Positions 1 to 64,000 of a stretch of DNA of 64,000 nucleotides are shown here, in pieces. The position numbers and the translations under genes were made by a program. The DNA is from a bacterium (GTDB lineage Bacteria > Patescibacteriota > JABMPQ01 > JBDRIV01). The DNA lies in the NCBI GenBank assembly GCA_043815505.1, contig JBDRIV010000002.1, positions 502,943 to 566,942 on the forward strand, read 5' to 3'. Each line of letters begins with the position of its first letter. Within the stretch, counting starts at the first letter, position 1. Under the pieces are notes generated by a model. The model made no database searches and was not told the origin of the DNA. It was given only the letters and a program-made list of their open reading frames with translations.

Positions 1-2
1 AA

Positions 3-384
3 AAATATAATTTATACCGGGTATGTTACAGAAGCTGAAAAGAATGATTTATTTAGCAAGGCTGAAGTTTTCATATATCCCAGCTTCTATGAAGGTTTTG
101 GTTTTCCACCAATTGAAGCACTTCTACACAATAAAAAAGTTATAACCTCAAATACAACTTCATTTCCAGAAATAGTTGGCCAGTTTGTCACTATGGTTGA
201 TCCCAACAACAAAAATGATATCAAGCAAGCACTGGAAATAAATATCAATAAAAATCAGGAAATAAAGCCAGAAATTATAGTTGATCTTAAAGAAAAACTG
301 GATTGGCAAAAAACCGCCCAGAAAGTAGAAAATCTCTTTATCAAAATAAAAAATAGATTTGACCAAATTGCAAAATCAACGTAA
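3..384 (+). CDS. Glycosyltransferase family 4, C-terminal fragment (5' end lies outside the window)
   Basis: Frame 3 is open from the window edge. It translates to ...YTGYVTEAEKNDLFSKAEVFIYPSFYEGFGFPPIEALLHNKKVITSNTTSFPEIVG..., the GT4 EX7E / retaining-GT C-terminal motif. Stop TAA at 382-384. The 193..384 ORF in the track is only the internal-Met tail of this gene. Confidence 0.75.
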   Translation, partial: NIIYTGYVTEAEKNDLFSKAEVFIYPSFYEGFGFPPIEALLHNKKVITSNTTSFPEIVGQFVTMVDPNNKNDIKQALEININKNQEIKPEIIVDLKEKLDWQKTAQKVENLFIKIKNRFDQIAKST

Positions 385-418
385 AATATAATTGATTTTG
401 TTTTTGATTTAGAAAAAA

Positions 419-1552
419 ATGAAAATTGGTATTGATGCCCGTTTTGCCGGACCAATGGCTAAGGGATTGGGTCGGTATACACAAAGGCTGATAGCAAATC
501 TTATTGAAATTGATAAAAATAATGAATATGTTTTGTTCCTTAACAAGGAGAATTTTAATTTGTTTGCAGAATCACAGAGGATAAAAAAAGTGCAGGCTAA
601 TTTTCGTTGGTATACTTTAACGGAGCAAATAAAACTTCCTCGATTATTGAAGAAAGAGAAATTAGATTTAGTTCATTTTCCTCATTTCAATGTTCCCATA
701 TTGTACAAGCAACCGTTTGTTGTTACTTTGCACGACTTAATAATAACGCATTTTCCTTCTCGCAGGGCAACTACCCTTGGTCCTTTCTTCTATTTTTTTA
801 AGCAATTAGCCTATCGCTATGTGACCAGAAGTGCTGTTAAGCGTGCCAAGAAAGTTATAACCGTATCAAATTATTCCAAGGCAGAAATTGTAAAACATTT
901 TAAAATTCCTGATACAAAAATAGCAGTTACCTATGAAGCAGCCGACAAGAAATGTTTGCAGGTTAATGAAGAGTTTATAAGTAAAACTTTAAACAAATTT
1001 GGTATTAAAAAAGATTATATTTTGTATGTTGGTAATGCTCATCCTCACAAAAATTTAGATAGATTAATAGAAGCTTTTAAGATAATTTGTAAGAAGCGTA
1101 ATGATTTAAAATTAGTTTTAGTAGGTAAGAAGGATTATTTTTATTCCCGTTTAGAAGAAGAAAGTATAAAAAACCACAGCGCTGATTTTATGAAAAATGT
1201 AAAATTTCCTGGCTTTGTTACTGACAGAGAATTAGCAGCTCTTTATCGTCAGGCCAGTTTATACGTATTTCCATCTTTATATGAAGGATTTGGTTTACCA
1301 CCCATTGAAGCCATGACGTGTGGTATACCGGTGATATCAGCCAATACTTCTTGTTTACCAGAAATTTTGGGAGAAGCGGCGGATTATTTTGATCCATATA
1401 AAACAGAAGAAATGGCACAGAAAATAATAGATTTAATTGACGACGAAGAAAAAAAATGTGATTTAATAAATAAGGGTTTTAGTTTGATTAAAAAATATTC
1501 CTGGCACAATTTAGCTGAGAAAACATTAGATATTTATGAAAAAGCAAAATAG
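419..1552 (+). CDS. Glycosyltransferase family 4 (GT-B, retaining)
   Basis: 377 aa. C-terminal VFPSLYEGFGLPPIEAMTCGIPVISANTSCLPEILGEAADYF is a canonical GT4 motif. Tandem with the upstream GT4 fragment. Confidence 0.85.
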   Translation: MKIGIDARFAGPMAKGLGRYTQRLIANLIEIDKNNEYVLFLNKENFNLFAESQRIKKVQANFRWYTLTEQIKLPRLLKKEKLDLVHFPHFNVPILYKQPFVVTLHDLIITHFPSRRATTLGPFFYFFKQLAYRYVTRSAVKRAKKVITVSNYSKAEIVKHFKIPDTKIAVTYEAADKKCLQVNEEFISKTLNKFGIKKDYILYVGNAHPHKNLDRLIEAFKIICKKRNDLKLVLVGKKDYFYSRLEEESIKNHSADFMKNVKFPGFVTDRELAALYRQASLYVFPSLYEGFGLPPIEAMTCGIPVISANTSCLPEILGEAADYFDPYKTEEMAQKIIDLIDDEEKKCDLINKGFSLIKKYSWHNLAEKTLDIYEKAK

Positions 1553-3704
1553 AAAATTTGTTACCGATATTATAAAAGACCACAATAATAATAAAGTGGT
1601 TGATTTGAGGCAGTTGGTTGAAGAAATTCCCACAGCATCTCCTCAGGTTAAAATAGAGAAAAGTTTAGTACAGAATATTGCTGATGAAATTCCTCGGAGC
1701 AAATCTTTTGTTATTAAAAAACTTAGTTGGGCTGGGCTACTATTACTTGTTATGATGATTTTTCCAGGACTTATTAAATTTTCTGATTATGTAAACAATA
1801 ATTTACTTGCCAAACAGGGAGTAGTTTTGGGTGAAGCTTTAAATGCTTTTGATCATGCTAAATCAGCCGGTTCTTCTCTAGCTGACATTAATTTAGAGTC
1901 AGCAGTTTTTAAATTTAATTTGGCAGCGGAAGGATTTAAAGAAGCTAAAACAGACATAGATGAAACCAATGTTATTATTCGGGAAATAGTGAAAGTATTG
2001 CCAGGAGGATCAAAATTGGCTTCAGCTGAACACATGTTAGAAGCAGGAGCTAATCTCTCTCAAGCCGGTGAAAGTTTAGCTAAAGCCATGCAACCCTTAA
2101 ACTCAATTAACAACACAATTTCTGGTGCTATGGATACAGATAAAAAGAACCGCAGTTCCATAACCGAGAATTTATTGGTTAGCAAAGCGCACTTGGAAGT
2201 TGTAAAGGATAAAGTTGCTCTAGCGCTGGATCACATTGAAAAAGTTAATGTTAACGATTTACCGGAAAATCAACGTGAGCAATTTGATAAAATAAAAAGC
2301 ATGGTTCCGCAAATTAGAGAAACCGTGTCTTCAATTTCTACCTATTCAGATTCATTTTTGGAATTGCTTGGACATAATATGAAAAAACGTTATTTGCTTC
2401 TCTTTACCAATAATCGAGAAGTGAGAAAAGGAGGTGGTTTTATTGGTACTTATGGATTATTAGATATTCAAGATGGTAATATCACGAAATTATTTGTTGA
2501 GGGTCCTTATAACATTGATGGTCAATTAAAAGAAACCATTGCTTCTCCAACTCCTTTACATTTAATAAATCCAACATTTTATATGCGTGATGCTAATTTC
2601 TTTTTGGATTATCCCACTTCCGCTCAAAAAGTCGCAGAGCTTTATGAAAAATCTGGTGGTGTTACTGTAGACGGAGTTATTTCTATAAATGCTTCTTTAA
2701 TGCCGAAGCTTTTAAAAATTACTGGCCCTGTTGCCATGCCAGAATATGATACCACAATAAATTATGAAAACTTTTACGATCAAACTCAGGTGGAAGTTGA
2801 ATTTGAGTATGATAAAGAAGAAAATAAACCTAAACAGTTTATTGCTGATTTGATGCCAAAAATATTTGAGAAATTAAGTTTTTTAGAATCAAATCAAACA
2901 GTGGAATTGGTTAATTTGCTTTTCGGTTCTCTACAAAATAAAGAAATCATGTTGTATTTCTTTGATGATAATTTGCAACAATTAGCATCTGAAAATGGTT
3001 TTACTGGCGAGGTTCCAGAAACAGATAAAGATTACCTAGCTATTGCCGAAAGTAATATTGGCGGGGGAAAAACTAGCAATGTGATAAAAAGAGATGTCGA
3101 TTTAAAAACCAATATAAGTAGTGATGGAAAAATTACTAATGAGTTAAAGATAGTAAGTTCTCACACTGGTGATCCTGAAAATATTTGGTCAGGAATAAAA
3201 AACGTAACTTATTTAGAAATATTTGTACCACAGGGTGCTAAATTAATAAAAGCTGAAGGTTTTGATGACTGGATATTCTCGAGATTGAAACCTGAATTGG
3301 ATAACGCCATCGATGACTCTCTGGTAAAACAAATTGAGAATAGTAAAAGCATACATAAAGAATCATCAACCGTTATTGGTGTGGAATCAGAAAAAACAAC
3401 TTTTGGAAATTGGTTAGAAATTGCTCCCAGTGAAAAAAAGGAAATAACTTTAGTTTATGAATTACCGTTTAAAATTGATACCAAAAACAATAGTGTTGAT
3501 TCTTACTCAATTTATTATCAGAAACAAGCAGGCACAAATCCGTTACAAATAAAACATGTTATTGAATACCCCGATAATTATAAATCTTTATGGAATTATA
3601 ATACGTTAGACAATTTGGATAAAGAATTTAATTTGATAAGATTCTCAGGTCAACTTGACCGAGATATGATTACCGCTTTTGTTTTGGAAAATATAAATGA
3701 ATAA
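1536..3704 (+). CDS. DUF4012 domain membrane-anchored protein (paralog 1)
   Basis: 722 aa with an N-terminal TM (LSWAGLLLLVMMIFPGLI). Core KKRYLLLFTNNREVRKGGGFIGTYGLLDIQDGNITKLFVEGPYNIDGQL...VDGVISINASLMPKLLKITGPV is typical of DUF4012. Overlaps the upstream GT4 gene by 17 nt. A paralog sits at 37848-39773. Confidence 0.7.
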   Translation: MKKQNRKFVTDIIKDHNNNKVVDLRQLVEEIPTASPQVKIEKSLVQNIADEIPRSKSFVIKKLSWAGLLLLVMMIFPGLIKFSDYVNNNLLAKQGVVLGEALNAFDHAKSAGSSLADINLESAVFKFNLAAEGFKEAKTDIDETNVIIREIVKVLPGGSKLASAEHMLEAGANLSQAGESLAKAMQPLNSINNTISGAMDTDKKNRSSITENLLVSKAHLEVVKDKVALALDHIEKVNVNDLPENQREQFDKIKSMVPQIRETVSSISTYSDSFLELLGHNMKKRYLLLFTNNREVRKGGGFIGTYGLLDIQDGNITKLFVEGPYNIDGQLKETIASPTPLHLINPTFYMRDANFFLDYPTSAQKVAELYEKSGGVTVDGVISINASLMPKLLKITGPVAMPEYDTTINYENFYDQTQVEVEFEYDKEENKPKQFIADLMPKIFEKLSFLESNQTVELVNLLFGSLQNKEIMLYFFDDNLQQLASENGFTGEVPETDKDYLAIAESNIGGGKTSNVIKRDVDLKTNISSDGKITNELKIVSSHTGDPENIWSGIKNVTYLEIFVPQGAKLIKAEGFDDWIFSRLKPELDNAIDDSLVKQIENSKSIHKESSTVIGVESEKTTFGNWLEIAPSEKKEITLVYELPFKIDTKNNSVDSYSIYYQKQAGTNPLQIKHVIEYPDNYKSLWNYNTLDNLDKEFNLIRFSGQLDRDMITAFVLENINE

Positions 3705-5253
3705 TATTAAAAACGTTAAATCGAAATCTATAATTTCGGCTGCATCACTGCTGTCGATTTTTGCGTTATTATCAAGAATAATTGGATTATTGCGCGATCG
3801 CTTACTGGCCAGTGAATTTGGTGCTTCAGAACAACTTGATATTTATATGGCTGCTTTTAGAATTCCTGATTTTCTATTTAATATAATTGTTCTCGGCGCC
3901 TTATCAGCTGCTTTTATACCTATCTTCACAAAATATATTACAAAAAATAAACTTGATAGAGCTTGGCGTTTCACAAATACAATTATTAATTTAACAATAA
4001 TAGTTTTGATTGTTATCTCAATTCCTATAATTGTTTTTGCTAAGCAATTTATGATTTTAATTGCTCCAGGACTTCCTCCTGAAGCACGAGAATTGGCAGC
4101 GGAATTAACTAGAATTATGCTTTTATCACCATTAATATTTAGTATTTCGAATATTGCAGGAAGTGTTTTACAATCTTTTAAAAAGTTTTTTCTTTATTCC
4201 TTAGCTCCACTTTTTTATAATTTAGGAATAATTTTTGGCATAATTGTACTTGTTCCCAAATATGGGGTTCACGGTTTAGCTTACGGTGTAATTTTGGGTG
4301 CAATTTTACATTTACTGGTACAACTACCGGCTGTTTTCATTTTAGGTTTTAGATATAAAATTAAATTTGATTTACAACAGAAATCAATTTCTTTACTTAC
4401 TAGGTTAATGGGACCAAGGACCCTTTCTTTATTAATAGTACAAATAAATTTATTAATAATTACTGCCATTGCTTCATTTTTACAAGAGGGGAGCATAACT
4501 ATTTTTAATTTTGCCAATAACTTACAAAGTGTACCTATTGGTGTAATTGGAATATCATTTGCTGTCGCTGCTTTTCCATTTTTATCAGAAGCGTCATCAA
4601 AAAATAATTACCAGAAATTCTTAAGCTACTTTTCCAAAGCTTTTCGTCAAATAATATTTTATATTGTTCCCATTTCTGTTCTGATGTTTGTTTTAAGAGC
4701 TCAGATTGTACGTTTAGTCTTAGGATCAGGTGAATTTGATTGGGAAGATACAGTTTTAACTTTGGAAACATTAGCATTTTTTGCTCTAAGCTTATTTGCT
4801 CAAGGTTTAATTCCGTTGCTTGTTAGATCTTTTCACACCTTAGAAGACACAAAAACTCCTTTGCAAATCGGCTTGGTCAGCATGGCAATCAACGCTGCCT
4901 TAGCTTACCCCTTAGCTTCAATTTTTGGTGTGGCTGGGTTAGCTTTAGCATTTTCTATTGCTAGTATTGTTCAAATGATTTCCTTGTATGTTTTATTAAA
5001 AGGAAGACTGGGTAATCTCAATGACAATATAATTATAAAAGGTTTTTTACATATAATAGTAAGTTCAATATTAGCTGGCTTAATTGTTTATCTGGCTCTT
5101 TATTTATTTGCTCCAATTCTTGATACCAGAACATTCGTTGGTTTGTTGTTGCAAACAATTGGAGCAGTAATTTTAGGAACTTTGTTGTATCTAGGATATC
5201 ATTATCTTTTAAAAACAAAGGAGTTTAAAGAAATTTTCAATGGAGGAAAATAA
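3697..5253 (+). CDS. murJ: Lipid II flippase MurJ (MviN)
   Basis: 518 aa polytopic protein. N-terminus SAASLLSIFALLSRIIGLLRDRLLASEFGASEQLDIYMAAFRIPDFLFNIIVLGALSAAFIPIF is the canonical MurJ signature. Start overlaps the upstream stop in an ATGA arrangement. Confidence 0.9.
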   Translation: MNNIKNVKSKSIISAASLLSIFALLSRIIGLLRDRLLASEFGASEQLDIYMAAFRIPDFLFNIIVLGALSAAFIPIFTKYITKNKLDRAWRFTNTIINLTIIVLIVISIPIIVFAKQFMILIAPGLPPEARELAAELTRIMLLSPLIFSISNIAGSVLQSFKKFFLYSLAPLFYNLGIIFGIIVLVPKYGVHGLAYGVILGAILHLLVQLPAVFILGFRYKIKFDLQQKSISLLTRLMGPRTLSLLIVQINLLIITAIASFLQEGSITIFNFANNLQSVPIGVIGISFAVAAFPFLSEASSKNNYQKFLSYFSKAFRQIIFYIVPISVLMFVLRAQIVRLVLGSGEFDWEDTVLTLETLAFFALSLFAQGLIPLLVRSFHTLEDTKTPLQIGLVSMAINAALAYPLASIFGVAGLALAFSIASIVQMISLYVLLKGRLGNLNDNIIIKGFLHIIVSSILAGLIVYLALYLFAPILDTRTFVGLLLQTIGAVILGTLLYLGYHYLLKTKEFKEIFNGGK

Positions 5254-7015
5254 AATTAGAAATTTTTGTATAATCGCTCATATCGATCATGGGAAATCAA
5301 CACTTGCTGATCGTTTTTTAGAAATCACCGGAACTGTCTTAAAACGCGACATGAAAGAACAATTGCTAGACCAAATGGACATTGAACGCGAGAGAGGAAT
5401 TACCATCAAACTTCAACCGGTGCAAATGAAATATTATGACTGTACTTTAAACCTGATTGATACTCCCGGACATGTTGATTTTACTTACGAAGTTTCTCGT
5501 TCTTTAGCTTGTGTAGAAGGAGCAATTTTAGTAGTGGATGCAGCCCAAGGTGTGGAAGCACAAACTTTATCAAATTTGTATTTAGCCATGGAACAGGATT
5601 TGAAAATAATTCCTGTTATTAACAAAATAGATTTACCCAATGCTGAAGTGGCAAAAGTTGAACAAGAATTAATTTCTTTATTAAATATAAAACCAGAGGA
5701 AATATTAAAAGCCTCTGCTAAAAATGGAAAGGGAGTAGAAGAAATATTGCAAAGTGTTATTAAAAATATACCTCCGCCACAAAAAGAAGATAAAAAGGAA
5801 TTGCAAGCACTAATTTTTGATTCCGAGTACGATTCTTATCAGGGAGTAATTGCCTATGTTCGTGTTATGCAAGGTGAATTAAACAAAAATGATATTGTAA
5901 AATTCGCAGCTAATAATAGCAAAAGTGAATGTTTAGAATTGGGCGTCTTTAAACCTAAGAAAGTTAAAAAGGAAAGTATCAAGGCTGGTGAAATCGGATA
6001 TATTGTGACCGGTTTACGTGATTTAAGTTTATGTCAAGTCGGAGACACAATAATTAATCCTGAAGCAAACACCAAAGCTTTACCGGGATATAAACCTTTA
6101 AGCCCCATGATTTTTGCCAGTATTTATCCGCAAGAAGCGTCCGAATATACAAATTTGAAAGATGCGTTAGAAAAACTGGTATTAAATGATTCTTCGCTTT
6201 CTTATGAAACAGAAAATTCCAAAGCTCTTGGTTATGGATATCGCTGTGGTTTTTTGGGATTATTACACATGGAAATTGTGCAAGAACGCTTAGAAAGAGA
6301 ATACAATTTAGAATTAATAATAACTGCTCCCTCTGTAACTTATAAATATATAGCCACAAGTGGTGAAGAAAAGGAAATTAAAGCTGCCTCCGAATTACCA
6401 AATCCAGATAGATTCAATTCTATTTTAGAGCCTTGGGTAAGGGTAGATTTATTCTTGCCGAAAAGCTTCATGGGGCCAGTTATGGAATTGGTCCAAAATT
6501 TCCGCGGTGAATATAAAAGTACAGAATTTTTGAATGAAGAAAGGGCAGTTCTGACTTATGAAATTCCTTTAGCCAGTATTGTGACCAAGTTTTATGATCA
6601 ATTAAAAAGTGTCAGTAAAGGATATGCTTCAATGAATTACGAAATAATTGGTTTCCGAGAAGGAGATTTGGTACGTTTGGATATTTTAGTAGCTGAAGAA
6701 GAGGTTTCTCCTCTTTCCTCAATAGTTCCAAAAAATGAAGTCGCAGATATTGCTCGCAATCTTTTAAAACGACTTAAAACCATAATACCTAAACAAAATT
6801 TTGTAGTAGCGTTGCAAGGATCCATTTGGGGTAGAATTATTGCTCGTGAGGACATTTCCGCCTTAAGAAAGGATGTTACAGCTAAATTGTACGGCGGTGA
6901 TGTTACGCGCAAAAGAAAACTTTTAGAAAAACAAAAAAAGGGTAAAAAACGTATGAAACACATAGGTCGGGTAGATATACCACAGGATGCCTTTTTATCC
7001 CTATTAAAAAAATAG
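5240..7015 (+). CDS. lepA: Elongation factor 4 (LepA)
   Basis: 591 aa. G1 motif NFCIIAHIDHGKSTLADRFLEITG, DTPGHVDF, NKIDLP, and a LepA-specific C-terminal domain (...GGDVTRKRKLLEKQKKGKKRMKHIGRVDIPQDAF). Confidence 0.95.
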   Translation: MEENKIRNFCIIAHIDHGKSTLADRFLEITGTVLKRDMKEQLLDQMDIERERGITIKLQPVQMKYYDCTLNLIDTPGHVDFTYEVSRSLACVEGAILVVDAAQGVEAQTLSNLYLAMEQDLKIIPVINKIDLPNAEVAKVEQELISLLNIKPEEILKASAKNGKGVEEILQSVIKNIPPPQKEDKKELQALIFDSEYDSYQGVIAYVRVMQGELNKNDIVKFAANNSKSECLELGVFKPKKVKKESIKAGEIGYIVTGLRDLSLCQVGDTIINPEANTKALPGYKPLSPMIFASIYPQEASEYTNLKDALEKLVLNDSSLSYETENSKALGYGYRCGFLGLLHMEIVQERLEREYNLELIITAPSVTYKYIATSGEEKEIKAASELPNPDRFNSILEPWVRVDLFLPKSFMGPVMELVQNFRGEYKSTEFLNEERAVLTYEIPLASIVTKFYDQLKSVSKGYASMNYEIIGFREGDLVRLDILVAEEEVSPLSSIVPKNEVADIARNLLKRLKTIIPKQNFVVALQGSIWGRIIAREDISALRKDVTAKLYGGDVTRKRKLLEKQKKGKKRMKHIGRVDIPQDAFLSLLKK

Positions 7016-7154
7016 ACTATTATCCAAGTCTATATTCTGATACAATAAGATTACTTGAAAAGTGGTATCATTAGCCATAAAACCATGGATAATGCCACAA
7101 AAGCAACAATAATGATTGCTATAACCTTTCTAAATCCTTTAAATTTTGACATAA

Positions 7155-7745
7155 ATGTTTGATAATTATTTTACACAGGAATTAAAGCCCGAGGAAGAAG
7201 TTATTATTGTTATCCGAAAACACTGGGCAAGCATAATAATATCATTTATAAAAGTCTTTGTCATCTGGATAATTTTAGCTGTTTTGACTCCATTGGCATT
7301 TCAGCAAGTAATGGGAATATTTCTTTTCTTTTTTGTTCTTTCAATTTCTTTAGGCTATGTAACTTATCATTGGATTACGTGGTACTTTGATATATTTATT
7401 ATAACAAATCTTCGTATAATTGATGTTGATCAACACACAATATTTAGAAGAACAGTTTCAGAAGTAACGTTAGAAAACATACAGGACGTGACTTATGAGA
7501 TTACAGGTTTTGTTTCAGCTACTTTCAATTATGGTATTGTTAAAGTTCAAAGTGCTTCGGCTATTCCCAGTATTCAAATGGAATATGTGAAAGATCCTAA
7601 ACAAACACAAGAACTAATTTCTAAATTAGCTCATGATATAAGAGAAAAAAATCAGGTTGTAAACGCTGAAGAGCTAATTAGAATATTACAAAAACAACAA
7701 ACAAATAATAAAAATACAACTAATGCAGAAGAAAAACAATCTTAA
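7155..7745 (+). CDS. Membrane protein with bacterial PH domain (bPH_2 / YdbS-YdbT-like)
   Basis: 196 aa. Cytoplasmic N-segment (EEVIIVIRKHWASII), two TM helices, then a PH-like fold (DIFIITNLRIIDVDQHTIFRRTVSEVTLENIQDV...YGIVKVQSASA). Confidence 0.55.
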   Translation: MFDNYFTQELKPEEEVIIVIRKHWASIIISFIKVFVIWIILAVLTPLAFQQVMGIFLFFFVLSISLGYVTYHWITWYFDIFIITNLRIIDVDQHTIFRRTVSEVTLENIQDVTYEITGFVSATFNYGIVKVQSASAIPSIQMEYVKDPKQTQELISKLAHDIREKNQVVNAEELIRILQKQQTNNKNTTNAEEKQS

Positions 7746-8133
7746 TTCGAAAAACCTTTGGTATCGAATTATTCGGTCACGATTTTTATTGCCTTTATTG
7801 CTTGTGGCTTTAATCTTTGTAGGTATATCTTTGGGTAAAGAAATTCTTAGAAAATATCGTATCGATAATGAAATTAAAAATTTGGAAGCAGATATTCAGG
7901 AATTGGAACACAGAAATCAAGAACTTTCCAATTTACTTGATTATCTGCAAACTGATTCTTACAAGGAAATTCAAGCGCGCGAGCAATTAGGCTTACAAAA
8001 AGAAGGAGAAACCGCTATCACAATACAATCAGATTTAGAAACCCCACCAGAAATTGCAAGCTTTGAGGTTGAAGTAAGAGAAGAGATTCCTAACCCCTTG
8101 CGTTGGTGGAACTATTTTTTTGATAATTCATGA
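7723..8133 (+). CDS. ftsB: Septum formation initiator (FtsB/DivIC family)
   Basis: 136 aa. Single N-terminal TM, leucine-zipper coiled coil (NEIKNLEADIQELEHRNQELSNLL), and the conserved DivIC/FtsB C-motif YKEIQAREQLGLQKEGE. Confidence 0.7.
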   Translation: MQKKNNLNSKNLWYRIIRSRFLLPLLLVALIFVGISLGKEILRKYRIDNEIKNLEADIQELEHRNQELSNLLDYLQTDSYKEIQAREQLGLQKEGETAITIQSDLETPPEIASFEVEVREEIPNPLRWWNYFFDNS

Positions 8134-9107
8134 GTGAAGATTACTTAAAACTTAATGAAGAAACAGAAACTGAGAATAAAAAGCCAAAAAAGAAATTAAA
8201 TTGGGCTTGGCTTTTAGTATTGGTTTTAGTTATATTTAGCGCTCAGTTTCTAATCGTAAAAACTGATGTGGCCGAAAGCTTTCCTGCTAGTGTGCAAAGA
8301 TTTGTTTTTTGGCCGGTGGCAGTTATAAACTATAATAATTTTATTTCCTACTCCTCCTTAGCTGAACATGATAAAGCAATGGAGGTTTTTGCTAATAAAT
8401 CCAGTGATGAAGAATTAGGATTAGGTGTTAATTTTTCCAGTCCAGAGGAAAGACACCACATTGCTCAAGAAAGACTAATTAGAGACACAGTAATTGCCGA
8501 AATTATTCAAAATTACAATTTAGAACCAAATACAAATGAAATAAATGAAGAGTGGGATAATTTAATACAAGAAACTGGAAAGGAAGAAGATTTATTGCAA
8601 TCAATTAATGAATATTTAGGTTGGAATAAAAAAGAATATTTGCAGTTTTCCATGCTTCCCGCTTTGCGAGAAATTAAATTGCATGAATATTATTTGAGCA
8701 CCGAGGATCTTGATGTCGAGGAAAAAAGCAAGCTCAATGCTGATATTGAAAACAAAATGGTGCAAATAAATGAAGAATTGAATTCCAAAAGTTTTGCCGA
8801 TGTAGCAAAAGAATTTTCTGAAGATCCTTATACAGCTACCGAGGGAGGAAATTTAGGTTTTGTAAAAAAAGGAGATTTAGGCGAGGACTTTGATAACATA
8901 ATATTTGATAATAGCATTGGTTTAATTGCAGAACCAATAAAAACTGATTACGGCACATATTTAGTAAAAATTGAAAATATTAAATATGAAGGAGATGAAA
9001 AAACAGTGGATATTAGTTATATTTATTTATCAGCGGCTGATAATTTTGATAATTGGCTCGATAGTAAAATTAACGAAGCCAGCATAATTAGATTCACACC
9101 TTATTAA
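8130..9107 (+). CDS. Parvulin-type peptidyl-prolyl cis-trans isomerase (PpiC/PrsA-like), membrane anchored
   Basis: 325 aa. N-terminal TM (WAWLLVLVLVIFSAQFLIV). C-terminal PpiC domain FADVAKEFSEDPYTATEGGNLGFVKKGDLGEDFDNIIFDNSIGLIAEPIKTDYGTYLVKIENI. Confidence 0.7.
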   Translation: MSEDYLKLNEETETENKKPKKKLNWAWLLVLVLVIFSAQFLIVKTDVAESFPASVQRFVFWPVAVINYNNFISYSSLAEHDKAMEVFANKSSDEELGLGVNFSSPEERHHIAQERLIRDTVIAEIIQNYNLEPNTNEINEEWDNLIQETGKEEDLLQSINEYLGWNKKEYLQFSMLPALREIKLHEYYLSTEDLDVEEKSKLNADIENKMVQINEELNSKSFADVAKEFSEDPYTATEGGNLGFVKKGDLGEDFDNIIFDNSIGLIAEPIKTDYGTYLVKIENIKYEGDEKTVDISYIYLSAADNFDNWLDSKINEASIIRFTPY

Positions 9108-9109
9108 TA

Positions 9110-9182
9110 AGCCCACTGTCGGATTTGAACCGACGACCTGACGCTTACGAAGCGCCTGCTCTACCAACTGAGCTAAGTGGGC
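9110..9182 (-). tRNA. tRNA-Thr (anticodon CGU)
   Basis: Reverse complement GCCCACTTAGCTCAGTTGGTAGAGCAGGCGCTTCGTAAGCGTCAGGTCGTCGGTTCAAATCCGACAGTGGGCT folds as a cloverleaf: acceptor GCCCACT/AGTGGGC, D-arm GCTC-AGTTGGTA-GAGC, anticodon stem GGCGC/GCGTC with loop TTCGTAA (anticodon CGT), T-arm GTCGG-TTCAAAT-CCGAC. CCA is not encoded. Confidence 0.85.
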
Positions 9183-9258
9183 AAACTGATATTATTGTAT
9201 CGGAATAATAGAATTTAGCAAAGTAGGCAAAGAAATAAAATAATGGTAAAATTCGTAT

Positions 9259-10357
9259 ATGCAAGATTTAAAGATAAGAATTACCCAATTAAAAAAACGG
9301 ATACTCGCTTTGCGAGAAAGTCTTTGATTTGGATTCTATACGTATTAAAATAGAAGAGTTACAAATTAAGACTTCAGCCCCGGATTTTTGGCAAGATGCT
9401 GGCATTGCTAAAACTATAATGCAAGAATTGGATACTAAAAAGGATTTAGTTAACACCTGGGATATAATAGAACAAAATATTTCAGAGTTGGAGGACTTTT
9501 TAAAACTTGAGGATGCTGATTTAGAAGAAGAAATTGCCAGCAAATTAACTGCTACTGAAGAAAAACTAAAGGTTATTGAATTAGAATTAAGACTGAGCGG
9601 ACCTTATGATAAAGGTAGCGCTTTGTTATTTATTCACTCTGGAACTGGTGGCATTGATGCTCAGGATTTTGCCGAAATGCTAATGAGAATGTATTTACGT
9701 TTTGCCGAAAACAAAAACTGGAAAGCAGTTGAACTAGAAAAATCAAAAGGGGATGAGGCGGGAATAAAAAGTGTCAGTTTAGAAATTATTGGAAATCTAG
9801 CTTACGGATATTTGAAAGGTGAGAATGGAATTCACAGACTGGTTAGAATGTCGCCCTTTGATGCTAATAAACAACGTCACACATCATTTGCTTTGGTTGA
9901 AGTTATTCCGGTAATAGAGAATGCTAAAGAATTAGAATTAAAGAACGACGATTTAAGAATAGATTCATTTAAAGCTTCTGGACATGGTGGTCAAGGAGTA
10001 AACACAACCGATTCAGCTGTTCGCATCACACATTTACCATCAGGAATAGTTGTAAGTTGCCAGAACGAAAGATCACAGATGCAAAATAAAGAAAAAGCTC
10101 TGCAAATACTAAAATCCAAGTTGTTAATTAAAAATGAAGAGAAAGAAGCTAAGCAGAAAGCAGAGCTTCGAGGGGAACATCAAGAGGCAACTTGGGGAAA
10201 TCAAATCAGATCTTATGTTATGCAACCATATCAAATGATAAAGGATCATCGAACAAAATACGAAACTGTGGAAATTGATAAGGTTTTAAATGGTGATATT
10301 ATGCCCTTTTTAGAAGAATATTTAAACTGGAGTTTAAAAAATGATAAAAATAAATAA
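9259..10357 (+). CDS. prfB: Peptide chain release factor 2, with programmed +1 ribosomal frameshift (frame shifts at 9325)
   Basis: The upstream short ORF starts at ATG 9259 (MQDLKIRITQLKKRILALRESL) and ends at CTT TGA (9322-9327). Shifting +1 there joins the 9329..10357 frame (DSIRIKIEELQ...). The body carries the RF2 signatures SPFDANKQRHTSFA and GGQGVNTTDSAVRITHLPSGIVV (GGQ motif). This is the classic autoregulatory CUU-UGA shift site. The ORF track reports only the downstream part, from a TTG start. Confidence 0.85.
9322..9328 (+). promoter_or_regulatory. RF2 programmed +1 frameshift site CTT TGA T
   Basis: CTTTGAT at 9322-9328. The 0-frame stop TGA sits in a weak context. A purine-rich SD-like GAGAAAG lies 3-4 nt upstream (9313-9319), as in canonical prfB recoding sites. 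Confidence 0.75.
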
Positions 10358-11024
10358 TTTAACTAAACACTATTTAGGTAATGTAGAAGCACTGGAAGGT
10401 GTTGATTTAGAAATTGAACAAGGAGAATTCGTTTCCTTAATTGGTCGTAGTGGTAGTGGAAAATCAACTCTGGCAAAACTTCTAATTGCTGAAGAAAAAC
10501 CTACTGCGGGAACTATAAAAATTGATAAATGGAATGTAACAACCCTAAAATCAAAGAAGGTCCCATTTTATCGTCGCCAAATTGGAGTTGTTTTTCAGGA
10601 TTATAAATTATTACAAAAGAAGACGGTATATGAAAATGTTGAATATGCCTTATTAGTTAGTGGTGAAAGCAACGAATTAATTGAAAAAATTGTTCCCAAA
10701 ATTATTGATTTGGTTGGTTTAAAAGGAAAAGAAGAAAGATTTCCCAAGGAAATGTCTGGTGGAGAACAACAAAGAGTAGCCATCGCTCGAGCCATGGTTC
10801 ATAATCCCAAGCTTCTAATTGCTGACGAACCAACAGGAAATTTAGATATTTTTATTGCTGAAGAAATTGTTGATTTGCTTTTAAAAATTAATGAGTTGGG
10901 AACAACAGTTTTACTGGCAACTCATAACAAGGATTTGGTTGATGGTTTAAAAAAGCGTGTCATAACAATAGAAAATGGAAAAATTGTAAATGACCAAAAG
11001 AAAGGAAAATATACAGTAAAATGA
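10341..11024 (+). CDS. ftsE: Cell division ATP-binding protein FtsE (ABC ATPase)
   Basis: 227 aa. Walker A GRSGSGKST, Q-loop, ABC signature LSGGEQQRVAIARAM, Walker B LLIADEPTGNLD. Overlaps the prfB stop and is followed by ftsX with a 4-nt overlap. Confidence 0.9.
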   Translation: MIKINNLTKHYLGNVEALEGVDLEIEQGEFVSLIGRSGSGKSTLAKLLIAEEKPTAGTIKIDKWNVTTLKSKKVPFYRRQIGVVFQDYKLLQKKTVYENVEYALLVSGESNELIEKIVPKIIDLVGLKGKEERFPKEMSGGEQQRVAIARAMVHNPKLLIADEPTGNLDIFIAEEIVDLLLKINELGTTVLLATHNKDLVDGLKKRVITIENGKIVNDQKKGKYTVK

Positions 11025-11935
11025 AACTAACATCTACTGCGAGAGCATTTAAAATTGGTTTAAACAATTTTGTCAGAAATATTGGCATCAATTTTGCTAC
11101 CATAGTTATTACCACTCTAACTTTGTTTGTTATTAGCACGGTAATAATTTTGAATATTATTGGTAGTACTGCTATTAAATCGTTGGAAGATAAGATTGAT
11201 GTTAGTGTTTATTTGAAATCTGAATCAGTTGATGATGATGTTAACAAAATAATTTCTTATTTGAATACAAAAGAACAAGTAAAGGAAATTAATCTAACAA
11301 CCAAAGAAGAGGCGCTTAGCCGTTTGCAAACAACTTATGAAGCCAATCCTGCCATCGTGGAATCACTTTACTTAATTGGTAATCCTTTACAACCAACGAT
11401 TTCCTTCAAAACAAAATCCTTCGATGATTACGATGCGATTGTCACCGATCTAGAATCGGATAAATTTTCTAATGTAATTGATACTATAAATTATCAAGAC
11501 AATAAAAAAGTTATCGAGAAATTAGCAACTACCACCAATGCTGTTCAAAAATCAGGTTTTGGAATTAGCATTGTTTTTGTGATTGTAGCGGTTCTAGTTA
11601 TTTTTAATACTATTCGTTTAACAATATTTACACAGAAGGAAGAGATTGAAATAATGCGCTTAGTGGGAGCAACGGGTTTCTTTATTCGTTTGCCATATCT
11701 AATAGAAGGTATTATTTACGGATTAATTTCAAGTATTATTTCGCTTGTGGCCCTAGCTATTATGATTAAAAAATTTAATCCTTTTATTGAAGCCTTTTTT
11801 GAAGGAGAAGCAGAAGGGATATTAGCTTTTATGACAAACAATATTTGGCAAATATTATTATGGCAATTGGTACTAGGAATAGTTTTGGCTGTTATTTCAA
11901 GTTATATTTCGGTTTGGAAATACATTAGAAAATAA
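11021..11935 (+). CDS. ftsX: Cell division permease FtsX
   Basis: 304 aa. N-terminal TM, large periplasmic loop, three C-terminal TMs (FtsX-like permease). Translationally coupled to ftsE (ATGA overlap). Confidence 0.8.
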   Translation: MKLTSTARAFKIGLNNFVRNIGINFATIVITTLTLFVISTVIILNIIGSTAIKSLEDKIDVSVYLKSESVDDDVNKIISYLNTKEQVKEINLTTKEEALSRLQTTYEANPAIVESLYLIGNPLQPTISFKTKSFDDYDAIVTDLESDKFSNVIDTINYQDNKKVIEKLATTTNAVQKSGFGISIVFVIVAVLVIFNTIRLTIFTQKEEIEIMRLVGATGFFIRLPYLIEGIIYGLISSIISLVALAIMIKKFNPFIEAFFEGEAEGILAFMTNNIWQILLWQLVLGIVLAVISSYISVWKYIRK

Positions 11936-11971
11936 TTGACAAATAGTCAAAATTTGTTAGATTTGTAATCT

Positions 11972-12283
11972 ATGGATGAATTAAAAAAGAAAATAAATGA
12001 AGCCCTAAAAAAGGTAATGGACCCAGAGCTTGATATAAGCATTTATGATATGGGTCTTCTTTATGAAATAAAAATTGATGGTAAAAAAGCTCATCTTTTA
12101 ATGACCTTAACAACACCAGCTTGTCCATTAGGTAACAAAATTGCTGATGATGTAAAAGCAGCGGTTGAATCAGTTGAAGGAATTGAAAGTGCCTATGTGG
12201 AATATGTATTTGATCCACCATGGACACCGGATAGATTGTCGGAAGAGGCAAAAATAAAACTGGGCTACGATTCAGAGAGTTAG
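11972..12283 (+). CDS. DUF59 / MIP18-family Fe-S cluster assembly protein (SufT/PaaD-like)
   Basis: 103 aa. LKKVMDPELDISIYDMGLLYEIKIDGKKAHLLMTLTTPACPLGNKIADDVKAAV matches the DUF59 fold with its conserved Cys. Confidence 0.7.
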   Translation: MDELKKKINEALKKVMDPELDISIYDMGLLYEIKIDGKKAHLLMTLTTPACPLGNKIADDVKAAVESVEGIESAYVEYVFDPPWTPDRLSEEAKIKLGYDSES

Positions 12284-12356
12284 AGGCCAAAAGCAAGTGG
12301 CAAATAGTAAAATATAGAAAGCTGTGTGCTATAAGCTATTGGCCATTAGCCAGTAT

Positions 12357-12431
12357 TGGGGAGTAGCCAAGTGGTAAGGCAATAGGTTCTGGTCCTATGA
12401 TTCGGGGGTTCGAATCCCTCCTCCCCAGCCA
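12357..12431 (+). tRNA. tRNA-Gln (anticodon CUG), CCA encoded
   Basis: TGGGGAGTAGCCAAGTGGTAAGGCAATAGGTTCTGGTCCTATGATTCGGGGGTTCGAATCCCTCCTCCCCAGCCA. U1:A72 as in bacterial tRNA-Gln, D-arm as in E. coli tRNA-Gln, anticodon stem ATAGG/CCTAT with loop TTCTGGT (CTG), T-arm GGGGG-TTCGAAT-CCCTC, discriminator G, then CCA. Confidence 0.85.
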
Positions 12432-12435
12432 TACT

Positions 12436-12540
12436 TCGCTAAAGCTACGTAGTGGCAAGCCATAATCAAATAAAGCCATGCAGAGTGATAAGCTATAACC
12501 AAATAAAGCTACGTAGTGGCAGGGCCATATCAAAAATACA
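12436..12540. repeat. Two imperfect ~30-bp direct repeats (AAAGCTACGTAGTGGCArGsCCATAwyCAAA) spaced ~64 bp apart, immediately 3' of tRNA-Gln
   Basis: Copy A 12441-12472, copy B 12505-12537. Each contains the palindrome CTACGTAG. Shorter ATAAGCTAT motifs recur at 12330 and 12489. Confidence 0.6.
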
Positions 12541-12558
12541 TATTGAAGAGTAATATTT

Positions 12559-12837
12559 ATGTGTTATGTGTATATACTCTTTAGTAAGAAAGCTAATAAA
12601 TTCTATTATGGTTATACAAACAATCTAAGGAAAAGAATAGAATTGCACAACAATGGTAGGGTAAGATCTACTATGCCATATAGACCATGGAAATTAATGC
12701 AGTATTGTGCATTTATTGATGGCAAGAAAGCTAAAGAGTTTGAAAAATATTTAAAAACTGGTTCTGGGAAAGCTTTTGCATACAAAAGATTTCTAAATGT
12801 AGCTTTAGTGAAGTATGTCGGAGAGGAGAAAAGGTAA
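12559..12837 (+). CDS. Small GIY-YIG nuclease superfamily protein (UPF0213/COG2827-like)
   Basis: 92 aa. MCYVYILFSKKANKFYYGYTNNLRKRIELHN shows the GIY...YIG-type motif (YVYIL...YYGYT), with a conserved Arg and Glu downstream. Sits between tRNA-Gln and a duplicated copy of the tRNA 3' end. Confidence 0.65.
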   Translation: MCYVYILFSKKANKFYYGYTNNLRKRIELHNNGRVRSTMPYRPWKLMQYCAFIDGKKAKEFEKYLKTGSGKAFAYKRFLNVALVKYVGEEKR

Positions 12838-12864
12838 TCCGAAGCATTTATGCGAAGGATACCC

Positions 12865-12877
12865 TCCTCCCCAGATT
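12865..12877 (+). repeat. 13-bp exact direct repeat of the tRNA-Gln 3' end (CCCTCCTCCCCAG); att-like duplication
   Basis: CCCTCCTCCCCAG occurs at 12415-12427 (tRNA T-stem/acceptor 3' strand) and again at 12865-12877. Flanking bases extend the similarity to 16 of 18. A GC-rich 13-mer in AT-rich DNA is very unlikely by chance (on the order of 1e-3 in 64 kb on both strands). Confidence 0.6.
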
Positions 12878-13007
12878 TTGAATATTTTTATCTTGTTATA
12901 TATACACCTATTTAATAATTCCATCATTTTTGACAACTTTATAATAATAAGTAATAATGTAACCAAGAGAATTTGAAGGCTCCCTACATGTATTGGAAGG
13001 AGGTGAA

Positions 13008-13251
13008 GATGATGGTTACTTCACATCGTTTTGGTGCGACGGATAAAAGCGATACCATGCGGGCTATTATTGGTTGTCTGATTGTAATCCTGATTCTTGG
13101 AATTCTGTGCTTGTACTGGCATCAAAAAGGCATGTTGTTTGGCACTCCAAAAGCATCTCAAATTCAGGAGATTGTATATGAAACTTTCACGACAAGCAAT
13201 AATGCAGGTTGTTCACCCTTCCAAATACCATTCCAAAATGAACTGGCATAG
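13008..13251 (+). CDS. Hypothetical small membrane protein (~80 aa) with strong SD
   Basis: GGAGGTG 6-8 nt upstream of ATGATG. One TM (AIIGCLIVILILGILCLYW). No recognisable family. Confidence 0.35.
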
Positions 13252-13788
13252 CCATATTATCACGGAATGGATAAGGAGCTCTTATAGAATCAATTGGCTT
13301 TGGCTGATTCTACAAGGGCTCCCCAAATTTTCGATCTAAATCGATTTTTTATTTGCCAAAGCCAAAGTAATTTTCTAATTGCAATTTGTAATTTTAAAAA
13401 TTGTGTGTATAATTTTACACGCTAGTTCATTAAAAACAAGCATTTCAAAATAAACGGAGGTACAAAAAATTGAGAATGAAAGATTATAAATCACCAAAAC
13501 CAGTTGATTCAGGAAAAGCTCTCACTTATAATAATCAGTTTCTTCTTTCCTTCCCCGAAAATTACGCAGAGCCTACAAGTAAGGAAAAAGGGGAAGAAAA
13601 GGAAAAGTAGAAAACATTTATTTCTTGCTATCATTCGCGTTGTAAAATGCGTCTGATAGCCATTTTTATTTGCCAAATAATACCTTCTTTGCTAACCTGA
13701 AAATAGAAACGTTCCTTAATAAATTGGGAAATATTGTAATAAATTTGTATTAGTTGGTGATAACTTAAAATAGAAGGAGGATTAACAA

Positions 13789-14022
13789 ATGTCAAAAAAA
13801 ACCTACAAAAAACCGGAAATTATTACTGAAGCATCATTTCAAACACCTCCTCCGTGTGACATTGGTGGACGACACTTCACCAGTGCTTATGACACATTTC
13901 TCGGTCATTGGGGAAATCGGAATGAATTGACACACGGCACTGGAATAGAATTAGGTCCACGCAATTCACCATGTATTTATACTTATTTGTGTGGCAATTG
14001 GAGTTATTGGTCTCATAAATAA
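13789..14022 (+). CDS. Hypothetical small Cys/Trp/Gly-rich protein (77 aa)
   Basis: AAGGAGG 7 nt upstream of ATG. MSKKTYKKPEIITEASFQTPPPCDIGGRHF...LCGNWSYWSHK. No recognisable family. Confidence 0.35.
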   Translation: MSKKTYKKPEIITEASFQTPPPCDIGGRHFTSAYDTFLGHWGNRNELTHGTGIELGPRNSPCIYTYLCGNWSYWSHK

Positions 14023-14111
14023 GGAGTAAAAATACTATAAGGAAAGGACTTTGACGTAAAAAATTTTGAGAAAGAAGACCTTTAAAAACAGATTTATTGG
14101 GAGGACAATAT

Positions 14112-14300
14112 ATGAGCAATGGTGAACTTGTAATTGAAATTTCTGGTATAAATAGAATACTTGAAAGGAGATCGGAAGAAGAAATTGTAATTGTAGAACA
14201 GGGACTGCAAAGGCTTTTTCCCAATAAGGGAGAAAAAAGGAGACCAACCCGAACGACCAACCGCAATTATTTGCGTAAAAAATTATTTATGAGAAGATAA
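14112..14300 (+). CDS. Hypothetical small basic protein (62 aa)
   Basis: GGGAGG 7 nt upstream of ATG 14112. Arg/Lys-rich C-terminus (KRRPTRTTNRNYLRKKLFMRR). Followed by an intrinsic terminator. Confidence 0.3.
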   Translation: MSNGELVIEISGINRILERRSEEEIVIVEQGLQRLFPNKGEKRRPTRTTNRNYLRKKLFMRR

Positions 14301-14382
14301 TAATCCTGTTAAAACCCCACCCAGAGACATTAACTCCGATGGTTTATCTCATTCTTCTTTCTTCTAATTGCTCATTAAGAGC

Positions 14383-14425
14383 TTAGCTGTGCGTTTACTA
14401 AAACCTGACCCTCGCACAGCCCTTT
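14383..14425 (+). terminator. Rho-independent terminator
   Basis: GCTGTGCG-(loop)-CGCACAGC stem followed by CCTTTTTTTATTTT. Confidence 0.55.
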
Positions 14426-14692
14426 TTTTATTTTCAATTTAAGTGTATACTAACATTGTTCTAAGCACGGGTTTGGAATACAACAATAAAAATGTATTAA
14501 GCTCTTTTACTCGCAACTATTTACTTATCCCCCGTAAGTATGTAGTTGCATTTTTTATCAAAAATTGATAAATTAGGAACATATTTGAACATTTAAAGGG
14601 AGCAAAATAATGCCTGTTGGCATATCCTAGAAAGGAGGTTAAAGGATCTTAGACAAAAGAGTATGATATGTAAGTAAAAAGGAGGTAGTATA

Positions 14693-14824
14693 ATGCGAAG
14701 ACCAAAACCGGGTGATTGGGTAGATTATTATTGTGAAGATCCAGAAACACAACCACCTCCAAAAAAGGAAACAAAACCTGTAAGCTTTAATCCTAATGAT
14801 CATCCACCCCTAAAACAGGAATAA
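14693..14824 (+). CDS. Hypothetical Pro-rich micro-protein (43 aa); not in the ORF track
   Basis: AAGGAGG 7 nt upstream of ATG 14693. MRRPKPGDWVDYYCEDPETQPPPKKETKPVSFNPNDHPPLKQE, stop TAA 14822-14824. Confidence 0.3.
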   Translation: MRRPKPGDWVDYYCEDPETQPPPKKETKPVSFNPNDHPPLKQE

Positions 14825-15105
14825 CATTTTATGCTCTAAAACAATATAAATAATGACCAGGGGGTGACACTGCTGATTCAATACTCAAAACTCCCAAAAC
14901 TCAATTTCTACGTTTTACTTGTATACCTCCTGGTCAGAACTTTTGCTCTTCTTGGCTAAGAATAAGTTTATATTGGATAGCGCGATATTATACTGCAAAT
15001 CCCATAAAAACTTTACCTAGCCATTTTATTTGTTAAATTATAAATCATATGCTACTTTAATAATATATTGGAGTTCTTTAAATAAAATATATACGAGGTG
15101 ATAAA

Positions 15106-15315
15106 ATGAAACCAAATATATTAAAGCAAGGTAAGCAGAATAAATTTGTTAAAACAAATTTAGTGAAACCTGCAGGTTTTCCCGTCATGAATATAATGAT
15201 GTGCTCAGAACCTCATATATCGAGTTCTGACAAAAAACATTTTCCTAATTCCGCTGCCCCAAGTATTAAAAATTCTCTAGGATTGCCCGATATTCTTTCA
15301 CCAATTGAAAAATGA
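15106..15315 (+). CDS. Hypothetical small protein (69 aa)
   Basis: GAGGTG SD upstream. No family assignable. Confidence 0.3.
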   Translation: MKPNILKQGKQNKFVKTNLVKPAGFPVMNIMMCSEPHISSSDKKHFPNSAAPSIKNSLGLPDILSPIEK

Positions 15316-15328
15316 AATGGAGGAAGTT

Positions 15329-15514
15329 ATGAATAATAATCTTACAGAATTTTCCGACACGGAACGAATTAATTATTTGCTTAAAGCAAACAATTGTAAA
15401 GGAGATTGGGTTGCAGGTGATAAGAAGGACTCGAAAGAATGGATATCTTATTCAAAACCAGATTTGCATTTTAAAGAGAAAGCCGTTAAAAACATATTTC
15501 ATCCATCATCTTAA
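15329..15514 (+). CDS. Hypothetical small protein (~61 aa)
   Basis: GGAGG 7 nt upstream of ATG 15329 (internal Met of the 15305 ORF). MNNNLTEFSDTERINYLLKANNCKGDW... Confidence 0.3.
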   Translation: MNNNLTEFSDTERINYLLKANNCKGDWVAGDKKDSKEWISYSKPDLHFKEKAVKNIFHPSS

Positions 15515-15625
15515 TTCCAAAATTCGGTCATGTTCTAGTAACTTTGAAGTCATCTTTTTATAGATACTTCATAAGAACCTGACCTTTTTCTTTACTTAAA
15601 TTCGAGAGTTTGATTAAATAAGATT

Positions 15626-16258
15626 ATGAATTGGAATAAAAGTTATCGCATTCTTGAAATGTTAAAGAAATCTCCTTTGCGAGATGCTTTTAAGATTGGC
15701 AATAATTTTAAAATTACTTCACAAAAAAGATATCAACTTCTACTCACAATTACAGTAATGTTGGTTTTAATGTTTGTATTTTATGCCTTTTCTCATCAGG
15801 CACCCGATTACACTGATGCTGTAGTAATTGATTATAATAGCTTTGTGGAAGATATTGTTCGCGAGAGTCCTGATGCCAACGGCTATTATTTTGTCACAAC
15901 TGTTATTGATGGTGACACTTTTTATGTTGACGATAATGGTACAGCCGAAAGTGTACGTTTAATTGGAATTGATACGCCAGAAATTGCTAAACAAAAATCA
16001 GAAATTCAAGAAGGTGCATTGGAAGCTTCAAATTTTATGAAGGATTTGGTGGAAGGAAAATGGGTGTATTTAGAAGCTGATGAATCGCAAGGGGATAGAG
16101 ACCAGTATGGCAGATTACTCCGTTATGCATTTCTAGAAGATGGAACCCACATAAATTTGCTTTTATTGAAAGAAGATTTGGCAGTTGAGTACACCTTCGA
16201 CAAACCCTACAAGTATCAGGAGGAATTTCAAAAAGAGCAAAATGAAAATATAAAATAG
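15626..16258 (+). CDS. Membrane-anchored thermonuclease (staphylococcal nuclease / SNase-like)
   Basis: 210 aa. N-terminal TM (LLLTITVMLVLMFVFYAF). SNase core VIDGDTFYVDDNGTAESVRLIGIDTPEIAK...DQYGRLLRYAF...LLLLKEDLAVEY carries the catalytic Arg/Glu/Asp/Tyr pattern of micrococcal nuclease. Confidence 0.8.
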   Translation: MNWNKSYRILEMLKKSPLRDAFKIGNNFKITSQKRYQLLLTITVMLVLMFVFYAFSHQAPDYTDAVVIDYNSFVEDIVRESPDANGYYFVTTVIDGDTFYVDDNGTAESVRLIGIDTPEIAKQKSEIQEGALEASNFMKDLVEGKWVYLEADESQGDRDQYGRLLRYAFLEDGTHINLLLLKEDLAVEYTFDKPYKYQEEFQKEQNENIK

Positions 16259-16383
16259 TAAATACTTATGTTTTAAGACATTTATAATATATATAAAGAA
16301 ATAAATAACATTTTGAAATAACAGTTGATATAAATATTTGGTGGTAGACATTTAGCACTATTGCTTAAGTCTGTGCTGCAATT

Positions 16384-16695
16384 TTAGCTCTCGGGGGGAC
16401 ATTCGTAGTATTTAAGATCAACAATATATCTCAGGCAGTCGATAATTATAAAAACAGAGTTCTTCACATGTATAATTATATAAATGATTTTAGAACAACG
16501 TACAAAAATTATAGGAAGCACCAACAAAAGACCGAAGAATGAAATAAAAACTATAGCAACGATATTACCTATTATGGAAACTGTTCTGCGTGCTTTACTT
16601 TGTGGGTGATTGATTATTACTTCATCAATCAAATCCTGCTTATCTTCATTTACTTTAATCATTGCAGAATAAACAATGCTTAGCACAATACCCAA
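16384..16695 (-). CDS. Hypothetical small membrane protein
   Basis: 103 aa with two predicted TM helices. No family assignable. Start codon uncertain. Confidence 0.3.
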   Translation of the reverse strand: MGIVLSIVYSAMIKVNEDKQDLIDEVIINHPQSKARRTVSIIGNIVAIVFISFFGLLLVLPIIFVRCSKIIYIIIHVKNSVFIIIDCLRYIVDLKYYECPPES

Positions 16696-16879
16696 AACAT
16701 ACCAATAAATAAATATAGCGATTCTCCTTATTTTGATGTAAAGAACAATCTAAAGATAGATATATATTAGCAACATCAATTATTTTTGCAAACTCATTCT
16801 CCGCATTGACAAATTCAATAAAATAGTATAATTTGTTGAGTTAGATAAATCGTACACTTTACATAAAGGGGGTAAGAAA

Positions 16880-17371
16880 ATGCCTGAACAGCTATGTTTT
16901 CATGATTCTGAACTTACAATTAATAAAAAGCCATTTGGAATCAAAACACTTTTTGGATCAAGAATTATTTCTTTCAAACTTGAATGCAGGCACGATGTAC
17001 CTATTGTAATTGCAAAGGTAGCTGAATTTATGAATCCTAGTGGAGACATTAAGAAAGAGCTTAAAAAGGCTAGAGCTCTGTCTCGTTTTTTCAGAAAGGA
17101 AGAGGCGAGATACCTTAGTGCTGGTCTTGAAACTGAATATGATGATGAAATTGATAGACTGCGTCAACAGGTTGCCAGCATAACCAAAACTGAATTAGCA
17201 GGAGTTCATTCAGAATATCCAAGGCATAACCGAATATATGGCCATTTGTATGGACAACTGCTCGGAAGAAAAAGAAAAGAACTTATAGCCAGATTGATTT
17301 CCGAAGGCAGAATCAAATATAGCCTTGAAGAACTCAAGTCTGTAAAACTCGTTCGCACCCAAGATTTCTAG
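16880..17371 (+). CDS. Hypothetical protein (163 aa)
   Basis: Strong SD AAAGGGGGTAAG upstream. No recognisable domain. Ends at a bidirectional terminator. Confidence 0.4.
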   Translation: MPEQLCFHDSELTINKKPFGIKTLFGSRIISFKLECRHDVPIVIAKVAEFMNPSGDIKKELKKARALSRFFRKEEARYLSAGLETEYDDEIDRLRQQVASITKTELAGVHSEYPRHNRIYGHLYGQLLGRKRKELIARLISEGRIKYSLEELKSVKLVRTQDF

Positions 17372-17384
17372 GGTGCTTTTTTTT
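17355..17384. terminator. Bidirectional intrinsic terminator
   Basis: GCACCC-AAGATTTCTA-GGGTGC followed by TTTTTTTT. Lies between the convergent genes 16880..17371 (+) and 17383..18306 (-). Confidence 0.6.
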
Positions 17385-18306
17385 ATTTCAAGGGAGTTGC
17401 TAATTCAACTCTTTTAGAATCCCTGGCAATGGCAATCATAGACAAAACTAAAACGATAGCACCCAACCACTGGGTTGAGGTTAGAGTTTCATTTAAGAAA
17501 AAAGTACCCACTAAAACTGCTGAAACTGGCCAAGCTAATTCTAAAAATGTAGAACGTGAAGCTGGAACCCTTTGCAAACCAAAATAGTAAACTGCTAGGG
17601 CAACAAGTCCTGTGGAAAAAACAATAGCTAAAATATACATCCATTGATTTGGATTTACATTTGTGATTTGATCAGTTTGACCAAGAAAGGGTAAAAACAG
17701 AAAGGCAAAGATTGGCGTAATACCAAATCTTATAGCTGTAATTTGCAAAAAGCTGGTGCCTTTCAAAGCATATTTTGAATAAGCGGTAGAAATTCCCCAA
17801 GCCGCAGCAGCTCCTAAAGCAAACAAAATTGCATAAACCGTTTCTTTCCCAGTAGCAAAATTAACTTTGAGATCAGGAAAGGAAACAAAGTAAGCTGCCA
17901 CCAAGGCTAGAGGAGCAGCTGTTATAAAATATTTAGTTATTGGTTCCCGCAATAAAAAGAAAGCTGCCAGCACTGCAAACAGAGGTTGTAATTGTTGTAA
18001 TAAAACTACAACTGAGAAAGGAATAAAATTAACTTTCATTAAAGCAGTGGTATAAAATACTGTTCCCAATGCTCCAGAAAGTAAGGAAACCAGAGCAATG
18101 GCGCCCCATTGTTTACCTGAAAGTTTTTTAAAATTCTTACCGACAAATAAAACTATCGGCAACAAAAACATAAAACCAAGCAAATGCTCCCAAAAAACAA
18201 CCACTGTACTTGGCAAATCAAAAAGCTGCCTTCTTAAAAGTCCGTCCATACTCCATAGAACGGCCGCTAAGACAACAGCAACAGCACCAAAGTTTTTATA
18301 CTTCAT
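17383..18306 (-). CDS. DMT-superfamily transporter (EamA-like, 10 TM)
   Basis: Two EamA-type repeats (AVLWSMDGLLRRQL...; ...AAAAWGISTAYSKYAL...). Start set at the ATG 18306 (MKYKNFGAVAVVL) preceded by AAAGGAAT, rather than the longer 18342 start. Confidence 0.7.
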   Translation of the reverse strand: MKYKNFGAVAVVLAAVLWSMDGLLRRQLFDLPSTVVVFWEHLLGFMFLLPIVLFVGKNFKKLSGKQWGAIALVSLLSGALGTVFYTTALMKVNFIPFSVVVLLQQLQPLFAVLAAFFLLREPITKYFITAAPLALVAAYFVSFPDLKVNFATGKETVYAILFALGAAAAWGISTAYSKYALKGTSFLQITAIRFGITPIFAFLFLPFLGQTDQITNVNPNQWMYILAIVFSTGLVALAVYYFGLQRVPASRSTFLELAWPVSAVLVGTFFLNETLTSTQWLGAIVLVLSMIAIARDSKRVELATPLK

Positions 18307-18342
18307 TATATTCCTTTCAATTACTAAATGTAATTTCAGCAA

Positions 18343-18470
18343 ATAAGCTGATCCCGACTATACGGTCGGCTGAGGAATTTCACCTCATCAGCCCAGCTCC
18401 AGTTTTAAACAAACTGGGTCTGGGGTAGACGGCTGTAACGTCCGATTGGCGAATTGCACGCCACCCTAGA
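18343..18470. ncRNA. Candidate structured RNA: GC-rich, hairpin-dense element between divergent genes (identity unknown)
   Basis: Five consecutive perfect or near-perfect hairpins in ~130 nt: CCGAC-TATAC-GGTCGG; GGCTGAGG-AATTTCA-CCTCATCAGCC; CCAG-TTTTAAACAAA-CTGG nested inside CCCAG...CTGGG; GACGG-CTGTAAC-GTCCG; GGCGAATTGCACGCC. The whole is enclosed by GGGT...ACCC. GC content is far above the surrounding DNA. Confidence 0.35.
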
Positions 18471-18518
18471 TTTGTAAAATAATACTAGCATATAAGCTTC
18501 TACTGTCAACTAGAAGTT

Positions 18519-18545
18519 TTATCCAAAATTTGCTATAATTTTTAT
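18519..18545 (+). promoter_or_regulatory. Putative sigma70-type -10 (TATAAT at 18532-18537) giving a leaderless or near-leaderless transcript for the 18546 gene
   Basis: TTTGCTATAATTTTTATATG: the extended -10 ends 8 nt before the ATG, and there is no SD. Confidence 0.35.
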
Positions 18546-19325
18546 ATGTCTGAATACTATAATGCCAAAAGGCAAAGAAACTTATACGATCCTGAAGAGA
18601 AAAGACCATTTAGAATTAGTCGATCAAAAATCGACTTATTTTTGGCTTGCCCACGTTGCTTTTATTTGGATAGAAGACTAGGAACTGATAGACCTCCTGG
18701 GTATCCTTTTGCTCTTAATTCAGCGATTGACTTTTTACTAAAAAAGGAATTTGATGTTCATCGTGCCAAAAAGGAAACTCATCCTTTAATGAAAGAGTAT
18801 GGAATTGATGCCATTCCCTACGATCATGAAAAAATGAATGAGTGGAGAGAAAATTTTAAGGGCGTACAATATTTTGATGAACAAAATAACTTTTATATAA
18901 CAGGTGCAATTGATGATTTATGGATTAACCCTAAAGGTGAAACCCATGTAGTAGATTATAAATCCACTGCCAAGGAAGCAGAAGTTAATATTGATGCATC
19001 GTGGCAAATTAGTTACAAAAGACAAATGGAAGTTTATCAGTGGTTGCTGCGAAAAAATGGTCTTAAAGTTTCTAATACCGGATACTTTGTTTATGCCAAT
19101 GGCATAACCGACAAAAAAGCTTTTGATGCCAAATTAGAATTTGATATTAAAATAATTCCATACGATGGTGACGATAAATGGATTGAACCAACGTTAAAAG
19201 ATATGAAAAAATATTTGGATGCTAAAAAGATTCCTGCAGCTTCTCGCGATTGTGATTTTTGTAATTATCGCTCGGCTGCCTATGATTTAGAACATAAAAA
19301 AGGTGAGCAGTCTTCCTTATTTTAA
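18546..19325 (+). CDS. PD-(D/E)XK nuclease superfamily protein (Cas4/RecB-like, with Cys cluster)
   Basis: 259 aa. Motifs ITGAIDDLW (D), VVDYKS (E-x-K), QMEVYQWLL (QxxxY). N-terminal CPRCFY plus C-terminal CDFCNY provide the four Cys typical of Cas4-type Fe-S nucleases. Confidence 0.6.
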   Translation: MSEYYNAKRQRNLYDPEEKRPFRISRSKIDLFLACPRCFYLDRRLGTDRPPGYPFALNSAIDFLLKKEFDVHRAKKETHPLMKEYGIDAIPYDHEKMNEWRENFKGVQYFDEQNNFYITGAIDDLWINPKGETHVVDYKSTAKEAEVNIDASWQISYKRQMEVYQWLLRKNGLKVSNTGYFVYANGITDKKAFDAKLEFDIKIIPYDGDDKWIEPTLKDMKKYLDAKKIPAASRDCDFCNYRSAAYDLEHKKGEQSSLF

Positions 19326-19340
19326 TATAAATAAAATATT

Positions 19341-19592
19341 ATGAAAAAATGGAAATTAATTATTGTTTCGACAATAATTGTTTTTATATTAGCTATTGCT
19401 TTATGGCTTACTTGGGGTTGGTGGGAACTTTTAATTGAAGATGAAACAAATATCATATCAGTCGAACCAGCGCTGGAAAATAATTTTGGCTTTTTAATTA
19501 GTTATAAGGAATTCTCTCTGGAAATAAATGAAAAATTAAATCCTAACAAACCACTTGATGCTTATAATTTAATATTTAGTAAATATGAATAA
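19341..19592 (+). CDS. Hypothetical small membrane protein (83 aa)
   Basis: Single TM (LIIVSTIIVFILAIALWLTWGWW). Overlaps the next gene by 8 nt. Confidence 0.4.
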   Translation: MKKWKLIIVSTIIVFILAIALWLTWGWWELLIEDETNIISVEPALENNFGFLISYKEFSLEINEKLNPNKPLDAYNLIFSKYE

Positions 19593-20166
19593 CAAATCGC
19601 TAGCTAATTTTCTGTTTGAAATAGGAATTCTTTCTAAAACTCCCCGAAGCGGATTTCATCTATTGGGGAGCGGGGAACAATCGGTGGCCGAGCACGTTCA
19701 CCGGACCGTCTATTCAGGTTATGTACTGGCAATGATGGAAGGAAACGTGAATATTGAGAAGGTTTTGAAAATGTGTTTATTCCATGATCTAGCTGAAGGC
19801 AGAACGAGTGATCTAAATTATGTTCATCAACAATATGCTAAAGCAGACGAAATGGAAGCGGCCAGAGATATAGCCAAAGAACTTGATTTTGGTGATGATA
19901 TTATAGAAATCTTAAATGAGTATAAAGAACGAAAAACAATTGAATCTAAAATCGCTAAAGATGCAGATAATATTGAGTGGTTACTTTCTTTAAAAGAGCA
20001 AGTTGATATTGGTAATAAAAGAGCTGAAACCTGGTTACCGTCAGCTGAAAAAAGACTCAAAACAGATTCCGCCAAAGAACTGGCCAAGAAAATAATTGCT
20101 ACTGCGTCTGACGATTGGTGGTTTTCTGACAAGGAATCAGATTGGTGGGTAAACAGGAAGAAATAA
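19585..20166 (+). CDS. HD-domain phosphohydrolase (YfbR-like 5'-deoxynucleotidase family)
   Basis: 193 aa. H...HD motif (AEHVHRT...CLFHDLAEGRTSDL) and the downstream conserved D of the HD superfamily. Confidence 0.7.
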   Translation: MNNKSLANFLFEIGILSKTPRSGFHLLGSGEQSVAEHVHRTVYSGYVLAMMEGNVNIEKVLKMCLFHDLAEGRTSDLNYVHQQYAKADEMEAARDIAKELDFGDDIIEILNEYKERKTIESKIAKDADNIEWLLSLKEQVDIGNKRAETWLPSAEKRLKTDSAKELAKKIIATASDDWWFSDKESDWWVNRKK

Positions 20167-20234
20167 TATTATCTACATCTACTATTGACAACGATTACTA
20201 ATATGTTAATATTTATATATTAAGTAATTCTTAA

Positions 20235-20567
20235 ATGTATAAATATATGATTACGGATAAAGAATTGGCTATCATAAAAGAGAAAATAAATAAATCTAAT
20301 GATAGAATAACGATATTATTTCATACCTTAGGTGATCCCTGTCGGATGAAAATATTCAAAACTTTGTTAACTAGACACGACCTGTGTGTAGGCGACATCG
20401 CTAGACTTTGTAATGTTAGTCCTTCAGCGGCTTCACAACAACTGCGTATTATGGAAATGTCTGGTATTGTAAAAAGAGAAAGAATTAAACAAATGGTTTG
20501 TTACCATGTTACAAGTAGTGATAGTAATATAAAAAATATTGCTACGCTGGTTAAAAAATATCTATAA
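20235..20567 (+). CDS. ArsR/SmtB-family transcriptional regulator
   Basis: 110 aa. wHTH region ILFHTLGDPCRMKIFKTLLTRHDLCVGDIARLCNVSPSAASQQLRIMEMSGIV. The two Cys (C..C) suggest metal or redox sensing. Confidence 0.75.
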   Translation: MYKYMITDKELAIIKEKINKSNDRITILFHTLGDPCRMKIFKTLLTRHDLCVGDIARLCNVSPSAASQQLRIMEMSGIVKRERIKQMVCYHVTSSDSNIKNIATLVKKYL

Positions 20568-20574
20568 TTAATAA

Positions 20575-20814
20575 TTGCAAATGAATAGTGTAATAATTTA
20601 CACCACTCCAACTTGTGGTTATTGCAAACTGGCTAAAGAATTTTTCAAGGACAACAGTGTTGAATACGAAGAAAAAGATGTTGCTACTGATAGAGAAGCT
20701 GCTGAAGAAATGGTTAAGAAATCTGGTCAAATGGGAGTTCCGGTAATTGATGTTAACGGAGAACTTATTGTTGGTTTCGACAAAGCCAAGTTGGCAGAGT
20801 TGTTGAAGATTTAA
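20575..20814 (+). CDS. Glutaredoxin-like protein (thioredoxin fold, CGYC active site)
   Basis: 79 aa. VIIYTTPTCGYCKLAKEFF...GVPVIDVNGELIVGFD is the YruB/NrdH-like glutaredoxin pattern. Confidence 0.8.
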   Translation: MQMNSVIIYTTPTCGYCKLAKEFFKDNSVEYEEKDVATDREAAEEMVKKSGQMGVPVIDVNGELIVGFDKAKLAELLKI

Positions 20815-20819
20815 AAGAC

Positions 20820-20848
20820 AGCCCGTTTTAATTGACGGGCTTCTTTAT
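20820..20848 (+). terminator. Rho-independent terminator
   Basis: AGCCCGT-TTTAATTG-ACGGGCT followed by TCTTTAT, immediately after the glutaredoxin stop. Confidence 0.6.
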
Positions 20849-20861
20849 AATAAACAAAAAC

Positions 20862-21509
20862 ATGAATACAAAATTTAAACTATGGTTTAATAGCATTATT
20901 TTTAGTGTTTTCACTTTTATAGTGGCTATTTTTTATCATTTAGTAAGTAATAATACTAGCAATATAAATCTTTTGTTGATTAATAGAGCGTTAGGGGATT
21001 CGGCTATTGTTATTGTATCCATTTCTTTAGCTTTTAGTTGCCTAGCATACTTTTGGAATTTTGTGGACAAACAAATTATATATAGAAAGCATTTAGGTTT
21101 GGTGGGATTTAATCTGGCTTTATTACACGGGACAATTTCTTTATTTTTTTTACCCAATAATTTTGAGTTTTTAAATTACTATTTGGCTCCTGGTAATAGA
21201 TTGCCATTTATATTGGCCCTAATTTCCTTATTGATTTTAATGACCATGACACTGGCTTCCAATAATCCATCCATCAAATCGATGGGAGCAAAAAAATGGA
21301 AAATTCTGATGCGCTTTGGTTTTGTGGCCTTACTTTTCGCTCTGACTCACTTTACTTTAAAAAAATATTCAAGTTGGTTTGAATGGAATTTTTCTGATCA
21401 TAATTATCTACCTCCACTTAGTTTAATTGTCTTTGTTTTGGGTTTATTTTCATTACTATTGCGAATATCTTTATATTTTAATAAAATAAATAAAGAAAAA
21501 AAACATTGA
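20862..21509 (+). CDS. Polytopic membrane protein, possibly ferric-reductase/MsrQ-like heme-binding TM domain
   Basis: About 215 aa with 6 TM helices and conserved His in TM segments (LALLHG, LTHFTL). Start taken at ATG 20862 because the TTG at 20832 lies inside the terminator hairpin. Family call is weak. Confidence 0.35.
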   Translation: MNTKFKLWFNSIIFSVFTFIVAIFYHLVSNNTSNINLLLINRALGDSAIVIVSISLAFSCLAYFWNFVDKQIIYRKHLGLVGFNLALLHGTISLFFLPNNFEFLNYYLAPGNRLPFILALISLLILMTMTLASNNPSIKSMGAKKWKILMRFGFVALLFALTHFTLKKYSSWFEWNFSDHNYLPPLSLIVFVLGLFSLLLRISLYFNKINKEKKH

Positions 21510-21562
21510 CTGATATTCCTTATTATGTTATAATATCTCTAGATAAAAACAAAAATTAAACA

Positions 21563-22951
21563 ATGACAAATAAACGACTATTTCTTAGTATTATAGCGAT
21601 TTTATGTGTGTTTCTAGCGCCAAATTTGGCCCTAGGAAGCGATTTTCACGTTCCACAAGTGAAAGTATATAATTCACGCAATTTGAATATTGACGTGGAT
21701 TTTTTAGCTTTTGACGAAAATTTTGGTGGCGGTGGAAGAATCGCTTTAGGTGATTTTGATGGTAATGGTTATGACGAAATTTTGGTTGGCTCTGGTAGGG
21801 GAAGTTCTCATGTTAGAGTTTTCGATAAGCTGGGAAATCCCACTCAATTTTCAATATTTCCTTTTCATCCTGATTTTAAAGGTGGAGTGGATGTGGCCGC
21901 TGGTGATGTAGATGGAGATGGCGCTGACGAAATTATTTTATCACAATTATCTGGAGGTCAAGCTTGGATAAAAGTTTATGACTATAATGGTTATATAAAA
22001 TCAAATTTCTTGGCTTTTAATGAAGATTTTCATGGTGGTGCTTATGTAGCTGCTGGTGATGTAACTGGAGACGGCATTGCCGAAATAATTGTGGGGGCAG
22101 GTTTAACTGGAAATAAAGTTAAAGTTTTTGATGGTATTGGCAATGATTTAAAATATGATTTATATCCATATGGTTATAGTTATCAGGGCGGTGTCGATGT
22201 GGCTGTGGCTGATATGGATTATGGTAAGAAGGCAGAAATTGTTACTTCAGTAGCAGCGGCTGGACAAGCTAGAATCAAGGTTTACAAATATAATGGTTTG
22301 CGAACAATTATTGGAGAATTTTTAGCCTATGGTGAAGATCATCAAGATGGATCATTTATAACAGCTCTTGATATTGATAAAGATGAAATTGCCGAAATTG
22401 TAACGGGAGTTGCTAATAGTGGCGGACCTCATGTTCGAGCTTTTGAATTTTGGGGACAGCCTTTAAACATTAGTTTTCATGCCTTGGCTTCTGATTTTCG
22501 AGGTGGATTAGATGTAACATTGGGTGATTTGGATGGAGGCGATGCTAAAGAATTATTAGTTATTCCCAGTGCCTATGAAAAAAGAGGTAGAACCGATTTA
22601 GATAAATATATCGAAGTTGATTTATCGGAACAAAAATTATATGCTTACGAAAAAGGAGTCTTGTATAAAGAATATTTAATTTCTTCCGGCCTACCCGGAA
22701 CACCTTCACCTCAAGGAGAGTTTGCTGTTACTCGCCATCAAGAATCTAAATTGTATTCTGGCCCAGGTTTTTATCTACCAAACACTTTATGGAATATGAA
22801 TTTCTATGGACCGTATTATATTCACGGAGCCTACTGGCATAATAATTTTGGTCATCCAATGAGTCATGGTTGTATAAATATGCGTACAGAGGAAGCCAAA
22901 ATAATGTATGATTTTGCACCTGATGGTACCAAGGTAATAATCCACGAATAA
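21563..22951 (+). CDS. Secreted FG-GAP-repeat beta-propeller protein fused to a C-terminal L,D-transpeptidase (YkuD) domain
   Basis: 462 aa with a signal peptide. Repeated GDFDGNGYDEILVGSG / GDVDGDGADEIIL / GDVTGDGIAEIIVGAG / GDLDGGDAKELLV FG-GAP-type Ca-binding repeats. C-terminus GEFAVTRHQ...YIHGAYWHNNFGHPMSHGCINM is the LDT catalytic His/Cys motif. Confidence 0.75.
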   Translation: MTNKRLFLSIIAILCVFLAPNLALGSDFHVPQVKVYNSRNLNIDVDFLAFDENFGGGGRIALGDFDGNGYDEILVGSGRGSSHVRVFDKLGNPTQFSIFPFHPDFKGGVDVAAGDVDGDGADEIILSQLSGGQAWIKVYDYNGYIKSNFLAFNEDFHGGAYVAAGDVTGDGIAEIIVGAGLTGNKVKVFDGIGNDLKYDLYPYGYSYQGGVDVAVADMDYGKKAEIVTSVAAAGQARIKVYKYNGLRTIIGEFLAYGEDHQDGSFITALDIDKDEIAEIVTGVANSGGPHVRAFEFWGQPLNISFHALASDFRGGLDVTLGDLDGGDAKELLVIPSAYEKRGRTDLDKYIEVDLSEQKLYAYEKGVLYKEYLISSGLPGTPSPQGEFAVTRHQESKLYSGPGFYLPNTLWNMNFYGPYYIHGAYWHNNFGHPMSHGCINMRTEEAKIMYDFAPDGTKVIIHE

Positions 22952-22967
22952 TATTTGTTAAAATAAG

Positions 22968-22993
22968 ACCGCATAATATAAGCGGTTTTTTTG
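22968..22993 (+). terminator. Rho-independent terminator
   Basis: ACCGC-ATAATATAA-GCGGT followed by TTTTTTT. Confidence 0.6.
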
Positions 22994-23063
22994 TATTTGT
23001 TTATGGTATTGTAATTTAATGTAGAATTATTTATAATAAACAAGTTAATTAAATTTCAAATAT

Positions 23064-24320
23064 ATGAAATACGATGTTAAATCTCTAAAACTTGCCAGCG
23101 AAGGCAAAAAAAGAATTGAATGGGCAAATCGTTCTATGCCCGTTTTGCAATTAATTCAAGAACGATTTAAAAAAGAAAAACCTTTGGCGGGTGTTCGTGT
23201 GAGTGCTTGTTTGCATGTTACCACCGAAACTGCCAACTTAATGAAGACCTTAAAAGCTGGTGGGGCTGAAGTTGCTTTGTGTGCTTCTAATCCACTTTCT
23301 ACTCAAGATGATGTGGCTGCCTCCCTTGTTAAAGACGAAAAGATTTCAACCTTTGCCATCAAAAGTGAAAATAAACAACAATATTATAAGCACCTAAATT
23401 CTGTCCTTGCTATTAAACCTCATGTCACAATGGATGATGGCGCTGATTTAGTTTCTGCACTGCATGGCAAGAAAAAGAATTTAGCTAAAGGTTTATTTGG
23501 TTCAACCGAAGAAACCACTACAGGTGTTATTCGTTTAAAATCTTTAGCCAAAGAAGGCAAGCTCAATTTTCCTGTTATTGCTGTTAATGATGCTTTAACC
23601 AAACATTTATTTGATAATCGTTATGGCACTGGACAAAGTACAATTGACGGTATTATTCGTGCCACCAATGTTTTGTTGGCTGGAAAGAATGTTGTTGTGG
23701 CTGGATATGGTTGGTGTGGACGCGGTGTCGCTATGCGAGCACAGGGACTGGGCGCTAAAGTAATTATCACAGAAATTGATCCCGTGAAAGCTATCGAAGC
23801 CACTATGGATGGTTTTGCTGTAATGTCTATGGAAAAAGCCTGTAAAATCGGTGATGTATTTGTAACTCTAACTGGTAATCGGGACATTTTGGATAAACAT
23901 CATTTTAAAGCCATGAAAGATGGAGCAATCATATGCAATTCCGGTCACTTTGATATAGAAATTAATGTAAAAGCCTTACAAAAAATGGCTAAACTGAGAA
24001 AGGAAATTCGACCTTTTAATGTTGAATATACTTTATCTGGAGGAAAAAGAATTATTCTTTTAGCAGAGGGTCGTTTAATAAATTTGGCCTCAGCTGAAGG
24101 ACATCCCGCTGCTGTAATGGACATGAGTTTTGCTGGGCAAGCACTTTCCTGTGAATATATGGTAAAGAATCATAAGCAATTAAAAAATGAAGTCTACACT
24201 GTACCGGAACACTTAGACAAAAATATTGCTAAATTAAAACTCAAATCTATGGGAATTGGAATTGATAAACTAACACTGCTACAGAAGAAGTATCTTAATT
24301 CCTGGGACATTGGAACTTAA
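23064..24320 (+). CDS. ahcY: Adenosylhomocysteinase (S-adenosyl-L-homocysteine hydrolase)
   Basis: 418 aa. N-terminal SAHH domain ([30 protein letters not shown]), NAD-binding [27 protein letters not shown], and C-terminal dimerisation helix. Confidence 0.9.
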
Positions 24321-24334
24321 TACAAATAAAAAAG

Positions 24335-24358
24335 GCGCTTCGCCAGAAGCGCTTTTTT
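24335..24358. terminator. Bidirectional intrinsic terminator
   Basis: GCGCTTC-GCCA-GAAGCGC flanked by A5 upstream and T6 downstream. Serves the convergent ahcY (+) and rhodanese (-) genes. Confidence 0.65.
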
Positions 24359-24374
24359 GATTAACAAATATTAA

Positions 24375-25187
24375 CTAAAATCCAGCGTCAATCCAAGCTT
24401 CGATACCACCGGTGAGAATTTTTATATTCTTATATTCCTGTCTAATCATTTCCTGAGCAGCTAAACGAGATTTTAATCCCATTTCGTCATAGATAATTAC
24501 CTCAACATTTTTACTTTGCACATTGGCAGATAATGTACTGGAAAAATCTATGAAAGGAATGTTAATCGCTCCGGGGATTTTGAAGTAATCATAAGCAGTT
24601 TTTTCTCTAATATCGATAATAACTAAACTTTTGTTTGTCTTTAGTAATTGATTTAATTCTGTGGTCGTAATTTCTGCAATCGCAGTATGTTCCACACTTG
24701 CAGTTCCTTCTAAATCATAGCCGTTGTTGTTCCATTCGGTAACACCATCAGGAATTAAATAAGCGTTTTCCCAAGCTAGCTCATTAAGTTTTTGATCGGC
24801 CACTATGCACTCTAAACTATTACAAATAAAGGCATAAGTGTCATAATTTTCAGCTTCTTCTTGAAGTTCAATTGAGGCTAAATCGGAGTTTATAGAACCA
24901 GGAATATGCAATTCTTCATAATCCGATGCCGAACGTAAGTCAATAACAAATATACTTTCGTTATTATCTAGTTTGTTTTTTAGTTCTTGCGAAGTCATTA
25001 CACCCACAATTGATCCCACGACAGTATCATCGGGATTAATTAACTCTTTAGGTTTAGTGTGAGTAATTAAAGTAGATCTATTTCCAATTGGTAAAAAATA
25101 GGAAACATATAATACACCAGCCACAATTGCTAAAATAACAAATCCGCTAAAAATCATTAAGTTAGTTTTTTTGTCGTAATTATCCAT
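24375..25187 (-). CDS. Membrane-anchored tandem rhodanese-domain protein
   Basis: 270 aa. N-terminal TM, then two rhodanese-like modules (…FVIDLRSASDYEELHIPGSIN…FICNSLECIV… and …VIIDIREKTAYDYFKIPGAINIP…VIIYDEMGLKSRLAAQEM). Confidence 0.6.
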   Translation of the reverse strand: MDNYDKKTNLMIFSGFVILAIVAGVLYVSYFLPIGNRSTLITHTKPKELINPDDTVVGSIVGVMTSQELKNKLDNNESIFVIDLRSASDYEELHIPGSINSDLASIELQEEAENYDTYAFICNSLECIVADQKLNELAWENAYLIPDGVTEWNNNGYDLEGTASVEHTAIAEITTTELNQLLKTNKSLVIIDIREKTAYDYFKIPGAINIPFIDFSSTLSANVQSKNVEVIIYDEMGLKSRLAAQEMIRQEYKNIKILTGGIEAWIDAGF

Positions 25188-26133
25188 TGGTGAGATTTAA
25201 TATTTTATTTTTCAAAAATCCGTTAATGAATTCAGTAGAATTCATTTCCTTTTTACCTTCTAATTTTAGCTTATAAGCAACAAGTTGTCCATTATTACAG
25301 CCAATTACAATTTGACTGTTTTGAACTTTAATTTGACCAGCTTCTAAATTGCTTATATTGCTAGCTTTTACCTCAATAATTTCCAATTTTTTGTTTTCAA
25401 AATAAGTAAAAGATTTGGGAAATATTTGATAAGCCTTTATTTGCTGATAAATTTTATCAGCTGATTTGGTCCAGTCTATTAAACCATCAGCTTTTTCCAA
25501 TTTCTTTGTAAGCGTAGCTTCCTTTTCATCTTGTTTTTGTAATTCAATTTTTCCTTCAATATAATTTGGTAAAACATTTACCAATTCCTTAGCCCCTGTT
25601 TCTGATAACTTTTTGGACAAAGAAATAAAATCATCTGTGGTTGTAATTTCAATTTCTGCTTGCGAAATTATATCTCCCGTATCAACTCCTGCATCCATTT
25701 TCATAATAGTAATACCAGTTTTTAACTCCCCATTTTTAATCGCTTCTTGAATAGGCGAAGAACCGCGATATTTAGGTAGCAATGAAGCGTGGACATTAAC
25801 ACATCCATACTGAGGATAATTTAGAGTTTCTGCTGGCAAAATAAATCCAAAAGCACAAACAATTATTATATCTGGATTTATTTTATTTAAATAATTATTC
25901 CAGCTATTATTTTTTAAATTTTCAGGTTGAAATATTTTTAAATTATTTTTGTTAGCAATATTTTTAATCGGTGGGGGAGTTATGTCTTGCTTACGACCAA
26001 CTTTTTTATCTTTTTGTGTTACCACAGAAACTATGTTCAACTTGTTATTTAATAAAGATTCTAAAACGGGTACAGCAAATTCTGGTGTACCCATAAACAT
26101 TATTTTACAATCTTCTTTATTTATTTTTGTCAC
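25180..26133 (-). CDS. fmt: Methionyl-tRNA formyltransferase
   Basis: 317 aa. KIMFMGTPEFAVPVLESLL N-terminus, the formyltransferase SLLP loop (HASLLPKYRGSSPIQEAI), and a C-terminal tRNA-binding domain. Alternative start at 26100 would remove the 17-nt overlap with def. Confidence 0.9.
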   Translation of the reverse strand: MTKINKEDCKIMFMGTPEFAVPVLESLLNNKLNIVSVVTQKDKKVGRKQDITPPPIKNIANKNNLKIFQPENLKNNSWNNYLNKINPDIIIVCAFGFILPAETLNYPQYGCVNVHASLLPKYRGSSPIQEAIKNGELKTGITIMKMDAGVDTGDIISQAEIEITTTDDFISLSKKLSETGAKELVNVLPNYIEGKIELQKQDEKEATLTKKLEKADGLIDWTKSADKIYQQIKAYQIFPKSFTYFENKKLEIIEVKASNISNLEAGQIKVQNSQIVIGCNNGQLVAYKLKLEGKKEMNSTEFINGFLKNKILNLTNG

Positions 26134-26590
26134 AATGCTTGAGAATTAGAATTCCATTTAAATGATCAACTTCGTGTTGAATAACTCGCGCCATCATTCC
26201 TTCGGCTTTAAATTTAATTTTTTCTCCCTTTTCATTATACGCTTTAACTTTTATTTTAAATGCTCTAGTAACCGGGCAAAATAAATCAGGAACGCTCAAA
26301 CAACCCTCCTCCATGCTTTCTTTTTTGCGTGAAAACCAAACAATTCTCGGATTAACTAAAACCATATCATTATCAATGGTAGCAATTACACAGATTTTAT
26401 AAGAGACATTTATTTGCGGAGCAGCTAGTCCAACACCATCCTTGACGTGCATAGTTTTTTTCATATCGCGAATAAGTATTTTGAAATCTGAACTGGCAAA
26501 ATCACCTTTAAAATCCTGAGTTCCCTTGGTTAAAACTTCAGGTATATCTTTATAAGGTTTTTTAGTTGTAATTATTTTTCGTAACGCCAT
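26117..26590 (-). CDS. def: Peptide deformylase
   Basis: 157 aa. Motifs GVGLAAPQI, EGCLSVP, HEVDHLNG. Confidence 0.92.
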   Translation of the reverse strand: MALRKIITTKKPYKDIPEVLTKGTQDFKGDFASSDFKILIRDMKKTMHVKDGVGLAAPQINVSYKICVIATIDNDMVLVNPRIVWFSRKKESMEEGCLSVPDLFCPVTRAFKIKVKAYNEKGEKIKFKAEGMMARVIQHEVDHLNGILILKHCDKNK

Positions 26591-28593
26591 TAAAGTGTGT
26601 CTTCTGGATCAACATCAATAATCCAGTCGTTATTTATTACCGATAATATTTTTTGTTTGCTAATTTTATCTTTTTTGCTTAGTTTAACTATTATATGATA
26701 TCGATACTTATTGCGCAACTTAGCCAGAAAACAAGGGGCCGGCCCCAACATTTCTGAATCTGTATTTTTTATAATTTCTTGAATGGATTGAACGAATATT
26801 TGTGCTTCTTTTTTAACCTTGGTAAGATCAGAATTTTCATATATAAAACGCAATAGTCGTGAATATGGAGGGTAATTAAGATCTTTTCTAATTTTTAGTT
26901 CTTGCTGAAAGAATTTTTCGTTGTTATGTTCAACTATGGCTTGGAGGGCCGGTAGTTTTAGATCGTAGGTTTGAATAATGGCCTGACCCCCTGCTTGCAA
27001 TCTTCCCGAACGACCAATAACTTGACTTATTGTTTGCCACATCCTTTCACTGGATCTAAAATCAGGAAAATTTAAGAAACTTTCTGCCAACAAGACACCA
27101 ATTAAAGAAATACTTTCAATATCCATACCTTTGGTAATCATTTGCGTGCCAATAATAATATCAACTTCCTTTTTTAATATTTTATTGTAATTCTGCTGAT
27201 AATCTTTTTTGGAAAGATTGCTATCACTATCAATTCGCAAAATGTTTTTGTCTGGCCAAAGTTTTTCGGCTGCTCTGACAACTTTTTCTGTTCCGTAACC
27301 TCGATGAGAAAGCTTTGGTGATTCGCATTTTGAGCAATATCCTAAAAAATCTTTTTGCTGTAAACAATGATGACAAACAAGTTTGTTATTTTGCTCATGA
27401 TAGGTTAATGGTAAATTACAGTTATGACAAATTTCTCGTTGCCCACAATTTTCACAAAATACCACTGGCACTAAACCGCGTCGATTAACAAAAAGTAAAA
27501 CTTGTTCATTTTTTTGTAAGGTTTTGCTAATAGAACTTTCTAGTTTGTCAGAAAATATTGAAAAGTTTTGCTTTTTTCTTTCTTCTTGCAAATCAATAAT
27601 ATCAATCTTATGTTGCTGTATTTTTTCAGTTACTCCTTTTTCTGTTTTTACAATTCTATTCGGTAGTTCTAATCTAACTGACGAACCAACTTCCGCACTA
27701 TAAATTTCTTCCAGGCTGGGAGTGGCACTGCCAAGTATTAATTTTGCTTCATATAAATTACTTAAAACTCTGGCCACATGACGAACATGGTAACGTGGCA
27801 TCATATCAAATTGCTTATAACTGTAGTCGTGTTCTTCATCAACTATAATTAAACCTAATTTTTTAACTGGAGCAAACAAAGCAGAGCGCGGACCCACAAT
27901 AATATTTTTATTGCCAGAACTAATGCTAGAAAATATTTTTCTTCTTTCTTTGGGAGTAATTTTACTATTAATTAAAGCGACCGTATCTTCACCAAAACGC
28001 TGATGAATTCTTTGTACCAACTGTGGCAATTGAGTAAATTCTGGTGTTAAAACAATTACTTGTTTTTCTTTCTTTAAAGCTTCGGTTATGAGATGAAAAT
28101 ACACTTCAGTTTTTCCTGATCCTGTAACTCCCGAAATTAAATAGGTTAATTCTTTACCAGAATTGATTCTGTTAAAAACCTCTTTTTGAGTTTTCGTCAG
28201 ATCCAAATTATTTATTTTATTTAAACTATCATCCTGACTGACAATTTTATCATTTTTATTTTTCAGCAGGGGAGGGGTCATCATCCGAATCAGTTTGTTT
28301 TCCGATTCGTGATAATACTCACTCATCCAAGTTATCAATTGCCAATGTTTATCATCAATAAATAATTCTTTGTCTCCAATTTGAAAAACTTCTTTTAGCT
28401 CACCTTTAAAGTTAGGTTTTTGATTATGAACCTTTTTTACTACTCCCGTAATTTTTTTGTTTTGAAAGGGAATAAGTACTCTTTGACCTATTTTTATACT
28501 TGTCGCTAGATTTTCTGGAACTGAATATGTAAAAGCACCCTCCCGCCCGCGAGGAATTTTTGTTAGGGGAACAATATCGGCAAAAATAGCCAT
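26590..28593 (-). CDS. priA: Primosomal protein N' (replication restart helicase PriA)
   Basis: 667 aa. N-terminal 3'-DNA binding domain, Walker A ISGVTGSGKTEVY, DEEH box, the PriA Cys-rich Zn region (CENCGQREICHNCNLPLTYHEQNNKLVCHHCLQQKDFLGYCSKCES), and helicase C motifs. Conserved priA-def-fmt synteny. Confidence 0.92.
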   Translation of the reverse strand: MAIFADIVPLTKIPRGREGAFTYSVPENLATSIKIGQRVLIPFQNKKITGVVKKVHNQKPNFKGELKEVFQIGDKELFIDDKHWQLITWMSEYYHESENKLIRMMTPPLLKNKNDKIVSQDDSLNKINNLDLTKTQKEVFNRINSGKELTYLISGVTGSGKTEVYFHLITEALKKEKQVIVLTPEFTQLPQLVQRIHQRFGEDTVALINSKITPKERRKIFSSISSGNKNIIVGPRSALFAPVKKLGLIIVDEEHDYSYKQFDMMPRYHVRHVARVLSNLYEAKLILGSATPSLEEIYSAEVGSSVRLELPNRIVKTEKGVTEKIQQHKIDIIDLQEERKKQNFSIFSDKLESSISKTLQKNEQVLLFVNRRGLVPVVFCENCGQREICHNCNLPLTYHEQNNKLVCHHCLQQKDFLGYCSKCESPKLSHRGYGTEKVVRAAEKLWPDKNILRIDSDSNLSKKDYQQNYNKILKKEVDIIIGTQMITKGMDIESISLIGVLLAESFLNFPDFRSSERMWQTISQVIGRSGRLQAGGQAIIQTYDLKLPALQAIVEHNNEKFFQQELKIRKDLNYPPYSRLLRFIYENSDLTKVKKEAQIFVQSIQEIIKNTDSEMLGPAPCFLAKLRNKYRYHIIVKLSKKDKISKQKILSVINNDWIIDVDPEDTL

Positions 28594-28659
28594 TTTTCCT
28601 TTAGTTTAGGCAATTTAGTGCTTTGATTTTATCACTTCTTATGATATAATTCAATTATT

Positions 28660-29508
28660 ATGGACAATAAAGTTAATATTTTAGATATCGAAATTGATGC
28701 TCTAACTAAAGCAGAAGCCACTAAAAAGATGCGTGGTCTTATTTTTCGTGACCGTCAATCTTTGGTGACAACTCCGAATCCAGAAATGTTAGTAGCAGCG
28801 ACACGAGATAGAGAATTTAAATATATTTTAGAGAAATCCGATTTAAAAATACCTGATGGCGTGGGATTGATGTGGGCCGCTTATGTTGCTCATGAACCAC
28901 TGCCTAAAGATTTCTTTATGCGTTTTTATGTTTTGCTTTGGCGATTTATTTTAGGTGAAGTGGCAATTGTTTTTAATAAGAAACGACTGCAAAGATATTT
29001 ACCAGAACAAATTTCTGGAACTGATATGGTTTATGACATTGCCCAGATTGCTAAAGAAAATGACTTAAGTATATTTTTACTTGGTTCTTACAATAAAACT
29101 GGCGAGCGCTGTGCTAAAAAACTGCAAGAACTTTATCCCGATTTGAAAATCGCTGGTACGCATGAGGGAAACTTTTCTGAAGTGGATGATAAAAACTCTC
29201 GCCAAATTATTAATGAATCAGGTGCCAACATTTTACTCGTTGCTTATGGACATTCTCGCCAAGAAAAATGGTTGGCCAGAAATTTAGAAAAGCTTCCGCA
29301 CGTAAAAATGGGTATTGGGGTAGGCGGAGCTTTTGATTATATTTCTGGAGATATTAAAAGAGCTCCCAAATTTATGCGCCTGCTTGGTTTGGAATGGTTA
29401 TTTAGAATGATAATACAACCTTCCCGAGTTTTTAGAATCATAACTGCCACTTGGACGTTTCCCAATATGGTTGTAAAATGGAAACTACTTAACAAAAATA
29501 ATGGTTAG
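28660..29508 (+). CDS. WecB/TagA/CpsF-family glycosyltransferase (GT26; UDP-ManNAc(A):lipid-linked GlcNAc transferase-like)
   Basis: 282 aa. VTTPNPEMLVAA, IPDGVGLMWAA, LLVAYGHSRQEKWLARN...MGIGVGGAFDYISGDIKRAPKFMRLLGLEWLFRMIIQPSR are hallmark GT26 motifs. Confidence 0.85.
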   Translation: MDNKVNILDIEIDALTKAEATKKMRGLIFRDRQSLVTTPNPEMLVAATRDREFKYILEKSDLKIPDGVGLMWAAYVAHEPLPKDFFMRFYVLLWRFILGEVAIVFNKKRLQRYLPEQISGTDMVYDIAQIAKENDLSIFLLGSYNKTGERCAKKLQELYPDLKIAGTHEGNFSEVDDKNSRQIINESGANILLVAYGHSRQEKWLARNLEKLPHVKMGIGVGGAFDYISGDIKRAPKFMRLLGLEWLFRMIIQPSRVFRIITATWTFPNMVVKWKLLNKNNG

Positions 29509-30949
29509 AGTAAGAATAGCACCATCACCAACAGGCCCACTTCACATTGGTACTGCCAGAAGTGCTCTTTTTAATTATCTTTTTGCTAAACAAAATAAAG
29601 GTAAATTTATATTACGCGTGGATGATACTGACAAAGAAAGATCAGAAGATAAATATCTGAAAAATTTAACTGTGGGATTAAAAGATTTAGGAATTACTTG
29701 GGATGAAGGAATTGAAATGGGTGGGGAATTTGGCCCGTACAAACAGTCAAAACGGGGAGAAATATATGAAAAATATTTACAGCAGTTATTAGAGGAAAAC
29801 AAAGCTTATTATTGCAACTGTTCTAAGGAAAAGCTGGATGAAGCCAGAAAAAAACAAATTGCTGAAGGTAAGGCGCAAATATATTCTGGTCTGTGTCGGG
29901 ATAAAAATATAAATAAAGAAGAATTTCCTGAATCTGTAATACGACTTAAAGTAGATGACAAAGATGTAACTTTTTCCGATTTAATCAAAGGACAACAAAC
30001 CATTGCCACCAAGGAAATTGGCGATATGGTAATTGCTAAAAGCACAAAAGAAGTTCTTTATAATTTTGCTTCAGTGGTTGATGACGAGGAAATGAAAATA
30101 TCGCATGTGATTCGCGGAGAAGATCATTTGTCCAATACACCCAAACAGATTTTAATAATGGAAGCTTTAGAATTTTCTGTTCCGCACTTTGGACATATTC
30201 CACTTATTCTCAATAAGGATAAATCGAAACTTTCTAAAAGAAAGAATAAGGTTTCTATATCTGACTATTTGCAGGAAGGTTTTCTGCCGGAGGCTCTGAT
30301 TAATTATATGGTTTTACTCGGATGGAATCCCAAAAACACAGAAGAATTTTTTACCCTTGAAGAACTTGGGAAGGAATTTAATTTAACAAAGGTTAATAAA
30401 AGTGGTGCCATTTTTGATCTAGAACGTTTAAGATTCTTTAATGCTCATTATATTAAGGAAATGAATTTAAGTAAGTTAACTGAAATGTGTTTGCCCTATT
30501 TAATTAAAAAGAAATTAATTGCCCAGCCAGATTCCATAGAAAATAATAAATTAGAAAACATTATTAAAATTGAACAATCAAGAATTGAAATTTTATCTGA
30601 AGTAGGGGACGATGTTATGTTTTTATTTTCTGACCATCTAACTTATGACCCGAGGTTCTTTCTCTGGAAAGATATGACCAAGGAAGATGTTATTCATGGC
30701 TTAGAATATATGCTAAAACTTCTTGATTCCTACGAAGAAAAAGATTTTAATAATGATTTCTTGCAGAAAAATGTTGTTGATAGATTAAAAGCAGATACAG
30801 AAAATATTGGCCAAGTTTTATGGCCTCTGCGCATTGCACTTTCTGGTCAAAAACAAAGCCCTTCTCCTTTTGAAATTATGGAAGTATACGGTAAAAAAGA
30901 ATCCCTAAAAAGAGTTACAGCTGGTATAGACCTTGCTAAAACTTTGTAA
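29501..30949 (+). CDS. gltX: Glutamyl-tRNA synthetase (probably non-discriminating; no glnS in the window)
   Basis: 482 aa. HIGH-class motif APSPTGPLHIGTARSALFNY and KMSKS-class KLSKR. C-terminal anticodon-binding domain. Confidence 0.9.
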   Translation: MVRVRIAPSPTGPLHIGTARSALFNYLFAKQNKGKFILRVDDTDKERSEDKYLKNLTVGLKDLGITWDEGIEMGGEFGPYKQSKRGEIYEKYLQQLLEENKAYYCNCSKEKLDEARKKQIAEGKAQIYSGLCRDKNINKEEFPESVIRLKVDDKDVTFSDLIKGQQTIATKEIGDMVIAKSTKEVLYNFASVVDDEEMKISHVIRGEDHLSNTPKQILIMEALEFSVPHFGHIPLILNKDKSKLSKRKNKVSISDYLQEGFLPEALINYMVLLGWNPKNTEEFFTLEELGKEFNLTKVNKSGAIFDLERLRFFNAHYIKEMNLSKLTEMCLPYLIKKKLIAQPDSIENNKLENIIKIEQSRIEILSEVGDDVMFLFSDHLTYDPRFFLWKDMTKEDVIHGLEYMLKLLDSYEEKDFNNDFLQKNVVDRLKADTENIGQVLWPLRIALSGQKQSPSPFEIMEVYGKKESLKRVTAGIDLAKTL

Positions 30950-31005
30950 ATATGATATACTAATCATACTAATGGTAATAATTTGGCTAAATTAAGCCTA
31001 GAGTA

Positions 31006-32280
31006 ATGAATAAAACACAAATAAGAAGATTTGTTTCCAAAGGAGCAGTTTATTTACTCCTTATTTCGTTTGTCGTAATTCCATTCAGCCTTAAAGCTGA
31101 AGATGTTGATGAGGAGGAATTGAGCAAGCAAATCCAAAATATTAATTTGCAAATTGGCAAAAAACGCCAGGCTATTGATAATTTGAAAGAAAGCGAAGAA
31201 GAACTGCAAAAACAAGTTTCGGCTTATCAAAACGAGGCAGCTTCCTTGCAAGCGCAGATTTCAATTTTAGATTCAGAGATTTCTCAAACTGAAAGCAATA
31301 TTGAAAAAACCAAAGTAGAAATTGAAAAAATTGGTTTAGAGGTAGAATCAATTAATTTAGAAATTACTGAACAAGAAAATAGGATAGAGGAGCAAAAGGA
31401 AGTTTTGTCAGAACTTTTAAGAATTCTATATCAGCAAAGTCAAAAAGATCCTTTAGAAATATTTTTGGGTTATGATTCCTTGTCTCAAGTTTACGATCAG
31501 GAGCATTATATGGCTACCCTAGAAAGTCAAGGAAAAAAAGCTTTGGATGAAATAGAATCAATTAGACGAGAGTTGAAATGGCAGAATACGGTGTTGGCAG
31601 CGAAAAAAGAGAAACAACAAAACTTACAAGCTGAACTGGAACGCAACAAAGAAATATTAAATGAAGAATTATCTGGAAAAGATAGATTGTTAACAGAAAC
31701 CAACAACGAAGAAGCTAAATATCAAACTTTACTGGAACAAGCAAAAGCTGAGCGCGATGCAGCTGAAGCTCAGGTTTCTTCCATGGAATCACAAGTTAAT
31801 TCTATCTTGGAACAAGCCAGACAAAAGAACTTATTTGATGGTTGGACACCAACCGCTGGCACCACCGGAGTTCTAAATTGGCCCGTTGTTCCTACCAGAG
31901 GAATTTCTGCCTATTTCCATGATGAGGCCTATAGATCTTATTTTGGAGTAGATCACTACGCTATTGATATTCCCACACCTCAAGGTACACCAATTCACGC
32001 TCCTGCTGATGCGATTGTGGGCAGAACGTATGATGCTGGATATGGTTATAGTTTTATAGTTTTAATTCACAATGAACAGCTAACGACTGTTTATGGTCAC
32101 ATTTCAAGTTTTGCAGTGTCTGAAGGTCAGTTTGTGACTTCTGGTAGTGTAATAGGGTATAGTGGTGGTACTCCAGGCACCAGGGGAGCTGGTTGGAGAA
32201 CAACTGGGGCTCATTTACATTTTGAAGTTAGAATAAATGGAATTCCTAATGATCCTTTAAATTATTTACCATCATTCTAA
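31006..32280 (+). CDS. M23-family metallopeptidase with N-terminal coiled coil (EnvC/murein hydrolase activator-like)
   Basis: 424 aa. Signal/TM, ~250-aa coiled coil, C-terminal LytM domain (HYAIDIP..GTPIHAPADAIVG...GHISSF...GGTPGTRGAGWRTTGAHLHFEV). Confidence 0.8.
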   Translation: MNKTQIRRFVSKGAVYLLLISFVVIPFSLKAEDVDEEELSKQIQNINLQIGKKRQAIDNLKESEEELQKQVSAYQNEAASLQAQISILDSEISQTESNIEKTKVEIEKIGLEVESINLEITEQENRIEEQKEVLSELLRILYQQSQKDPLEIFLGYDSLSQVYDQEHYMATLESQGKKALDEIESIRRELKWQNTVLAAKKEKQQNLQAELERNKEILNEELSGKDRLLTETNNEEAKYQTLLEQAKAERDAAEAQVSSMESQVNSILEQARQKNLFDGWTPTAGTTGVLNWPVVPTRGISAYFHDEAYRSYFGVDHYAIDIPTPQGTPIHAPADAIVGRTYDAGYGYSFIVLIHNEQLTTVYGHISSFAVSEGQFVTSGSVIGYSGGTPGTRGAGWRTTGAHLHFEVRINGIPNDPLNYLPSF

Positions 32281-32305
32281 TTTAATTTAATTTTGAATTA
32301 ATAAA

Positions 32306-32331
32306 AACACCTATAATTGGTGTTTTATTAT
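32306..32331 (+). terminator. Rho-independent terminator
   Basis: AACACC-TATAATT-GGTGTT followed by TTATTATTT. Confidence 0.55.
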
Positions 32332-32548
32332 TTACCTTGTTTCAGCCCTGCTTCAGAGATACTAGGTCGTAAAAGATATATTGTGCGTCTTACTAAATTA
32401 TTCTCTCTTTAGGCCTATATCACTAATTATAATAATTTGTGACTTCTATTCCCTATAATCAATGTTTAATTACTTATTTTATCTATTAAAATAGTATTAA
32501 TACCCTTTTATTCATTTAATCACTAATTCTTGTTAGTCGTACAATTTG

Positions 32549-33688
32549 TTAGTTTTTAGCCACTTTTTGAATGATTTGGATGAGGTCTAGTACCTCTTTT
32601 TTTGTAGAAAATCGCCCAAACGATAATCTTATAGACGAATCTATTTCTTTGACTGATAATCCCATCTCTTTTAGCACATAAGATTTTTTTATTGCTCCCG
32701 CTGCACAAGCTGAACCACTACTTACTGCTAAACCAGCTCTATCCAATTTCATAGTTAGAATATCAGCTTCGGTTTTAGAAAATTGCAAATTAATTATTCC
32801 CGGTAAAGAATTATTTAAATTACCATTTAATTTATAATTAATTAATTTATTTATAATTATTTCTTTTAATTCAGAATCATGTTGGTAGTCAGATTCAAGT
32901 TCTTTTTGTAATATTTTTGCAGCTTCACCCATACCAACTACAGCTGCCGTATTCTGAGTTCCGGGCATAAGTCCCCTTTCCTGACCACCACCAAAAATCA
33001 ATGGCTCTAATTTCACGTCTTTATGTATATACAAAGCCCCAACTCCTTTGGGTCCATACATTTTGTGAGCTGATAAAGTTAGAGCATCAACTCGCAAAAC
33101 TTTAATGTCAAGTTTTATTGATCTAACTGCTTGGACAGCATCGGTATGAAATATTATTTTACTAGTTCTGGCTTCATTTATAGCTTTAATTTTTTTACCT
33201 AATCGAGCAATATTATTAATAGTTCCCGTTTCATTGTTGGCCATCATAATACTTACAAAAATTGTATTAGCTTTAATTTTCGCTAACACCTCATCAGCAG
33301 AAATTGTCCCCTCTTTGTCTGGTGAAATTAAATCCAATTCAATTAATTTATTCTTTTGCAAATTATTTACAACTTCTAATATTGAAGGATGTTCTATGCT
33401 GGAAGTTATAAAGTGAGGTTTATTATTATTTATTAAACCTGAAATTATTAAATTATTGGCAATGGTAGCGCTTGGTGTAAAAATAATTTCTCCTGCTTCC
33501 GCGTTTATCAATTTAGCCACTTGATCTCGAGCATAATCAATCGCCACTAACGCTTTTTGGCCCAAAGCATGAATAGAATTGGGATTACCGAAGTTTGTTT
33601 CTAAAAATGGTTGCATAGCTAAAAACACCCGTTTATCAAGCGGTGTAGTAGCGGCATAATCAGCGTAAATTGTCTTATTTTGGCTCAT
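32549..33688 (-). CDS. Cysteine desulfurase (class V aminotransferase, NifS/IscS-like)
   Basis: 379 aa. PLP-Lys motif SAHKMYGPKGVGALYI and the active-site Cys loop SSGSACAAG. Confidence 0.85.
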   Translation of the reverse strand: MSQNKTIYADYAATTPLDKRVFLAMQPFLETNFGNPNSIHALGQKALVAIDYARDQVAKLINAEAGEIIFTPSATIANNLIISGLINNNKPHFITSSIEHPSILEVVNNLQKNKLIELDLISPDKEGTISADEVLAKIKANTIFVSIMMANNETGTINNIARLGKKIKAINEARTSKIIFHTDAVQAVRSIKLDIKVLRVDALTLSAHKMYGPKGVGALYIHKDVKLEPLIFGGGQERGLMPGTQNTAAVVGMGEAAKILQKELESDYQHDSELKEIIINKLINYKLNGNLNNSLPGIINLQFSKTEADILTMKLDRAGLAVSSGSACAAGAIKKSYVLKEMGLSVKEIDSSIRLSFGRFSTKKEVLDLIQIIQKVAKN

Positions 33689-33731
33689 ATTTACTTATTT
33701 TCGTGCATTTGGACTATTTGTCAACTTATCC

Positions 33732-33760
33732 TTGACATTTAGTCGTAATTTAAATATTAT
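33732..33760 (+). promoter_or_regulatory. Sigma70-like promoter for rpmA (-35 TTGACA, 17-bp spacer, -10 TATTAT)
   Basis: TTGACA at 33732-33737 and TATTAT at 33755-33760, about 35 nt upstream of the rpmA start. Confidence 0.5.
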
Positions 33761-33794
33761 GTATAAAGTTATCAGAATTTATTAATCGAAATTT

Positions 33795-34076
33795 ATGGCA
33801 CATAGAAAAGCCGGCGGATCGACAACTCTTGGTCGCGATAGCCAATCAAAAAGATTGGGTGTTAAAGTATACGGTGGTCAAACTGTTAAAACAGGTGGGA
33901 TAATTGTTCGCCAACGAGGAACCAAATATCATCTTGGCAAAAATGTTAAAATTGGTAGTGATGATACAATTTTTGCGATGGTAAATGGAAAAGTAGAATT
34001 CAAAAAGAAAAAGGTTAAAGCCTTTAATGGTAAATTGGCTCTCCGCAATTTTGTAAGCGTTATACCATCTAAATAA
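33795..34076 (+). CDS. rpmA: 50S ribosomal protein L27
   Basis: 93 aa. [51 protein letters not shown] is near-identical in pattern to bacterial L27. Confidence 0.92.
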
Positions 34077-34116
34077 AAATTATAAACGAGAGCTCCATTT
34101 TTACTCAAACTTAAAA

Positions 34117-34152
34117 ATCGAGTTGATTAATAAACTATTACTCGATTTTTTG
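34117..34152. terminator. Bidirectional intrinsic terminator
   Basis: ATCGAGT-(16-nt loop)-ACTCGAT flanked by A5 and T6. Lies between the convergent rpmA and pyrG. Confidence 0.45.
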
Positions 34153-34185
34153 TTATTTTCAGAATTTAGTAAAACTGGTACTTGA

Positions 34186-35817
34186 TTATTTACTGGCCGC
34201 TGCTTGAATAAAATCCCTAAACAACGGGTGTGGACTTTGCGGATAGGATTGAAACTCGGGATGAAATTGTGATCCCACAAACCATTTGTGTTCTGGTATT
34301 TCAATTATTTCTACCAGATTTTTTTGACGATAAACTCCCCCAATTCTCAAACCTTTTTTAATTAATTTATCTCGATATTTATTGTTAAATTCGTAACGAT
34401 GGCGATGACGCTCTGATATTCTTTCTTTTTTGTATGCTTTATAGGCAAAAGTGTCTTTTCTAACCGCACAAGGATAAGCTCCCAATCTATTGGTGCCACC
34501 ATAGTCTTTATCTTCTAATATTTTCTTTTGTTCTTCCATAACATCAATTACCGGATGTTTGGTGCGGGGATTTATTTCAGTGGAATTGGCTCCTTTTAAT
34601 CCGGCCACGTGGCGAGCAAATTCTACAACAGCTAATTGCATGCCATAACACAATCCTAAATAAGGAATATTATTTTCACGCACAAATTTAATAGCATTTA
34701 TTTTTCCCTCAATGCCACGACTGCCATATCCTCCCGGCACAATAATTCCATCTAAATCAGCTAATTTATTAACGTTTTTTGGATTTTTCTCAAATTGTTC
34801 GGAATCAAGCCATTTTATTTTTGGCTTCACGTCATTTGCCCATGAGGCATGTTTAATAGCTTCAATGACAGAAATATATGAATCTTCTAAATCATAATCA
34901 CCAGTTTTAAAATATTTTCCTACCACGCCGATTTTAACTTCGCGACTAACACTTTTAATTTTTTTTATCAGTTTTCTCCATTCATTCAATTTTTTTCTTT
35001 CTGAACCAAGCTTTAATTTCTTTAGAATACTTTCTCCAAATTTTTGCTCATCAAAGAGTAAGGGAATTTCATAAATTGATTCAATATCGGGATTAGAAAT
35101 TACATCTTCTTCTTTAACATTACAAAAAGTAGCTATTTTTTCAATTCTTTTTTTGTCCAATGATCTTTCACTTCGTCCCACCACAAAATCTGGCTGAATG
35201 CCGGCCGCATTTAATGTACGTACAGAATTTTGCACTGGTTTGGTTTTCATTTCTCCAGCTGTCTGCGGAATTGGCAAATAAGAAACATGTACATTTAAAA
35301 CATTTTCTGGTATATCGCGTTTCATCATACGATCGGCTTCCAAAAATAAGATATTTTGATATTCGCCTACCGTACCGCCAATTTCTATCATAACAATATT
35401 AGCCCGGGCAACTTTGCCGGCCAATTTTATTCTTCTTATAATTTCTTCGGGAACATGGGGAACAACTTCCACATCTTCACCCTCGTATTCAAAATTACGT
35501 TCTTTTCGAATTACTTCTTGATAAATTTGGCCGGTAGTAACATAATTGTGCCAATCGGTATCAACATTTATAAATCTTTCATAATTACCTAGATCCTGAT
35601 CCGTTTCTACGCCATCCTTGGTTACAAAAACTTCTCCATGCTCGGTTGGTCGCATAGTACCTGCGTCAATGTTGACATACATATCACATTTGACACAAGC
35701 TACGCGATGTCCCTTGCTTTGGAGAACTTTAGCGATGGAAGCAGTCGTAATGCCTTTTCCTAATGAGGAGATGACACCACCTGTTACAAAAATGTATTTT
35801 GTTTGCGCTTTGACCAT
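34186..35817 (-). CDS. pyrG: CTP synthase
   Basis: 543 aa. N-terminus MVKAQTKYIFVTGGVISSLGKGITTASIA. C-terminal glutamine amidotransferase domain with GLCYGMQLAVVEFARHV (catalytic Cys). Confidence 0.95.
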   Translation of the reverse strand: MVKAQTKYIFVTGGVISSLGKGITTASIAKVLQSKGHRVACVKCDMYVNIDAGTMRPTEHGEVFVTKDGVETDQDLGNYERFINVDTDWHNYVTTGQIYQEVIRKERNFEYEGEDVEVVPHVPEEIIRRIKLAGKVARANIVMIEIGGTVGEYQNILFLEADRMMKRDIPENVLNVHVSYLPIPQTAGEMKTKPVQNSVRTLNAAGIQPDFVVGRSERSLDKKRIEKIATFCNVKEEDVISNPDIESIYEIPLLFDEQKFGESILKKLKLGSERKKLNEWRKLIKKIKSVSREVKIGVVGKYFKTGDYDLEDSYISVIEAIKHASWANDVKPKIKWLDSEQFEKNPKNVNKLADLDGIIVPGGYGSRGIEGKINAIKFVRENNIPYLGLCYGMQLAVVEFARHVAGLKGANSTEINPRTKHPVIDVMEEQKKILEDKDYGGTNRLGAYPCAVRKDTFAYKAYKKERISERHRHRYEFNNKYRDKLIKKGLRIGGVYRQKNLVEIIEIPEHKWFVGSQFHPEFQSYPQSPHPLFRDFIQAAASK

Positions 35818-35853
35818 AATTTTAAAAAGTGGGCTTAAAAAGCCCTTTTTTGA

Positions 35854-36300
35854 TTATTTTGCTTTTACTACGAGCGGCACTTTAATTTCTTTGTCTTTAT
35901 CAATAATAAATGTAATTTTGTAGGAACCTATTTTTTTAATAGCAGCAAATTTCTTTATATTTTTTTCTGTTACTTCAATATTATTATTGCTTTTCAAATA
36001 TTTTATAATTTCTTTAGCAGTAATGGCGCCAAATAATTTATCATCTTCATTTACTTTTTCTTCCATATCTATTTTTACATCTTTGAGGCTGGCTTGTAAA
36101 TCTTTTTTACCCGCTTCAGCTTTAGCTTTTTCCTGATCAATTTTTTTAGCCAACATTTTATAATTATTTCTTACACCTGGTGTTAATACTTCGGCTAAGC
36201 CATTAGGAATCAAATAATTTTGAGCATAACCACGAGAGACATCTTTAATGTCTCCCCTGTTTCCTAATGTTTCAATATTTTTGGTTAAAACTACTTTCAT
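35854..36300 (-). CDS. rplI: 50S ribosomal protein L9
   Basis: 148 aa. MKVVLTKNIETLGNRGDIKDVSRGYAQNYLIPNGLAEVLT. Confidence 0.9.
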   Translation of the reverse strand: MKVVLTKNIETLGNRGDIKDVSRGYAQNYLIPNGLAEVLTPGVRNNYKMLAKKIDQEKAKAEAGKKDLQASLKDVKIDMEEKVNEDDKLFGAITAKEIIKYLKSNNNIEVTEKNIKKFAAIKKIGSYKITFIIDKDKEIKVPLVVKAK

Positions 36301-36343
36301 AAAATAATTATTTAGCTTAAGTATAATGATTTGCCTTAACTTG

Positions 36344-36619
36344 TCAATATTTTATTGTAAAATCTGAGTAATTTTCAGCTTTATTTATTTCTGCTTTTTC
36401 AATATTTTCAACCTCGGCTAATTTACTCCCCTGTCTACACTTTTTGATTAGCTTATCTAAGCTCTTTTCTTCTCCAGAAGCTATAATCTCAACTGATCCG
36501 TCCGCCAGATTCTTCACATATCCCTTAATATTTAATTTATTTGCTTTTTCCCAAACAAAATTTCTGAAACAGACTCCTTGAACTCTGCCTAAGATTTTCA
36601 TACGAATTACTTTGTTCAT
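36344..36619 (-). CDS. acyP: Acylphosphatase
   Basis: 91 aa. ILGRVQGVCFRNFVWEKANKLNIKGYVKNLADGSVEI matches the acylphosphatase signature (VxGxVQGVxFR). The true start may be the internal Met at 36601. Confidence 0.85.
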   Translation of the reverse strand: MNKVIRMKILGRVQGVCFRNFVWEKANKLNIKGYVKNLADGSVEIIASGEEKSLDKLIKKCRQGSKLAEVENIEKAEINKAENYSDFTIKY

Positions 36620-37839
36620 AGCTGCTTGTTTATTTCAGCGTAGGCTTTTTCTAATTGTGGGTCTTTATTGCTATTAAAGTCTTCATCACTTAATTCCACC
36701 TCAATTGTGGGATCAATACCAGCTTTATTTATATCTATCCGATTCGGAGTTAACCATTTAGCTACACTAACTCTTAAGGCCCCATCATTATCAAGTGTAT
36801 GTAATTCTTGAACTGTACCTTTGCCAAAAGTCGTTTTTCCAATCAAACTTACATCTCTATTATCAGCTAAAGCACCAGCCAAAATTTCTGCAGCACTGGC
36901 TGAACCCTCATTTATCAAAACTACCATTGGTAAATCTCCCAATCTCATACTGCCATTACTGCGAGAAATTGTTTCTGTATTGTCGGCATATTCTTCTATC
37001 GCCACAATATCATTTTCTTCTAAAAATTCAGAAGCCACTTCTACTGAAACCTGTAATAAACCACCAGAATTATCTCTTAAGTCCAAAATTATTCCTTTAG
37101 GATTTTGAGGTAATATTTGTGAGATTGCTAAATCTAATTCGCCAGTTGTCTTTTCAGCAAACTGGGTTAATTCCATATACACAACGCCATTATTGTTCAT
37201 TTCCCAAGTTACTGATTTAATATCAATTTGATCTCGCATTATGGTAAAATCCTTTTCATCAAAAGAATCTTTTCTGGCAATTGTTAACACAACTTCACTG
37301 CCTTTTTCACCTCTAATTTTTGCTACCGCTTCATATAAACTTAATGAAGTCACATCCTCACCATTAATTTTTTTGATTAGATCGCCGCTAAGCAAACCGG
37401 CTTTTTTAGCAGGAGAATTTTCCAGCGGTGCAATAATGGTTAATTGTTCATTTTTTATTCCAATTTCGGCGCCGATACCTGAAAATTTGCCGTCAATTTC
37501 ATTTTGAAACTCTTTGGCTTCATCGGGATTCATATAAAGCGTATAGGGATCGTCCAACGCATAAACCATGCCATTAATGGCACCATCAAGCATAGCACTA
37601 TAATCAAGCGGTTGATCCACATAGCGATCTTCAATTAATTTCCAGACATCCCAAAAGGTATCAAAATTAACTTGTTCCGCTTTATCAGTTAAGCGCCCAG
37701 AAAATATTTGTTTAATATTTCCGTTCTCAATTGTAGTTGTGGCTCGGCCAATAAAAAGTCCGCCAATAAAAACCGCTACCAACACAACTAGGATTGTAAA
37801 ATTAGGTCGTTTTTTATGACGCGGTACAAATTTCTCCAT
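36616..37839 (-). CDS. ctpA: S41-family C-terminal processing peptidase (tail-specific protease)
   Basis: 407 aa. N-terminal TM, PDZ domain (GIGAEIGIKNEQLTIIAPLENSPAKKAGLLSGDLIKKING), catalytic Ser/Lys region (VLINEGSASAAEILAGAL...GKTTFGKGTVQ). Confidence 0.85.
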   Translation of the reverse strand: MEKFVPRHKKRPNFTILVVLVAVFIGGLFIGRATTTIENGNIKQIFSGRLTDKAEQVNFDTFWDVWKLIEDRYVDQPLDYSAMLDGAINGMVYALDDPYTLYMNPDEAKEFQNEIDGKFSGIGAEIGIKNEQLTIIAPLENSPAKKAGLLSGDLIKKINGEDVTSLSLYEAVAKIRGEKGSEVVLTIARKDSFDEKDFTIMRDQIDIKSVTWEMNNNGVVYMELTQFAEKTTGELDLAISQILPQNPKGIILDLRDNSGGLLQVSVEVASEFLEENDIVAIEEYADNTETISRSNGSMRLGDLPMVVLINEGSASAAEILAGALADNRDVSLIGKTTFGKGTVQELHTLDNDGALRVSVAKWLTPNRIDINKAGIDPTIEVELSDEDFNSNKDPQLEKAYAEINKQL

Positions 37840-37847
37840 ATTTTTAT

Positions 37848-39773
37848 TTAGAATTTAACAATAAATTCTTTATCCATTAGTAAATCAGTTGTAAAGGTTA
37901 TCGCTTTACCATCTGAGGTTACTTCCCCACCCTCACCAGAAAATGATTTTATATTTTTAGCGAATTTTAAAGTAATATTTAGAGGAGGATTTATTGTACC
38001 CGGCTGCTTTTGCACTTTTAATTTATATTCACCATCATCAACCATAGCTTTAATCCAATCTGGTAATTCATATTCATAAACTAGATCGCTTTCACTATTT
38101 GTTTCTGTAATAGAGAAGGTTCCATAAGCTGTTTTTCCCAATTCTTCAGTTACTTCATAAGATTCGTCTGTTTCATAATAAGATGGACTTACTTGGTTAC
38201 CAGAAATGTTTAAAAGATTTGACGTTTCCGGAACATATAGTCTATTCCAAGTGCGATAACGAGTTGATTTCCAAGTTAAACCGGCGTTGTTTTTGTAGTG
38301 AATTGTAGCTTTAGCAGTAGGTGTTGAATTGGTAAAATCGGCTTCATAAGCTAATGAACGATCCATAAAAGCATCAGTTTTTAGAGCCGCCATGTTGGCA
38401 TCAACTGACATTAGATAATCTCCGTTTTCACTCTGATCAACCGCACCACCCCAATTATTTTTGTCAATAAATGCTTGTTCTGTATCATTTGTCATATAAA
38501 TCAACATTTGCTTTTCGTGCATAGTATCAAAAACAACTTCTGAAAAATCCAACCACTTTTCTTTTGGTAGCGCAAAAATTGTTTCAATAATTTTGTCAGC
38601 CAGTGGACCAATAATATCTTTTCTTTGTTCCTTGTCTGTACCAGTTAATTTATATTCTCTTTCCACAATAAATTGTAATTGTTCAGTGAAATTTTCGTGA
38701 TTGAAAGTATAACCATCAACTGCCAACTCGCCAGTAAAAGCGAGAAAGTTTTCTATGGCAGTTGGTGTTAAAGCGATTACGCCATCAAATTCTGTTGTTC
38801 CACCCTCAATGTCATAGAAATATAAGGCCTTCTCACTGGAAGTTGGAAAATCAGGTGACCAGTTGGAATCTCTAAATGTCCAAGTGGACATATTAGGATT
38901 AGTTAGAACTCGTAGTTGCCAAGGCGGGGTTTCATTAATATCAGCATCTTTATCAAGATTATAAGTATCATCAGTTGTTAAATCCTTAATTTCGGCACTC
39001 GAAATATTTATTTCTCCATAACTACCGTTAAATCCTCCATCGGGTCGAAGTTCAGTATTATTTTTAAATAAAAACAAATAATGTCGGTCTTCCGGATAAC
39101 CGGCCATGGGCGGTAAAACTTGTGATAAATCAGTTACTATTGTCAAACCCTCCTTTAGAGCTGGTAACTGTTCGTTAATAATATCAAGCGCTTCTTTAAT
39201 TTGTGGCAATAAACCAAAAGTTGAAATGGAATTTATGGTTTCGTCGGCCAATTCAATTTTAGCTACTGCTCGAGTCAAATTGGGTGTGGATTCATAAAAT
39301 TCTTGCATTATTTTATATTTATCTGCTTCAGAAAAATCGGAAAAACTGGCATCTTCTTTTTCTTTAAATGGTTCATACAAATTTTCTACTACATCCACAA
39401 CTTCAATTAGAGCACCAGTTATTTCTTCAGCAGAAACCACCATTCCTTCAGCCGCTTTGATTTGGTTACGCACATAAGGAATAAATTTTAAATAAGATAT
39501 TTTTTGAATATCATTTTTGGTGGCAACAAATTTTTCATTAGCTGCTACCAATTTTTGACCAGCATTATCAAGATCTTGTTTGACCGCTAAGTCTTGCGCT
39601 TCCAACAAAAGATTTTTTCCTGCCAAAGCATTTTTGTAAGCCGATTTTCCAGGACTATAAGCAAAGGCAGAGCTGGCACCAATTAAAACAACCGATACTA
39701 CAATTATCCAAATTGTTATTTTTCGAGCTTTGGAAAATTTACTATTGGTAGGATTTATTTTTCTAGTTTTCAT
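37848..39773 (-). CDS. DUF4012 domain membrane-anchored protein (paralog 2)
   Basis: 641 aa. N-terminal TM. Core HYLFLFKNNTELRPDGGFNGSYGEINISSAEIKDL...FDGVIALTPTAIENFLAFTG parallels the 1536..3704 paralog. Confidence 0.7.
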   Translation of the reverse strand: MKTRKINPTNSKFSKARKITIWIIVVSVVLIGASSAFAYSPGKSAYKNALAGKNLLLEAQDLAVKQDLDNAGQKLVAANEKFVATKNDIQKISYLKFIPYVRNQIKAAEGMVVSAEEITGALIEVVDVVENLYEPFKEKEDASFSDFSEADKYKIMQEFYESTPNLTRAVAKIELADETINSISTFGLLPQIKEALDIINEQLPALKEGLTIVTDLSQVLPPMAGYPEDRHYLFLFKNNTELRPDGGFNGSYGEINISSAEIKDLTTDDTYNLDKDADINETPPWQLRVLTNPNMSTWTFRDSNWSPDFPTSSEKALYFYDIEGGTTEFDGVIALTPTAIENFLAFTGELAVDGYTFNHENFTEQLQFIVEREYKLTGTDKEQRKDIIGPLADKIIETIFALPKEKWLDFSEVVFDTMHEKQMLIYMTNDTEQAFIDKNNWGGAVDQSENGDYLMSVDANMAALKTDAFMDRSLAYEADFTNSTPTAKATIHYKNNAGLTWKSTRYRTWNRLYVPETSNLLNISGNQVSPSYYETDESYEVTEELGKTAYGTFSITETNSESDLVYEYELPDWIKAMVDDGEYKLKVQKQPGTINPPLNITLKFAKNIKSFSGEGGEVTSDGKAITFTTDLLMDKEFIVKF

Positions 39774-40671
39774 TGCTATTTAAATTATTGATTTTATTTA
39801 TTAAATCTCTTTCTTCTGCTCTTCTATATTTCCAAAAATATTTAATGGCACTTTTTATATGAATTCTAGTTAATTTATTGAACATCGCTAAAAATAGACT
39901 GCTTTCGGTTGCACTTTCCCGTTGATAGTAATGAACCATGGCAGCATCGGGATAATAATAGACTTTATAACCAGCTCGCCAGAAACGTCGACACCAATCC
40001 ACATCTTCCATATACATAAAAAATCTTTCATCCATTAAACCAACTTTCTTTATTGCTTCACGTTTAGCCATCATAGCGGAACCTAACATCCAAGCCACCG
40101 GACGCGCTTCTGCGTGATTCCAATTTGTTAAGGAAAACTTTTCTAAATTTTTCTTTCCCTTATTTAGATTACCCAACGAGGTACGACGATAAATTATAGT
40201 TTTAATAGTTGTAAAAAAGGAAAAGCATGAAAATTGAATTGTTCCTTTTGGATTAACAAGTTTGGGTGAAACAATTGCCACCTCTTCGTGTTGATCAAGA
40301 AAGGCGGCTAATTTGTTTATAGAATTTTCTAAAACGGTAATATCAGGATTTAAAATCAAAACATATTTACCACTGGAGTTTTTTATTCCTTGATTGACAG
40401 CTTTAGGAAATCCAACATTCTTTTTATTTTTTATTAACTTTACTTCTTTACTAAAATCATCCTCTATCTTTTCTTTTATCTCGTTACGATTTTTATTGTT
40501 AATAGAATTATCAACTACAATAATTTCAAAACTCTCATTCGGTTTGTTTGCTTCTTTGAGAATTGATTTTATACACTGCATTAAAATACCTGGATTTTCA
40601 TAACTAACCAGGATAATAGAAATGCTTTTTTTATCATCTTTCATTTCTGCCATTGCTTTAGTCGGAACCAA
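39763..40671 (-). CDS. Glycosyltransferase family 2 (GT-A)
   Basis: 302 aa. ISIILVSYENPGILMQCIKS..., DxD region, DVDWCRRFWRAGYKVYYYPDAAMVHYY (rhamnosyl/GT2_7-like C-terminus). Confidence 0.8.
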   Translation of the reverse strand: MVPTKAMAEMKDDKKSISIILVSYENPGILMQCIKSILKEANKPNESFEIIVVDNSINNKNRNEIKEKIEDDFSKEVKLIKNKKNVGFPKAVNQGIKNSSGKYVLILNPDITVLENSINKLAAFLDQHEEVAIVSPKLVNPKGTIQFSCFSFFTTIKTIIYRRTSLGNLNKGKKNLEKFSLTNWNHAEARPVAWMLGSAMMAKREAIKKVGLMDERFFMYMEDVDWCRRFWRAGYKVYYYPDAAMVHYYQRESATESSLFLAMFNKLTRIHIKSAIKYFWKYRRAEERDLINKINNLNSNEN

Positions 40672-40707
40672 TTACAAGTAGAGATTTATAGATATAAAAT
40701 ATCAATT

Positions 40708-42207
40708 TTAGCCTTCTTTGTCAAAATGCCCTGCTGGTTTAATTAGAGCCATGGCCGAAGCTATTATAATTAGACCAATTCCTATAGGGTGATTCAAATA
40801 AGGAGTAAAAAAATTAAGAATTAACAGACAAACTAGACTTAAGAAAATACCTGTATAGAGATAAGAATTTAACATTTTATGCCAAATATTTTTGGCAATA
40901 AACATAAGGTAAGCCAAATAAGCTAACAGTCCAATAAAACCAAATTCAACTATCATGTCTAAATACGTCCACTCCAAAGAATAAGTTTCAATTTGATCCG
41001 TACCGTTTAAATCTATATAACGCAAGTCGCTCGTTGTGTAAGCCGTTTTGGTGCCAAAACCTTGTCCGATTATGGGATTAACTTTTACATTTTCCATTAA
41101 CGGATTCCATAAACTCCATCTACTTCTGGCAGCTGCTTCGGAATCTAAATCTGATGTTCTGTCACTTAATAAATTGATAGCAGAAAAATCCTGTCCCCCA
41201 CCAAGAGGTAGTGGAAATTTAACAACAATGGTTAGAAATATAACAGCTATAATGGCCGATAAAGTTAACCAAGATAAATATTTTATTATTCTTTTTAGCT
41301 CAATTCTTTGTATCAGCAATAATATAATTGCTATTGCAATTGTTCCAACTAATCCCATCCAAAAACTTCTGGATAATCCAATAATAATTATAAAACTGTT
41401 CAGGGTGAGCATTATGTAAGCAGATGAAAAATATTTGGCTGACCTAATTTTTTCCTGTGGCCAAAGATAAGCCACTAAAATAAACCAAGCTACAATATTA
41501 AACAAATGTGATTGAAAAAATATACGGTAAAAACCATGACCGTAATTAGTTATCTCACCAACGCCAGTGTCTCTTATCCATTTATACAAACCCGCCATAG
41601 TTTCGGTGAAACCATGAGAAAAAGTATACAAAACTAAAGTAGTTTCAATGGCGACGGCGGTAGTGGCAAAAAGTAAATAACGCACTACTTTTTCCAGTTT
41701 TTTCTTGTTATTAATTTCCGCCACCGCCATTGGCACTAGTCCTAAAAACAAATAACCGTTAGCATCCAAAAAGATATCAATTAAAGGATTATTATTTATA
41801 TAAGCTATTAACACTCCCCAACCAATAGCTAAAATTGTCAGCCAATAATAGATTCCGATTTTTTTAGTAAATACAGGATTTTTAAAAATGGCTGAGTGGT
41901 TTTTTAGCAATGAAATTATTATCCAGGCTGCAAGGACAGTTAAAAATATTCCTAGGCGCAAGGAAATTTTTGTGCCGAGCAATTCTGCAAAAAACAAATA
42001 ACCCTTTCCCCCAATAATTAATTCAAATAAAACTATTAGCAATCCGTAAAGTGGTTTATATAAGGTAAAAATTGCTGTCAGAATTAAAACTATCCAAAAT
42101 ACCGTTTGATTTATCAGCAAATTTGAAATCCCCCACAACGAAAACGCTTCCACTAGAGCCCAAGCAATTAAAACATAAAAGAATTCTTTGCCAAAAATAT
42201 TTTTCAT
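40708..42207 (-). CDS. Polytopic membrane protein, O-antigen ligase/polymerase (Wzy_C)-like
   Basis: 499 aa with at least 10 TM helices and a large extracytoplasmic loop near the C-terminal third, the usual topology of O-antigen ligase/Wzy proteins. No unambiguous motif. Confidence 0.45.
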   Translation of the reverse strand: MKNIFGKEFFYVLIAWALVEAFSLWGISNLLINQTVFWIVLILTAIFTLYKPLYGLLIVLFELIIGGKGYLFFAELLGTKISLRLGIFLTVLAAWIIISLLKNHSAIFKNPVFTKKIGIYYWLTILAIGWGVLIAYINNNPLIDIFLDANGYLFLGLVPMAVAEINNKKKLEKVVRYLLFATTAVAIETTLVLYTFSHGFTETMAGLYKWIRDTGVGEITNYGHGFYRIFFQSHLFNIVAWFILVAYLWPQEKIRSAKYFSSAYIMLTLNSFIIIIGLSRSFWMGLVGTIAIAIILLLIQRIELKRIIKYLSWLTLSAIIAVIFLTIVVKFPLPLGGGQDFSAINLLSDRTSDLDSEAAARSRWSLWNPLMENVKVNPIIGQGFGTKTAYTTSDLRYIDLNGTDQIETYSLEWTYLDMIVEFGFIGLLAYLAYLMFIAKNIWHKMLNSYLYTGIFLSLVCLLILNFFTPYLNHPIGIGLIIIASAMALIKPAGHFDKEG

Positions 42208-43091
42208 TTATTTTTATCTCGTTTAATTGTTTTGAAAGTTTCTATTAAATTTACAACTAGGGCCAAGAATAAACTTAGGGGCGCCAAGAATAAAATAATA
42301 TTCTTTTCACTTCCTTGACCATGTTTTTTAAAATATTTGTATAAGCTATTCAAATAAATATATTGTTTTTTGACCGCGGGCAATTTAGCAAAGCTTTCTC
42401 CTTTTTGGTGCAGGATTGAGGTGCCAGCTAAATACATAATTTTTAAACCCTTGTCTTTAGCTCGTTTACAGAAATCTACTTCTTCAAACCAGAGAAAATA
42501 ATTTTCATCAAACTGACCAATTTTTTCAATGGCAGTTTGGGAAATTAAGAAAGCTGCTCCCATTACTTGATCAACACTATCAGAATAATCATAATCAAAA
42601 CTTTTGGCTAAATAATTTTTAATAGCTTTTAGTTTAAATAATTGATGAAGCTTTAATAAAATTAAACTTTGGGATTTGATATCAGGAAATCTTCTGACCG
42701 ATTCTTGAATACTGCCGTCGTAATTTAAAATCTTACATCCGGCCACGCCCAAATTTTTAATATCTTTGGCTTGATCAATAAAACTGCGCAAGGTATTTTC
42801 ATCAGGAATTAAAACATCAGGATTTAGAAGTAAAATATATTCACCTTTGGCTTTACCAATTCCCTGATTAACGGCCGTAGCAAAACCAAAATTAACTTTG
42901 TTATGAATGATATAACTTTGTGGCCAACGCTTTCCCACTTCCCAGATATCACAATCCATGGAATTATTATCGACAATAATAATTTCGAAATCAATGTTTT
43001 TAGTTTTTTCTACAATAGATTTTATACACTTATTCAATTCCCGACTGACATTCCAGTTAACAATAATTATGGAAAGTTCTTTATTCATCAA
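42204..43091 (-). CDS. Glycosyltransferase family 2 (GT-A)
   Basis: 295 aa. LSIIIVNWNVSRELNKCIKSI..., DNNSMD and LLLNPDV (DxD-type) motifs. C-terminal TM. Confidence 0.8.
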   Translation of the reverse strand: MMNKELSIIIVNWNVSRELNKCIKSIVEKTKNIDFEIIIVDNNSMDCDIWEVGKRWPQSYIIHNKVNFGFATAVNQGIGKAKGEYILLLNPDVLIPDENTLRSFIDQAKDIKNLGVAGCKILNYDGSIQESVRRFPDIKSQSLILLKLHQLFKLKAIKNYLAKSFDYDYSDSVDQVMGAAFLISQTAIEKIGQFDENYFLWFEEVDFCKRAKDKGLKIMYLAGTSILHQKGESFAKLPAVKKQYIYLNSLYKYFKKHGQGSEKNIILFLAPLSLFLALVVNLIETFKTIKRDKNK

Positions 43092-44226
43092 TTTTATCTA
43101 ATACTTCTTGTTTAAATTTGCTTAGAAGTGTTTCCCATTGTAATTCGTTTTCGGCGCGTAACTTTCCGTTTAAAGCTAATTTATTTCTTAATTCGTCGTT
43201 TTGCAGAATTTCAATAATTTTATCAGCGATTTCTGCTTCATTTTCCGGATCAACCAAAATTCCTGTCTTACCATCCAAAATTGCGTCAGCTGTTCCCCCA
43301 CCGCGTCCGCCAATTACCGCTTTGCCATAAATATTGGCTTCCACATAAACCATGCCAAATCCTTCCACATCATCTTTGATGGGACGCGATGCTAAAATTA
43401 ATATGTCGCAAGCAGAATAATATTTCGCTAAATCTTCATCACTCACTTTACCGGCAAAAATAACCTTGTCTTCTAAATTGTTTTCTTTTACTAATTTAAC
43501 TAAATTTTCTTTATTTTCACCATCTCCCACAATAACATATTTAGCTTGAGGAATTGTTTCTAAAACTTTTTTCAGGGCAGAAATTACTTTGTCATGTCCT
43601 TTTCTAGCCATCAACCTAGCTACTGTTAAAATTATTTTGTCATCCTTATTTAAATTCAGTTCACTTCTAGCTTCATCTTGGTTCCAGATTTTTTCTGGTT
43701 GCGATACTCCCGGCCACAGTTTATATATTTTTTCTTCTGGTACAGAAAATTTCATAATTTCCTTTTTGGTAAATTCACTTATGGTTATAATTTTCTCGGC
43801 TTGAGCAAAAACTTTTTTTGATAACCAACTTTTGTCTCGAGCGTGATGTAGCAGAGTTACGTCCATACCATAGGTAAAAATAATATAGGGAATTCCGAAA
43901 AGTTTCTTGGCAAAATAGGCGGCGGCTCCTAAGGGATGAATTTGACCAGCATAAATAATGTCGGGCTTCTTTATAATTACCAATTTTAAGGTATGCCAAA
44001 GCAAGGGAATAAATCTCGGTTTAGGCCATCTCTTACTATTCAGGAATTTCTTTCTTACTATTTTGTAAGGCTCTTGTTTATCAAACTCTTTGCAATTTTT
44101 GAACGGAGGTACTAAAATAGTCAGTTCTTCTTTATCTTTTAAGAAATGACTGAAATTGTAGAGAGAATTCTCTATACCACCCACTTGTGGTGGGTAGAAA
44201 AATGTTACTAATAGGCTTTTCTTCAT
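43081..44226 (-). CDS. Glycosyltransferase family 4 (GT-B)
   Basis: 381 aa. EGFGMVYVEANIYGKAVIGGRGGGTADAI is the EX7E motif. Confidence 0.8.
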   Translation of the reverse strand: MKKSLLVTFFYPPQVGGIENSLYNFSHFLKDKEELTILVPPFKNCKEFDKQEPYKIVRKKFLNSKRWPKPRFIPLLWHTLKLVIIKKPDIIYAGQIHPLGAAAYFAKKLFGIPYIIFTYGMDVTLLHHARDKSWLSKKVFAQAEKIITISEFTKKEIMKFSVPEEKIYKLWPGVSQPEKIWNQDEARSELNLNKDDKIILTVARLMARKGHDKVISALKKVLETIPQAKYVIVGDGENKENLVKLVKENNLEDKVIFAGKVSDEDLAKYYSACDILILASRPIKDDVEGFGMVYVEANIYGKAVIGGRGGGTADAILDGKTGILVDPENEAEIADKIIEILQNDELRNKLALNGKLRAENELQWETLLSKFKQEVLDKIDE

Positions 44227-44377
44227 TGGATGTTTTATAGAAATTCCTTTATATTATAGCAGAAATATACATTTTTGCTTTGATTGAGGCTTATTAACAG
44301 ACGTGTTATTATAAACTATACTCGGTAGTACAACAAGTTTTTGTACTATTGGGCCGATAAATAATATATTCATTAAG

Positions 44378-45853
44378 TTGTGCTACTGGGATATGTTTAA
44401 AGATATCAAAAAACTGGGTACAGATACAATTATTTACGCTGTTGGTTCAGGTTTACAAAGCCTGATCAATTTTTTGCTAATTCCCTTATACACCAGAAAT
44501 CTGGATACGGCCGATTATGGACGTTTGGAGCTTCTAAACACCGTGTTGGCAGTTTTAAATATGATTTTTTTAATCGGGATGGCTTCAGCAATAATTAAAG
44601 TCGCCAACCGCGATACAAAATCTGATGATCACAAAAAAATTGCCAGTGGTACTGCTTTCATTTTTGTTGTTCCAATTACAATTATTTTCACTGTTTTAGC
44701 TTGGTTTAAAGCGACCGAACTGGCAGAATTGGTTTTAGGAAATGCTGAACTTGTTAATTTGGTAAAACTGCTACTGCTGGCCAATGCAGTTATGATTCCT
44801 GAAACTATCTTCTTTTCCACTCTCAGAAGTCAGGATAGAGCCAAAATTTATTCTTCTCTGTGGATTGTTAGAGCGTTTGTTATCTTAGGTCTAAATAGTT
44901 ATTTCTTGATAGTCCAAAAAATGGGTATAGCCGGAATTTTAACCGGTAATTTAATTGCTCACTTTTTAATTCTGATCGTTTTCTTTTTATTTGTTAATAG
45001 AACTGTAAAATTTAAATGGGACAATTTTCTTTTTCGCAAACTTATAAAATTTGGTTTGCCAATAATTCCTGCGTCGCTAGCAATGTGGATTATGGATTTA
45101 TCCGATCGCTATTTTCTAAAACACTATTTTGATTTCACCGAAGTCGGGATTTATTCTCTGGGTTATAAACTTGGATTCTTTTTGTCTGTAGTTTTGGTTA
45201 CACCTTTTCAAATGGCTTGGCCCACAATCTCCTATCGCTTGGCCAATGAACCCGACAGCAAAAAAACTTTTGCCAGAATTTTTACTTACTTCTTTTTGTT
45301 GGCCTCAGCGGCCGCGCTGGGAATTTCTATTTTTGATGAAGCCTTAATTACCATTATGTCACCGGCCGAATATATTACGGCTGCCACCATTGTTCCACTA
45401 GTTGCTTTTTCTTATGTCTTTTATGGTTTGCATTTTGTGCTGGCCCAAGGAATTCATATTGTTGAAAAAACTAAATATTATCCGTGGGTAATAATTATTC
45501 CGGCAGTACTAAACTTTGGTTTAAACTATTTCTTTGTTCCTCGTTTTGGTATGATGGGAGCAGCCATTACCACCATCATCTCTTTTGCCATTGTAATATT
45601 TCTTACCTATCTTGTGGCCAATAAGTACTATCCTGTTAAACAGGAATGGCTGCGTTTGTTTAAAATCGTAATTGCCGTTATAATTCCACTAATAATCTCT
45701 TATTTTCTGCCCACCGCTCTGCTTTCAAACATCTTGACAGGAGTGTTAATATTTGGTCTATTTATATTATTACTGTTTGTATTTGGATTTTTCAATAAAG
45801 AAGAGTTTGCCCAACTAAAAGGTTTAAGATCAATGTTTAAAAAAGCCAAATGA
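44378..45853 (+). CDS. Oligosaccharide flippase (Wzx-like, MOP superfamily polysaccharide biosynthesis protein)
   Basis: 491 aa with 12-14 TM helices. N-terminus TDTIIYAVGSGLQSLINFLLIPLYTRNL is typical of Polysacc_synt/Wzx. The real start is possibly ATG 44393. Confidence 0.6.
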   Translation: MCYWDMFKDIKKLGTDTIIYAVGSGLQSLINFLLIPLYTRNLDTADYGRLELLNTVLAVLNMIFLIGMASAIIKVANRDTKSDDHKKIASGTAFIFVVPITIIFTVLAWFKATELAELVLGNAELVNLVKLLLLANAVMIPETIFFSTLRSQDRAKIYSSLWIVRAFVILGLNSYFLIVQKMGIAGILTGNLIAHFLILIVFFLFVNRTVKFKWDNFLFRKLIKFGLPIIPASLAMWIMDLSDRYFLKHYFDFTEVGIYSLGYKLGFFLSVVLVTPFQMAWPTISYRLANEPDSKKTFARIFTYFFLLASAAALGISIFDEALITIMSPAEYITAATIVPLVAFSYVFYGLHFVLAQGIHIVEKTKYYPWVIIIPAVLNFGLNYFFVPRFGMMGAAITTIISFAIVIFLTYLVANKYYPVKQEWLRLFKIVIAVIIPLIISYFLPTALLSNILTGVLIFGLFILLLFVFGFFNKEEFAQLKGLRSMFKKAK

Positions 45854-46794
45854 AATTAATTGTAACCATACCAGCTTATAACGAAGAGCAAACTATTGCT
45901 CAGGTCATAAAGGAAATTCCTAGAACCATAGAAGGAATTGCTGAAGTTTTAGTTTTGGTTTTAAATGATGGTTCAACCGACAGAACAGCAGAGATGGCCA
46001 AGGCGGCGGGAGCAGATTTTATATTTTCCCACAAAACCAATGAAGGCTTAGCCCGAACTTTTTCTGATGCCATAAATAAAGCTTTAGAGCACGGAGCCGA
46101 CATTATTGTAAATACCGACGCTGACAATCATTACGATCAGTCTCGTTTGGAAGAACTGGTACAACCCATACTTAATAAAAAAGCGGATATTGTGGTTTCA
46201 AATCGTGATATTAAAAATCTAAAGGAGATGCCTTTAGTAAATCGCCTAGGAAATGCTTTAGGAAGTTTCTTTGTAACAAGACTTACTGGTTTGCCTAAAG
46301 ATATTGATGTCTCCAGTGGTTATCGTGCTTATGCCAGGTCCGCCGCTATGAAAATAAATATAATTTCTACTCACACCTATGCACACGAATCCTTAATTCA
46401 AGCCAAGAATAATAATTTAATTATCAAATCTGTCACCATTCCCGCCCGCGCCGTCAAACGCAAATCTCGCCTTATCAGAAACGTCCCTTCTCACATCACC
46501 TCCTCACTTATTACTATCCTAAAAACCTTTGCTATTTATCGTCCTTTGCGGGTGATGTTGTTTTTAGGCAGTATTCTATTTTTCTTTGGATTAATTGGTT
46601 TTGGTCGCTTCTTATATTTTTATTATACCGAGGGTGGCGATGGTCACATTCAATCACTTATTTTATCGGCGGTTTTAGTTATCGTTGGTTTTCAGGTCAG
46701 TATTATGGGTCTGGTTTCGTCAGCTATTGGTTATAATCGCAAAATTTTAGAAGATATTTCCACCAAGCTTAAACAAAACAAGTACGATCGATGA
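45850..46794 (+). CDS. GT2 polyprenol-phosphate glycosyltransferase (DPM1/GtrB/ArnC-like) with C-terminal TM helices
   Basis: 314 aa. KLIVTIPAYNEEQTIAQVI...VLNDGSTDRTAEMA, DADNHYD (DxD), and two C-terminal TM helices as in GtrB/ArnC. Confidence 0.8.
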   Translation: MKLIVTIPAYNEEQTIAQVIKEIPRTIEGIAEVLVLVLNDGSTDRTAEMAKAAGADFIFSHKTNEGLARTFSDAINKALEHGADIIVNTDADNHYDQSRLEELVQPILNKKADIVVSNRDIKNLKEMPLVNRLGNALGSFFVTRLTGLPKDIDVSSGYRAYARSAAMKINIISTHTYAHESLIQAKNNNLIIKSVTIPARAVKRKSRLIRNVPSHITSSLITILKTFAIYRPLRVMLFLGSILFFFGLIGFGRFLYFYYTEGGDGHIQSLILSAVLVIVGFQVSIMGLVSSAIGYNRKILEDISTKLKQNKYDR

Positions 46795-47846
46795 AAGTTT
46801 TATTCATAGCCCGCACTTTTTCCGATGCACCTGGAGGTATGCAACAGGTGTCTCGTAACTTGCTTGAAAATTTACCGGTTGAAAAAATAAGTATTTTAAA
46901 TAAATCAGTTAGTCGTCTATCTTTAGTATGGTTTTTGCCATATTCTTTTTTTATGGGATTAATTTTTGGAGCTTCGGTGGATTTGATTTATTTAACAGAT
47001 GGTGTGATGGCGCCAGTGGGAAGACTACTGGGGAAAATTTATGGAAAACCGGTGGTGGCGACCATGCATGGTTTAGAATTAACTTACAATAACTGGTTCT
47101 ATAATTTATTTGTGAAAAGATCTTTTGCCAAGCTCACAAAAATAATTTGTGTTAGTAATTTTACCAAAAGCTTGTGTTTACAAAACGGCATAGCAGAAGA
47201 TAAATTAATAACTATTCCTTCTGGTTATTCAAAAATAAAATTGTACGAAAAAAATGAATGTCGTCAGAGATTAATTTCTGATAATATTGATTTAAAAGAT
47301 CACTTCACCTTAATAACAGTTGGTCGCTTGGTAAAACGCAAAGGTGTTTTATGGTTTCTGCAAAATGTTTTTCCTAAACTTGGGCCAGATATGAAATATT
47401 TAATTATTGGCGATGGTCCAGAACACGAAAGCATCCGCAAATTCATCTGGCAGGAAAAATTAAAAAATAGGGTTTATTTAATAAAAAATTGTAGTAATAC
47501 AAAAAGAGATATTTTATTGTCAGCCGCCGATCTATTTCTAATGCCAAATATTAAAGTAGCTGGTGACGTTGAGGGTTTTGGATTAGTAGCGCTAGAAGCC
47601 GCTTTAACTCTAAAACCAATTGTGGCATCAGCTGTTGACGGTTTAACATCAGCTGTCAGTGACCAAATGGGAATCTTGTGTCCAGAGAAAGACACCACCT
47701 GCTTTGTAAATAGTATTAATAAATTTCTAAACGAAGAATACTATGATCAGTTTGCTCGGTCAGCCTATAATTACGTTAAAACTACTTATACTTGGGAAAA
47801 AACTATCAATAACTATCTGAATTGTTTTAAGGAGGTAATTTTATGA
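46791..47846 (+). CDS. Glycosyltransferase family 4
   Basis: 351 aa. GDGPEHESIRKFI... and VEGFGLVALEAALTLKPIVASAVDGL. Confidence 0.75.
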   Translation: MKVLFIARTFSDAPGGMQQVSRNLLENLPVEKISILNKSVSRLSLVWFLPYSFFMGLIFGASVDLIYLTDGVMAPVGRLLGKIYGKPVVATMHGLELTYNNWFYNLFVKRSFAKLTKIICVSNFTKSLCLQNGIAEDKLITIPSGYSKIKLYEKNECRQRLISDNIDLKDHFTLITVGRLVKRKGVLWFLQNVFPKLGPDMKYLIIGDGPEHESIRKFIWQEKLKNRVYLIKNCSNTKRDILLSAADLFLMPNIKVAGDVEGFGLVALEAALTLKPIVASAVDGLTSAVSDQMGILCPEKDTTCFVNSINKFLNEEYYDQFARSAYNYVKTTYTWEKTINNYLNCFKEVIL

Positions 47847-48853
47847 AAATTGTATTTATCTATCCCTTTTTAGTTGATCCTTATGGTGGCGAAAGACATT
47901 TAGCAAAGCTCACCAGTACTTTGGCTGAAATGGGCCATAAAGTTTATGTTGTAACCTTGCGGACCGCTAAACCGGTCAATGACATGATGTCTAAAAAGGT
48001 GGTAATTAAATCTCTTGATTTAAAATTGTCTAAAAATTTGTTTCGCCGAACTTTCAAATCAACCACGGAGGCGAAGGCTTTAGCTAAAAGAGCAGCTCGT
48101 ATTAAAGCCAAATTTTATTGTGGTATGGGTTGGCAAACAACCATTGCTTTAAACAGTTTGAGTAAAGATTTTGGTATTAAAAAATCAAAATTAATTTATT
48201 ATTGTTTAGAACCGCCGCGCTTTCTGCATGATTTAAAAAAAGAACAGAATTCTTTGGTGCGTTTTGTTTCTCCCCTCCTGCGCAATAGAGATTACAAAAA
48301 TGTTAGAAATCTAAAAAATATTATTGCTAATAGTCAATGGACAAAAGATCAAATTAGAAATATTTACAATTTAGATGTCCCAGTTATTGTTCCTGGTATT
48401 GAAAAGAAAAGATTTGATAAATATGATAAAGAAAAGTTAAGGAAAGAACTTGATTTTCCCGAGCGTACTAAAGTTTATATTACCACCTCAAAACTTCATA
48501 AACGTAAAGGAATTGATAAGGCGATTTCATATTTTAGTAGAAACGCTAAAGGTTTAGAACATTTTTATATAATTGGTGATGGTCCAGAAAAGGCAAAATT
48601 AAAAAAATTGGCTAAGCATTCTCGCCTAGCAAATAATATTCATTTCTTAGGCCGACTAAAAGATCGACAAGTAGAAAAATATATTAAAGCTTCAGATATT
48701 TTCATTTTTACTGCCAAAAATGAACCTTATGGAATTGCTCCCCGCGAAGCGGTGTATGCTGGCCTTGAAGTAAAACCCAACAAGGTTTTGGGTCCAATTC
48801 TTTCGTGGGAAGGTTCCACTAAAAAGTTTGTAAAATATTTAGAGTCTTTATGA
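47843..48853 (+). CDS. Glycosyltransferase family 4-like (GT-B)
   Basis: 336 aa. N-terminal MKIVFIYPFLVDPYGGERHLAKLTSTLAEMGHKVYVVT is a GT4 N-domain. C-terminal EPYGIAPREA is a degenerate EX7E. Confidence 0.65.
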   Translation: MKIVFIYPFLVDPYGGERHLAKLTSTLAEMGHKVYVVTLRTAKPVNDMMSKKVVIKSLDLKLSKNLFRRTFKSTTEAKALAKRAARIKAKFYCGMGWQTTIALNSLSKDFGIKKSKLIYYCLEPPRFLHDLKKEQNSLVRFVSPLLRNRDYKNVRNLKNIIANSQWTKDQIRNIYNLDVPVIVPGIEKKRFDKYDKEKLRKELDFPERTKVYITTSKLHKRKGIDKAISYFSRNAKGLEHFYIIGDGPEKAKLKKLAKHSRLANNIHFLGRLKDRQVEKYIKASDIFIFTAKNEPYGIAPREAVYAGLEVKPNKVLGPILSWEGSTKKFVKYLESL

Positions 48854-49980
48854 AAATTGGTTACATTACAGAATCACTAAATGAACCGACTACTGGCATT
48901 GCTAGATATACGCTAGAGTTGCTTAAAGCTATGCAAGCAAATTCTGATAATGAATTTGTTTGTTTGAATTATAAAGAGTTGCCGGAATTAAAAAGTTTTG
49001 AACAACGAGTTATTCCCAATCCTTATAAGTGGCTTTTGAAAACGCATCTATATTACCCCCATATGATAAATAGTAAGAAGTTGTATGATTTAGACGTTAT
49101 TCACAATCCCGCGCAAATTCCGACCTATTTTACGCCTCCTAAGCCCTATGTAATTACCATTCACGATTTATCTCCCCTACTAACTCCAGAAGCTCATAAA
49201 TTTGGCAAACGTTTTATTTATAAAAAACTGTGGCCCAAAACTTTTGCCACTGCCAAAAAGATTATTGCAGTTTCTAAAACCACAGAGAAAACTTTGCACG
49301 AACTTTATCCTAAAACGAAAAACAAAACGGCAGTAGTTTATGAAGCTTTGCCGACTAAGCTGGCAAGTGCGGAACCAGATTCATCTCTAATGCAAAAGGT
49401 TACTTCTAAATATAATTTGCCCGAAAAATATATTTTATCAGTTGGTTCTCTGACTCCGCGGAAAAATTATGAGATGTTAATTCGTGCTTGTGCTAATTTG
49501 TGGCAACAAAATAAATTAGCAGATACCGAATTGATAATTGTTGGTCGCAAAGCTTGGCGCTATCAAAATATTTTTAAACTTATTAAAAGTTTAAATCTGG
49601 AGAAAAAAGTTAGAATTATTGAAACTGTTACTGATGAAGAACTACCAGTTTTTTATCAGCATTCCAGTTTGGCAGTTTTTCCTTCTCTTTTAGAAGGATT
49701 CGGTTTAATAGTCCTTGAAGCGATGAAATTTAGCGCACCAGTTATTGTCAGTAAAAATTCGTCTTTGTCTGAAGTTGCCGGCGACGCAGCCCTAAGTATT
49801 AATCCCTATTCTATTTCCGAATTAGAAGATGCTATTGTTCGCATTTTTGAAAATGAGACCTTACGCCATGATTTGATTGCTAAAGGTTTGACGCGAATTA
49901 ATGATTTCAGCTGGCAAAAAGCAGCCACTGAAACTATGGCAATTTATAAAAATGTCTATGAAAATTCTCCTAGTAAATGA
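48850..49980 (+). CDS. Glycosyltransferase family 4
   Basis: 376 aa. EGFGLIVLEAMKFSAPVIVSKNSSLSEVAGDAA. Confidence 0.8.
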   Translation: MKIGYITESLNEPTTGIARYTLELLKAMQANSDNEFVCLNYKELPELKSFEQRVIPNPYKWLLKTHLYYPHMINSKKLYDLDVIHNPAQIPTYFTPPKPYVITIHDLSPLLTPEAHKFGKRFIYKKLWPKTFATAKKIIAVSKTTEKTLHELYPKTKNKTAVVYEALPTKLASAEPDSSLMQKVTSKYNLPEKYILSVGSLTPRKNYEMLIRACANLWQQNKLADTELIIVGRKAWRYQNIFKLIKSLNLEKKVRIIETVTDEELPVFYQHSSLAVFPSLLEGFGLIVLEAMKFSAPVIVSKNSSLSEVAGDAALSINPYSISELEDAIVRIFENETLRHDLIAKGLTRINDFSWQKAATETMAIYKNVYENSPSK

Positions 49981-51166
49981 TCACGCTTCTGCTCATGGTG
50001 GAGCAGAAACCTATTTTTTTAATCTGGCTAAGTTATTAAAAGATAATGGTCATGAGGTTTTTGGTTTGTCTTTTTCTCCCTCACCGGCTCCAGAAAAAGC
50101 TTTTCCAAATTTAGAAATATTTACAGAAAAGAAAAATAAACTAGCCCGCGATTTAAGAGCTTTTTATTATCCAACCTTAACAAAATATTTTGGCAGTTTT
50201 TTAAACAGACATAATTTTGACGTTTTTCATTTTCAAAACATTAAAAAATATTCTCTTCCGTTGCTTAAAGTAAGGAAACATTTTCCTAATACAAAATTCA
50301 TACAAACAATTCATGATTCTTCATATATTTGTGAAACGGAATGGTTAGTTAAAGATATTGGAACTTTGTGTCCGGCTGGTATTGGAATTAAATGTTTGAA
50401 TAAAAAATGTAAATTGCGCCATCACACCTCTTCTCATTCCTGGTTACGATATAAATATAATGTTTTAGCACATAGTTATATTCGTCGTCGCGCTAAAAAC
50501 AAAATGGATTCCTATATTGTTCCTTCACAGGAATTAAAGCACAAATTGGCTGAACATAGTTTTAAAAATCTCCATCATTTGACCAATTTTATTGATTTAG
50601 ATAATTCAGAAATTGCGCCTCTGCCAGATAAACCAAATATTTTATTTGTGGGCAGAATGGTGAAATCTAAGGGTCCGCAAATCTTATTAAAGGCAATAAA
50701 AACTTTAGCAGAAAATAATTCTGATTTTACAGCCACTTTTGTGGGTTCTGGTCCTATGGAAAAAGAATTACAAGATTATGCCAATAAAAATAACCTTGAT
50801 AATAAAGTTGAGTTTGTTGGAAAAGTTAAGCATTCTGAACTGAACAATTTCTATAAAAATTGTAGTATGGTTGTAATTCCCTCACTGGTTTCAGAAAATC
50901 AACCGCTGGTGGCTTTGGAAGCAATGAATTATGGCCGAGCTATAATTGGTAGTCGCTTGGGAGGATTGCCAGATATAATTTCTGAAAATGAAAACGGCAT
51001 GCTATTTTCTTCCGGTAACGCATTAGAATTATCTCAAAAACTTGCAAACATTTTACCAGCCAGAGAAAAACTTACCACTTGGGGTAAAATTTCTAAAAAT
51101 ATAGTACAAAAAAAGTACTCAACACATGAGCACTTAAAATCTCTGCTAGAATTTTACAAATCCTAA
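49958..51166 (+). CDS. Glycosyltransferase family 4
   Basis: Start moved to ATG 49958 (MKILLVNDHASAHGGAETYF), the typical GT4 N-terminus; it overlaps the upstream gene by 23 nt. C-terminal ENQPLVALEAMNYGRAIIGSRLGGLPDII. Confidence 0.8.
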   Translation: MKILLVNDHASAHGGAETYFFNLAKLLKDNGHEVFGLSFSPSPAPEKAFPNLEIFTEKKNKLARDLRAFYYPTLTKYFGSFLNRHNFDVFHFQNIKKYSLPLLKVRKHFPNTKFIQTIHDSSYICETEWLVKDIGTLCPAGIGIKCLNKKCKLRHHTSSHSWLRYKYNVLAHSYIRRRAKNKMDSYIVPSQELKHKLAEHSFKNLHHLTNFIDLDNSEIAPLPDKPNILFVGRMVKSKGPQILLKAIKTLAENNSDFTATFVGSGPMEKELQDYANKNNLDNKVEFVGKVKHSELNNFYKNCSMVVIPSLVSENQPLVALEAMNYGRAIIGSRLGGLPDIISENENGMLFSSGNALELSQKLANILPAREKLTTWGKISKNIVQKKYSTHEHLKSLLEFYKS

Positions 51167-51203
51167 ATTGCTAATCAATTAAGGTTAGCAAGACCCTATT
51201 TTT

Positions 51204-54170
51204 TTATTCCAAATTTGCGCCAATATTATCTAGCAAAACTTCACAATTTTTTTCATCTGAATTCCAGGTGATTTCAATATGAGAAAGTTTTTCGCTTGGA
51301 GCTGGCAGTTGCAAATAATATGGTTGCCAATCTTTGTTAATAGAAAATTCTCCGAGTGTATTTTTCTCTTCTTCTGATCTTGAAACACTGCCTGCAAGCA
51401 ATATATCATCGCTACAGCTCGTTTTAGCGTCAAAATAGACGTTTATCGGGTTATTTGCCACCTCATCCTGATAAACCGATATAATCGCATTTTTTCTAAT
51501 ACTACGGGTGGTTTCGTGTGTTATGGGGTCTGTATACATATCTTTGAATCCTGATCTCATTAGAAGTTTAGGAAAAGCACTGTTATAAGGTTCATCTTTT
51601 CCGACTCGGTAAGCTACATAACCATCTTGATTGTAAATTGTGTCAGCGCGAAATGATCTCTGTGATGTGTATTCGTGAAAATCTGAAACACCCATAAAAT
51701 TGTCAGCATCAATTACCACATAACCAATATTAAATTTTGCCAAACTTTCTTCTGCCCAATCATCATAGTAAGCACGGTCATAAATATTATACATTTCGTG
51801 AGCAACGTTCCAATTTATTTCCGAGCGAATAATTGGTTGAAAAGATGCAAAATCGGAGAGGGTTGAATATTTTCTACCTAGAAATATTTCATTTAGACTT
51901 TCAATATTTTTTATTATTATATCGTCTCTTTCAATAATATTTGCATCTAATTCTCTATTCTCTGTTGGTGTTTGCAGAATGTTTTGATTAGCAAAAGAAT
52001 TAATATTATTATAGACTTTTGGTATTTCTACTTCATCAACTTCTTGATAATTCATTTTTATTACTTCTATGTCTTTATTTTTCATAGTTGCACCTTGACT
52101 GTTCGTAATTTCAATTTTTAATGAATGTATTCCCGGTTCAATATTATTTATTAGAAATGATTTTCCTAATATGCCCTCAAAAATTGTATATTCTTCAATA
52201 ATTTCATCATCAAAAATGATTCGCAAAAGACTATTTTCAGAATTTTCTCCGCTATCAAAAACCATATTTATTTGAGTATTTATATTATCGTCTTTGGTAT
52301 TTTCAATTATCCAATTCTCTTCACTTGATACAAATTTAGTAACTCTTACCAATTGCTTTAAATCATCATATCTTAACTTTTTCTTTTCAATAAAACCATT
52401 TTCATAAATTAATAAATTTGGTTGGTCTATATTTTTACTTATTTCTGTAGAAAAAGCCACCACCGATGCATCTCTATAAACTTCATCTAATTCCATTTCA
52501 TTTCTGAGAAATTCAATAGTTCTGTTAAATTCATATAATGAGAACTTTATTTTATCTCTTTCAATCGCTTTTCTATCAATGACAATGTATTTAATATTGT
52601 TTTTTTCAAAATAGTGATGAGCTGTGTTTTTATAATCATGTTCTAAATAACTAAATTGAGATTGTGGCAATTGGTATAGTAATTTATTTAGAATTGGATC
52701 GCTCTTTTCCTCTAAAAATGAATTTGGTTTTTGCCTAGCAAAATCCATTCCCCCAAAAACTTTTTTATTATGCAAAGAATTAAAGTATTTTGATTCTGTT
52801 GCGGCCACATAACTGGTTGAATCTGGTATATGAACAATGGCATAATCTTCGGTATCTTGTTGCATTTTTACATAAAATGGCGAGGGGACAGTAAAAGAAG
52901 TTCTGGGAACTGCCCAAAAATCTAAAATAAGCAAACCAGTAATGGCCACAAAAATAATCTTTTTTGTACTTTCCTTTTTAAATTTTAAACTAATTATTCC
53001 ATATCCAACTAACATAGAAAAAGCTAACATAGCAAAAGGAAACATTCTCGCTACTGATCTAATATTATCTACAAATGGTAAATACTCATATAATAAAATA
53101 TATGGCATGGGAATTATTGGTTTTACTAAACCATAAAAATGTAAAAATGGTCCTAGGGAAAGAATAAAAAATACTGAAAATATAGAAAACCATAATTTCA
53201 TTTTTTTATCATGCCATTTTTTGGAAATTCCAAATATGGCAATTATTAAGGCTATAATTCCCAAATAAGTTGTATTCTCTCCCCTGCCTCCGGTAAATTT
53301 GTCCCGAACATTATCATCAAAATATTCTCCCCAAAATGGATTTAAACTTGGTGGAGTAATAACTCCTAAGGTATCAGCTGAATAATATATTGCTTCATTT
53401 AAATTTGGTTGTAAATAGTTATTATCTGAGTAGTTGATTTTTAAGTAAGGTTTGTATTTATATACTAATATTGAAACTCCAATAAGCAAAACAACTATTA
53501 CATATGTCCAAAACTTTTTGTTTTGTAATATTTTCTTATCTGTAATTATTTTCCAAATTAAAATTACTGCTGTTAATATTATTGTCCAATAAGCGAAATG
53601 TAATTCACTATTAACTATAAATAAGAAAGTTATTAAGATAGCGAGAGCATATTTAAACTTTAGGCTATTTAGAAATAAAAGAAGAAACAAAACATAAAAA
53701 GGTATAAATTCAATATGCGTTGCTCCCCCAAATCCCATTGCGTAAGCAAAATGAACTGGCGCAAATCCATAAACCAAACCCGCAATAAAAGATGCTAATT
53801 TCTTTTTAGATAAATAGTAAAATAGTAAATAGGCGCCAATGGCTGCTAAGGGAAAAGAAATTAACCAAATTACATTAAATGCCAAAGTAACATTACCAGT
53901 TAACGCTTTAATAAAATATGAATAGGTTGTTAAACTAAAATATCTATCAGGATTTGCAAAGTAGGTAAATTTTTCAAAACCTGTTTTAGATTCAATGCGT
54001 TTTTCCAAAACATTTGTTCTAGCCAAAACCGAATATGCATCATCCTCTCCGGGAATTTCTGTAGTTATTTTTGTGACTAATGGATAAGCCATTACTATTA
54101 TCAAAATACAGTAGATGGCTACTGCTATGAAAAATCCTTTATTTTTTAGAACTTTTTTTAAATCAATCAC
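51204..54170 (-). CDS. Very large polytopic membrane protein with C-terminal extracytoplasmic domain (GT-C-fold / YfhO-like)
   Basis: 988 aa. About 13 N-terminal TM helices with an early extracytoplasmic loop (EIPGEDDAYSVLARTN) resembling the DxD-like loop of GT-C enzymes. About 550-aa soluble C-terminal domain. Family call is tentative. Confidence 0.4.
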   Translation of the reverse strand: MIDLKKVLKNKGFFIAVAIYCILIIVMAYPLVTKITTEIPGEDDAYSVLARTNVLEKRIESKTGFEKFTYFANPDRYFSLTTYSYFIKALTGNVTLAFNVIWLISFPLAAIGAYLLFYYLSKKKLASFIAGLVYGFAPVHFAYAMGFGGATHIEFIPFYVLFLLLFLNSLKFKYALAILITFLFIVNSELHFAYWTIILTAVILIWKIITDKKILQNKKFWTYVIVVLLIGVSILVYKYKPYLKINYSDNNYLQPNLNEAIYYSADTLGVITPPSLNPFWGEYFDDNVRDKFTGGRGENTTYLGIIALIIAIFGISKKWHDKKMKLWFSIFSVFFILSLGPFLHFYGLVKPIIPMPYILLYEYLPFVDNIRSVARMFPFAMLAFSMLVGYGIISLKFKKESTKKIIFVAITGLLILDFWAVPRTSFTVPSPFYVKMQQDTEDYAIVHIPDSTSYVAATESKYFNSLHNKKVFGGMDFARQKPNSFLEEKSDPILNKLLYQLPQSQFSYLEHDYKNTAHHYFEKNNIKYIVIDRKAIERDKIKFSLYEFNRTIEFLRNEMELDEVYRDASVVAFSTEISKNIDQPNLLIYENGFIEKKKLRYDDLKQLVRVTKFVSSEENWIIENTKDDNINTQINMVFDSGENSENSLLRIIFDDEIIEEYTIFEGILGKSFLINNIEPGIHSLKIEITNSQGATMKNKDIEVIKMNYQEVDEVEIPKVYNNINSFANQNILQTPTENRELDANIIERDDIIIKNIESLNEIFLGRKYSTLSDFASFQPIIRSEINWNVAHEMYNIYDRAYYDDWAEESLAKFNIGYVVIDADNFMGVSDFHEYTSQRSFRADTIYNQDGYVAYRVGKDEPYNSAFPKLLMRSGFKDMYTDPITHETTRSIRKNAIISVYQDEVANNPINVYFDAKTSCSDDILLAGSVSRSEEEKNTLGEFSINKDWQPYYLQLPAPSEKLSHIEITWNSDEKNCEVLLDNIGANLE

Positions 54171-54179
54171 ATAATTATT

Positions 54180-54857
54180 TTACTTTTTACAATTACCCCA
54201 AAAATTTGGATATAAATATAATGGTAATTTACTTGCTAATTTGAGAAAGAAAACTCCGATTGATCCAAATCTATCTCTGACTTTATTTTTATTGTGTTTC
54301 GTAATAATATTATACTTTTCAATAATAACATTATTAAACTTTGCTTCTTTTAAAAGTTTTTTTAAGCTGAAATAATTTTGTAAAGAACAATGCCATTTTT
54401 TATACTTTGTAAAACTTTTTGTCGCAATTATTGACCATGGTACATTTATAAATTTATTTGGTGTTTGAAATATAAAAATACCACCTGGCTTTAAAATTCT
54501 ATAAACTTGGTCTGATATAAATCTATTTATATTTGGAATATGTTCAATAACATCAAACATTAATATTACATCAAAGGAATTGTCATCAAAAGGAATTTCA
54601 TTTCCTTTATAATGCATTAGTCTTTCACTAATACTATTATATTTTATTTTACCTTCGGATATTGTTTTTATATTCTTGTCTATTCCATAAATATCATTAT
54701 AGCCTTTTCTGTATAAATTATATAATAAACTTCCATATCGGCAACCAATATCAATTATTTTATTTTTATTATGAATGTTTAAAGATTCAATATATTTTAA
54801 GGAAGAATAAATATTACCATGTTCATTGCGAAATAAATTTTTACTTCCTTTTTCCAT
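54180..54857 (-). CDS. Class I SAM-dependent methyltransferase
   Basis: Motif I IIDIGCRYGSLLYNL, post-I DIYGIDKN, motif II FDVILMFDVIEHIP, motif III LKPGGIFIFQTP. Start placed at the internal Met (MEKGSKNL) because the longer 54968 start adds a non-conserved hydrophobic leader. Confidence 0.75.
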   Translation of the reverse strand: MEKGSKNLFRNEHGNIYSSLKYIESLNIHNKNKIIDIGCRYGSLLYNLYRKGYNDIYGIDKNIKTISEGKIKYNSISERLMHYKGNEIPFDDNSFDVILMFDVIEHIPNINRFISDQVYRILKPGGIFIFQTPNKFINVPWSIIATKSFTKYKKWHCSLQNYFSLKKLLKEAKFNNVIIEKYNIITKHNKNKVRDRFGSIGVFFLKLASKLPLYLYPNFWGNCKK

Positions 54858-54968
54858 AGAAATTAAAACTTTAATTTTAAATAAGCCATAATAATGACTT
54901 CCTGTGCTTAAATTATAACAAAATATAACGATATAGACAATATTTCTTGATAGTTTATAATTAATCAT

Positions 54969-57254
54969 ATGACTTTAATGTCCTATTTATTTATGTGTTT
55001 TACAAACAACCATAAAATTATTAGTTTATGCAAGAGCTTAACAAATAAACTTAGCTGGGTTTTTATTTCAATTTTGATTATTCAGTTTGTTCTTGATTCT
55101 TTTAATCTTATTAGCTTGAAGCTAAATGAGGATCCAATTTTAATATTTCTAATTTTAATAGATCTTATAATTGTAAATAGATTAACTTCAAAGAAGGGTC
55201 TTCAACATAAGAAGTTTTGGTTTTGGATGTTAATTACTTTATTTATTTTTAATATAATTTGGTCATTTGGTCTGAGTGAATTTAAATCTTATAATATATA
55301 TAAATTTAATATCACATTAAACTATTTATTAATACTTATAGGCTTATCTTTTCTAAAAACGTCACATAAATATATACAGAATATTATAATATTTATAAAG
55401 AAAACTTCCACCAAGGTTGATACCGAACTACAAAATAATGATAAAAAATCCTCAACAAAATCAAAAGCTCTAACTATAGTTATCGTTTTACTATTACTTA
55501 GTTTATTCGTTTTTCTTAAGCTACCCTACATAAATAGCACCATAGATCACACCTCTCCTAACTATGATAAGTTTAAAACATATCTACCAGTTTTAATAAA
55601 TTCATATCAGGAAAACAATTTGTTTTCCAGTAATAACTATTTTTACAAAAATCTTGATTCTCCTAGAATTAAAATCCCAACACCTTATCAGGACTTTCCT
55701 TTCTACTCTTGGACCCTTTATCCATTTATGTTTTTAACAGAAACAATTTCCTTTCTTTTAATTGTTAAGGTTTTTTTAATTGTAATTGATGTATTAATTC
55801 TTTTTGGATTCTATCTAATCCTTCGTAAACTGTTTGCAACCAAGGTGGCATTTACTGGTTTACTACTTCTGGCAATAAACAGTTTTTTACATAATTATTT
55901 CTTTGTTACCGTAATGGATAAACCCGGACTCTTATTTTTTGTATATTCAGTTGTTTTATATCTTTACAAAAAAAATAATCTCTCTTATACACTCTCTGGT
56001 TTATCTATACTAAACAGAATATCGTTTGCACCAATAGTATTTGGCTTCTATGTTTTTGGCATTATGATAAAAAAAGATCGTATTTCAAACAAAACTGTAG
56101 AAGTTATTAAAATGTTTATTCTTTCTTTATTACCATATATATTATTTCAATCTTTTACTAAATATATACCTCAATATGAATCTCCATATAATTTTCTTAT
56201 TCTGATTGGCACTGTCCTTTTCTATATACTTATTTATTTCTTATTAAAAAATAAAACGATTGATGTTAAAATTATTAAAAATAAACTGTTCTTAATACCC
56301 GCATTTTTATTTGGTGTTTTAGTATCATATGTAATATGCAGTAAATTCAATCTGTTAAATAATAATTTTATAACAGATTTATCTATTCTTTTTAAACCTA
56401 ATATTTATTATCTGATAATAAGACAATTAGAGAACTTCTTTCCAATCTGGATCTGGTCAATAGTAATATTTGGAATAGTTCTTAGTTTCAATTCTCGTAA
56501 ATTTATTAAAACAATTCCTTTGTTTCTAATTGGATCATTATTATATTTAGTAATAGGTTCTAAGGCTATCTTTTTTCACAATTACTACAGACATATATTT
56601 GTAGTTGTTATTATATTACTCATTTGCACCTTTCTATCATATATTTCCCATATTTCAAAAAAAAGAATAATTAGTAATACAATATACATTATTCTTGTTT
56701 TATTTATATCTATAAGTACATTCACTATTTCTCATAATAGAGCTACCGATTTAGCTGAAGGCAATAACATATTAGATTATGAGTCATCAATTCAATTTAT
56801 AAAGGATAATATAAAAATAAATGAATACACTTTAACACCAAATTCTAGATTAAGAAACGGCTTAATATTATTATCTTTTAGATCACCTGCGAGTTTTTCT
56901 AAAAATATTATAGAAGAAATTAGTAATAATGGTTTTTGTCAAACCATGACAAAATATAATGTTAAATATTATATTTCTGATAATGAATCAGATTTTAGTG
57001 ATTTATTATATTTGTTTGAGTCATTTAATTATGATACCGTTTCTAGATCAGAACAAATTCTATACAGAATTAGCGATAGTGCGTTAAATAAATACCCTTC
57101 AAATAAACTTGTTGATGTTAGAAGTGATCTCAAATCTACAAGTAATGAAATTGATACAAGTTTTTTACTTGATACATATAATCCTTCTCAATATTACAGT
57201 CTAAATCATAGCCAAAATGAATTTTATTTCTACACTCTAAATAGTTGTAATTAG
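54969..57254 (+). CDS. Very large polytopic membrane protein (O-antigen polymerase / GT-C-like), extremely AT-rich
   Basis: 761 aa with at least 16 predicted TM helices and a soluble C-terminal ~170 aa. Strongly Ile/Leu/Phe/Asn/Lys-biased. Divergently arranged with the 54180 methyltransferase. Confidence 0.35.
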   Translation: MTLMSYLFMCFTNNHKIISLCKSLTNKLSWVFISILIIQFVLDSFNLISLKLNEDPILIFLILIDLIIVNRLTSKKGLQHKKFWFWMLITLFIFNIIWSFGLSEFKSYNIYKFNITLNYLLILIGLSFLKTSHKYIQNIIIFIKKTSTKVDTELQNNDKKSSTKSKALTIVIVLLLLSLFVFLKLPYINSTIDHTSPNYDKFKTYLPVLINSYQENNLFSSNNYFYKNLDSPRIKIPTPYQDFPFYSWTLYPFMFLTETISFLLIVKVFLIVIDVLILFGFYLILRKLFATKVAFTGLLLLAINSFLHNYFFVTVMDKPGLLFFVYSVVLYLYKKNNLSYTLSGLSILNRISFAPIVFGFYVFGIMIKKDRISNKTVEVIKMFILSLLPYILFQSFTKYIPQYESPYNFLILIGTVLFYILIYFLLKNKTIDVKIIKNKLFLIPAFLFGVLVSYVICSKFNLLNNNFITDLSILFKPNIYYLIIRQLENFFPIWIWSIVIFGIVLSFNSRKFIKTIPLFLIGSLLYLVIGSKAIFFHNYYRHIFVVVIILLICTFLSYISHISKKRIISNTIYIILVLFISISTFTISHNRATDLAEGNNILDYESSIQFIKDNIKINEYTLTPNSRLRNGLILLSFRSPASFSKNIIEEISNNGFCQTMTKYNVKYYISDNESDFSDLLYLFESFNYDTVSRSEQILYRISDSALNKYPSNKLVDVRSDLKSTSNEIDTSFLLDTYNPSQYYSLNHSQNEFYFYTLNSCN

Positions 57255-58525
57255 TAATATTTATTATTCTCATAAATAACCTTTTGGTAAAGCTCCTTAA
57301 ATTTTTCAACTTGTATCTCAGATTTATATACCTCTAGAGATTTTCTTCTGGCACTTCGTCCAAGTATATTGTTTCTTTCCTTATTTTCAATTATCCATTT
57401 AATCCCCTCAGTCAAATCATGAACGTCTTTATAAAATGCAAGATAGCCATTATTTTTGTGATCAATAATATCTTTTATTCCACTTGTCGAAAAAGATACT
57501 GCCGGTGTTCCACAAGCAAATGACTCTAGCAATGTATTGGGCAAATTATCTTGTAATGCTGGAAGAACAAAAACATTGGCGGCATTATAAGCATCAATAA
57601 TCTTATTTTTATCGTTTATTTTGCCTAGTAGAATTGTTTCAAATGGTAAATTATTTAAATCAATATTATTAGCATTACCAAATATTAATATACTTATTTT
57701 ATTATCATTAATATTCTTATCTTCTTTCAATATTGATAGAGCATTTATTAAGTATTTAAATCCCTTCCTTTTTTCACTTACTTTTGCTGCTCCAAATAAT
57801 ATAACAAATTTATTCTTAGCTAATCCTAAATTATTTCTAGCCTTATTTTTGTCACGAGGTTGATAAATATTGGTATCTATCCCGTTTGGTATTAATGACA
57901 CATTATTATCTCTAAAAATATAGCTTTCTTCAACACATTTCTTCATCCATTTTGATAAAACAACAATATGTATTTTTAAATCTTTAAATCCTTCTATTTT
58001 CTTATTAAAACTCTTAAATGATAAATCTCTTTCTGTGTTTGATGCCAATTTCGGGCAATTGCCACAATTACTTTTATATTTAGTGCAATTACCGGAATAA
58101 TGACAACCACCTGTAAAGGGCCACATATCATGTAAAGTCCACACAATTGGTTTTTTTAATTGATTAAGACTAGTTATATCCTTAACAGACAAAAAACCAT
58201 TGTTAATCCAATGTAAATGAATAATATCAGGATTAATCTTCCTTATTTTTATCGTTGTATTGCTCGATAACCTAGATACACTAAATAGTCCACTTTCACG
58301 TTCTTTGTACAAATAAAGTGGGGCATTATCTATAATATTATGAATCTTCGTATAACTTCTTGAAAAAAGACTATTTGGACCAATGACGTTTGGATCCTTA
58401 CTAAGTTTTCGTTGCACTAATATTTTTGACTCAACACCACTGTTTATTAATCCCTCATGAAGCCTGCGAGTTGCAATTGCCGCCCCACCACCAGAATCAG
58501 TTGTGTTAAGTAATAAGACCTTCAT
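57251..58525 (-). CDS. Glycosyltransferase family 4 (WcaC-like)
   Basis: 424 aa. N-terminus MKVLLLNTTDSGGGAAIATRRLHEGL... and the C-terminal GT-B Rossmann domain. Confidence 0.7.
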   Translation of the reverse strand: MKVLLLNTTDSGGGAAIATRRLHEGLINSGVESKILVQRKLSKDPNVIGPNSLFSRSYTKIHNIIDNAPLYLYKERESGLFSVSRLSSNTTIKIRKINPDIIHLHWINNGFLSVKDITSLNQLKKPIVWTLHDMWPFTGGCHYSGNCTKYKSNCGNCPKLASNTERDLSFKSFNKKIEGFKDLKIHIVVLSKWMKKCVEESYIFRDNNVSLIPNGIDTNIYQPRDKNKARNNLGLAKNKFVILFGAAKVSEKRKGFKYLINALSILKEDKNINDNKISILIFGNANNIDLNNLPFETILLGKINDKNKIIDAYNAANVFVLPALQDNLPNTLLESFACGTPAVSFSTSGIKDIIDHKNNGYLAFYKDVHDLTEGIKWIIENKERNNILGRSARRKSLEVYKSEIQVEKFKELYQKVIYENNKYY

Positions 58526-59256
58526 TATTTTTTAGCTATTATTACAATTCTTGTTGATAAAATTTTATTTTTTAATGGCAAAATCTTTATTATTTGCGAT
58601 ATTAGTTTAATCACAAATCTAGTATATTTTTTAACTTTAGCTGTTTTTTCTAACCACAATCCTGGTTTTCCATAATATAATATTTTATAATATTTTAAGT
58701 TCAGAGAATTCAATATTTTTTTAATATTCTCTATTTTCATCGCTTCCAAATTATGAGCATCATAATTTTTATTATCAAAATATTTTTGCACAAAACCGTT
58801 TAAGCCAAGAAAATTTGGTAATGATATTAACATTATTCCACCCTTTTTTGTTATTTCATAATGCTTTTTATATATGATTTCTAGATTTTGAAAATGTTCA
58901 ATAAATCCAGATGAAAAAACAACATCATATTTTTTGTCAGTTTTATAAGAAATAAATTCTGTCTCAATTAATTGAATAGATTCTTCTTTAATGCTATTTA
59001 TTCTTTCCATTTCTCTTACTATTTTCTCATCAATATAGTAATCAAGTAAAGACACCTCATATCCTTTGTACTTCTTCATATAAACGGAAAATGTTCCTGG
59101 AAATCCACCAATTTCAATAAAACTTTTATTATCTGCTAGAGTTTTAAAAATATCATCAAACATAACCCTATTAACTATCTTAGGCTTATAATTTGACCAG
59201 TATGACTTCCAAAATATTCTATCAGTAATAGAATTGCTTAATTTATTATTTTTCAT
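58525..59256 (-). CDS. Class I SAM-dependent methyltransferase
   Basis: 243 aa. Motif I FIEIGGFPGTFSVYM and motif II YDVVFSSGFIEHF. Confidence 0.65.
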   Translation of the reverse strand: MKNNKLSNSITDRIFWKSYWSNYKPKIVNRVMFDDIFKTLADNKSFIEIGGFPGTFSVYMKKYKGYEVSLLDYYIDEKIVREMERINSIKEESIQLIETEFISYKTDKKYDVVFSSGFIEHFQNLEIIYKKHYEITKKGGIMLISLPNFLGLNGFVQKYFDNKNYDAHNLEAMKIENIKKILNSLNLKYYKILYYGKPGLWLEKTAKVKKYTRFVIKLISQIIKILPLKNKILSTRIVIIAKK

Positions 59257-60160
59257 TAGTAAAATCTTTGATTTTCTGTGAAATTCTTACTCTATATATT
59301 TTCTTAAATTCCCTTAATATTTTAATATTTTCTACCACTTCATTTGAGAATGAATTATTGGAGTACTTAAAATTATTGAGTGTTTTATGTTTTAAATATC
59401 CCCTTTTTCCCCCGTGCGTTCCACTTCCATCTTGACCAATATTATATAAGTAATGTTTTTTAGGAAATAAACAATAGGCATTATTTTTGTAATGTGCGTA
59501 GCACCAGCGAATTGCCCAAGAATCAAGTTGCCCATTTATTTGCTTATTTAACATTCTATTCAAATCTTCTCCTCCTTTGTTAAATATTTTTTGAGCTTTT
59601 TTATCAGTAGAAAACTCCTCAAAGTCTTTTACTTCCCAATCAACTTCTTGCCATCTATTTTTCCATGTTCCCCATCCCCAAGAACTTGCTCTGGGACTAA
59701 AATATGTTTCATACTCTGTTATAGAATCTAAATTTTTATTGACTATTGGATTATAGCCTGTTATAGAATATACTTTTTTATTGTATTTATAAAATTTCAG
59801 TGCTTCGTTCATATAATTTAAGAATGTCTTAGCCACTATTATATCATCTTCCAAAACTATGATATTTCCATATTTGTTTATGACTTTGGTAACACCATCA
59901 ATTACAGAATTAGCCAAACCATAATTTTTATCTCTCGTAAATATTTCAAGGCTTTTAAAACCAGTAATTTTATTTACTATATTTTTTACTGCCGATACTT
60001 TTTTTTCATCTTCTTCATTTTTTGGTCCATCACAAAATATTACTAAATCACTTTTTATTGCTTTTGTATTACCCCGCAATGCTCTTAATGTCTTACTAGT
60101 ATGTTCTGGTCTATTGTACACAAACAGAGTTATTGGTGCCAATTTTTTATCACCTGACAT
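59246..60160 (-). CDS. GT-A fold glycosyltransferase (GT2-like)
   Basis: 304 aa. ITLFVYNRPEHTSKTLRALRGN...VIFCDGP..., then NIIVLEDDIIV (DxD-like ED/DD). Confidence 0.55.
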   Translation of the reverse strand: MSGDKKLAPITLFVYNRPEHTSKTLRALRGNTKAIKSDLVIFCDGPKNEEDEKKVSAVKNIVNKITGFKSLEIFTRDKNYGLANSVIDGVTKVINKYGNIIVLEDDIIVAKTFLNYMNEALKFYKYNKKVYSITGYNPIVNKNLDSITEYETYFSPRASSWGWGTWKNRWQEVDWEVKDFEEFSTDKKAQKIFNKGGEDLNRMLNKQINGQLDSWAIRWCYAHYKNNAYCLFPKKHYLYNIGQDGSGTHGGKRGYLKHKTLNNFKYSNNSFSNEVVENIKILREFKKIYRVRISQKIKDFTNEK

Positions 60161-61079
60161 GTTTTTGTGATTTTAAGTATGATTTTATTTTCCCGTATGC
60201 AATTATTAACCTTCTAACAATTTTAAGAAAATAATTTTGTCTATAAGGATATTTCCTTCTATTACGAAAAGGAAACATTATTAAACCAACAATAAATAAT
60301 ACAAATCCAATTATTATATGTATAAAACTAGAAAATAATTTATTATTTCGTTCTGGATATATGAATCTGGAATTAAAACTGGTTGCTATAAATCTTTTTA
60401 TAATATATTTAACTTTCATTTTTTCCTCTGTCACCAAATGATAGACAATCAATTTTTTACTGAAATACCTTTTAATTCCATTTTTATAAGCAATCAGTTG
60501 TAGTTTTGTTTCTTCCCCAACCGAAATTTCATTATTGCCTTTCATTCCTAAGTTTAAATCAAATCTTCCAATTTTCTCAAAAACATTTTGATTTATAAAA
60601 ATATTCGAACCCGACAAGAATTTCTTTTTCGTATCAATATAACTAGATTTTTTTAGCGGTTTTCTAATTTCATATTCATCTCTAAACCACTTTGGCTTTT
60701 TTGTTATATAAAATGGATAAATAGGACCTCCAAATATTTCTGGTCTTTTTTTCTTAATTGTTCTATAAGCTATTTCAAGCCAATCATTATTTGCTTTAGC
60801 ATCATCATCAAGAAAGGATATATAATTAGTCTGACATTCTTCTATTCCTTTATTTCTTGCATAACTAAGACCTTGATTTTTTTCAACAACATATCTTAAA
60901 TTAAGCTTATTTTCAAAGCTTTTTGAAATCTCTTTTGTGTCATCAGTTGAATTATTATCAACAACAATAACATCAAAATCACTTTTATCCAGTGTTTGGT
61001 CCACGAGGCTCAAAAGAGCCATTTTAAGCAATTGAGCACGATTATAGGTGCAAATTACTACTGTTATTGATTTATTCAT
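60150..61079 (-). CDS. Glycosyltransferase family 2 with C-terminal TM
   Basis: 309 aa. ITVVICTYNRAQLLKMALLSLVDQT, DNNSTD, FLDDDAKA (DxD). C-terminal TM helix. Confidence 0.8.
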   Translation of the reverse strand: MNKSITVVICTYNRAQLLKMALLSLVDQTLDKSDFDVIVVDNNSTDDTKEISKSFENKLNLRYVVEKNQGLSYARNKGIEECQTNYISFLDDDAKANNDWLEIAYRTIKKKRPEIFGGPIYPFYITKKPKWFRDEYEIRKPLKKSSYIDTKKKFLSGSNIFINQNVFEKIGRFDLNLGMKGNNEISVGEETKLQLIAYKNGIKRYFSKKLIVYHLVTEEKMKVKYIIKRFIATSFNSRFIYPERNNKLFSSFIHIIIGFVLFIVGLIMFPFRNRRKYPYRQNYFLKIVRRLIIAYGKIKSYLKSQKHVR

Positions 61080-61914
61080 TTACTTTGTATAATCTTGATT
61101 TTATGGCTTTTTTCAATTCATTATCACCCAATTTAGAAGAAGTCTCAAGTCCTTTTTTCAATTCATTACATATTTCTATTTTTGATAGATTAGGTAAATT
61201 AGTGTTCAATCTTCTAATATATGCATTGTATTTAGCTAAAATAAAATTCACTTGACCAATAAGCATCTTAGTTGGATCATTGCCTTGTGAATTTGGCAGA
61301 ACTCTGTAATTGTATAATATTTTGTTTAGAAAATATGGTTTTGTAAACTCTTCTAATTTAAAAATAATATCTTTATCTTCTGAGTATAATAGTTTCTCAT
61401 CATAACCTGTTGTTTGATTGTAAATATTTTTCCGAAAAGTTTTAAAATGACTTATTTTGTTAAGATGTAAATTACTTTTTCCTTTTGGAATCTTTTTATT
61501 ATATCCCACATTTCTTTTTGTCATATCACTATTACAATACATAAATTGTGAGTATACAAATCCCAGCTCCGGCTTTTTAGTATAGCATTTTAGAATCTCA
61601 CAAACCGCATTTGTTTTTAGTGAATCATCACTATCCAATATTCCTACAATATCTGTTTCGGCTGCATCAATAAGTTTTATTAGAGTTCCGGTATATCCAA
61701 CATTTTCTTTATTCTGAATTAACTTAATATTTTTATGATCCAAATATGGCTTTATCAATTGTACAGAATTATCCTGAGAACAATCATCAATTATTATTAG
61801 ATTCCAATCTTTACTGTTTTGACTAATAACTGAATTTAAAGATTCCTCAATATACTTTGAGTTATTGTAGTTTGCCATCAATATTGTAATTGAATTTTTT
61901 ATATCTTTTTTCAT
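61072..61914 (-). CDS. Glycosyltransferase family 2
   Basis: 280 aa. ITILMANYNNSKYIEESLNSVISQNSKDWNLIIIDDCSQDNS and LDSDD. Confidence 0.8.
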   Translation of the reverse strand: MKKDIKNSITILMANYNNSKYIEESLNSVISQNSKDWNLIIIDDCSQDNSVQLIKPYLDHKNIKLIQNKENVGYTGTLIKLIDAAETDIVGILDSDDSLKTNAVCEILKCYTKKPELGFVYSQFMYCNSDMTKRNVGYNKKIPKGKSNLHLNKISHFKTFRKNIYNQTTGYDEKLLYSEDKDIIFKLEEFTKPYFLNKILYNYRVLPNSQGNDPTKMLIGQVNFILAKYNAYIRRLNTNLPNLSKIEICNELKKGLETSSKLGDNELKKAIKSRLYKVNE

Positions 61915-62822
61915 TTTTTGTATGAAATACCAATTCCCGCTCCACTATACCAATGATTTGCTGGTTCCTCACTAAAAAACATAAACTGACGATTGTTTTC
62001 TAGTGAAAACTTAGACAATTTATCTGAACAATGACTATTGTCTCCTAAAAGTACTCCTTTTTCAGATAGTTTATTCTTTATTACCTGATATTCCTGATAC
62101 TCATAATTCGGTGAGTGATCACTGTCGTTTATAAAAATGTCTATTTCTTCATCTAGGTTCTTTAGACTTTTAATTGAATCTCCATAAAGTATCTCTCCAT
62201 ACTTTTTATATTTTTCTCCTAAAAGTAGACCACCTTTTGGATTAATCTCTGTACCATAATACTTTCCCTGGTATCCTTCTTTACTATTTTTCATTATTGC
62301 ATAACAAAGCAAGACTGAACCTAATCCATTATAGACCCCAGTTTCTACTACAATTTTAGGTTTCATTTGACGTACTATCGCATACCATCCTAATCGTCTT
62401 CCAAAATCAGATCTTTTATCTGAGACTCTATTTAATTCATTTTCATTTTCCGTTCGCATAATTACATATTCCTTTAATTCTATATCATTTCTAGCCTCAT
62501 TTATGTAGGTTATAATTTTATCATATTTTTCATTAAATATATTAGCAATCATATGTGCTAAATATTCAATATTTTTTTCTGTTAAATCATAAGTAAAATT
62601 AGTTTTTTCTTTTGATTTAACCACCCATTTTAAAATCCTTAAATGCTTTTTTCTCAATCCTTTAGTTGCTTTTACATATCTGGGAAATAGTTGAAGCATT
62701 CTCGAATGAGAAACTTTTCTAATAATATTATAGAAATTAGACTTTTTCAATTTTTCTAGGTATTTCTTGAGTTTTGGATTATTATCAATTTTTCTATAGA
62801 TAGTAGAATTTTTAATTTTCAT
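61911..62822 (-). CDS. TylF/MycF-family (macrocin O-methyltransferase-like) class I SAM-dependent methyltransferase
   Basis: 303 aa. VETGVYNGLGSVLL (SAM-binding Gly-rich motif as in TylF/CmcI) and FINDSDHSPNYEY (metal-binding Asp pair). Confidence 0.55.
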   Translation of the reverse strand: MKIKNSTIYRKIDNNPKLKKYLEKLKKSNFYNIIRKVSHSRMLQLFPRYVKATKGLRKKHLRILKWVVKSKEKTNFTYDLTEKNIEYLAHMIANIFNEKYDKIITYINEARNDIELKEYVIMRTENENELNRVSDKRSDFGRRLGWYAIVRQMKPKIVVETGVYNGLGSVLLCYAIMKNSKEGYQGKYYGTEINPKGGLLLGEKYKKYGEILYGDSIKSLKNLDEEIDIFINDSDHSPNYEYQEYQVIKNKLSEKGVLLGDNSHCSDKLSKFSLENNRQFMFFSEEPANHWYSGAGIGISYKK

Positions 62823-62856
62823 TTAATTACTTTAATTTTTTTAAATACTACCAATT

Positions 62857-63780
62857 TTATTCTGAATACTTAATAATTGTTTCCTTACTAGGCATTGAAT
62901 CAGTTGAATATATATTATCTAAACCAAAACTTTTAAGAATTTGGACTGATTTTTCTATTTCATCATCCGCCACGTGCTCTCTCCAGCCGGAAACTAAATC
63001 ACTTCCGGTATTTAAAGCGCTATTTTCACCAGTCATTGCCGACGGTTTTTTCATAACATTTTTGATTTTAGGATCAAATGGTTTTTTCAAATACTTAAAT
63101 AATCTGGATATTTCATTGTCTGAATCCTGACAAAGATTTTCATAAAATACTAGGTGAACATTTTTTTTCTTTAGCTGACGAAGTGGTATGAAATACAGAA
63201 TGCACCACAAATAAATAAATTCGTAAAAAGTTCCAAAAGATTCTTTTATATCATCTAAATATGGTTGCAAATAATCCTTAATAATTTCTTTTTGGGAAAG
63301 AATTATATCTAGGTCTCTTTTATCTCCCTTAATCTCTTTCCCCCACCCTTTCTCACGCCATGATGATGCCACCGCCAACGGATGTCGAAACAATAATATT
63401 ATTGGTAAATTTGGAAATTGTTTTTCCATCCACCCTAACAATAAATTAGTTCTAATGTCCTTGATAATTCTTTTATTGCTAATGAGCTTTTTATTAAACT
63501 TGTCTGACCATAAATTTCTTATTTTTCCTGTAAATAGATCTTTGACAGGTTTTACAAGTTCCGTACGCTTGTCATCTGGTCTAAAATATTGAATATATTT
63601 ATAATTTTTGAATTCGGGAACCATTTTAGAATTTATTGGTTCAAATATTTCTCTATATTCATTTCTATAATTTATTATTTCTGATAACCAAGTACTACCA
63701 CTTCTTCCCATGCTAGATATAAAGATTGTATTCTCTATTTTATCTCCGTAATCAATAAAATACTTATTTGCTAACTTCAT
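62857..63780 (-). CDS. Sulfotransferase-family protein (PAPS-dependent)
   Basis: 307 aa. 5'-PSB motif ISSMGRSGSTWLSEIIN and 3'-PB-like region ILLFRHPLAVASSWREKGW. Confidence 0.65.
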   Translation of the reverse strand: MKLANKYFIDYGDKIENTIFISSMGRSGSTWLSEIINYRNEYREIFEPINSKMVPEFKNYKYIQYFRPDDKRTELVKPVKDLFTGKIRNLWSDKFNKKLISNKRIIKDIRTNLLLGWMEKQFPNLPIILLFRHPLAVASSWREKGWGKEIKGDKRDLDIILSQKEIIKDYLQPYLDDIKESFGTFYEFIYLWCILYFIPLRQLKKKNVHLVFYENLCQDSDNEISRLFKYLKKPFDPKIKNVMKKPSAMTGENSALNTGSDLVSGWREHVADDEIEKSVQILKSFGLDNIYSTDSMPSKETIIKYSE

Positions 63781-63781
63781 A

Positions 63782-64000
63782 TTATATTTTTATCCAATCT
63801 TTAGGCAATAGATCCTTAATGTCTTTATTGCCAGCCTGAAACCAAACTTTGGGAGCAATTACAATTTTATGTTCATTTTTATTCAACCAAGCGCCCCACC
63901 AACTAAAAGAACTGTTAGCTATAATTTGATGTTCACATCTGCTCATTAATACTAAATCTATATGACCAGGATTATTAAAGAAGTATGTTTCATATTCCGT
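63782..64000 (-). CDS. GT11-family alpha-1,2-fucosyltransferase, C-terminal fragment (N-terminus lies beyond the window)
   Basis: Minus-strand frame translates to ...TEYETYFFNNPGHIDLVLMSRCEHQIIANSSFSWWGAWLNKNEHKIVIAPKVWFQ.... HxxxxxxS(N)SSFSWW(G/A)A(W/Y)L is the GT11 motif IV. Stop at 63782-63784. Confidence 0.75.
   Translation of the reverse strand, partial: TEYETYFFNNPGHIDLVLMSRCEHQIIANSSFSWWGAWLNKNEHKIVIAPKVWFQAGNKDIKDLLPKDWIKI

Follow-up and report, generated by a model that had tools for sequence, protein, structure and literature searches.

A GIY-YIG nuclease gene between hairpin boxes behind a tRNA-Gln gene, a member of an apparently undescribed family of small cassettes at tRNA and tmRNA 3' ends

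The window analyzed here is a whole stretch of 64,000 nucleotides (64 kb) from a member of the Patescibacteriota, with a base composition of 32% G+C. A tRNA-Gln(CUG) gene in the window is followed by a unit of 433 bp, bounded by two copies of a 13-mer. The unit opens with a hairpin box that overlaps the CCA, continues with an ORF for a 92-aa GIY-YIG protein, and carries inverted boxes at its distal end. The features are listed by position in the window.

12357–12431, forward strand: tRNA-Gln(CUG) including its CCA (12429–12431) (ARAGORN; Rfam tRNA, 63.4 bits)
12416–12428, forward strand: left 13-mer CCCTCCTCCCCAG, covering the T-stem 3' strand, the acceptor 3' strand, and the discriminator
12429–12455, forward strand: left box CCATAC-TTC-GCT-AA-AGC-TAC-GTAGTGG (read from the sequence)
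12440–12534, forward strand: three tandem ~32-nt units (repeat search, families D1 and D2, 79–84% identity)
12453–12462, forward strand: second small hairpin TGGCAAGCCA (read from the sequence)
12559–12837, forward strand: standalone 92-aa GIY-YIG nuclease ORF of the Slx1/YhbQ (UPF0213) branch (Pfam PF01541)
12799–12817, forward strand: internal inverted copy of the left box, GTAGCTTTAGTGAAGTATG, encoding the VALVKY tail
12820–12828, forward strand: purine stretch GGAGAGGAG, able to pair with CTCCTCCCC in the right 13-mer
12833–12863, forward strand: right box GGTAA-TCC-GAA-GCA-TTTA-TGC-GAA-GGA-TACC, inverted relative to the left box
12862–12874, forward strand: right 13-mer, a duplicated or displaced tRNA-Gln 3' end (equivalents in 14 of 60 related loci, z ≥ 5)
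12875–12895, forward strand: T-rich ATTTTGAATATTTTTATCTTG, probable native tRNA-Gln trailer (read from the sequence)

The left 13-mer is the final 13 nt of the tRNA ending at the discriminator, and consists of CCCTC from the T-stem 3' strand, CTCCCCA from the acceptor 3' strand, and the discriminator G. The exact sequence occurs only twice in the window, with 446 nt from start to start and 433 nt in between, and no further copy with one mismatch or fewer is found there. The duplication noticed in the preliminary description is therefore real, though its coordinates were 1 nt and 3 nt off for the two copies. The extension of the match to 16 of 18 positions given there comes down to about 15 of 17, because the flanks contribute just two matched bases, a G at −4 and an A at −3. 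Frequent occurrence of the 13-mer elsewhere, considered there as an objection, is not seen in the window. The right 13-mer is also the 3' arm of a hairpin preceding a T-rich sequence, so that the second copy could be merely the C-rich arm of a terminator hairpin. The probability of such a coincidence is negligible. Only 0.02 copies are expected in a window of this G+C content, and none of 100 shuffles reached two. The same phenomenon with different tRNA sequences in at least 14 other loci already refutes this explanation.

The sequences around the CCA should be noted. ATT, not CCA, directly follows the right 13-mer, and the one other tRNA gene in the window, tRNA-Thr (9110–9182, reverse strand), has no encoded CCA. 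The CCA-less tRNA-Thr and the joining of the right 13-mer to a CCA-less trailer point to a cassette whose left end probably supplies the CCA of tRNA-Gln. The sequence 3' of the right 13-mer is probably the native tRNA-Gln trailer, since a canonical terminator follows the duplicated fragment in three related loci (L015, L028, and L009), as a native tRNA trailer predicts.

The left box is composed of an outer stem overlapping the CCA, a 3×3 internal loop, and a 3-bp inner stem. The second small hairpin has a repeated copy, TGGCAGGGCCA, at about 12517–12527, and most related loci likewise have a TGGCAGGCCA-type hairpin after the box. Each of the tandem ~32-nt units duplicates the 3' half of the box together with the second hairpin. 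Terminal inverted repeats are formed by the 19-nt inverted repeat I1 (12430–12448 versus 12799–12817, 95% complementary in the repeat search) and by the right box, which contains the stop codon of the ORF and whose final CC provides the first two bases of the right 13-mer. Box occurrences in the window are limited to 12435 (+) and 12797 (−). Homologues share the inverted box, either as the coding sequence of VALAKD/EALKKD tails or placed just 3' of the stop codon, and (+) and (−) boxes lie on either side of the ORF throughout the family. In the clade of the window, the right-box consensus GGTAY-TCC-GAA-GC..GC-GAA-GGA-TACC directly abuts the tRNA fragment. The preliminary description had placed only a GIY-YIG gene and two ~30-bp direct repeats between the copies. 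The gene and the repeats are there, but the repeats belong to the three tandem units, and the 19-nt inverted repeat, the second inverted box, and the hairpin described next were missed.

The region 12819–12876 forms a long hairpin (−26.3 kcal/mol, z −2.45) with the right 13-mer as its 3' arm, followed by the T-rich sequence. The complementarity between GGAGAGGAG and CTCCTCCCC has p ~ 0.03 against shuffles in the window and is not general across the family. We considered whether a complement of the tRNA end, lying upstream of the right box, serves as a general "guide" and rejected this, since it is found in the window and in L003, L006, L010, and L009 but not in most loci. This stem is probably a local one that rebuilds a terminator.

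The ORF matches Pfam PF01541 with an E-value of 4.7e-16 (59.3 bits against a cutoff of 22.6), which confirms the family assignment of the 92-aa protein made earlier. The GIY and YIG strands read YVYIL...YYGYT, and the catalytic-type residues Tyr16, Gly18, Arg26, His30, and Glu62 are conserved and occupy invariant columns in an alignment of 43 sequences (A1). A profile search of the PDB gave 1zg2 (E 3e-11) and SLX1. The AlphaFold2 model has a pLDDT of 90.6, with 46–60 in the tail, where the last ~12 residues (81–92) are a low-confidence read-through into the repeat region. Foldseek matched the model to 1zg2, 7cq2, 7cq3, 6sei, and 4xlg at a probability of 1.00, whereas I-TevI was matched only at E ~ 1. 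The predicted fold, a three-stranded sheet with helices, is thus closer to Slx1/UPF0213 than to I-TevI. The protein consists of the catalytic domain only, with no DNA-binding extension. Slx1/YhbQ-like relatives amount to 5,678 clusters (50% identity, E ≤ 1e-10), among which the subfamily of the window protein is marked by an FEKYLKTGSG motif and a fixed genomic position. No NCBIfam family scored above its cutoff for the protein, and a PADLOC search for defense systems gave no match.

We compared 80 genome loci encoding relatives of the protein, each with 6-kb flanks. In about 60 of them, with hosts ranging from CPR bacteria to Bradyrhizobium, the gene closely follows a tRNA or tmRNA gene in the same orientation: 53 loci have a co-oriented tRNA ending 29–404 nt upstream (ARAGORN), and 7 further loci have a co-oriented tmRNA (Rfam). 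The tRNAs represent 16 amino-acid identities (Asn, Ser, Trp, Gln, Gly, Ala, Ile, Leu, Tyr, Glu, Met, Arg, Pro, His, Val, and Asp). One locus (L067) carries a second cassette copy after tRNA-Ser. The unit is ~0.35–0.45 kb in size and constant in content in dozens of unrelated genomes. The window's copy is one member of a family of ~0.4-kb cassettes that is widespread, with representatives in many bacterial phyla, and apparently undescribed; full-text literature searches found no description of GIY-YIG cassettes associated with tRNA or tmRNA ends.

The box starts 0–3 nt past the RNA 3' end in 54 of the 60 parsed junctions, with the family consensus RCC-TTC-GC..GC-TWC-GGY directly after the tRNA end. 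Its stems covary: 90.8% of cells are paired versus 75.6% in shuffles, and 0 of 500 shuffles were as high. Pair 3–20 is found as GC (19), UA (17), CG (3), and AU (2), pair 11–12 as UA (21), CG (17), GC (3), and AU (1), and a GU pair occurs just once in 336 cells. The palindromes fold equally well on both strands (199 versus 185 GU pairs), which suggests structure at the DNA level, and a structure of the palindromes in RNA only was rejected for lack of asymmetry between sense and antisense. CTTCGG in the box does not fit a UNCG tetraloop either, since its G is never unpaired and covaries with the other arm (CG33/UA9). The boxes, leaders, and ORF-less inserts gave no Rfam match at either gathering or E-value thresholds. 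In the 6-kb flanks of the 80 loci, boxes are found almost only beside the GIY-YIG gene or after tRNAs; with no boxes at sites unrelated to tRNAs or cassettes, a dispersed REP-like repeat was rejected. No sigma-70-like promoter was found between the tRNA and the ORF, so the ORF is probably read through from the tRNA promoter.

The breadth of these positions bears on whether the gene is a classical free-standing homing endonuclease gene, like the T4 Seg genes, which would have one target sequence in a tRNA gene of cassette-free genomes and spread from allele to allele by break repair, the repeats being incidental. Seg and I-TevI enzymes are 200–250 aa long, with DNA-binding domains and long sequence-specific targets. 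The protein in the window does belong to the homing-endonuclease superfamily, its cassette is small and intergenic, and the protein tree, which follows host phylum and not tRNA identity, suggests little transfer between phyla. However, this protein is a bare catalytic domain of ~80 aa without a DNA-binding extension, its tail is low-confidence read-through, and its top structural relatives are Slx1 and UPF0213, not I-TevI. The targets are 16 tRNA identities and tmRNA, and homing predicts no terminal inverted hairpins, target duplications, or ORF-less derivatives. A classical homing gene is decidedly unlikely here, though T4 SegB, a GIY-YIG enzyme, sits in and cuts within a tRNA gene cluster (PMC2330249). 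The earlier suggestion that the tRNA-Gln gene itself is a homing target is too narrow, since the target of the family is the 3' end of tRNA-like genes generally.

Integration by tyrosine integrases is typically recognized by direct repeats of a tRNA 3' end, and the unit has such repeats at both junctions, 433 bp apart. It could then be the remnant of an integrase-type island or prophage in tRNA-Gln, deleted down to attL, attR, and one cargo gene, which was the first reading of the preliminary description. The absence of an integrase reported there holds for the ORFs of ≥110 aa submitted to Pfam from ~5.2–20.2 kb, among which no integrase or recombinase domain was found (several ORFs in this region are unscanned or matchless). 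No recombinase remnant was found in the 433-bp interval, whose sole ORF is GIY-YIG. A decayed island does not agree with the recurrence of the same hairpin-ended, one-gene unit of ~0.35–0.45 kb at different tRNAs in unrelated genomes, where integrase remnants are never part of the unit. The box starts at the CCA across lineages, and independent deletions would not yield such precision. We consider an island remnant very improbable. The unit has terminal inverted repeats as in a transposon or MITE, and no DDE, HUH, Cas1, or recombinase protein accompanies the GIY-YIG ORF. Pfam gives GIY-YIG only, with no HUH Y1 transposase of the kind found in REP/RAYT systems, and no dispersed hairpins are found in the window or the 6-kb flanks.

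The downstream copies of the tRNA 3' end detected in 14 of the 60 loci at z ≥ 5 are mostly from the window's own clade. All but one (13 of 14) end no more than 3 nt away from the tRNA 3' end, the exception being L036, where the match covers the T-arm only. The duplicated ends come from at least seven identities (Asn, Ser, Trp, Gln, Glu, Ala, and Asp), and tRNA-Gly shows weaker copies below the threshold. The repeat has 12–16 nt in the window's clade and 17–30 nt elsewhere. In L235, the tRNA copy of an ORF-less insert matches the true tRNA, not the local sequence. Several observations on these copies count against a mobile cassette. No downstream fragment is detectable in 46 of the 60 loci, the fragment length (12–30 nt) is not that of a fixed target-site duplication, and six CPR loci have a tRNA-Asn-like fragment on the right with no intact tRNA on the left.

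The arrangements of the family members also bear on mobility. L009 contains two tandem units that are identical over 459 of 459 nt, with a 13-nt fragment between them. L152 has an ORF-less box pair between 16-nt repeats, L145 has three serial insertions, each closed by a fresh tRNA-end copy, and L162 has a decayed cassette copy. One clade in Acidobacteria is found after tRNAs for Ile, Arg (two isoacceptors), and Ala and after tmRNA. Among contigs that all encode P0060 with identical sequence, a ~190-nt insert with copies of the tRNA-Asp end at its borders is variably present; in this one population polymorphism found, the insert has no ORF and is of a different type from the GIY-YIG cassette. 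The identical proteins P0007, P0027, P0049, and P0060 are each found in one context, with no differing contexts. A metagenome scan with a tRNA-Gln 25-mer returned mostly unrelated organisms with the same tRNA end and no close relatives.

The preliminary description took the lack of any empty-site variant as an argument against insertion. L136 has the FtsE-FtsX-tRNA-Gln order of the window without the cassette, and L124 has this order with a different GIY-YIG gene and a 16-nt duplication, so variants of the site do exist, but in distant loci. The best homologue of the neighboring FeS-assembly protein is 57% identical, which leaves no true empty site from a close relative and counts against a mobile cassette.

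The gene may instead be a resident, non-mobile gene of tRNA operons, encoding a housekeeping GIY-YIG factor that acts on DNA or RNA and is co-transcribed with tRNAs. The boxes would then be hairpins for RNA processing or stability, and the tRNA-end copy would be a local minihelix or a terminator at the mRNA 3' end. The strict co-orientation, the position 0–3 nt from the tRNA end, and the missing promoter-like site between tRNA and ORF agree with this; the zero spacing and the absent promoter fit an RNA-level role equally well. The hairpin of 12819–12876 with its T-run is terminator-like in the window. The Bradyrhizobium lineage at tRNA-Ala(GGC) looks vertically inherited and lacks a downstream fragment, and tblastn found no match to the family in plasmid and phage collections. 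A link to RNA metabolism is hinted at by a published fusion of GIY-YIG with TrmH (PMC1564403). A resident gene, however, would not be expected to have close protein relatives after many different tRNAs and tmRNA, nor box pairs lacking the ORF, tandem units of identical sequence, insertions in series, and copies in decay, nor loci of equal gene order without the cassette. Neither GU pairs nor folding energy favor the sense strand of the palindromes, the box covariation includes a single GU pair, and the boxes stand as inverted repeats at the ends. It is also not obvious how tRNA maturation would benefit from a hairpin that ties up the CA of the CCA. We regard a resident gene as rather unlikely.

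The best explanation overall, and in our view a fairly probable one, is a mobile or recently mobile selfish GIY-YIG cassette that occupies the 3' ends of tRNA and tmRNA genes. Mobility is suggested by the ORF-less versions, the identical tandem pair, the serial insertions, and the one population polymorphism. The second reading of the preliminary description, a small GIY-YIG cassette with the tRNA gene as its target, is thus supported by the comparative evidence, and in a far more general form. The downstream 13-mer would be the insertion footprint, with the intact tRNA to the left of the cassette and its last 13 nt repeated to the right, where they run into the native trailer, which has no CCA. 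Given the Slx1/UPF0213 branch and the invariant catalytic-type residues, the nuclease may be structure-specific and cut the hairpins or cruciforms into which the terminal palindromes fold, and possibly also those made by the T-arm/acceptor palindrome in tRNA-like genes. The cassette would then be copied in by host repair, or by annealing, at the short stretch of tRNA-end homology that it carries, and the direct repeats would permit its precise loss or tandem amplification. Target-site duplication by a staggered cut is an alternative sub-mechanism. More tentatively, the cassettes may represent a new class of prokaryotic mobile element: autonomous hairpin-ended elements of ~0.4 kb with an Slx1-like nuclease only, which would recognize the acceptor/T-arm end of tRNA-like genes by its structure or a carried copy, insert precisely where the mature tRNA or tmRNA ends, use the tRNA promoter, and give rise to ORF-less derivatives. 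This would amount to nuclease-only transposition finished by host repair. Against a mobile cassette, GIY-YIG enzymes hydrolyze DNA without strand transfer, and a nuclease-only transposition mechanism is not known.

The cassettes share parts of their organization with known systems. Like REP/RAYT and IS200/IS605 elements, they have one small nuclease gene bracketed by inverted hairpin repeats, hairpin-only non-autonomous copies, a DNA-level appearance, and a defined target left undisrupted. RAYT and TnpA are HUH/Y1 enzymes forming covalent intermediates, whereas GIY-YIG enzymes are hydrolytic, and REPs are dispersed in hundreds of copies, whereas the cassette boxes lie almost only at tRNA/tmRNA 3' ends or beside the cassette gene. 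As in tyrosine-integrase elements, such as Ms6 with its attB in the T-loop of tRNA-Ala (PMC1762012), insertion is at the tRNA/tmRNA 3' end, the gene is restored, and a tRNA-end repeat lies at the far junction. Unlike these elements, the cassette has no integrase, the whole element in the window is 433 bp, its ends are inverted hairpins and not att arms, and the repeat in the window's clade starts at the T-stem 3' strand. The cassettes resemble casposons in having terminal inverted repeats with unusually long direct repeats outside them; in the Aciduliprofundum boonei casposon, the direct repeat measures 15 bp and overlaps the 3' end of a tRNA gene, and the target includes a palindromic segment of the TψC loop (PMC5137440). 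Casposons are, however, 8–20 kb long, with a Cas1 integrase, PolB, and a fixed-length target duplication, whereas the only protein of the cassette is the GIY-YIG nuclease and its repeat is 12–30 nt across the family.

T4 Seg genes, including that of the homing enzyme SegB in the T4 tRNA gene cluster, are likewise small selfish GIY-YIG nuclease genes, located between host genes, linked to tRNAs, and presumably spread through a nuclease break and host repair. The cassettes differ from them in the covarying terminal hairpins, the tRNA-end duplication, the ORF-less derivatives, and the association with most tRNA species and tmRNA, and the window protein differs from Seg and I-TevI enzymes as a bare domain of the Slx1/UPF0213 branch. 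The UPF0213/YhbQ proteins (1zg2 and 1ywl) are minimal standalone GIY-YIG domains with the same minimal fold and motifs as the window protein; a phylogenomic survey in 2006 described methyltransferase associations and fusions of this group but no linkage to tRNA genes, hairpin ends, or duplications (PMC1564403).

Bacteria very commonly encode standalone GIY-YIG proteins of the Slx1/YhbQ type. The fixed position at tRNA/tmRNA 3' ends and the covarying hairpin overlapping the CCA give these proteins a biology that is concrete and can be tested. If immobile, the cassettes would represent a conserved, unannotated tRNA-trailer structure affecting the expression of tRNA operons in many phyla. If they are mobile, they would be the smallest known autonomous DNA elements targeting tRNA genes, working without a recombinase, and a possible source of a compact nuclease guided by structure or homology. 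Mobility would also account for part of the clutter of tRNA-gene fragments and the assembly breaks in CPR genomes.

The duplication of the tRNA-Gln 3' end around a nuclease cassette is real. The features of this unit in the window are listed below.

Features of the tRNA-Gln cassette in the window
12357-12431: tRNA-Gln(CUG) gene, found by ARAGORN and Rfam
12416-12428: left 13-mer CCCTCCTCCCCAG, the last 13 nt of tRNA-Gln up to the discriminator
12429-12455: left box, CCATAC-TTC-GCT-AA-AGC-TAC-GTAGTGG, a hairpin directly 3' of the tRNA with the CCA within its outer stem
12440-12534: three tandem units of ~32 nt, duplicating the 3' half of the box and the small hairpin
12559-12837: GIY-YIG ORF (Pfam, E 4.7e-16)
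12799-12817: inverted box copy within the 3' end of the ORF (19 nt, 95% complementary)
12820-12828: stretch GGAGAGGAG, pairing with the right 13-mer
12833-12863: second inverted box, GGTAA-TCC-GAA-GCA-TTTA-TGC-GAA-GGA-TACC, including the stop codon and adjoining the second 13-mer
12862-12874: right 13-mer CCCTCCTCCCCAG, an exact repeat of the left copy

As read from the sequence, the 13-mer is made up of CCCTC (T-stem 3' strand), CTCCCCA (acceptor 3' strand), and the discriminator G. The exact recurrence noticed in the preliminary description is confirmed, though at positions 1 and 3 nt away from those given there. A search for further copies, which it proposed for the genome, finds no third one in the window, even at ≤1 mismatch. 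The chance expectation is 0.02 copies in the window, and two copies were reached in 0/100 shuffles; chance recurrence is especially unlikely because the window has 32% G+C and the 13-mer holds 10 G/C bases. The GIY-YIG ORF reported between the copies is borne out by its Pfam match, and the ~30-bp repeats are present too, but as three tandem units, not two. The small hairpin TGGCAAGCCA follows the left box.

The right 13-mer runs into ATTTTG. The sole other tRNA of the window, tRNA-Thr(CGU) (9110-9182, minus strand), has no encoded CCA; tRNA-Gln appears to have one. From these two observations, the native tRNA-Gln gene probably read ...CCCCAG followed directly by ATTTTG, and the CCA now after tRNA-Gln would belong to the inserted unit. 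Since GGAGAGGAG pairs with the right 13-mer, 12819-12876 forms a single long hairpin (-26.3 kcal/mol, z -2.45), followed by T-rich sequence. This GGAGAGGAG/CTCCTCCCC complementarity is not general among related loci and is best read as a rebuilt stem that restores termination at the native T-run. Another inverted repeat (12743-12761 versus 12871-12889, 19 nt, 89% complementary) links the ORF segment coding for KYLKTG with the overlap of the right 13-mer and the trailer; the repeat is AT-rich and may reflect chance.

Housekeeping genes (LepA, PpiC, RF2, FtsE, FtsX, and an FeS-assembly protein) lie upstream. No sigma-70-like promoter is found between tRNA-Gln and the ORF, and no recombinase domain among the ORFs submitted to Pfam (~5.2-20.2 kb of the window). 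The ~2.7 kb downstream of the cassette (12875-15625) contains short ORFs only (≤129 aa), with no Pfam match for the few tested and no Rfam match, and is unusually gene-poor for a small genome. SNase, EamA, PD-(D/E)XK nuclease, and HD-domain genes are located beyond 15625.

Close homologues of the window protein number 114, most of them from Patescibacteria/CPR metagenomes, and a profile search matches 5,678 clusters at 50% identity (E ≤ 1e-10). Tyr16, Gly18, Arg26, His30, and Glu62 are invariant in the homologue alignment. Many homologues carry C-terminal tails resembling VALAKD or EALKKD, which are the translation of the inverted box. In the AlphaFold2 model (pLDDT 90.6), only residues 81-92 are not confident. 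Since the model matches UPF0213 BH0048 and the Slx1 nuclease domain, and I-TevI weakly, the predicted fold assigns the protein to the structure-specific Slx1/YhbQ branch as a bare catalytic domain with no DNA-binding module. Scans of the protein against NCBIfam and PADLOC give no match.

Scanning one genome per species yielded 580 relatives, from which we kept 80 loci. A co-oriented tRNA ends 29-404 nt upstream of the ORF in 53 of the 80, and the upstream gene is tmRNA in 7 more. In L067, tRNA-Ser precedes the second copy; in 4 of the remaining loci the contig is too short upstream for judgement. The upstream tRNAs are those for Asn, Ser, Trp, Gln, Gly, Ala, Ile, Leu, Tyr, Glu, Met, Arg, Pro, His, and Val, to which one further locus adds Asp. 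The hosts comprise CPR lineages, Alphaproteobacteria (including cultured Bradyrhizobium), Acidobacteriota, Nitrospirota, Omnitrophota, Dependentiae, and Verrucomicrobiota. In nearly all cases a box, RCC-TTC-GC and GC-TWC-GGY around a variable inner hairpin, begins 0-3 nt past the discriminator or CCA, and a TGGCAGGCCA-type hairpin comes next. The box pattern is absent elsewhere in the window and in the 6-kb flanks of the loci, except after a few other tRNAs; such ORF-less boxes of the same genomes follow tRNA-Gly (L072), tRNA-Val (L025), and tRNA-Ala (L031 and L042). Two other conserved trailer motifs, resembling CCACTACGGGCATGCGTAAATAGACCCGCTTGCC (L094, L104, L138, L139, L144, L158, L169) and CCAACACGTGCACGCGACCGTGCTGCCTATA (L107, L148, L157, L159, L166), occur directly 3' of the tRNA-Gln CCA in unrelated metagenome contigs. 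At 829-1320, L002 also has a second, distant GIY-YIG ORF (34% identity) adjoining an RNA that resembles a group I intron (Rfam Intron_gpI, 49.4 bits against a gathering score of 50); this ORF is probably an intron-encoded homing endonuclease.

The box hairpin clearly covaries across 54 parsed junctions, as judged from pairs 3-20 (GC 19, UA 17, CG 3, AU 2), 11-12 (UA 21, CG 17, GC 3, AU 1), and 5-18 (CG 33, UA 9), the last of which, like 4-19, is partly constrained by the anchoring of the parse on conserved unpaired motifs. Paired cells amount to 90.8% against 75.6% in shuffles, and the observed score was reached in 0/500 shuffles. The internal loop has the GAA/GNA form on the strand opposite the tRNA, and right-end boxes show this form on the coding strand; a purine-loop hairpin is thus placed near the 3' end of each DNA strand, an arrangement like terminal inverted repeats. 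The box includes one GU pair among 336 cells. Leaders fold equally well in both orientations, with a mean of -55.8 kcal/mol in sense and -54.0 in antisense (199 versus 185 GU pairs). Taken together, the sequences favor a DNA-level structure, a hairpin or cruciform as putative substrate for the structure-specific nuclease, while an RNA-level role for the boxes stays conceivable.

By local alignment, the 3'-terminal 32 nt of the upstream RNA were compared with the region after the ORF. A downstream copy is found at z ≥ 5 in 14/60 loci, with exact matches of 12-21 nt. Of these 14 matches, 13 reach the tRNA 3' end or stop no more than 3 nt from it; the one in L036 covers the T-arm only. In the window's clade, the copies derive from tRNA-Asn (L003, L004, L006, L081), tRNA-Ser (L005, L007), tRNA-Trp (L009), and tRNA-Gln (L011, L014), and begin with the first base of the T-stem 3' strand or 1-2 nt away from it, right after ...GCGAAGGATA of the right box. 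Diverged copies in L013 and L015 (tRNA-Gly) fall below z 5. The copy begins within the T-loop in L024 (Glu), and is longer in other lineages (L028, L039, L056, L064), up to 29-30 nt with the whole T-arm. By the same alignment, the copy is undetectable in most GC-rich lineages including Bradyrhizobium. The sequence after the copy resembles a native trailer, with canonical terminators in L015, L028, and L009.

In some CPR cassettes the left flank lacks an intact tRNA: L001, L002, L008, L010, L012, and L027 show only a degenerate ...GAGCCA-like end there. In all of these but L008, a tRNA-Asn-type 3' fragment is nevertheless well preserved at the right end. The right fragment of L036 does not derive from its upstream tRNA-Pro but from a different tRNA. 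Either the cassette may have moved with the fragment, or the upstream gene may have decayed.

The protein tree follows host phylum, not tRNA identity. A single Acidobacteria clade occurs after Ile, Arg (two isoacceptors), Ala, and tmRNA, and the CPR clade after Asn, Ser, Gln, Gly, and Trp, with L024 (Glu) branching apart. L009 contains two tandem units (459/459 nt identical) with a 13-nt tRNA-Trp fragment between them. L152 contains an ORF-less element of ~95 nt, a box and an inverted box, between 16-nt copies of the tRNA-Gln end. In L145, tRNA-Gln is followed by three serial insertions, each ended by a fresh copy, with a GIY-YIG cassette in the middle position. The gene order FtsE-FtsX-tRNA-Gln is seen in four states: no cassette (L136); a classical GIY-YIG gene of another kind, accompanied by a 16-nt duplication (L124); a decayed GIY-YIG remnant upstream with the tRNA 5' part duplicated (L162, ~6680-7060); and a contig ending at the tRNA end (L115).

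Among contigs with the identical GIY-YIG protein P0060 after tRNA-Asp(GTC), the sequence differs (L228 versus L235, also L230), which is population-level polymorphism. In L228, the cassette is followed by TCGGGCCCGCCA and the trailer. L235 has an extra ORF-less insert of ~190 nt between two tRNA-Asp 3' end copies, ending in CCGGTCGGGCCCGCCA, and then the trailer of L228. The 16-nt copy does not come from local target duplication because it matches the true tRNA T-stem, not the local sequence (AGGG-TCGG...). The sequences suggest that either the copy was brought in from elsewhere or recombination between the repeats gave rise to the shorter allele.

Other small inserts occur at tRNA genes. Two further ORF-less kinds, with no Rfam match, each end in a fresh tRNA 3' end copy: one of ~110 nt with a GAGGAGGGAT...ATCCCTCCTC closing stem (L103 and L145, the first ~110 nt after tRNA-Gln), and one of 150-230 nt, ending ...CGCTATCC plus the tRNA 3' end in L147, L167, and L235 but differently in L150 and L152. 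Some tRNA-Gln genes of CPR-like contigs have small elements within their 5' part that duplicate this part, not the 3' end; these hold classical COG2827-type GIY-YIG ORFs in L150 (~7800-8380) and L152 (~6400-7010), the decayed GIY-YIG remnant in L162, and an ORF-less hairpin insert in L115 (~8270-8478). A 52-nt 5' segment is present four times in L150, and L152 and L162 have a duplication of the leader plus 12-18 nt.

With the architecture, exact position, duplication, family distribution, and dynamic arrangements as observed, the following route may be proposed. Transcription reading through from the tRNA promoter would express the cassette. Its Slx1-like nuclease would cut DNA in hairpin or cruciform form, either at the ends of the cassette or at the palindromic T-arm/acceptor end of tRNA-like genes. 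Host repair or annealing over the short tRNA-end homology would copy the cassette in, so that one side has a complete tRNA and the other a 3' end that was displaced or carried along. With the direct repeats in place, precise loss or tandem amplification would become possible. Target-site duplication by a fixed staggered cut is a live alternative, given that the copies in the window's clade start very regularly at tRNA position 61; however, the fragment length is not fixed but varies from 12 to 30 nt. This variation, the tRNA-Asn fragments of L001, L002, L010, L012, and L027 with no intact upstream tRNA, the foreign fragment of L036, and the true-tRNA match of L235 favor the att-like route with carried homology.

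Of the two possibilities raised in the preliminary description, an island remnant and a GIY-YIG mobile cassette, the latter is better supported by the recurrence, the duplication, and the dynamic arrangements, suggesting that the cassette is a mobile element. T4 SegB is a free-standing GIY-YIG homing endonuclease in a tRNA cluster (PMC2330249); such enzymes are among the closest systems, but the cassette protein differs in lacking a DNA-binding domain. Casposons, also close, carry terminal inverted repeats; their 15-bp duplication overlaps the 3' end of tRNA-Pro, and their target includes a T-psi-C-loop palindrome (PMC5137440); the cassette, in contrast, has no Cas1. It likewise differs from integrase-type elements integrating at tRNA/tmRNA genes in lacking a recombinase, and from REP/RAYT and IS200/IS605 hairpin elements in lacking an HUH enzyme and dispersed repeats; a DDE enzyme is also missing. 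A 2006 survey of the GIY-YIG superfamily described prokaryotic standalone Slx1-like domains and reported no tRNA linkage (PMC1564403), and a full-text search of an incomplete literature library found no published description of the association between the cassette and tRNA genes. On these comparisons, the cassette is best classed among nuclease-driven selfish elements, as a new variant there, and there is a fair chance that it represents a new class of element.

Follow-up and report, generated by a model that had tools for sequence, protein, structure and literature searches.

Seven small orphan ORFs with strong Shine-Dalgarno sites form an island beside a tRNA gene in a Patescibacteria genome

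A 2.7-kb island of small ORFs (12880-15620) lay beside a tRNA gene in the 64-kb window, i.e., the whole stretch of DNA that was analysed, which comes from an uncultured member of the Patescibacteria. Its flanks were as the preliminary description had given them, with tRNA-Gln(CTG) and a GIY-YIG ORF upstream and a membrane-anchored SNase downstream; the core cell genes adjoining the island were RF2, FtsEX, a DUF59 protein and an EamA transporter. The flanking features, with the Shine-Dalgarno (SD) sites where relevant, were as follows:

12357-12431, + strand: tRNA-Gln(CTG), identified with ARAGORN and Rfam; the end of an RF2-FtsE-FtsX-tRNA-Gln block, with the island downstream
12429-12874, + strand: GIY-YIG unit between tRNA and island; ORF at 12559-12837, with a 13-nt direct repeat, CCCTCCTCCCCAG, on both sides
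15626-16258, + strand: membrane-anchored SNase; N-terminal membrane segment, host-like codon pattern (0.095 bits/nt), no SD
16880-17371, + strand: p163, a 163-aa orphan; TATAAT 47 nt upstream, SD AAGGGGGT at -12.1 kcal/mol

The SNase stands outside the SD-led set, from which it was excluded because of its host-like codon pattern and lack of an SD. The att-like repeat, drawn from the 3' end of the tRNA, had copies at 12416 and 12862 only and enclosed nothing beyond the 446-bp GIY-YIG unit, leaving the island outside. The proposed accessory origin next to a tRNA, on the other hand, fitted a synteny comparison with relatives. The RF2-FtsE-FtsX-tRNA-Gln block was syntenic in about 55 Patescibacteria loci, and the island occupied the breakpoint immediately after it: in all of these loci the nearest downstream ORF of 100 aa or more began 4-701 bp after tRNA-Gln, against 3195 bp here, and no downstream gene was common to this locus and the related ones. 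Base composition gave no sign of a boundary, as G+C was 30-38% in the island and about 32% around it, without a compositional jump. Coding density in the island was only about 49%.

Seven ORFs of 43-80 aa were delimited on the + strand of the island. GenBank annotates a CDS for every one of them, in each case as a 'hypothetical protein', with a different start in three cases:

s1, 13009-13251, + strand: 80 aa, one membrane-spanning segment (residues 19-37); GenBank start 12988 (MFH1509032, 87 aa)
s2, 13470-13610, + strand: 46 aa, hydrophilic, TTG start; GenBank start ATG 13476 (MFH1509033, 44 aa)
s3, 13789-14022, + strand: 77 aa, with 3 Cys, 3 Trp and 8 Gly (MFH1509034)
s4, 14112-14300, + strand: 62 aa, pI 11.1, basic C-terminal tail (MFH1509035)
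s5, 14693-14824, + strand: 43 aa, 23% proline (MFH1509036)
s6, 15106-15315, + strand: 69 aa, basic, Pro/Ser-rich (MFH1509037)
s7, 15329-15514, + strand: 61 aa; GenBank start 15317 (MFH1509038, 65 aa)

It had been stated that no ORF here exceeded about 90 aa. This held for the + strand, where the longest frame was 92 aa (from a far-upstream TTG at 12973), but failed for the - strand, where an ORF of 129 aa (13877-14266) ran antisense to s3 and s4. Since it had no SD and poor coding scores, the latter was judged to be probably spurious.

The seven peptides were unrelated to one another. A hydrophobic segment was found in s1 (Kyte-Doolittle 2.84 over 19 residues) and in none of the other six products. 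Pooled, the island proteins were richer than host proteins in proline (8.0% vs 3.3%) and cysteine (2.1% vs 0.7%). AlphaFold2 single-sequence models were of low confidence (pLDDT 43.7 and 58.3), and the six hydrophilic products, rich in Pro, Cys, Arg and His, are probably largely disordered.

The preliminary description had counted six or more short SD-led ORFs, and all seven ORFs proved to carry a strong SD, 5-9 nt before the start codon. The motif was GGAGG in six cases and GAGGTGAT in the other:

SD of s1, 12997-13006, + strand: AAGGAGGTGA, a 10-nt complement of the canonical 16S rRNA 3' end; -16.0 kcal/mol
SD of s2, 13456-13461, + strand: GGAGGT; -10.9 kcal/mol
SD of s3, 13773-13780, + strand: AAGGAGGA; -11.7 kcal/mol
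SD of s4, 14099-14105, + strand: GGGAGGA; -10.2 kcal/mol
SD of s5, 14679-14686, + strand: AAGGAGGT; -13.0 kcal/mol
SD of s6, 15095-15102, + strand: GAGGTGAT; -10.2 kcal/mol
SD of s7, 15319-15323, + strand: GGAGG, beginning 4 nt past the s6 stop codon; -9.3 kcal/mol

All seven thus showed the complementarity of at least 5 nt to the 16S rRNA 3' end, placed 5-10 nt upstream, by which a canonical SD is recognised. Duplex energies ranged from -9.3 to -16.0 kcal/mol, as calculated with the canonical anti-SD, which may not be that of the host. By comparison, -6 kcal/mol was reached by only 2 of 56 long ORFs in the window, making the difference between island and long genes highly significant (7/7 vs 2/56, Fisher p = 6.5e-8), and 2.35% of all ATG triplets reached -8 kcal/mol. 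GGAGG itself occurred 7 times in the island where 0.94 were expected (Poisson p = 6e-5); the occurrence at 14634 was followed by no start codon. The position of the s7 SD, so soon after the s6 stop codon, suggests that s6 and s7 are a translationally coupled pair.

The reality of the ORFs was evaluated with 500 dinucleotide-preserving shuffles of the island, in which SD-led ORFs of at least 43 aa were counted. The shuffles gave a mean of 0.10 (maximum 2), while the island had seven on the + strand and none on the - strand. The lengths of the open frames were also beyond chance, with a joint probability of about 5e-16 at 7.7% stop codons per codon. For each ORF the called frame had the highest coding score among six frames, by a margin of about 11-44 bits. 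The scores themselves were positive in six ORFs (0.016-0.051 bits/nt) and negative in s1 (-0.033 bits/nt), where spurious ORFs had a mean of -0.066 and a 95th percentile of 0.027; the pooled island score of 0.014 bits/nt fell at the bottom of the host range (median 0.082). The island ORFs are real small genes and not chance ORFs.

Several putative signals of transcription were identified around these genes:

12930-12958, + strand: promoter-like site of unit 1; TTGACA, 17-nt spacer, AATAAT, with 11/12 matches and an implied leader of about 45 nt (consensus match only)
13386-13413, + strand: promoter-like site of unit 2; TTGTAA, 16-nt spacer, TATAAT, the -10 box lying 56 nt before the start codon
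13275-13354, + strand: terminator region after s1; hairpins at 13275-13322 and 13331-13344, then TTTTTTATTT (z = -2.4)
13627-13672, + strand: terminator after s2; hairpin at 13627-13660, then a U-run (z = -4.8)
14386-14433, + strand: intrinsic terminator after s3-s4; 8-bp G+C-rich stem at 14386-14420, then CCTTTTTTTATTTT (z = -3.3)
14455-14556, + strand: hairpin unit without an SD-led ORF; a pair of hairpins, with a U-run after the second (14513-14549) (z = -3.6)
14854-14936, + strand: long hairpin after s5, without a clear U-run (z = -2.1)
15526-15593, + strand: terminator after s6-s7; hairpin at 15526-15584, then TTTTTCTTT (z = -2.4)

Folding thus supported a hairpin and U-run downstream of s1, s2, s4 and s7 (z = -2.4 to -4.8), and the terminator sites after s1 and s2 had TTTTTATTTGCCAAA in common. 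The terminator that had earlier been placed at 14383-14425 was real, consisting of the hairpin at 14386-14420 and its U-run. With these terminators as boundaries the island falls into about five transcription units, and s4 is probably co-transcribed with s3. The unit at 14455-14556, for which Rfam gave no match, may represent a small RNA or else a former cassette now devoid of an ORF. Promoter-like sites, of which those of s1 and s2 matched the consensus well, were not enriched in the region, where 21 were counted against 19.9 in shuffles.

Genes elsewhere in the window began differently. In operon-first host genes the distance from TATAAT to the ATG was either 6-9 nt or about 26 nt, as opposed to the 47-56 nt that separated the -10 box from the start codon in island genes, and the ribosomal-protein genes L27 and L9 in the window both lacked an SD. 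Judged by the 56 long genes of the window, the rest of the genome consists of leaderless genes, genes with short SD-less leaders and operon-coupled genes, without SD:anti-SD initiation. Given that genes native to the host dispense with an SD, the SD sites of the island are themselves the anomaly, a point that the preliminary description had missed. An SD can nonetheless work in this clade, since ftsZ had a conserved AAGGAGGT in three relatives and the SD-like stimulator of prfB frameshift sites was kept in about 50; at this genome's own prfB frameshift site the stimulator had been lost. No rRNA gene was found in the 64-kb window.

Homologues were sought in whole protein databases for s3 (1.84 billion representatives) and s4 (5.8 billion clusters, word-indexed), and in phages, plasmids, IMG/VR, 97 related loci and profile libraries for s1, s2, s5, s6 and s7. 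No relative of any of the seven was detectable in the databases covering it, and purifying selection can therefore not be inferred. Searches of phage (50,697) and plasmid (72,556) records by blastn and tblastn revealed no similarity to the island; IMG/VR scans of s1, s4, s6, s7 and p163 matched nothing, and the island ORFs had no match in PADLOC, Pfam, NCBIfam or PHROGs. Nor did a Pfam search of nearly all long ORFs in the 64-kb window disclose an integrase, RiPP maturase, peptide exporter or phage gene.

Taken together, these observations lead us to lean, by a modest degree, towards an accessory island that is specific to the lineage and made up of genuine genes for small proteins, arranged in self-contained units with SD-dependent initiation in an otherwise SD-independent genome. 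There would be about five such units, (s1), (s2), (s3-s4), (s5) and (s6-s7). Each would start with a putative sigma-70-like promoter and a leader of about 40-55 nt, in which the canonical SD observed here is complementary over up to 10 nt to the 16S rRNA 3' end; one or two of the ORFs of 43-80 aa would follow, and then, in the four units where one was observed, a hairpin and U-run terminator. Translation would begin by SD:anti-SD pairing, unlike the rest of the genome, and would yield one single-pass membrane peptide and six hydrophilic peptides. At a guess, the peptides would act as small modulators, of the type represented by 'morons' of mobile elements or by anti-defence genes, and not as secreted antimicrobials. 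The island was probably acquired horizontally, although neither an integrase nor a bracketing repeat nor a donor came to light; acquisition from a donor or mobile element with SD-led genes would be the most economical origin.

Several known systems resemble the island in part. Prophage morons are reportedly autonomous promoter-ORF-terminator units between temperate phage genes, in work associated with Hendrix and Juhala. Like the island, they comprise small, unrelated and usually orphan ORFs in the same direction and in an accessory location, each with its own ribosome-binding site and, in the island's case putatively, its own promoter and terminator. Morons, however, are single units inserted between phage genes, while the island has five or six units in tandem and no surrounding prophage, integrase, phage gene or similarity to phage records. 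Anti-defence and anti-CRISPR arrays share with it tandem, co-oriented ORFs of 40-160 aa that look strongly expressed and have no detectable homologues, but the island lacks an adjacent aca-like HTH regulator, a demonstrable mobile element and a match to a known family. Integron cassette arrays and CALINs likewise contain small, co-oriented, mostly orphan ORFs with imperfect palindromes between them; cassettes are promoterless, whereas the island units would carry promoters and terminators themselves. When both strands of 12433-17400 were scanned by regular expression, no attC core sites (RYYYAAC ... GTTRRRY) came up, and no IntI tyrosine recombinase was found among the long ORFs searched in the 64 kb; a CALIN does not strictly require IntI. 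Class II bacteriocin and small-peptide loci of Firmicutes are also arrays of 40-80-aa ORFs with a strong SD each, but the island is without leader or signal sequences, exporter, immunity genes or family matches, and the sole ABC system near it was FtsEX. Finally, a few strong SDs in an SD-poor genome are familiar from rpsU, which is an SD-led exception in the SD-poor Bacteroidia, and from ftsZ in relatives; these are conserved housekeeping genes, whereas the SD set here is an orphan cluster in a window whose ribosomal-protein genes are SD-less.

The alternative that survived best, though we regard it as unlikely, is that the island is an inert recent import, in which the signals and ORFs of an SD-using donor are still intact but useless here and heading for decay, perhaps as the host ribosome no longer uses or has the anti-SD. 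The orphan status of the ORFs, their weak and atypical coding scores and the low coding density would agree with this, as would the hairpin unit that has no SD-led ORF, the GGAGG without a start codon and the loss of the stimulator at the host prfB site. The anti-SD motif is, moreover, reportedly absent from about half of Parcubacteria (PMC9297842). Against it, the combination of SD, start codon and ORF was intact in all seven cases, when unselected frames of 43-80 codons close fast in A+T-rich DNA; G+C and GC3 were host-like, which makes a very recent transfer from a distant donor less likely; and 2.7 kb of junk is not what a reduced genome (567-kb contig) would be expected to keep.

A more doubtful proposition is that the island exposes a second translation-initiation channel in a Parcubacterium otherwise rid of the Shine-Dalgarno mechanism. 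In one version, the host may have kept its anti-SD to serve a small SD-led set, made up of the orphans, p163 and a handful of further genes, much as in the SD regulon linked to bS21 in Flavobacteria. In the other, the anti-SD may have been lost and the genes built for the ribosomes of a donor or of the episymbiont's bacterial host, the organism being presumed to be an episymbiont living on another bacterium.

A toxin-type locus is improbable. On this view s1 would encode a type I-like toxin acting on membranes, or s3-s4 and/or s6-s7 would be unrecognised toxin-antitoxin or abortive-infection pairs. The single strong membrane segment of s1, the two tight bicistronic pairs, the very basic s4 and the accessory setting with nucleases alongside could be read in this way. 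Yet none of the PADLOC and family searches gave a match, s1 at 80 aa is longer than typical type I toxins, and promoter-like matches on the - strand, from which an antisense RNA would be expected, were at chance level, with no Rfam match.

The preliminary description had also offered a cluster of secreted peptides or bacteriocins, to which RiPP precursors may be added, and this now appears very improbable. The ORFs are small and s3 is Cys/Trp/Gly-rich; by eye, its YKKPEI recalls RiPP leader recognition motifs and it has GG at 26-27. The residues ahead of that GG, again by eye, misfit the double-glycine leader consensus, and the products, of which s1 alone had a hydrophobic segment, showed neither a Sec signal nor a convincing double-glycine leader. 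These matched no bacteriocin or RiPP family, and their mutual unrelatedness also speaks against the proposal. Maturation enzymes, which had been suggested as a further line of search, were not found: the searched long ORFs of the 64 kb included no C39 peptidase exporter, radical-SAM, YcaO or lanthipeptide-type enzyme, LanB/C/M, lasso cyclase, RRE protein or immunity-like gene.

That a frameshifted wreck, either of one or two ordinary genes or of a prophage or ICE, makes up the region had also been considered and is scarcely credible, although the low coding density, the adjoining tRNA and the GIY-YIG nuclease upstream would fit it. A six-frame Pfam search of 12840-15640 returned nothing at E <= 1 and hence no pseudogene remnant; tblastn of 3050 ORFs from 97 related loci against the region gave noise only; the ORFs stayed separate when stop codons were recoded; and the phage, plasmid and IMG/VR comparisons were all empty, with no integrase or phage gene at hand. 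Such a wreck would not, in any case, leave an SD at the right spacing and a terminator for each fragment. Chance can be dismissed as the source of these ORFs in A+T-rich non-coding DNA, for all their weak coding scores and want of homologues, given the shuffle counts, the single strand on which all seven lie and the called frame being the best of six throughout.

Patescibacteria genomes contain many small proteins of unknown function, which are usually dismissed as possible annotation noise. At this locus the start signals provide an internal test, as orphans with SDs, long leaders and terminators stand among SD-less surrounding genes; the SD signals flag the island ORFs as foreign or specially regulated. 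Should an SD prove to be the mark of a recent import in lineages of this kind, it would allow horizontal transfer to be detected cheaply where base composition is uninformative, and the question is raised of whether, and for which genes, SD-poor or anti-SD-less Parcubacteria still use SD pairing. Beyond the SNase, p163 was built like the island genes, with respect to both the position of its TATAAT and the strength of its SD, and may be one more gene of this accessory region.

The pattern of long ORFs in this densely coding window (~32% G+C) was interrupted across an island at 12880–15620, where seven short ORFs on the forward strand, s1–s7, were found instead; there was no jump in G+C content at the island.

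Open reading frames of the island
s1: 13009–13251, + strand, 80 aa
s2: 13470–13610, + strand, 46 aa, TTG start
s3: 13789–14022, + strand, 77 aa
s4: 14112–14300, + strand, 62 aa
s5: 14693–14824, + strand, 43 aa
s6: 15106–15315, + strand, 69 aa
s7: 15329–15514, + strand, 61 aa
Antisense ORF to s3/s4: 13877–14266, − strand, the only ORF of the island exceeding 100 aa

All seven short ORFs are CDS in GenBank (MFH1509032–038, 'hypothetical protein'), where the starts differ for s1, s2 and s7. The antisense ORF was regarded as spurious because it had no Shine-Dalgarno (SD) site and poor coding scores. With stop codons at 7.7% per codon, the seven given starts would all stay open for these lengths with a joint probability of ~5e-16. 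Dinucleotide-preserving shuffles of the island sequence (n = 500) contained SD-led ORFs of 43 aa or longer with a mean of 0.10 and a maximum of 2, against 7 observed on the forward strand and 0 on the reverse. For coding scores, a 3-periodic Markov model was fitted to the long genes of the window; the best-scoring of six frames was the called frame for each of the seven ORFs, by a margin of ~11–44 bits, and the score was positive for six of them (0.016–0.051 bits/nt). For spurious ORFs embedded within real genes, the mean score was -0.066 and the 95th percentile 0.027. A chance origin of the ORFs was effectively excluded by the shuffle, open-length and frame tests, and the seven SD-led short ORFs were confirmed on stronger grounds than the preliminary description had stated. 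Their coding scores lay at the lower edge of the host range or beneath it (s1–s7 pooled, 0.014), as were those of the nearby GIY-YIG ORF (0.021), p163, an orphan ORF downstream of the island (0.035), and an ORF at 16384–16695 on the reverse strand (0.002).

The SD sites themselves are the anomaly, and this the preliminary description had missed. An SD was present 5–9 nt upstream of the start in all seven cases, comprising GGAGG in six and GAGGTGAT in one, while that of s1 was the full ten-base AAGGAGGTGA. There were 7 occurrences of GGAGG in the island, against 0.94 expected. Duplex energies with the canonical anti-SD ranged from -9.3 to -16.0 kcal/mol; just 2.35% of ATG triplets in the window reached -8 kcal/mol. 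Only 2 of 56 long ORFs across the 64 kb had an SD-like site at or below -6 kcal/mol, compared with 7/7 in the island (Fisher p = 6.5e-8 for SD presence), and the picture for long genes was unchanged when alternative starts within the first 40 codons were allowed. The two exceptions were a GT4 glycosyltransferase at 47843 and p163 at 16880; the ribosomal-protein genes L27 (33795) and L9 (35854–36300, − strand) had no SD. At four gene starts (18546, 28660, 44378 and 54969) a TATAAT-like -10 box stood 6–9 nt before the ATG, which implies that these operon-first genes are effectively leaderless. The remaining operon-first host genes had TATAAT ~26 nt before the ATG and no SD; for the island genes and p163, the best -10 box was 47–56 nt upstream and was followed by an SD. 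The GT4 gene (47843–48853) belongs to a large polysaccharide-synthesis cluster at roughly 37.8–63.8 kb, and its SD (AAGGAGGT, -13.5 kcal/mol) is situated inside the end of the upstream gene. The 163-aa p163 (16880–17371) shares the design of the island genes, with a strong SD (-12.1 kcal/mol) and a TATAAT box at 47 nt upstream.

Terminators were sought by folding the spacers for a stable hairpin followed by a U-run.

Predicted terminators and an ORF-less unit of the island
13275–13322 and 13331–13344, + strand, hairpins after s1, with U-run
13627–13660, + strand, hairpin after s2 (z = -4.8), with U-run
14386–14420, + strand, hairpin after s4, with U-run
14455–14556, + strand, ORF-less unit of ~100 nt, two stable hairpins with a U-run after the second, no SD-led ORF
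15526–15584, + strand, hairpin after s7, with U-run

The structure after s4 corresponded to the clean intrinsic terminator of the preliminary description, while a long hairpin 3' of s5 had no clear U-run. The positions of hairpins and U-runs give the layout (s1)(s2)(s3-s4)(ORF-less unit)(s5)(s6-s7); only 4 nt separated the s6 stop codon from the start of the s7 SD. The ORF-less unit may be a small RNA, or else a cassette emptied of its ORF, and no match to a known RNA family was found in Rfam, for this unit included. Promoter consensus matches were found upstream of s1 (TTGACA-17-AATAAT) and s2 (TTGTAA-16-TATAAT), but since such matches were no commoner than in shuffled sequence, the island promoters are putative. 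Within the s5 leader, a stretch at 14596–14638 held a mini-ORF of six codons (MPVGIS; ATG at 14611, stop at 14629–14631), preceded by AAAGGGAG and followed directly by a perfect AAAGGAGGT at 14631–14639 with no start codon in range; these may represent an upstream ORF with a regulatory role, or a start that has decayed. Downstream of s1, the three stop codons in its frame (13249–13473) were all TAG; with TAG read as sense, the frame would extend over 166 aa (12973–13473) and stop at the very start of s2. This is probably coincidence, as the same stretch holds the terminator hairpins and the promoter-like site of s2.

The clade as a whole makes little use of SDs. Among 60 related Patescibacteria loci (715 kb), an SD at or below -9 kcal/mol preceded 4.3% of long ORFs, 7.4% of small gap ORFs and 2.5% of spurious embedded ORFs; SD-led small ORFs occurred about once per 20 kb, compared with seven in 2.7 kb here. 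SD use is nonetheless selective rather than absent, because ftsZ carried a conserved SD in three related loci (L045 4163–5431, L001 7476–8720 and L053 7050–8315; AAGGAGGT/AAGGGGGT, -11.8 to -13.3 kcal/mol) where the adjoining genes had none. The prfB gene (9260–10357) displayed a classical programmed +1 frameshift, with ORF0 running from the ATG at 9260 to CTT TGA at 9326–9331; the TTG listed as its 'start' at 9329 is therefore an artefact of the ORF list. In ~50 relatives an SD-like (A/G)GAGGA (-5.8 to -9.3 kcal/mol) preceded the CTT TGA shift site by 4 nt, pairing with an upstream TCCTC in a hairpin, and the shift site read CTTTGAC. In this genome, GCGAGA (-3.0 kcal/mol) took the place of the SD-like element and the stop context was TGAT. 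A published survey (Tsurumaki et al., RNA 2022, PMC9297842) detected the anti-SD motif in just 48% of Parcubacteria. The 64 kb window contained no rRNA. For SD pairing in this organism the evidence is mixed: ftsZ and prfB of its relatives favour it, while its own prfB and the published survey oppose it. The sole comparable cluster of SD-led small ORFs among 97 related loci was a tight trio of ORFs for small membrane proteins (49, 37 and 45 aa), which is conserved between two MAG loci (L002 3628–4096 and L041 2545–2857). Apparent clusters in L017 and L045 were spurious, being inside long genes.

Core genes preceded the island (MurJ, LepA, DivIC, PPIase, RF2, FtsE, FtsX and a DUF59 Fe-S assembly factor), while a membrane-anchored SNase (15626–16258, + strand), an EamA transporter, a PD-(D/E)XK nuclease, an HD hydrolase and an ArsR regulator followed it. 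The order RF2-FtsE-FtsX-tRNA-Gln(CTG) was kept in about 55 Patescibacteria loci, but no gene downstream of tRNA-Gln was common to this genome and those loci; therefore, tRNA-Gln marks a synteny breakpoint. From tRNA-Gln to the next ORF of 100 aa or more, the distance was 4–701 bp in all ~55 loci and 3195 bp here, to the SNase, which had no SD and a fully host-like coding score (0.095 bits/nt). On this comparison, the gene-poor stretch after tRNA-Gln is unique among the available data. An accessory origin, as put forward in the preliminary description, fits this tRNA-associated breakpoint.

No match to s1–s7 was found in Pfam, PHROGs, NCBIfam or PADLOC, and sequence searches of the PDB returned nothing meaningful. 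Valid whole-database protein searches covered s3 and s4. A full HMMER search of 1.84 billion representatives with s3 returned itself and two repeat proteins only: P0008 (E = 7.5e-14 over 12 stretches) and P0009 (E = 1.7e-5). Both were rejected as homologues, as each stretch scored only 25–28 bits pairwise and the low E-values arose through summation over many near-identical repeat copies; multi-stretch matches of short queries to tandem-repeat proteins such as these need caution. P0009 also had a NUMOD-like motif, 'GYHFTS', resembling 'GRHFTS' in s3, which is a lead only. A search of 5.8 billion clusters with s4 returned only itself. Neither tblastn of s1–s7 nor blastn of the whole region produced a match in 50,697 phage and 72,556 plasmid records; likewise, there were none in IMG/VR for s1, s4, s6, s7 and p163, or in the 97 related loci (1.19 Mb) for s1–s7 by tblastn. 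The nearest FtsX relatives in genome and metagenome collections, at 28–37% identity, were from Paceibacterota, Minisyncoccales and other Patescibacteria MAGs, and exact matching of the s3, SNase and DUF59 proteins led to no second assembly.

The predicted products were unrelated to one another when examined for paralogy. One strong membrane segment was present in s1 (residues 19–37), while s2–s7 were hydrophilic with N-termini that were not signal-like. Pooled, the peptides were rich in Pro (8.0%; host proteins, 3.3%), Cys, His and Arg and poor in Leu, Ile, Ala and Val. Single-sequence modelling of s3 and s4 with AlphaFold2 gave low-confidence structures, not good enough for fold comparison.

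Orphan small-gene islands beside tRNAs are common. What is new here, and testable, is that the start signals of the island follow an initiation mode unlike the rest of an SD-independent CPR genome. We consider it somewhat probable that these are real small-protein genes at a tRNA breakpoint, each individually expressed and acquired horizontally from an SD-using source. Their mRNAs would carry a leader and a canonical SD and end at an intrinsic terminator; as the host's own genes are not built this way, horizontal acquisition from such a source explains the contrast most simply. Prophage morons and the small orphan anti-defence arrays carried by mobile elements offer the nearest parallels, which extend no further than unit architecture. 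The main rival, an import that is still intact but useless, is a good deal less probable. For individual ORFs, toxin-type peptides are unlikely, having gained no positive support. Nor was there any for secreted peptides or RiPPs, which seem very improbable: leaders and family matches were absent from the island ORFs, as were maturases and exporters from the searched ORFs of the window, and the YKKPEI motif and GG of s3 are resemblances only to RiPP or leader features.

The preliminary description had also proposed a decayed prophage or ICE, but no integrase or phage gene was found among the searched ORFs of the window. The 13-nt repeat CCCTCCTCCCCAG, from the 3' end of tRNA-Gln, occurred only at 12416 and 12862, and so brackets a GIY-YIG unit alone and not the island. 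This unit of 446 bp contained a 92-aa GIY-YIG ORF, a 19-nt inverted repeat (12430–12448/12799–12817) and 33-nt tandem repeats (12451–12516). GIY-YIG fragments were also seen just downstream of tRNA-Gln in two related loci (L062 and L008), so the unit may be a recurrent tRNA-Gln-associated GIY-YIG element. An integron cassette array was rejected as there were no attC cores. The other candidate of the preliminary description, the wreck of a pseudogenised large gene, was effectively excluded, since six-frame comparison of 12840–15640 with Pfam (stops as X) had no hit at E ≤ 1, the 3050 ORFs of related loci matched 12433–17400 at noise level only, and reading TGA, TAG or TAA as sense opened no large ORFs; all three stop codons are in use by the host.

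Beyond the SNase, the reverse-strand ORF at 16384–16695 encoded 103 aa with one membrane segment and had no SD. It is apparently unannotated in GenBank, as no locus tag falls between those of its neighbours.

Follow-up and report, generated by a model that had tools for sequence, protein, structure and literature searches.

The DUF4012 proteins are predicted to have a fold loosely resembling that of the LCP (LytR) transferases. The reading that we tentatively prefer, with somewhat less than even confidence, is that DUF4012 may be a membrane-anchored, extracellular LCP-fold enzyme that handles a lipid-linked glycan at the last step of its assembly and that would be ligase-like rather than a chain-length regulator. 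Two DUF4012 paralogs are encoded in the window, that is, the whole stretch of 64,000 nucleotides that was analysed. The fold result is new; the link between DUF4012 and glycans is already known, since their association has been reported in two papers that also proposed an envelope-related role for the family (PMC5412050, PMC6744442). Meheust et al. (2019) found 2114 DUF4012 proteins in 1300 CPR genomes versus 8 other bacterial genomes, DUF4012 being their CPR-enriched family fam000574 (3.6k.fam04012; PMC6744442). A literature search on PF13196/IPR025101 returned nothing useful.

Both paralogs score above the Pfam cut-off of 28 bits for PF13196 (85.3 bits for paralog 2, at 37848-39773, and 92.9 bits for paralog 1, at 1536-3704), a domain that all the homologs examined carry. 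The two are 26% identical over 587 aa. Each has a basic N-terminus, a single hydrophobic helix (residues 19-37 in paralog 2 and 58-83 in paralog 1) and a soluble remainder; both copies are type-II membrane proteins and have the N-terminal membrane anchor and extracytoplasmic domain that are expected of an LCP protein. The order in paralog 2 is a cytoplasmic tail, the TM helix, a helical stalk (residues ~40-223), an alpha/beta core (~225-450) and a C-terminal beta-sandwich (~450-641). LCP proteins consist of an N-terminal TM segment, an accessory domain, an extracellular core and a C-terminal domain (PMC7831098), and this order of anchor, accessory domain, core and C-terminal domain is shared by DUF4012 and the LCP proteins TagT/U/V, Cps2A and LcpA. 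Unlike DUF4012, however, the LCP proteins have neither the long helical stalk nor the beta-sandwich of about 190 residues. Foldseek gave weak matches of this beta-sandwich to the N-terminal domain of aminopeptidase N, to Ost1/ribophorin I and to ITIH1.

The full-length AlphaFold model of paralog 2 has a pLDDT of 92 and a pTM of 0.86. When a model of the core alone (residues 205-500, pLDDT 76) was compared with the PDB using Foldseek, all 20 of the 20 best matches were LCP structures, comprising Cps2A, TagT, TagU, TagV, LytR, BrpA and related structural-genomics entries (E 5e-4 to 2e-2, probability 0.87-1.0, 203-299 aligned columns). The next PDB match had an E of 0.3 and a probability of 0.13, and LCP structures are the only significant fold matches of the core. 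The match is loose though specific, with TM-scores of 0.31-0.45 and an rmsd of 6-14 A. The full-length model also matches 3owq and 3nro (TM 0.41-0.44, target-normalised), both of which were confirmed from sequence to be LCP proteins. The order of secondary-structure elements in the core is presumably that of the TagT structure. The initial annotation had suggested a fold search against the Wzz and LCP/LytR families and had named a plain adhesin as an example of an unrelated fold; the search returned LCP (LytR) transferases, and neither Wzz nor an adhesin.

At the level of sequence, DUF4012 differs from the LCP proteins in that the two have no detectable sequence or profile similarity, and the TM-scores stay below 0.5. 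Pfam found no match to PF03816 in either paralog. Comparison of DUF4012 with LCP by hhalign, done in four ways, one of which set 101 non-redundant DUF4012 sequences against 157 LCP sequences (148 of them representatives from a whole-library search), gave probabilities of 0.1-1.3% and P of 0.04-0.46, none of them significant. The top local alignment, itself not significant (P 0.04-0.11), fell repeatedly on the same beta4-alpha-beta5 element, pairing 'vDGVIAxTPxxxxxLLxxTGPI' in DUF4012 with 'vDYxVxxNFxAFxxIVDxLGGV' in LCP. A search of PDB sequences with the DUF4012 alignment profile yielded coiled-coil noise on the helical stalk and nothing else. Moreover, DUF4012 lacks the arginine/aspartate catalytic set of the LCP enzymes: the signature residues (G-x-D-x-R, R-S-D, P-R-D, R-x-R) are not conserved, and the R-S-D motif, sought with a regular expression, is absent from 1371 ORFs of 80 loci and from the proteins of the window.

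The highest conservation in DUF4012 lies in the alpha/beta core, not in the beta-sandwich, and the invariant polar residues of this core are common to the copies in CPR, Actinomycetota and Bacillota. Across the whole family, E241, R243, GG, K465 and a small number of further residues do not vary, with arginine invariant at one position only; R301/D302 are lost in Actinobacteria. Since these polar residues are invariant over three phyla, they fit an enzyme or ligand pocket. For catalysis, DUF4012 might rely on its own residues E241, R243, N304, K385, K465 and D467 instead of the LCP arginines. Beyond what the analysis shows directly, namely gene content, synteny, membrane topology and the likeness in fold, we infer that its core would bind a lipid-diphosphate-linked glycan outside the cell and that the protein would carry out the terminal step, most likely by moving the completed glycan off its lipid carrier and onto the wall (peptidoglycan) or another surface acceptor.

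Another possibility, to which we give a rather low probability, is that DUF4012 works outside the cytoplasm as an enzyme on lipid-linked or finished glycan without being a ligase. It could then be a lyase, a hydrolase, or else a pyrophosphatase or releasing enzyme for polyprenyl-diphosphate-glycan, with free exopolysaccharide as the product. Ligation draws on the same evidence of fold, topology, conservation and context, and the present data do not separate the two. A different reaction might explain the altered residues (Glu, Lys and Asp versus Arg), pyrophosphatase activity on the lipid carrier has been described for the LCP enzymes too (PMC7831098), and the EPS of Bifidobacterium longum 105-A comprises a capsular as well as a released form. 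However, the links of DUF4012 to MreB and MurJ fit attachment to the wall better than release.

These links come from the genomic neighbourhood. That each paralog lies directly beside a GT gene, as initially described, is borne out by overlaps of 11 nt with the GT2 gene at 39763-40671 and of 17 nt with the GT4 gene at 419-1552. Neighbourhood statistics likewise revealed enrichment: in 37 related CPR loci, 56 of the 148 immediate neighbours of DUF4012 are GT2, GT4 or Wzy_C genes, versus about 9 of 148 genes seven or more positions away (for GT genes, ~34% near versus 6% far), a statistic that overstates independence because the 80 CPR loci are orthologous. The order GT2-Wzy-GT2-GT2-DUF4012-MreB-GT4 is found in 76 CPR loci, the fuller module being Wzx-GT4-GT4-GT2-Wzy_C-GT2-GT2-DUF4012-MreB-GT4; the GT2 at 39763-40671 has an ortholog at position -1 in 42 of 73 loci, the Wzy_C protein at 40708-42207 has one in 24 loci, and a MreB paralog directly follows DUF4012 in 27 of the 37 CPR relatives. 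LCP enzymes have been found as partners of MreB (PMC7831098), and DUF4012 resembles them both in its links to MreB and peptidoglycan synthesis genes and in its location inside glycopolymer clusters.

Paralog 1 belongs to a second module, Bac_transf-GT4-(Wzz-like)-GT4-GT4-DUF4012-MurJ, with a glycan context in 5/5 loci; within the window it has its own GT4-DUF4012-MurJ module, and the DUF4012-MurJ adjacency is kept in 3/5 relatives. In 50 related loci, a homolog of the GT4 at 419-1552 is found at a distance of two genes from DUF4012. In relatives, two to three GT4 genes stand upstream of the paralog-1-type DUF4012. In both conserved modules, DUF4012 is the sole unassigned extracytoplasmic protein. 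The copies on actinobacterial plasmids also lie within glycan clusters, and in Actinobacteria DUF4012 adjoins the priming transferase and the Wzz/tyrosine kinase and phosphatase genes. In streptococcal and other Firmicutes cps/eps loci, the corresponding position is held by CpsA, an LCP protein. The Eubacterium eligens copy has no adjoining GT gene. No canonical LCP gene was seen in about 90 DUF4012 loci. A simple replacement of LCP by DUF4012 in CPR was nevertheless ruled out since canonical LCP genes occur in 1266 CPR genomes, as against 1300 with DUF4012; the two families thus co-occur in these genomes.

The initial annotation had placed DUF4012 in envelope-polymer assembly, perhaps as a chain-length regulator or export scaffold. 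The general idea is supported by the neighbourhoods, by both modules and by the actinobacterial plasmids; the specific roles are not. On this rival reading, DUF4012 would be a non-catalytic assembly factor (a chain-length regulator, a co-polymerase, or a scaffold organising Wzy, Wzx and the wall machinery), with ligation left to the Wzy_C protein or to an LCP protein encoded elsewhere. Indeed, WaaL and PglL share the Wzy_C domain, so that the Wzy_C protein of the window could itself be a ligase; canonical LCP genes are present in most CPR genomes, and the loss of the LCP catalytic arginines is as expected of a pseudo-enzyme. Like Wzz/PCP proteins, DUF4012 is membrane-anchored, the roughly 180-residue helical stalk that follows its TM helix loosely resembles their periplasmic helices, and its position beside Wzy_C is conserved. 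Nevertheless, DUF4012 has a single TM helix where Wzz has two, Pfam gives it no Wzz match and its fold matches include no PCP structure; an identification with Wzz was dropped on these grounds. Moreover, B. longum and one CPR relative (a weak Wzz match) encode a separate Wzz protein next to DUF4012, the module of paralog 1 lacks any polymerase that could be regulated, and the invariance of E241, R243 and K465 over three phyla argues for a pocket with chemistry. An assembly factor thus appears unlikely to us. That DUF4012 serves as an adhesin or as a structural protein of the surface and simply happens to lie among glycan genes, a reading to which the weak matches of its C-terminal beta-sandwich to generic beta-sandwich domains would lend something, was rejected as highly improbable in view of the conservation peak in the core with its invariant polar residues, the tight operon embedding (overlaps of 8-17 nt with GT and MurJ genes), the context conserved in three phyla, and the lack of repeats and of an adhesin fold.

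The glycan locus is itself ordinary. Pfam HMM annotation (Table 1) left its gene content largely as first described, including seven complete GT4 genes (starting at 419, 43081, 46791, 47843, 48850, 49901 and 57251), to which a partial GT4 at the window start is added; the GT26; the Wzx-like flippase (Polysacc_synt); and the Wzy/ligase-like protein (Wzy_C). Of the GT2/GT-A genes, the five GT2 (39763, 42204, 45850, 60150 and 61072) hold, and the extra one at 59246 is only weakly GT-A-like. The GtrB-like assignment is reasonable for the GT2 at 45850, given its two C-terminal TM helices and its top NCBIfam matches, all below cut-off, to polyprenyl-phosphate sugar synthases (AglJ, Dol-P-hexose transferase, PpgS, ArnC). 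For the flippase at 44378-45853, too, the NCBIfam matches (HfsF and Wzx-like) fall short of the cut-off. The fragment described as GT11 is genuine and has the ANSSFSWWGAWL motif; we take it to be GT11 from recognition of this motif rather than from an HMM. The two large membrane proteins are polytopic, yet the label of GT-C-like is unsupported: neither has a match in Pfam (at E<=10), NCBIfam or PDB sequences, and thus none to any GT-C family.

Table 1. Glycan-related and adjoining features of the window
Feature	Position	Strand	Evidence
GT4 C-terminal part, running off window start	1-384	+	frame-0 translation with GT4 motif YEGFGFPPIEAL
GT4	419-1552	+	Pfam Glycos_transf_1, 135 bits
DUF4012 paralog 1, 722 aa, single N-terminal TM helix	1536-3704	+	Pfam PF13196, 93 bits
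MurJ-type lipid II / MOP flippase, 8-nt overlap with DUF4012	3697-5253	+	Pfam MurJ, 322 bits
GT26, WecG/TagA/TarA-like, apart from main locus	28660-29508	+	Pfam Glyco_tran_WecG, 168 bits
S41 C-terminal processing peptidase (CtpB-like, with PDZ), 8 nt downstream of DUF4012	36616-37839	-	Pfam
DUF4012 paralog 2, 641 aa	37848-39773	-	Pfam, AlphaFold, Foldseek
GT2, 11-nt overlap with DUF4012	39763-40671	-	Pfam
Wzy_C-domain polytopic membrane protein, polymerase or ligase type	40708-42207	-	Pfam Wzy_C, 48 bits
GT2	42204-43091	-	Pfam; conserved synteny
GT4, first gene of minus-strand operon	43081-44226	-	Pfam, 158 bits
Wzx-type (MOP) flippase, first gene of divergent plus-strand operon	44378-45853	+	Pfam Polysacc_synt
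GT2, polyprenyl-phosphate sugar synthase-like (GtrB/DPM1-like), two C-terminal TM helices	45850-46794	+	Pfam, NCBIfam, TM analysis
GT4	46791-47846	+	Pfam
GT4	47843-48853	+	Pfam
GT4	48850-49980	+	Pfam
GT4	49901-51166	+	Pfam
988-aa polytopic membrane protein, large C-terminal soluble part	51204-54170	-	hydropathy: ~10 TM helices in first 430 aa
SAM-dependent methyltransferase	54180-54968	-	Pfam
761-aa polytopic membrane protein, ~13-15 TM helices	54969-57254	+	hydropathy
GT4	57251-58525	-	Pfam
Methyltransferase	58525-59256	-	Pfam
Weak GT-A-like protein (GNT-I / GT25, below cut-off)	59246-60160	-	Pfam
GT2	60150-61079	-	Pfam
GT2	61072-61914	-	Pfam
Methyltransf_24 methyltransferase	61911-62822	-	Pfam
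Sulfotransferase	62857-63780	-	Pfam
GT11-type fucosyltransferase C-terminal fragment, running off window end	63782-64000	-	translation with IIANSSFSWWGAWL

The layout of the locus needed more revision. It had been described as about 26 kb long, at 37848-54170, and bracketed by the DUF4012 paralogs. The size stands, although these coordinates span only 16 kb of the locus, which extends from 37848 as far as the end of the window. One paralog lies at its edge and the other 34 kb away, and the idea of a bracketed locus was abandoned because housekeeping genes (LepA, RF, FtsEX, PriA, GluRS, CTP synthase) lie between them. Of the 22 consecutive genes between 37.8 and 64 kb, 21 are glycan-related or encode polytopic membrane proteins, and 11 GT genes fall within 39.7-62 kb; the 5-36 kb region has a single GT among about 30 genes, a contrast unlikely to be due to chance. 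The ATGA overlaps first noticed are found at six same-strand junctions, and five further junctions overlap by 8-11 nt. The ORF at 49901-51166 overlaps its upstream gene by 80 nt, and its true start is probably downstream of 49901. Since a promoter/terminator scan of the locus gave 93 promoter-like sites, close to the 85 +/- 10 expected, no promoter claim is made. Rfam found two tRNAs and nothing else in the whole window.

With a MOP flippase (44378), a Wzy-type protein (40708) and several GT genes in one locus, the best explanation of the 37.8-64 kb region is a Wzx/Wzy-type pathway for a cell-envelope heteropolysaccharide. The cytoplasmic GT2 and GT4 enzymes would build a polyprenyl-diphosphate-linked repeat unit, which Wzx would carry across the membrane and the Wzy_C protein would polymerise; decoration would be due to the GtrB-like GT2 (45850), the methyltransferases, the sulfotransferase and the fucosyltransferase. 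Paralog 1 (1536) may have the same role as paralog 2 in a shorter, polymerase-free module consisting of a priming transferase, three GT4, DUF4012 and MurJ.

The region resembles Gram-positive Wzx/Wzy cps/eps and O-antigen loci in its MOP flippase, its Wzy_C polymerase-type protein and its many GT2 and GT4 genes, and also in its tailoring methyl-, sulfo- and fucosyl-transferases and its low-GC variable part. Unlike them, the window lacks a priming phosphoglycosyltransferase, a tyrosine kinase/phosphatase module and a canonical LCP, and it adds the two large polytopic membrane proteins without a family match. Among the scanned window ORFs of at least 100 aa, Pfam found neither Bac_transf nor Glycos_transf_4 (MraY-type); Bac_transf lies upstream of the paralog-1 orthologs in relatives, which would put the priming transferase before the window start. 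The closest described counterpart of the window proteins is BL105A_0406 of the B. longum 105-A EPS/CPS cluster (PMC5412050), of the same Pfam family; it and fam000574 share the context of priming transferase, Wzz and GT genes. The papers on these two contain no fold, mechanism or residue-level hypothesis, and the window differs in having two diverged paralogs in two different conserved modules.

A broader proposal, which we hold to be doubtful as a whole, is that DUF4012 is an unrecognised, divergent branch of the LCP fold with catalytic residues of its own. LCP-less Wzy-type clusters of Actinobacteria, including those for Bifidobacterium capsules, would have in it their missing terminal ligase, and in CPR its two specialised paralogs would link the anchoring of wall glycopolymers with the peptidoglycan synthesis associated with MreB and MurJ. 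If true, this would explain how LCP-less capsule/EPS clusters complete their pathway and would bear on how ultrasmall episymbiotic bacteria make the surface through which they contact their hosts. DUF4012 is among the protein families that distinguish CPR/Patescibacteria and occurs also in polysaccharide loci of Bifidobacterium, Rhodococcus and Streptomyces. The predicted LCP-like fold gives this family of unknown function, found in more than 1000 CPR genomes, a testable job, namely the handling of lipid-diphosphate-linked glycan at the cell surface, with named residues to mutate; tractable hosts for this include B. longum 105-A, Rhodococcus and Streptomyces.

Outside the main locus, the GT26 at 28660-29508 scores above the cut-off of NCBIfam TIGR00696 and has a TarA match of 139 bits; enzymes of the WecG/TagA/TarA type build the linkage unit of teichoic acids. 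The adjacency of the S41 peptidase to DUF4012 is also found in the four closest loci (L001, L002, L021 and L063).

In both DUF4012 (PF13196) paralogs of the window, a basic N-terminus precedes a single hydrophobic helix, and the rest of the protein lies outside the membrane. Paralog 2 (641 aa; residue numbers refer to it) was modelled with AlphaFold from a 51-sequence alignment (pLDDT 92, pTM 0.86); the model shows a helical stalk that ends near residue 223, followed by an alpha/beta core (about 225-450) and a beta-rich C-terminal domain. A Foldseek search of the PDB with the whole model gave only weak beta-sandwich matches at the top (the M1 aminopeptidase N-domain, Ost1/ribophorin I and ITIH1), with the structural-genomics entries 3owq and 3nro lower down. 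When the core was predicted separately (residues 205-500, pLDDT 76), its 20 best PDB matches were all LytR-Cps2A-Psr (LCP) structures, among them polyprenyl phosphate-bound Cps2A, TagT carrying a lipid-linked teichoic acid precursor, TagU, TagV, LytR and BrpA, as well as 3pe5, 3owq, 3nro, 3qfi and 3okz; a sequence search with TagT showed the unnamed entries to be LCP proteins. These matches had E-values of 5e-4 to 2e-2 and probabilities of 0.87-1.0 over 203-299 aligned columns, while the 21st had an E-value of 0.3 and a probability of 0.13. The predicted core thus matches the fold of one family alone, yet the match is geometrically loose, since the TM-scores are 0.31-0.45.

By sequence, DUF4012 was ruled out as an LCP protein: Pfam gave no match to PF03816, and hhalign against LCP profiles was never significant, even with 101 non-redundant DUF4012 and 157 LCP sequences, part of the LCP set having been drawn from a search of the whole library, in which 38,185 LCP representatives were counted. 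In two independent set-ups, the top-scoring local alignment, though not significant (P 0.04 and 0.11), covered the same element each time, 'vDGVIAxTPxxxxxLLxxTGPI' in DUF4012 against 'vDYxVxxNFxAFxxIVDxLGGV' in LCP proteins, which in both is the strand-helix-strand after the first helix of the core; this recurrence is taken as no more than a hint. In an alignment of both CPR paralog types with copies from Actinomycetota and Bacillota, G225, E241, R243, G246, G247, G250, G331, G348 and K465 are invariant and Y232, N304, P310, N361, K385, N460 and D467 nearly so; the hallmark arginines and the R-S-D motif of LCP proteins are absent from these conserved residues. If DUF4012 is an enzyme, its active site would be its own.

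The adjacency of DUF4012 to glycosyltransferase (GT) genes, to which the initial annotation had drawn attention, is enriched in related CPR loci and recurs with the second paralog type and on actinobacterial plasmids. Orthologs of paralog 2 were collected from one genome per species, which gave 80 CPR loci, and their ORFs were called and labelled by BLAST against the window proteins; the window itself comes from a Patescibacteria (CPR) genome, and the closest homologs of its two DUF4012 proteins are from uncultured groundwater bacteria and Kerfeldbacteria- and Parcubacteria-type MAGs. The conserved order is GT2, Wzy_C, GT2, GT2, DUF4012, a gene of about 335 aa and a GT4 resembling 419-1552. 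Among the four nearest neighbours of DUF4012 in 37 loci (148 proteins, Pfam) were 30 GT2, 20 GT4 and 6 Wzy_C, against 7 GT4 and at most 2 GT2 among genes at least 7 positions away in the same loci (n = 148; Fisher's test for GT enrichment, p ~1e-9). Because the 37 loci are orthologous, this is conserved synteny, not 37 independent events.

The gene of about 335 aa directly after DUF4012 is MreB (MreB_Mbl) in 27 of the 37 loci. A representative CPR locus, L005, reads Wzx, GT4, GT4, GT2, Wzy_C, GT2, GT2, DUF4012, MreB, GT4, housekeeping genes and a second MreB with MreC. Its first MreB (11912-12925, 446 bits to MreB_Mbl in Pfam) is followed by the GT4, and the second lies together with MreC (19192-21066) about 7 kb farther along; genomes of this type thus have one of their MreB copies within a glycan operon. 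The S41 peptidase gene begins 8 nt after DUF4012 in the window and in the four relatives closest to it (L001, L002, L021 and L063), and MreB takes this place in more distant relatives.

Independent support for the link with glycans is given by the paralog 1 orthologs, which in all five loci examined are immediately preceded by two or three GT4 genes, with a Bac_transf priming transferase ahead of these in three, MurJ immediately after DUF4012 in three and a small weak-Wzz protein in one. Outside CPR, eleven copies were found on plasmids by tblastn. All five distinct Rhodococcus/Streptomyces contexts inspected are polysaccharide loci; in two, DUF4012 directly follows a priming sugar transferase, and genes for a tyrosine autokinase, an LMW phosphatase, an O-antigen-ligase-family protein and a TagA-like GT occur among the others. 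No GT adjoins the copy in Eubacterium eligens. The EPS cluster of B. longum 105-A has DUF4012 between its priming transferase gene and wzz (PMC5412050), and in Meheust et al. the family appears among those enriched in CPR, with a probable relation to the envelope (PMC6744442). The association is real, but already published.

DUF4012 resembles LCP proteins in layout, with a transmembrane anchor, an accessory domain (optional in LCP), an extracellular core and a C-terminal domain (sometimes present in LCP), and LCP enzymes, too, are often encoded within the cluster that they serve. Actinobacterial clusters have DUF4012 alongside the priming transferase, Wzz/kinase and phosphatase, a place that belongs to the LCP protein CpsA in the cps loci of streptococci. 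LCP enzymes were first found as partners of MreB (PMC7831098), a pattern that DUF4012 fits, with an MreB paralog directly after it in most relatives and a MurJ gene overlapping paralog 1. Since LCP genes are also common in CPR (1266 genomes, against the 1300 with DUF4012 of Meheust et al., PMC6744442), the two must share out the work rather than substitute for one another.

In both conserved CPR modules, DUF4012 is the sole extracytoplasmic protein to which no step has been assigned, and the last step is the one that lacks an assigned protein. At this step, DUF4012 would take the glycan from its polyprenyl-diphosphate carrier and pass it to the wall or another acceptor; we tentatively favour such an LCP-fold, ligase-like enzyme. 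The initial annotation had proposed a chain-length regulator or scaffold; a non-catalytic role of this type is rather unlikely, and the paralog 1 module is without any polymerase, which argues against chain-length control there. Another reaction on the lipid-linked glycan, for example release or a pyrophosphatase activity, is doubtful to a similar degree, and an adhesin is hardly credible. The additions made here to the published association are the LCP-like fold, the family-wide residue set, the MreB/MurJ linkage and the recognition that CPR have two diverged paralog types, each in a conserved module of its own; no statement of any of these was found in the papers searched.

Pfam annotation of all long ORFs (see table) bears out the gene counts first made from the window. 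The glycan locus itself is an ordinary glycan cluster with a Wzx/Wzy pathway set: a flippase, a polymerase-type Wzy_C protein, a dozen GT genes and tailoring enzymes; neither a priming transferase nor a canonical LCP protein was found by Pfam in the window ORFs scanned. It had been described as bracketed by the DUF4012 paralogs, but paralog 2 is its first gene and paralog 1 lies 34 kb off, beyond housekeeping genes; the span then assigned to it (37848-54170) takes in just 16 of about 26 kb. ATGA overlaps occur at six same-strand junctions, and five others overlap by 8-11 nt. The GtrB-like label of GT2 45850 is reasonable, given its pair of C-terminal TM helices and the fact that the NCBIfam models closest to it describe polyprenyl-phosphate sugar synthases. 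The GT-C-like label of the two large membrane proteins found no support, since neither matches an NCBIfam model, a PDB sequence or, even at E<=10, a Pfam family; both sit beside the GtrB-like enzyme, the place expected for a GT-C enzyme.

Features of the window
Feature	Position	Strand	Basis
GT4, partial (window start)	1-384
GT4	419-1552
DUF4012 paralog 1	1536-3704
MurJ, overlapping paralog 1	3697-5253
TagA/TarA-like GT26, isolated	28660-29508
Minus-strand operon: S41 peptidase, CtpB-like, with PDZ domain	36616-37839	-	Pfam
Minus-strand operon: DUF4012 paralog 2	37848-39773	-	Pfam
Minus-strand operon: GT2	39763-40671	-	Pfam
Minus-strand operon: Wzy_C	40708-42207	-	Pfam
Minus-strand operon: GT2	42204-43091	-	Pfam
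Minus-strand operon, gene 1: GT4	43081-44226	-	Pfam
Divergent plus-strand operon: Wzx	44378-45853	+	Pfam
Divergent plus-strand operon: GT2	45850-46794	+	Pfam
Divergent plus-strand operon: four GT4 after GT2 45850	ending 51166	+	Pfam
Large polytopic membrane protein, 988 aa, no family match	51204-54170
Large polytopic membrane protein, 761 aa, no family match	54969-57254	+
Additional GT genes of the locus: one GT4, two GT2, one weak GT-A			Pfam
Tailoring genes: two SAM methyltransferases, one Methyltransf_24, one sulfotransferase			Pfam
GT11-type fucosyltransferase, C-terminus (window end)	63782-64000		translated motif

The window has a GC content of 32-36% over most of its length and of 24-28% beyond about 52 kb. 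This low-GC block (52000-64000) spans the distal methyl-, sulfo- and fucosyl-transferase genes and both unclassified membrane proteins, and it looks like a variable or acquired region in the fashion of O-antigen loci. A methyltransferase gene (54180-54968, -) and that of the 761-aa membrane protein start back to back with 0 nt between them, and the latter converges on a GT4 (57251-58525) with a 4-nt overlap; the start call of either of the back-to-back genes, or of both, may be wrong.

Elsewhere, a 92-aa ORF (12559-12837), GIY-YIG-like by eye, comes after a tRNA-Gln (12357-12431) and is itself followed by about 2.7 kb without a convincing ORF or an Rfam match; a degenerate mobile element, or an RNA not yet recognised, could account for the stretch (12357-15600). 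At 21563-22951, a YkuD L,D-transpeptidase is fused to FG-GAP repeats. The identical architecture is found in a distant CPR relative (L090:11141-12580), 2 kb from a DUF4012 paralog, where it adjoins CLIPPER-domain and sortase genes.
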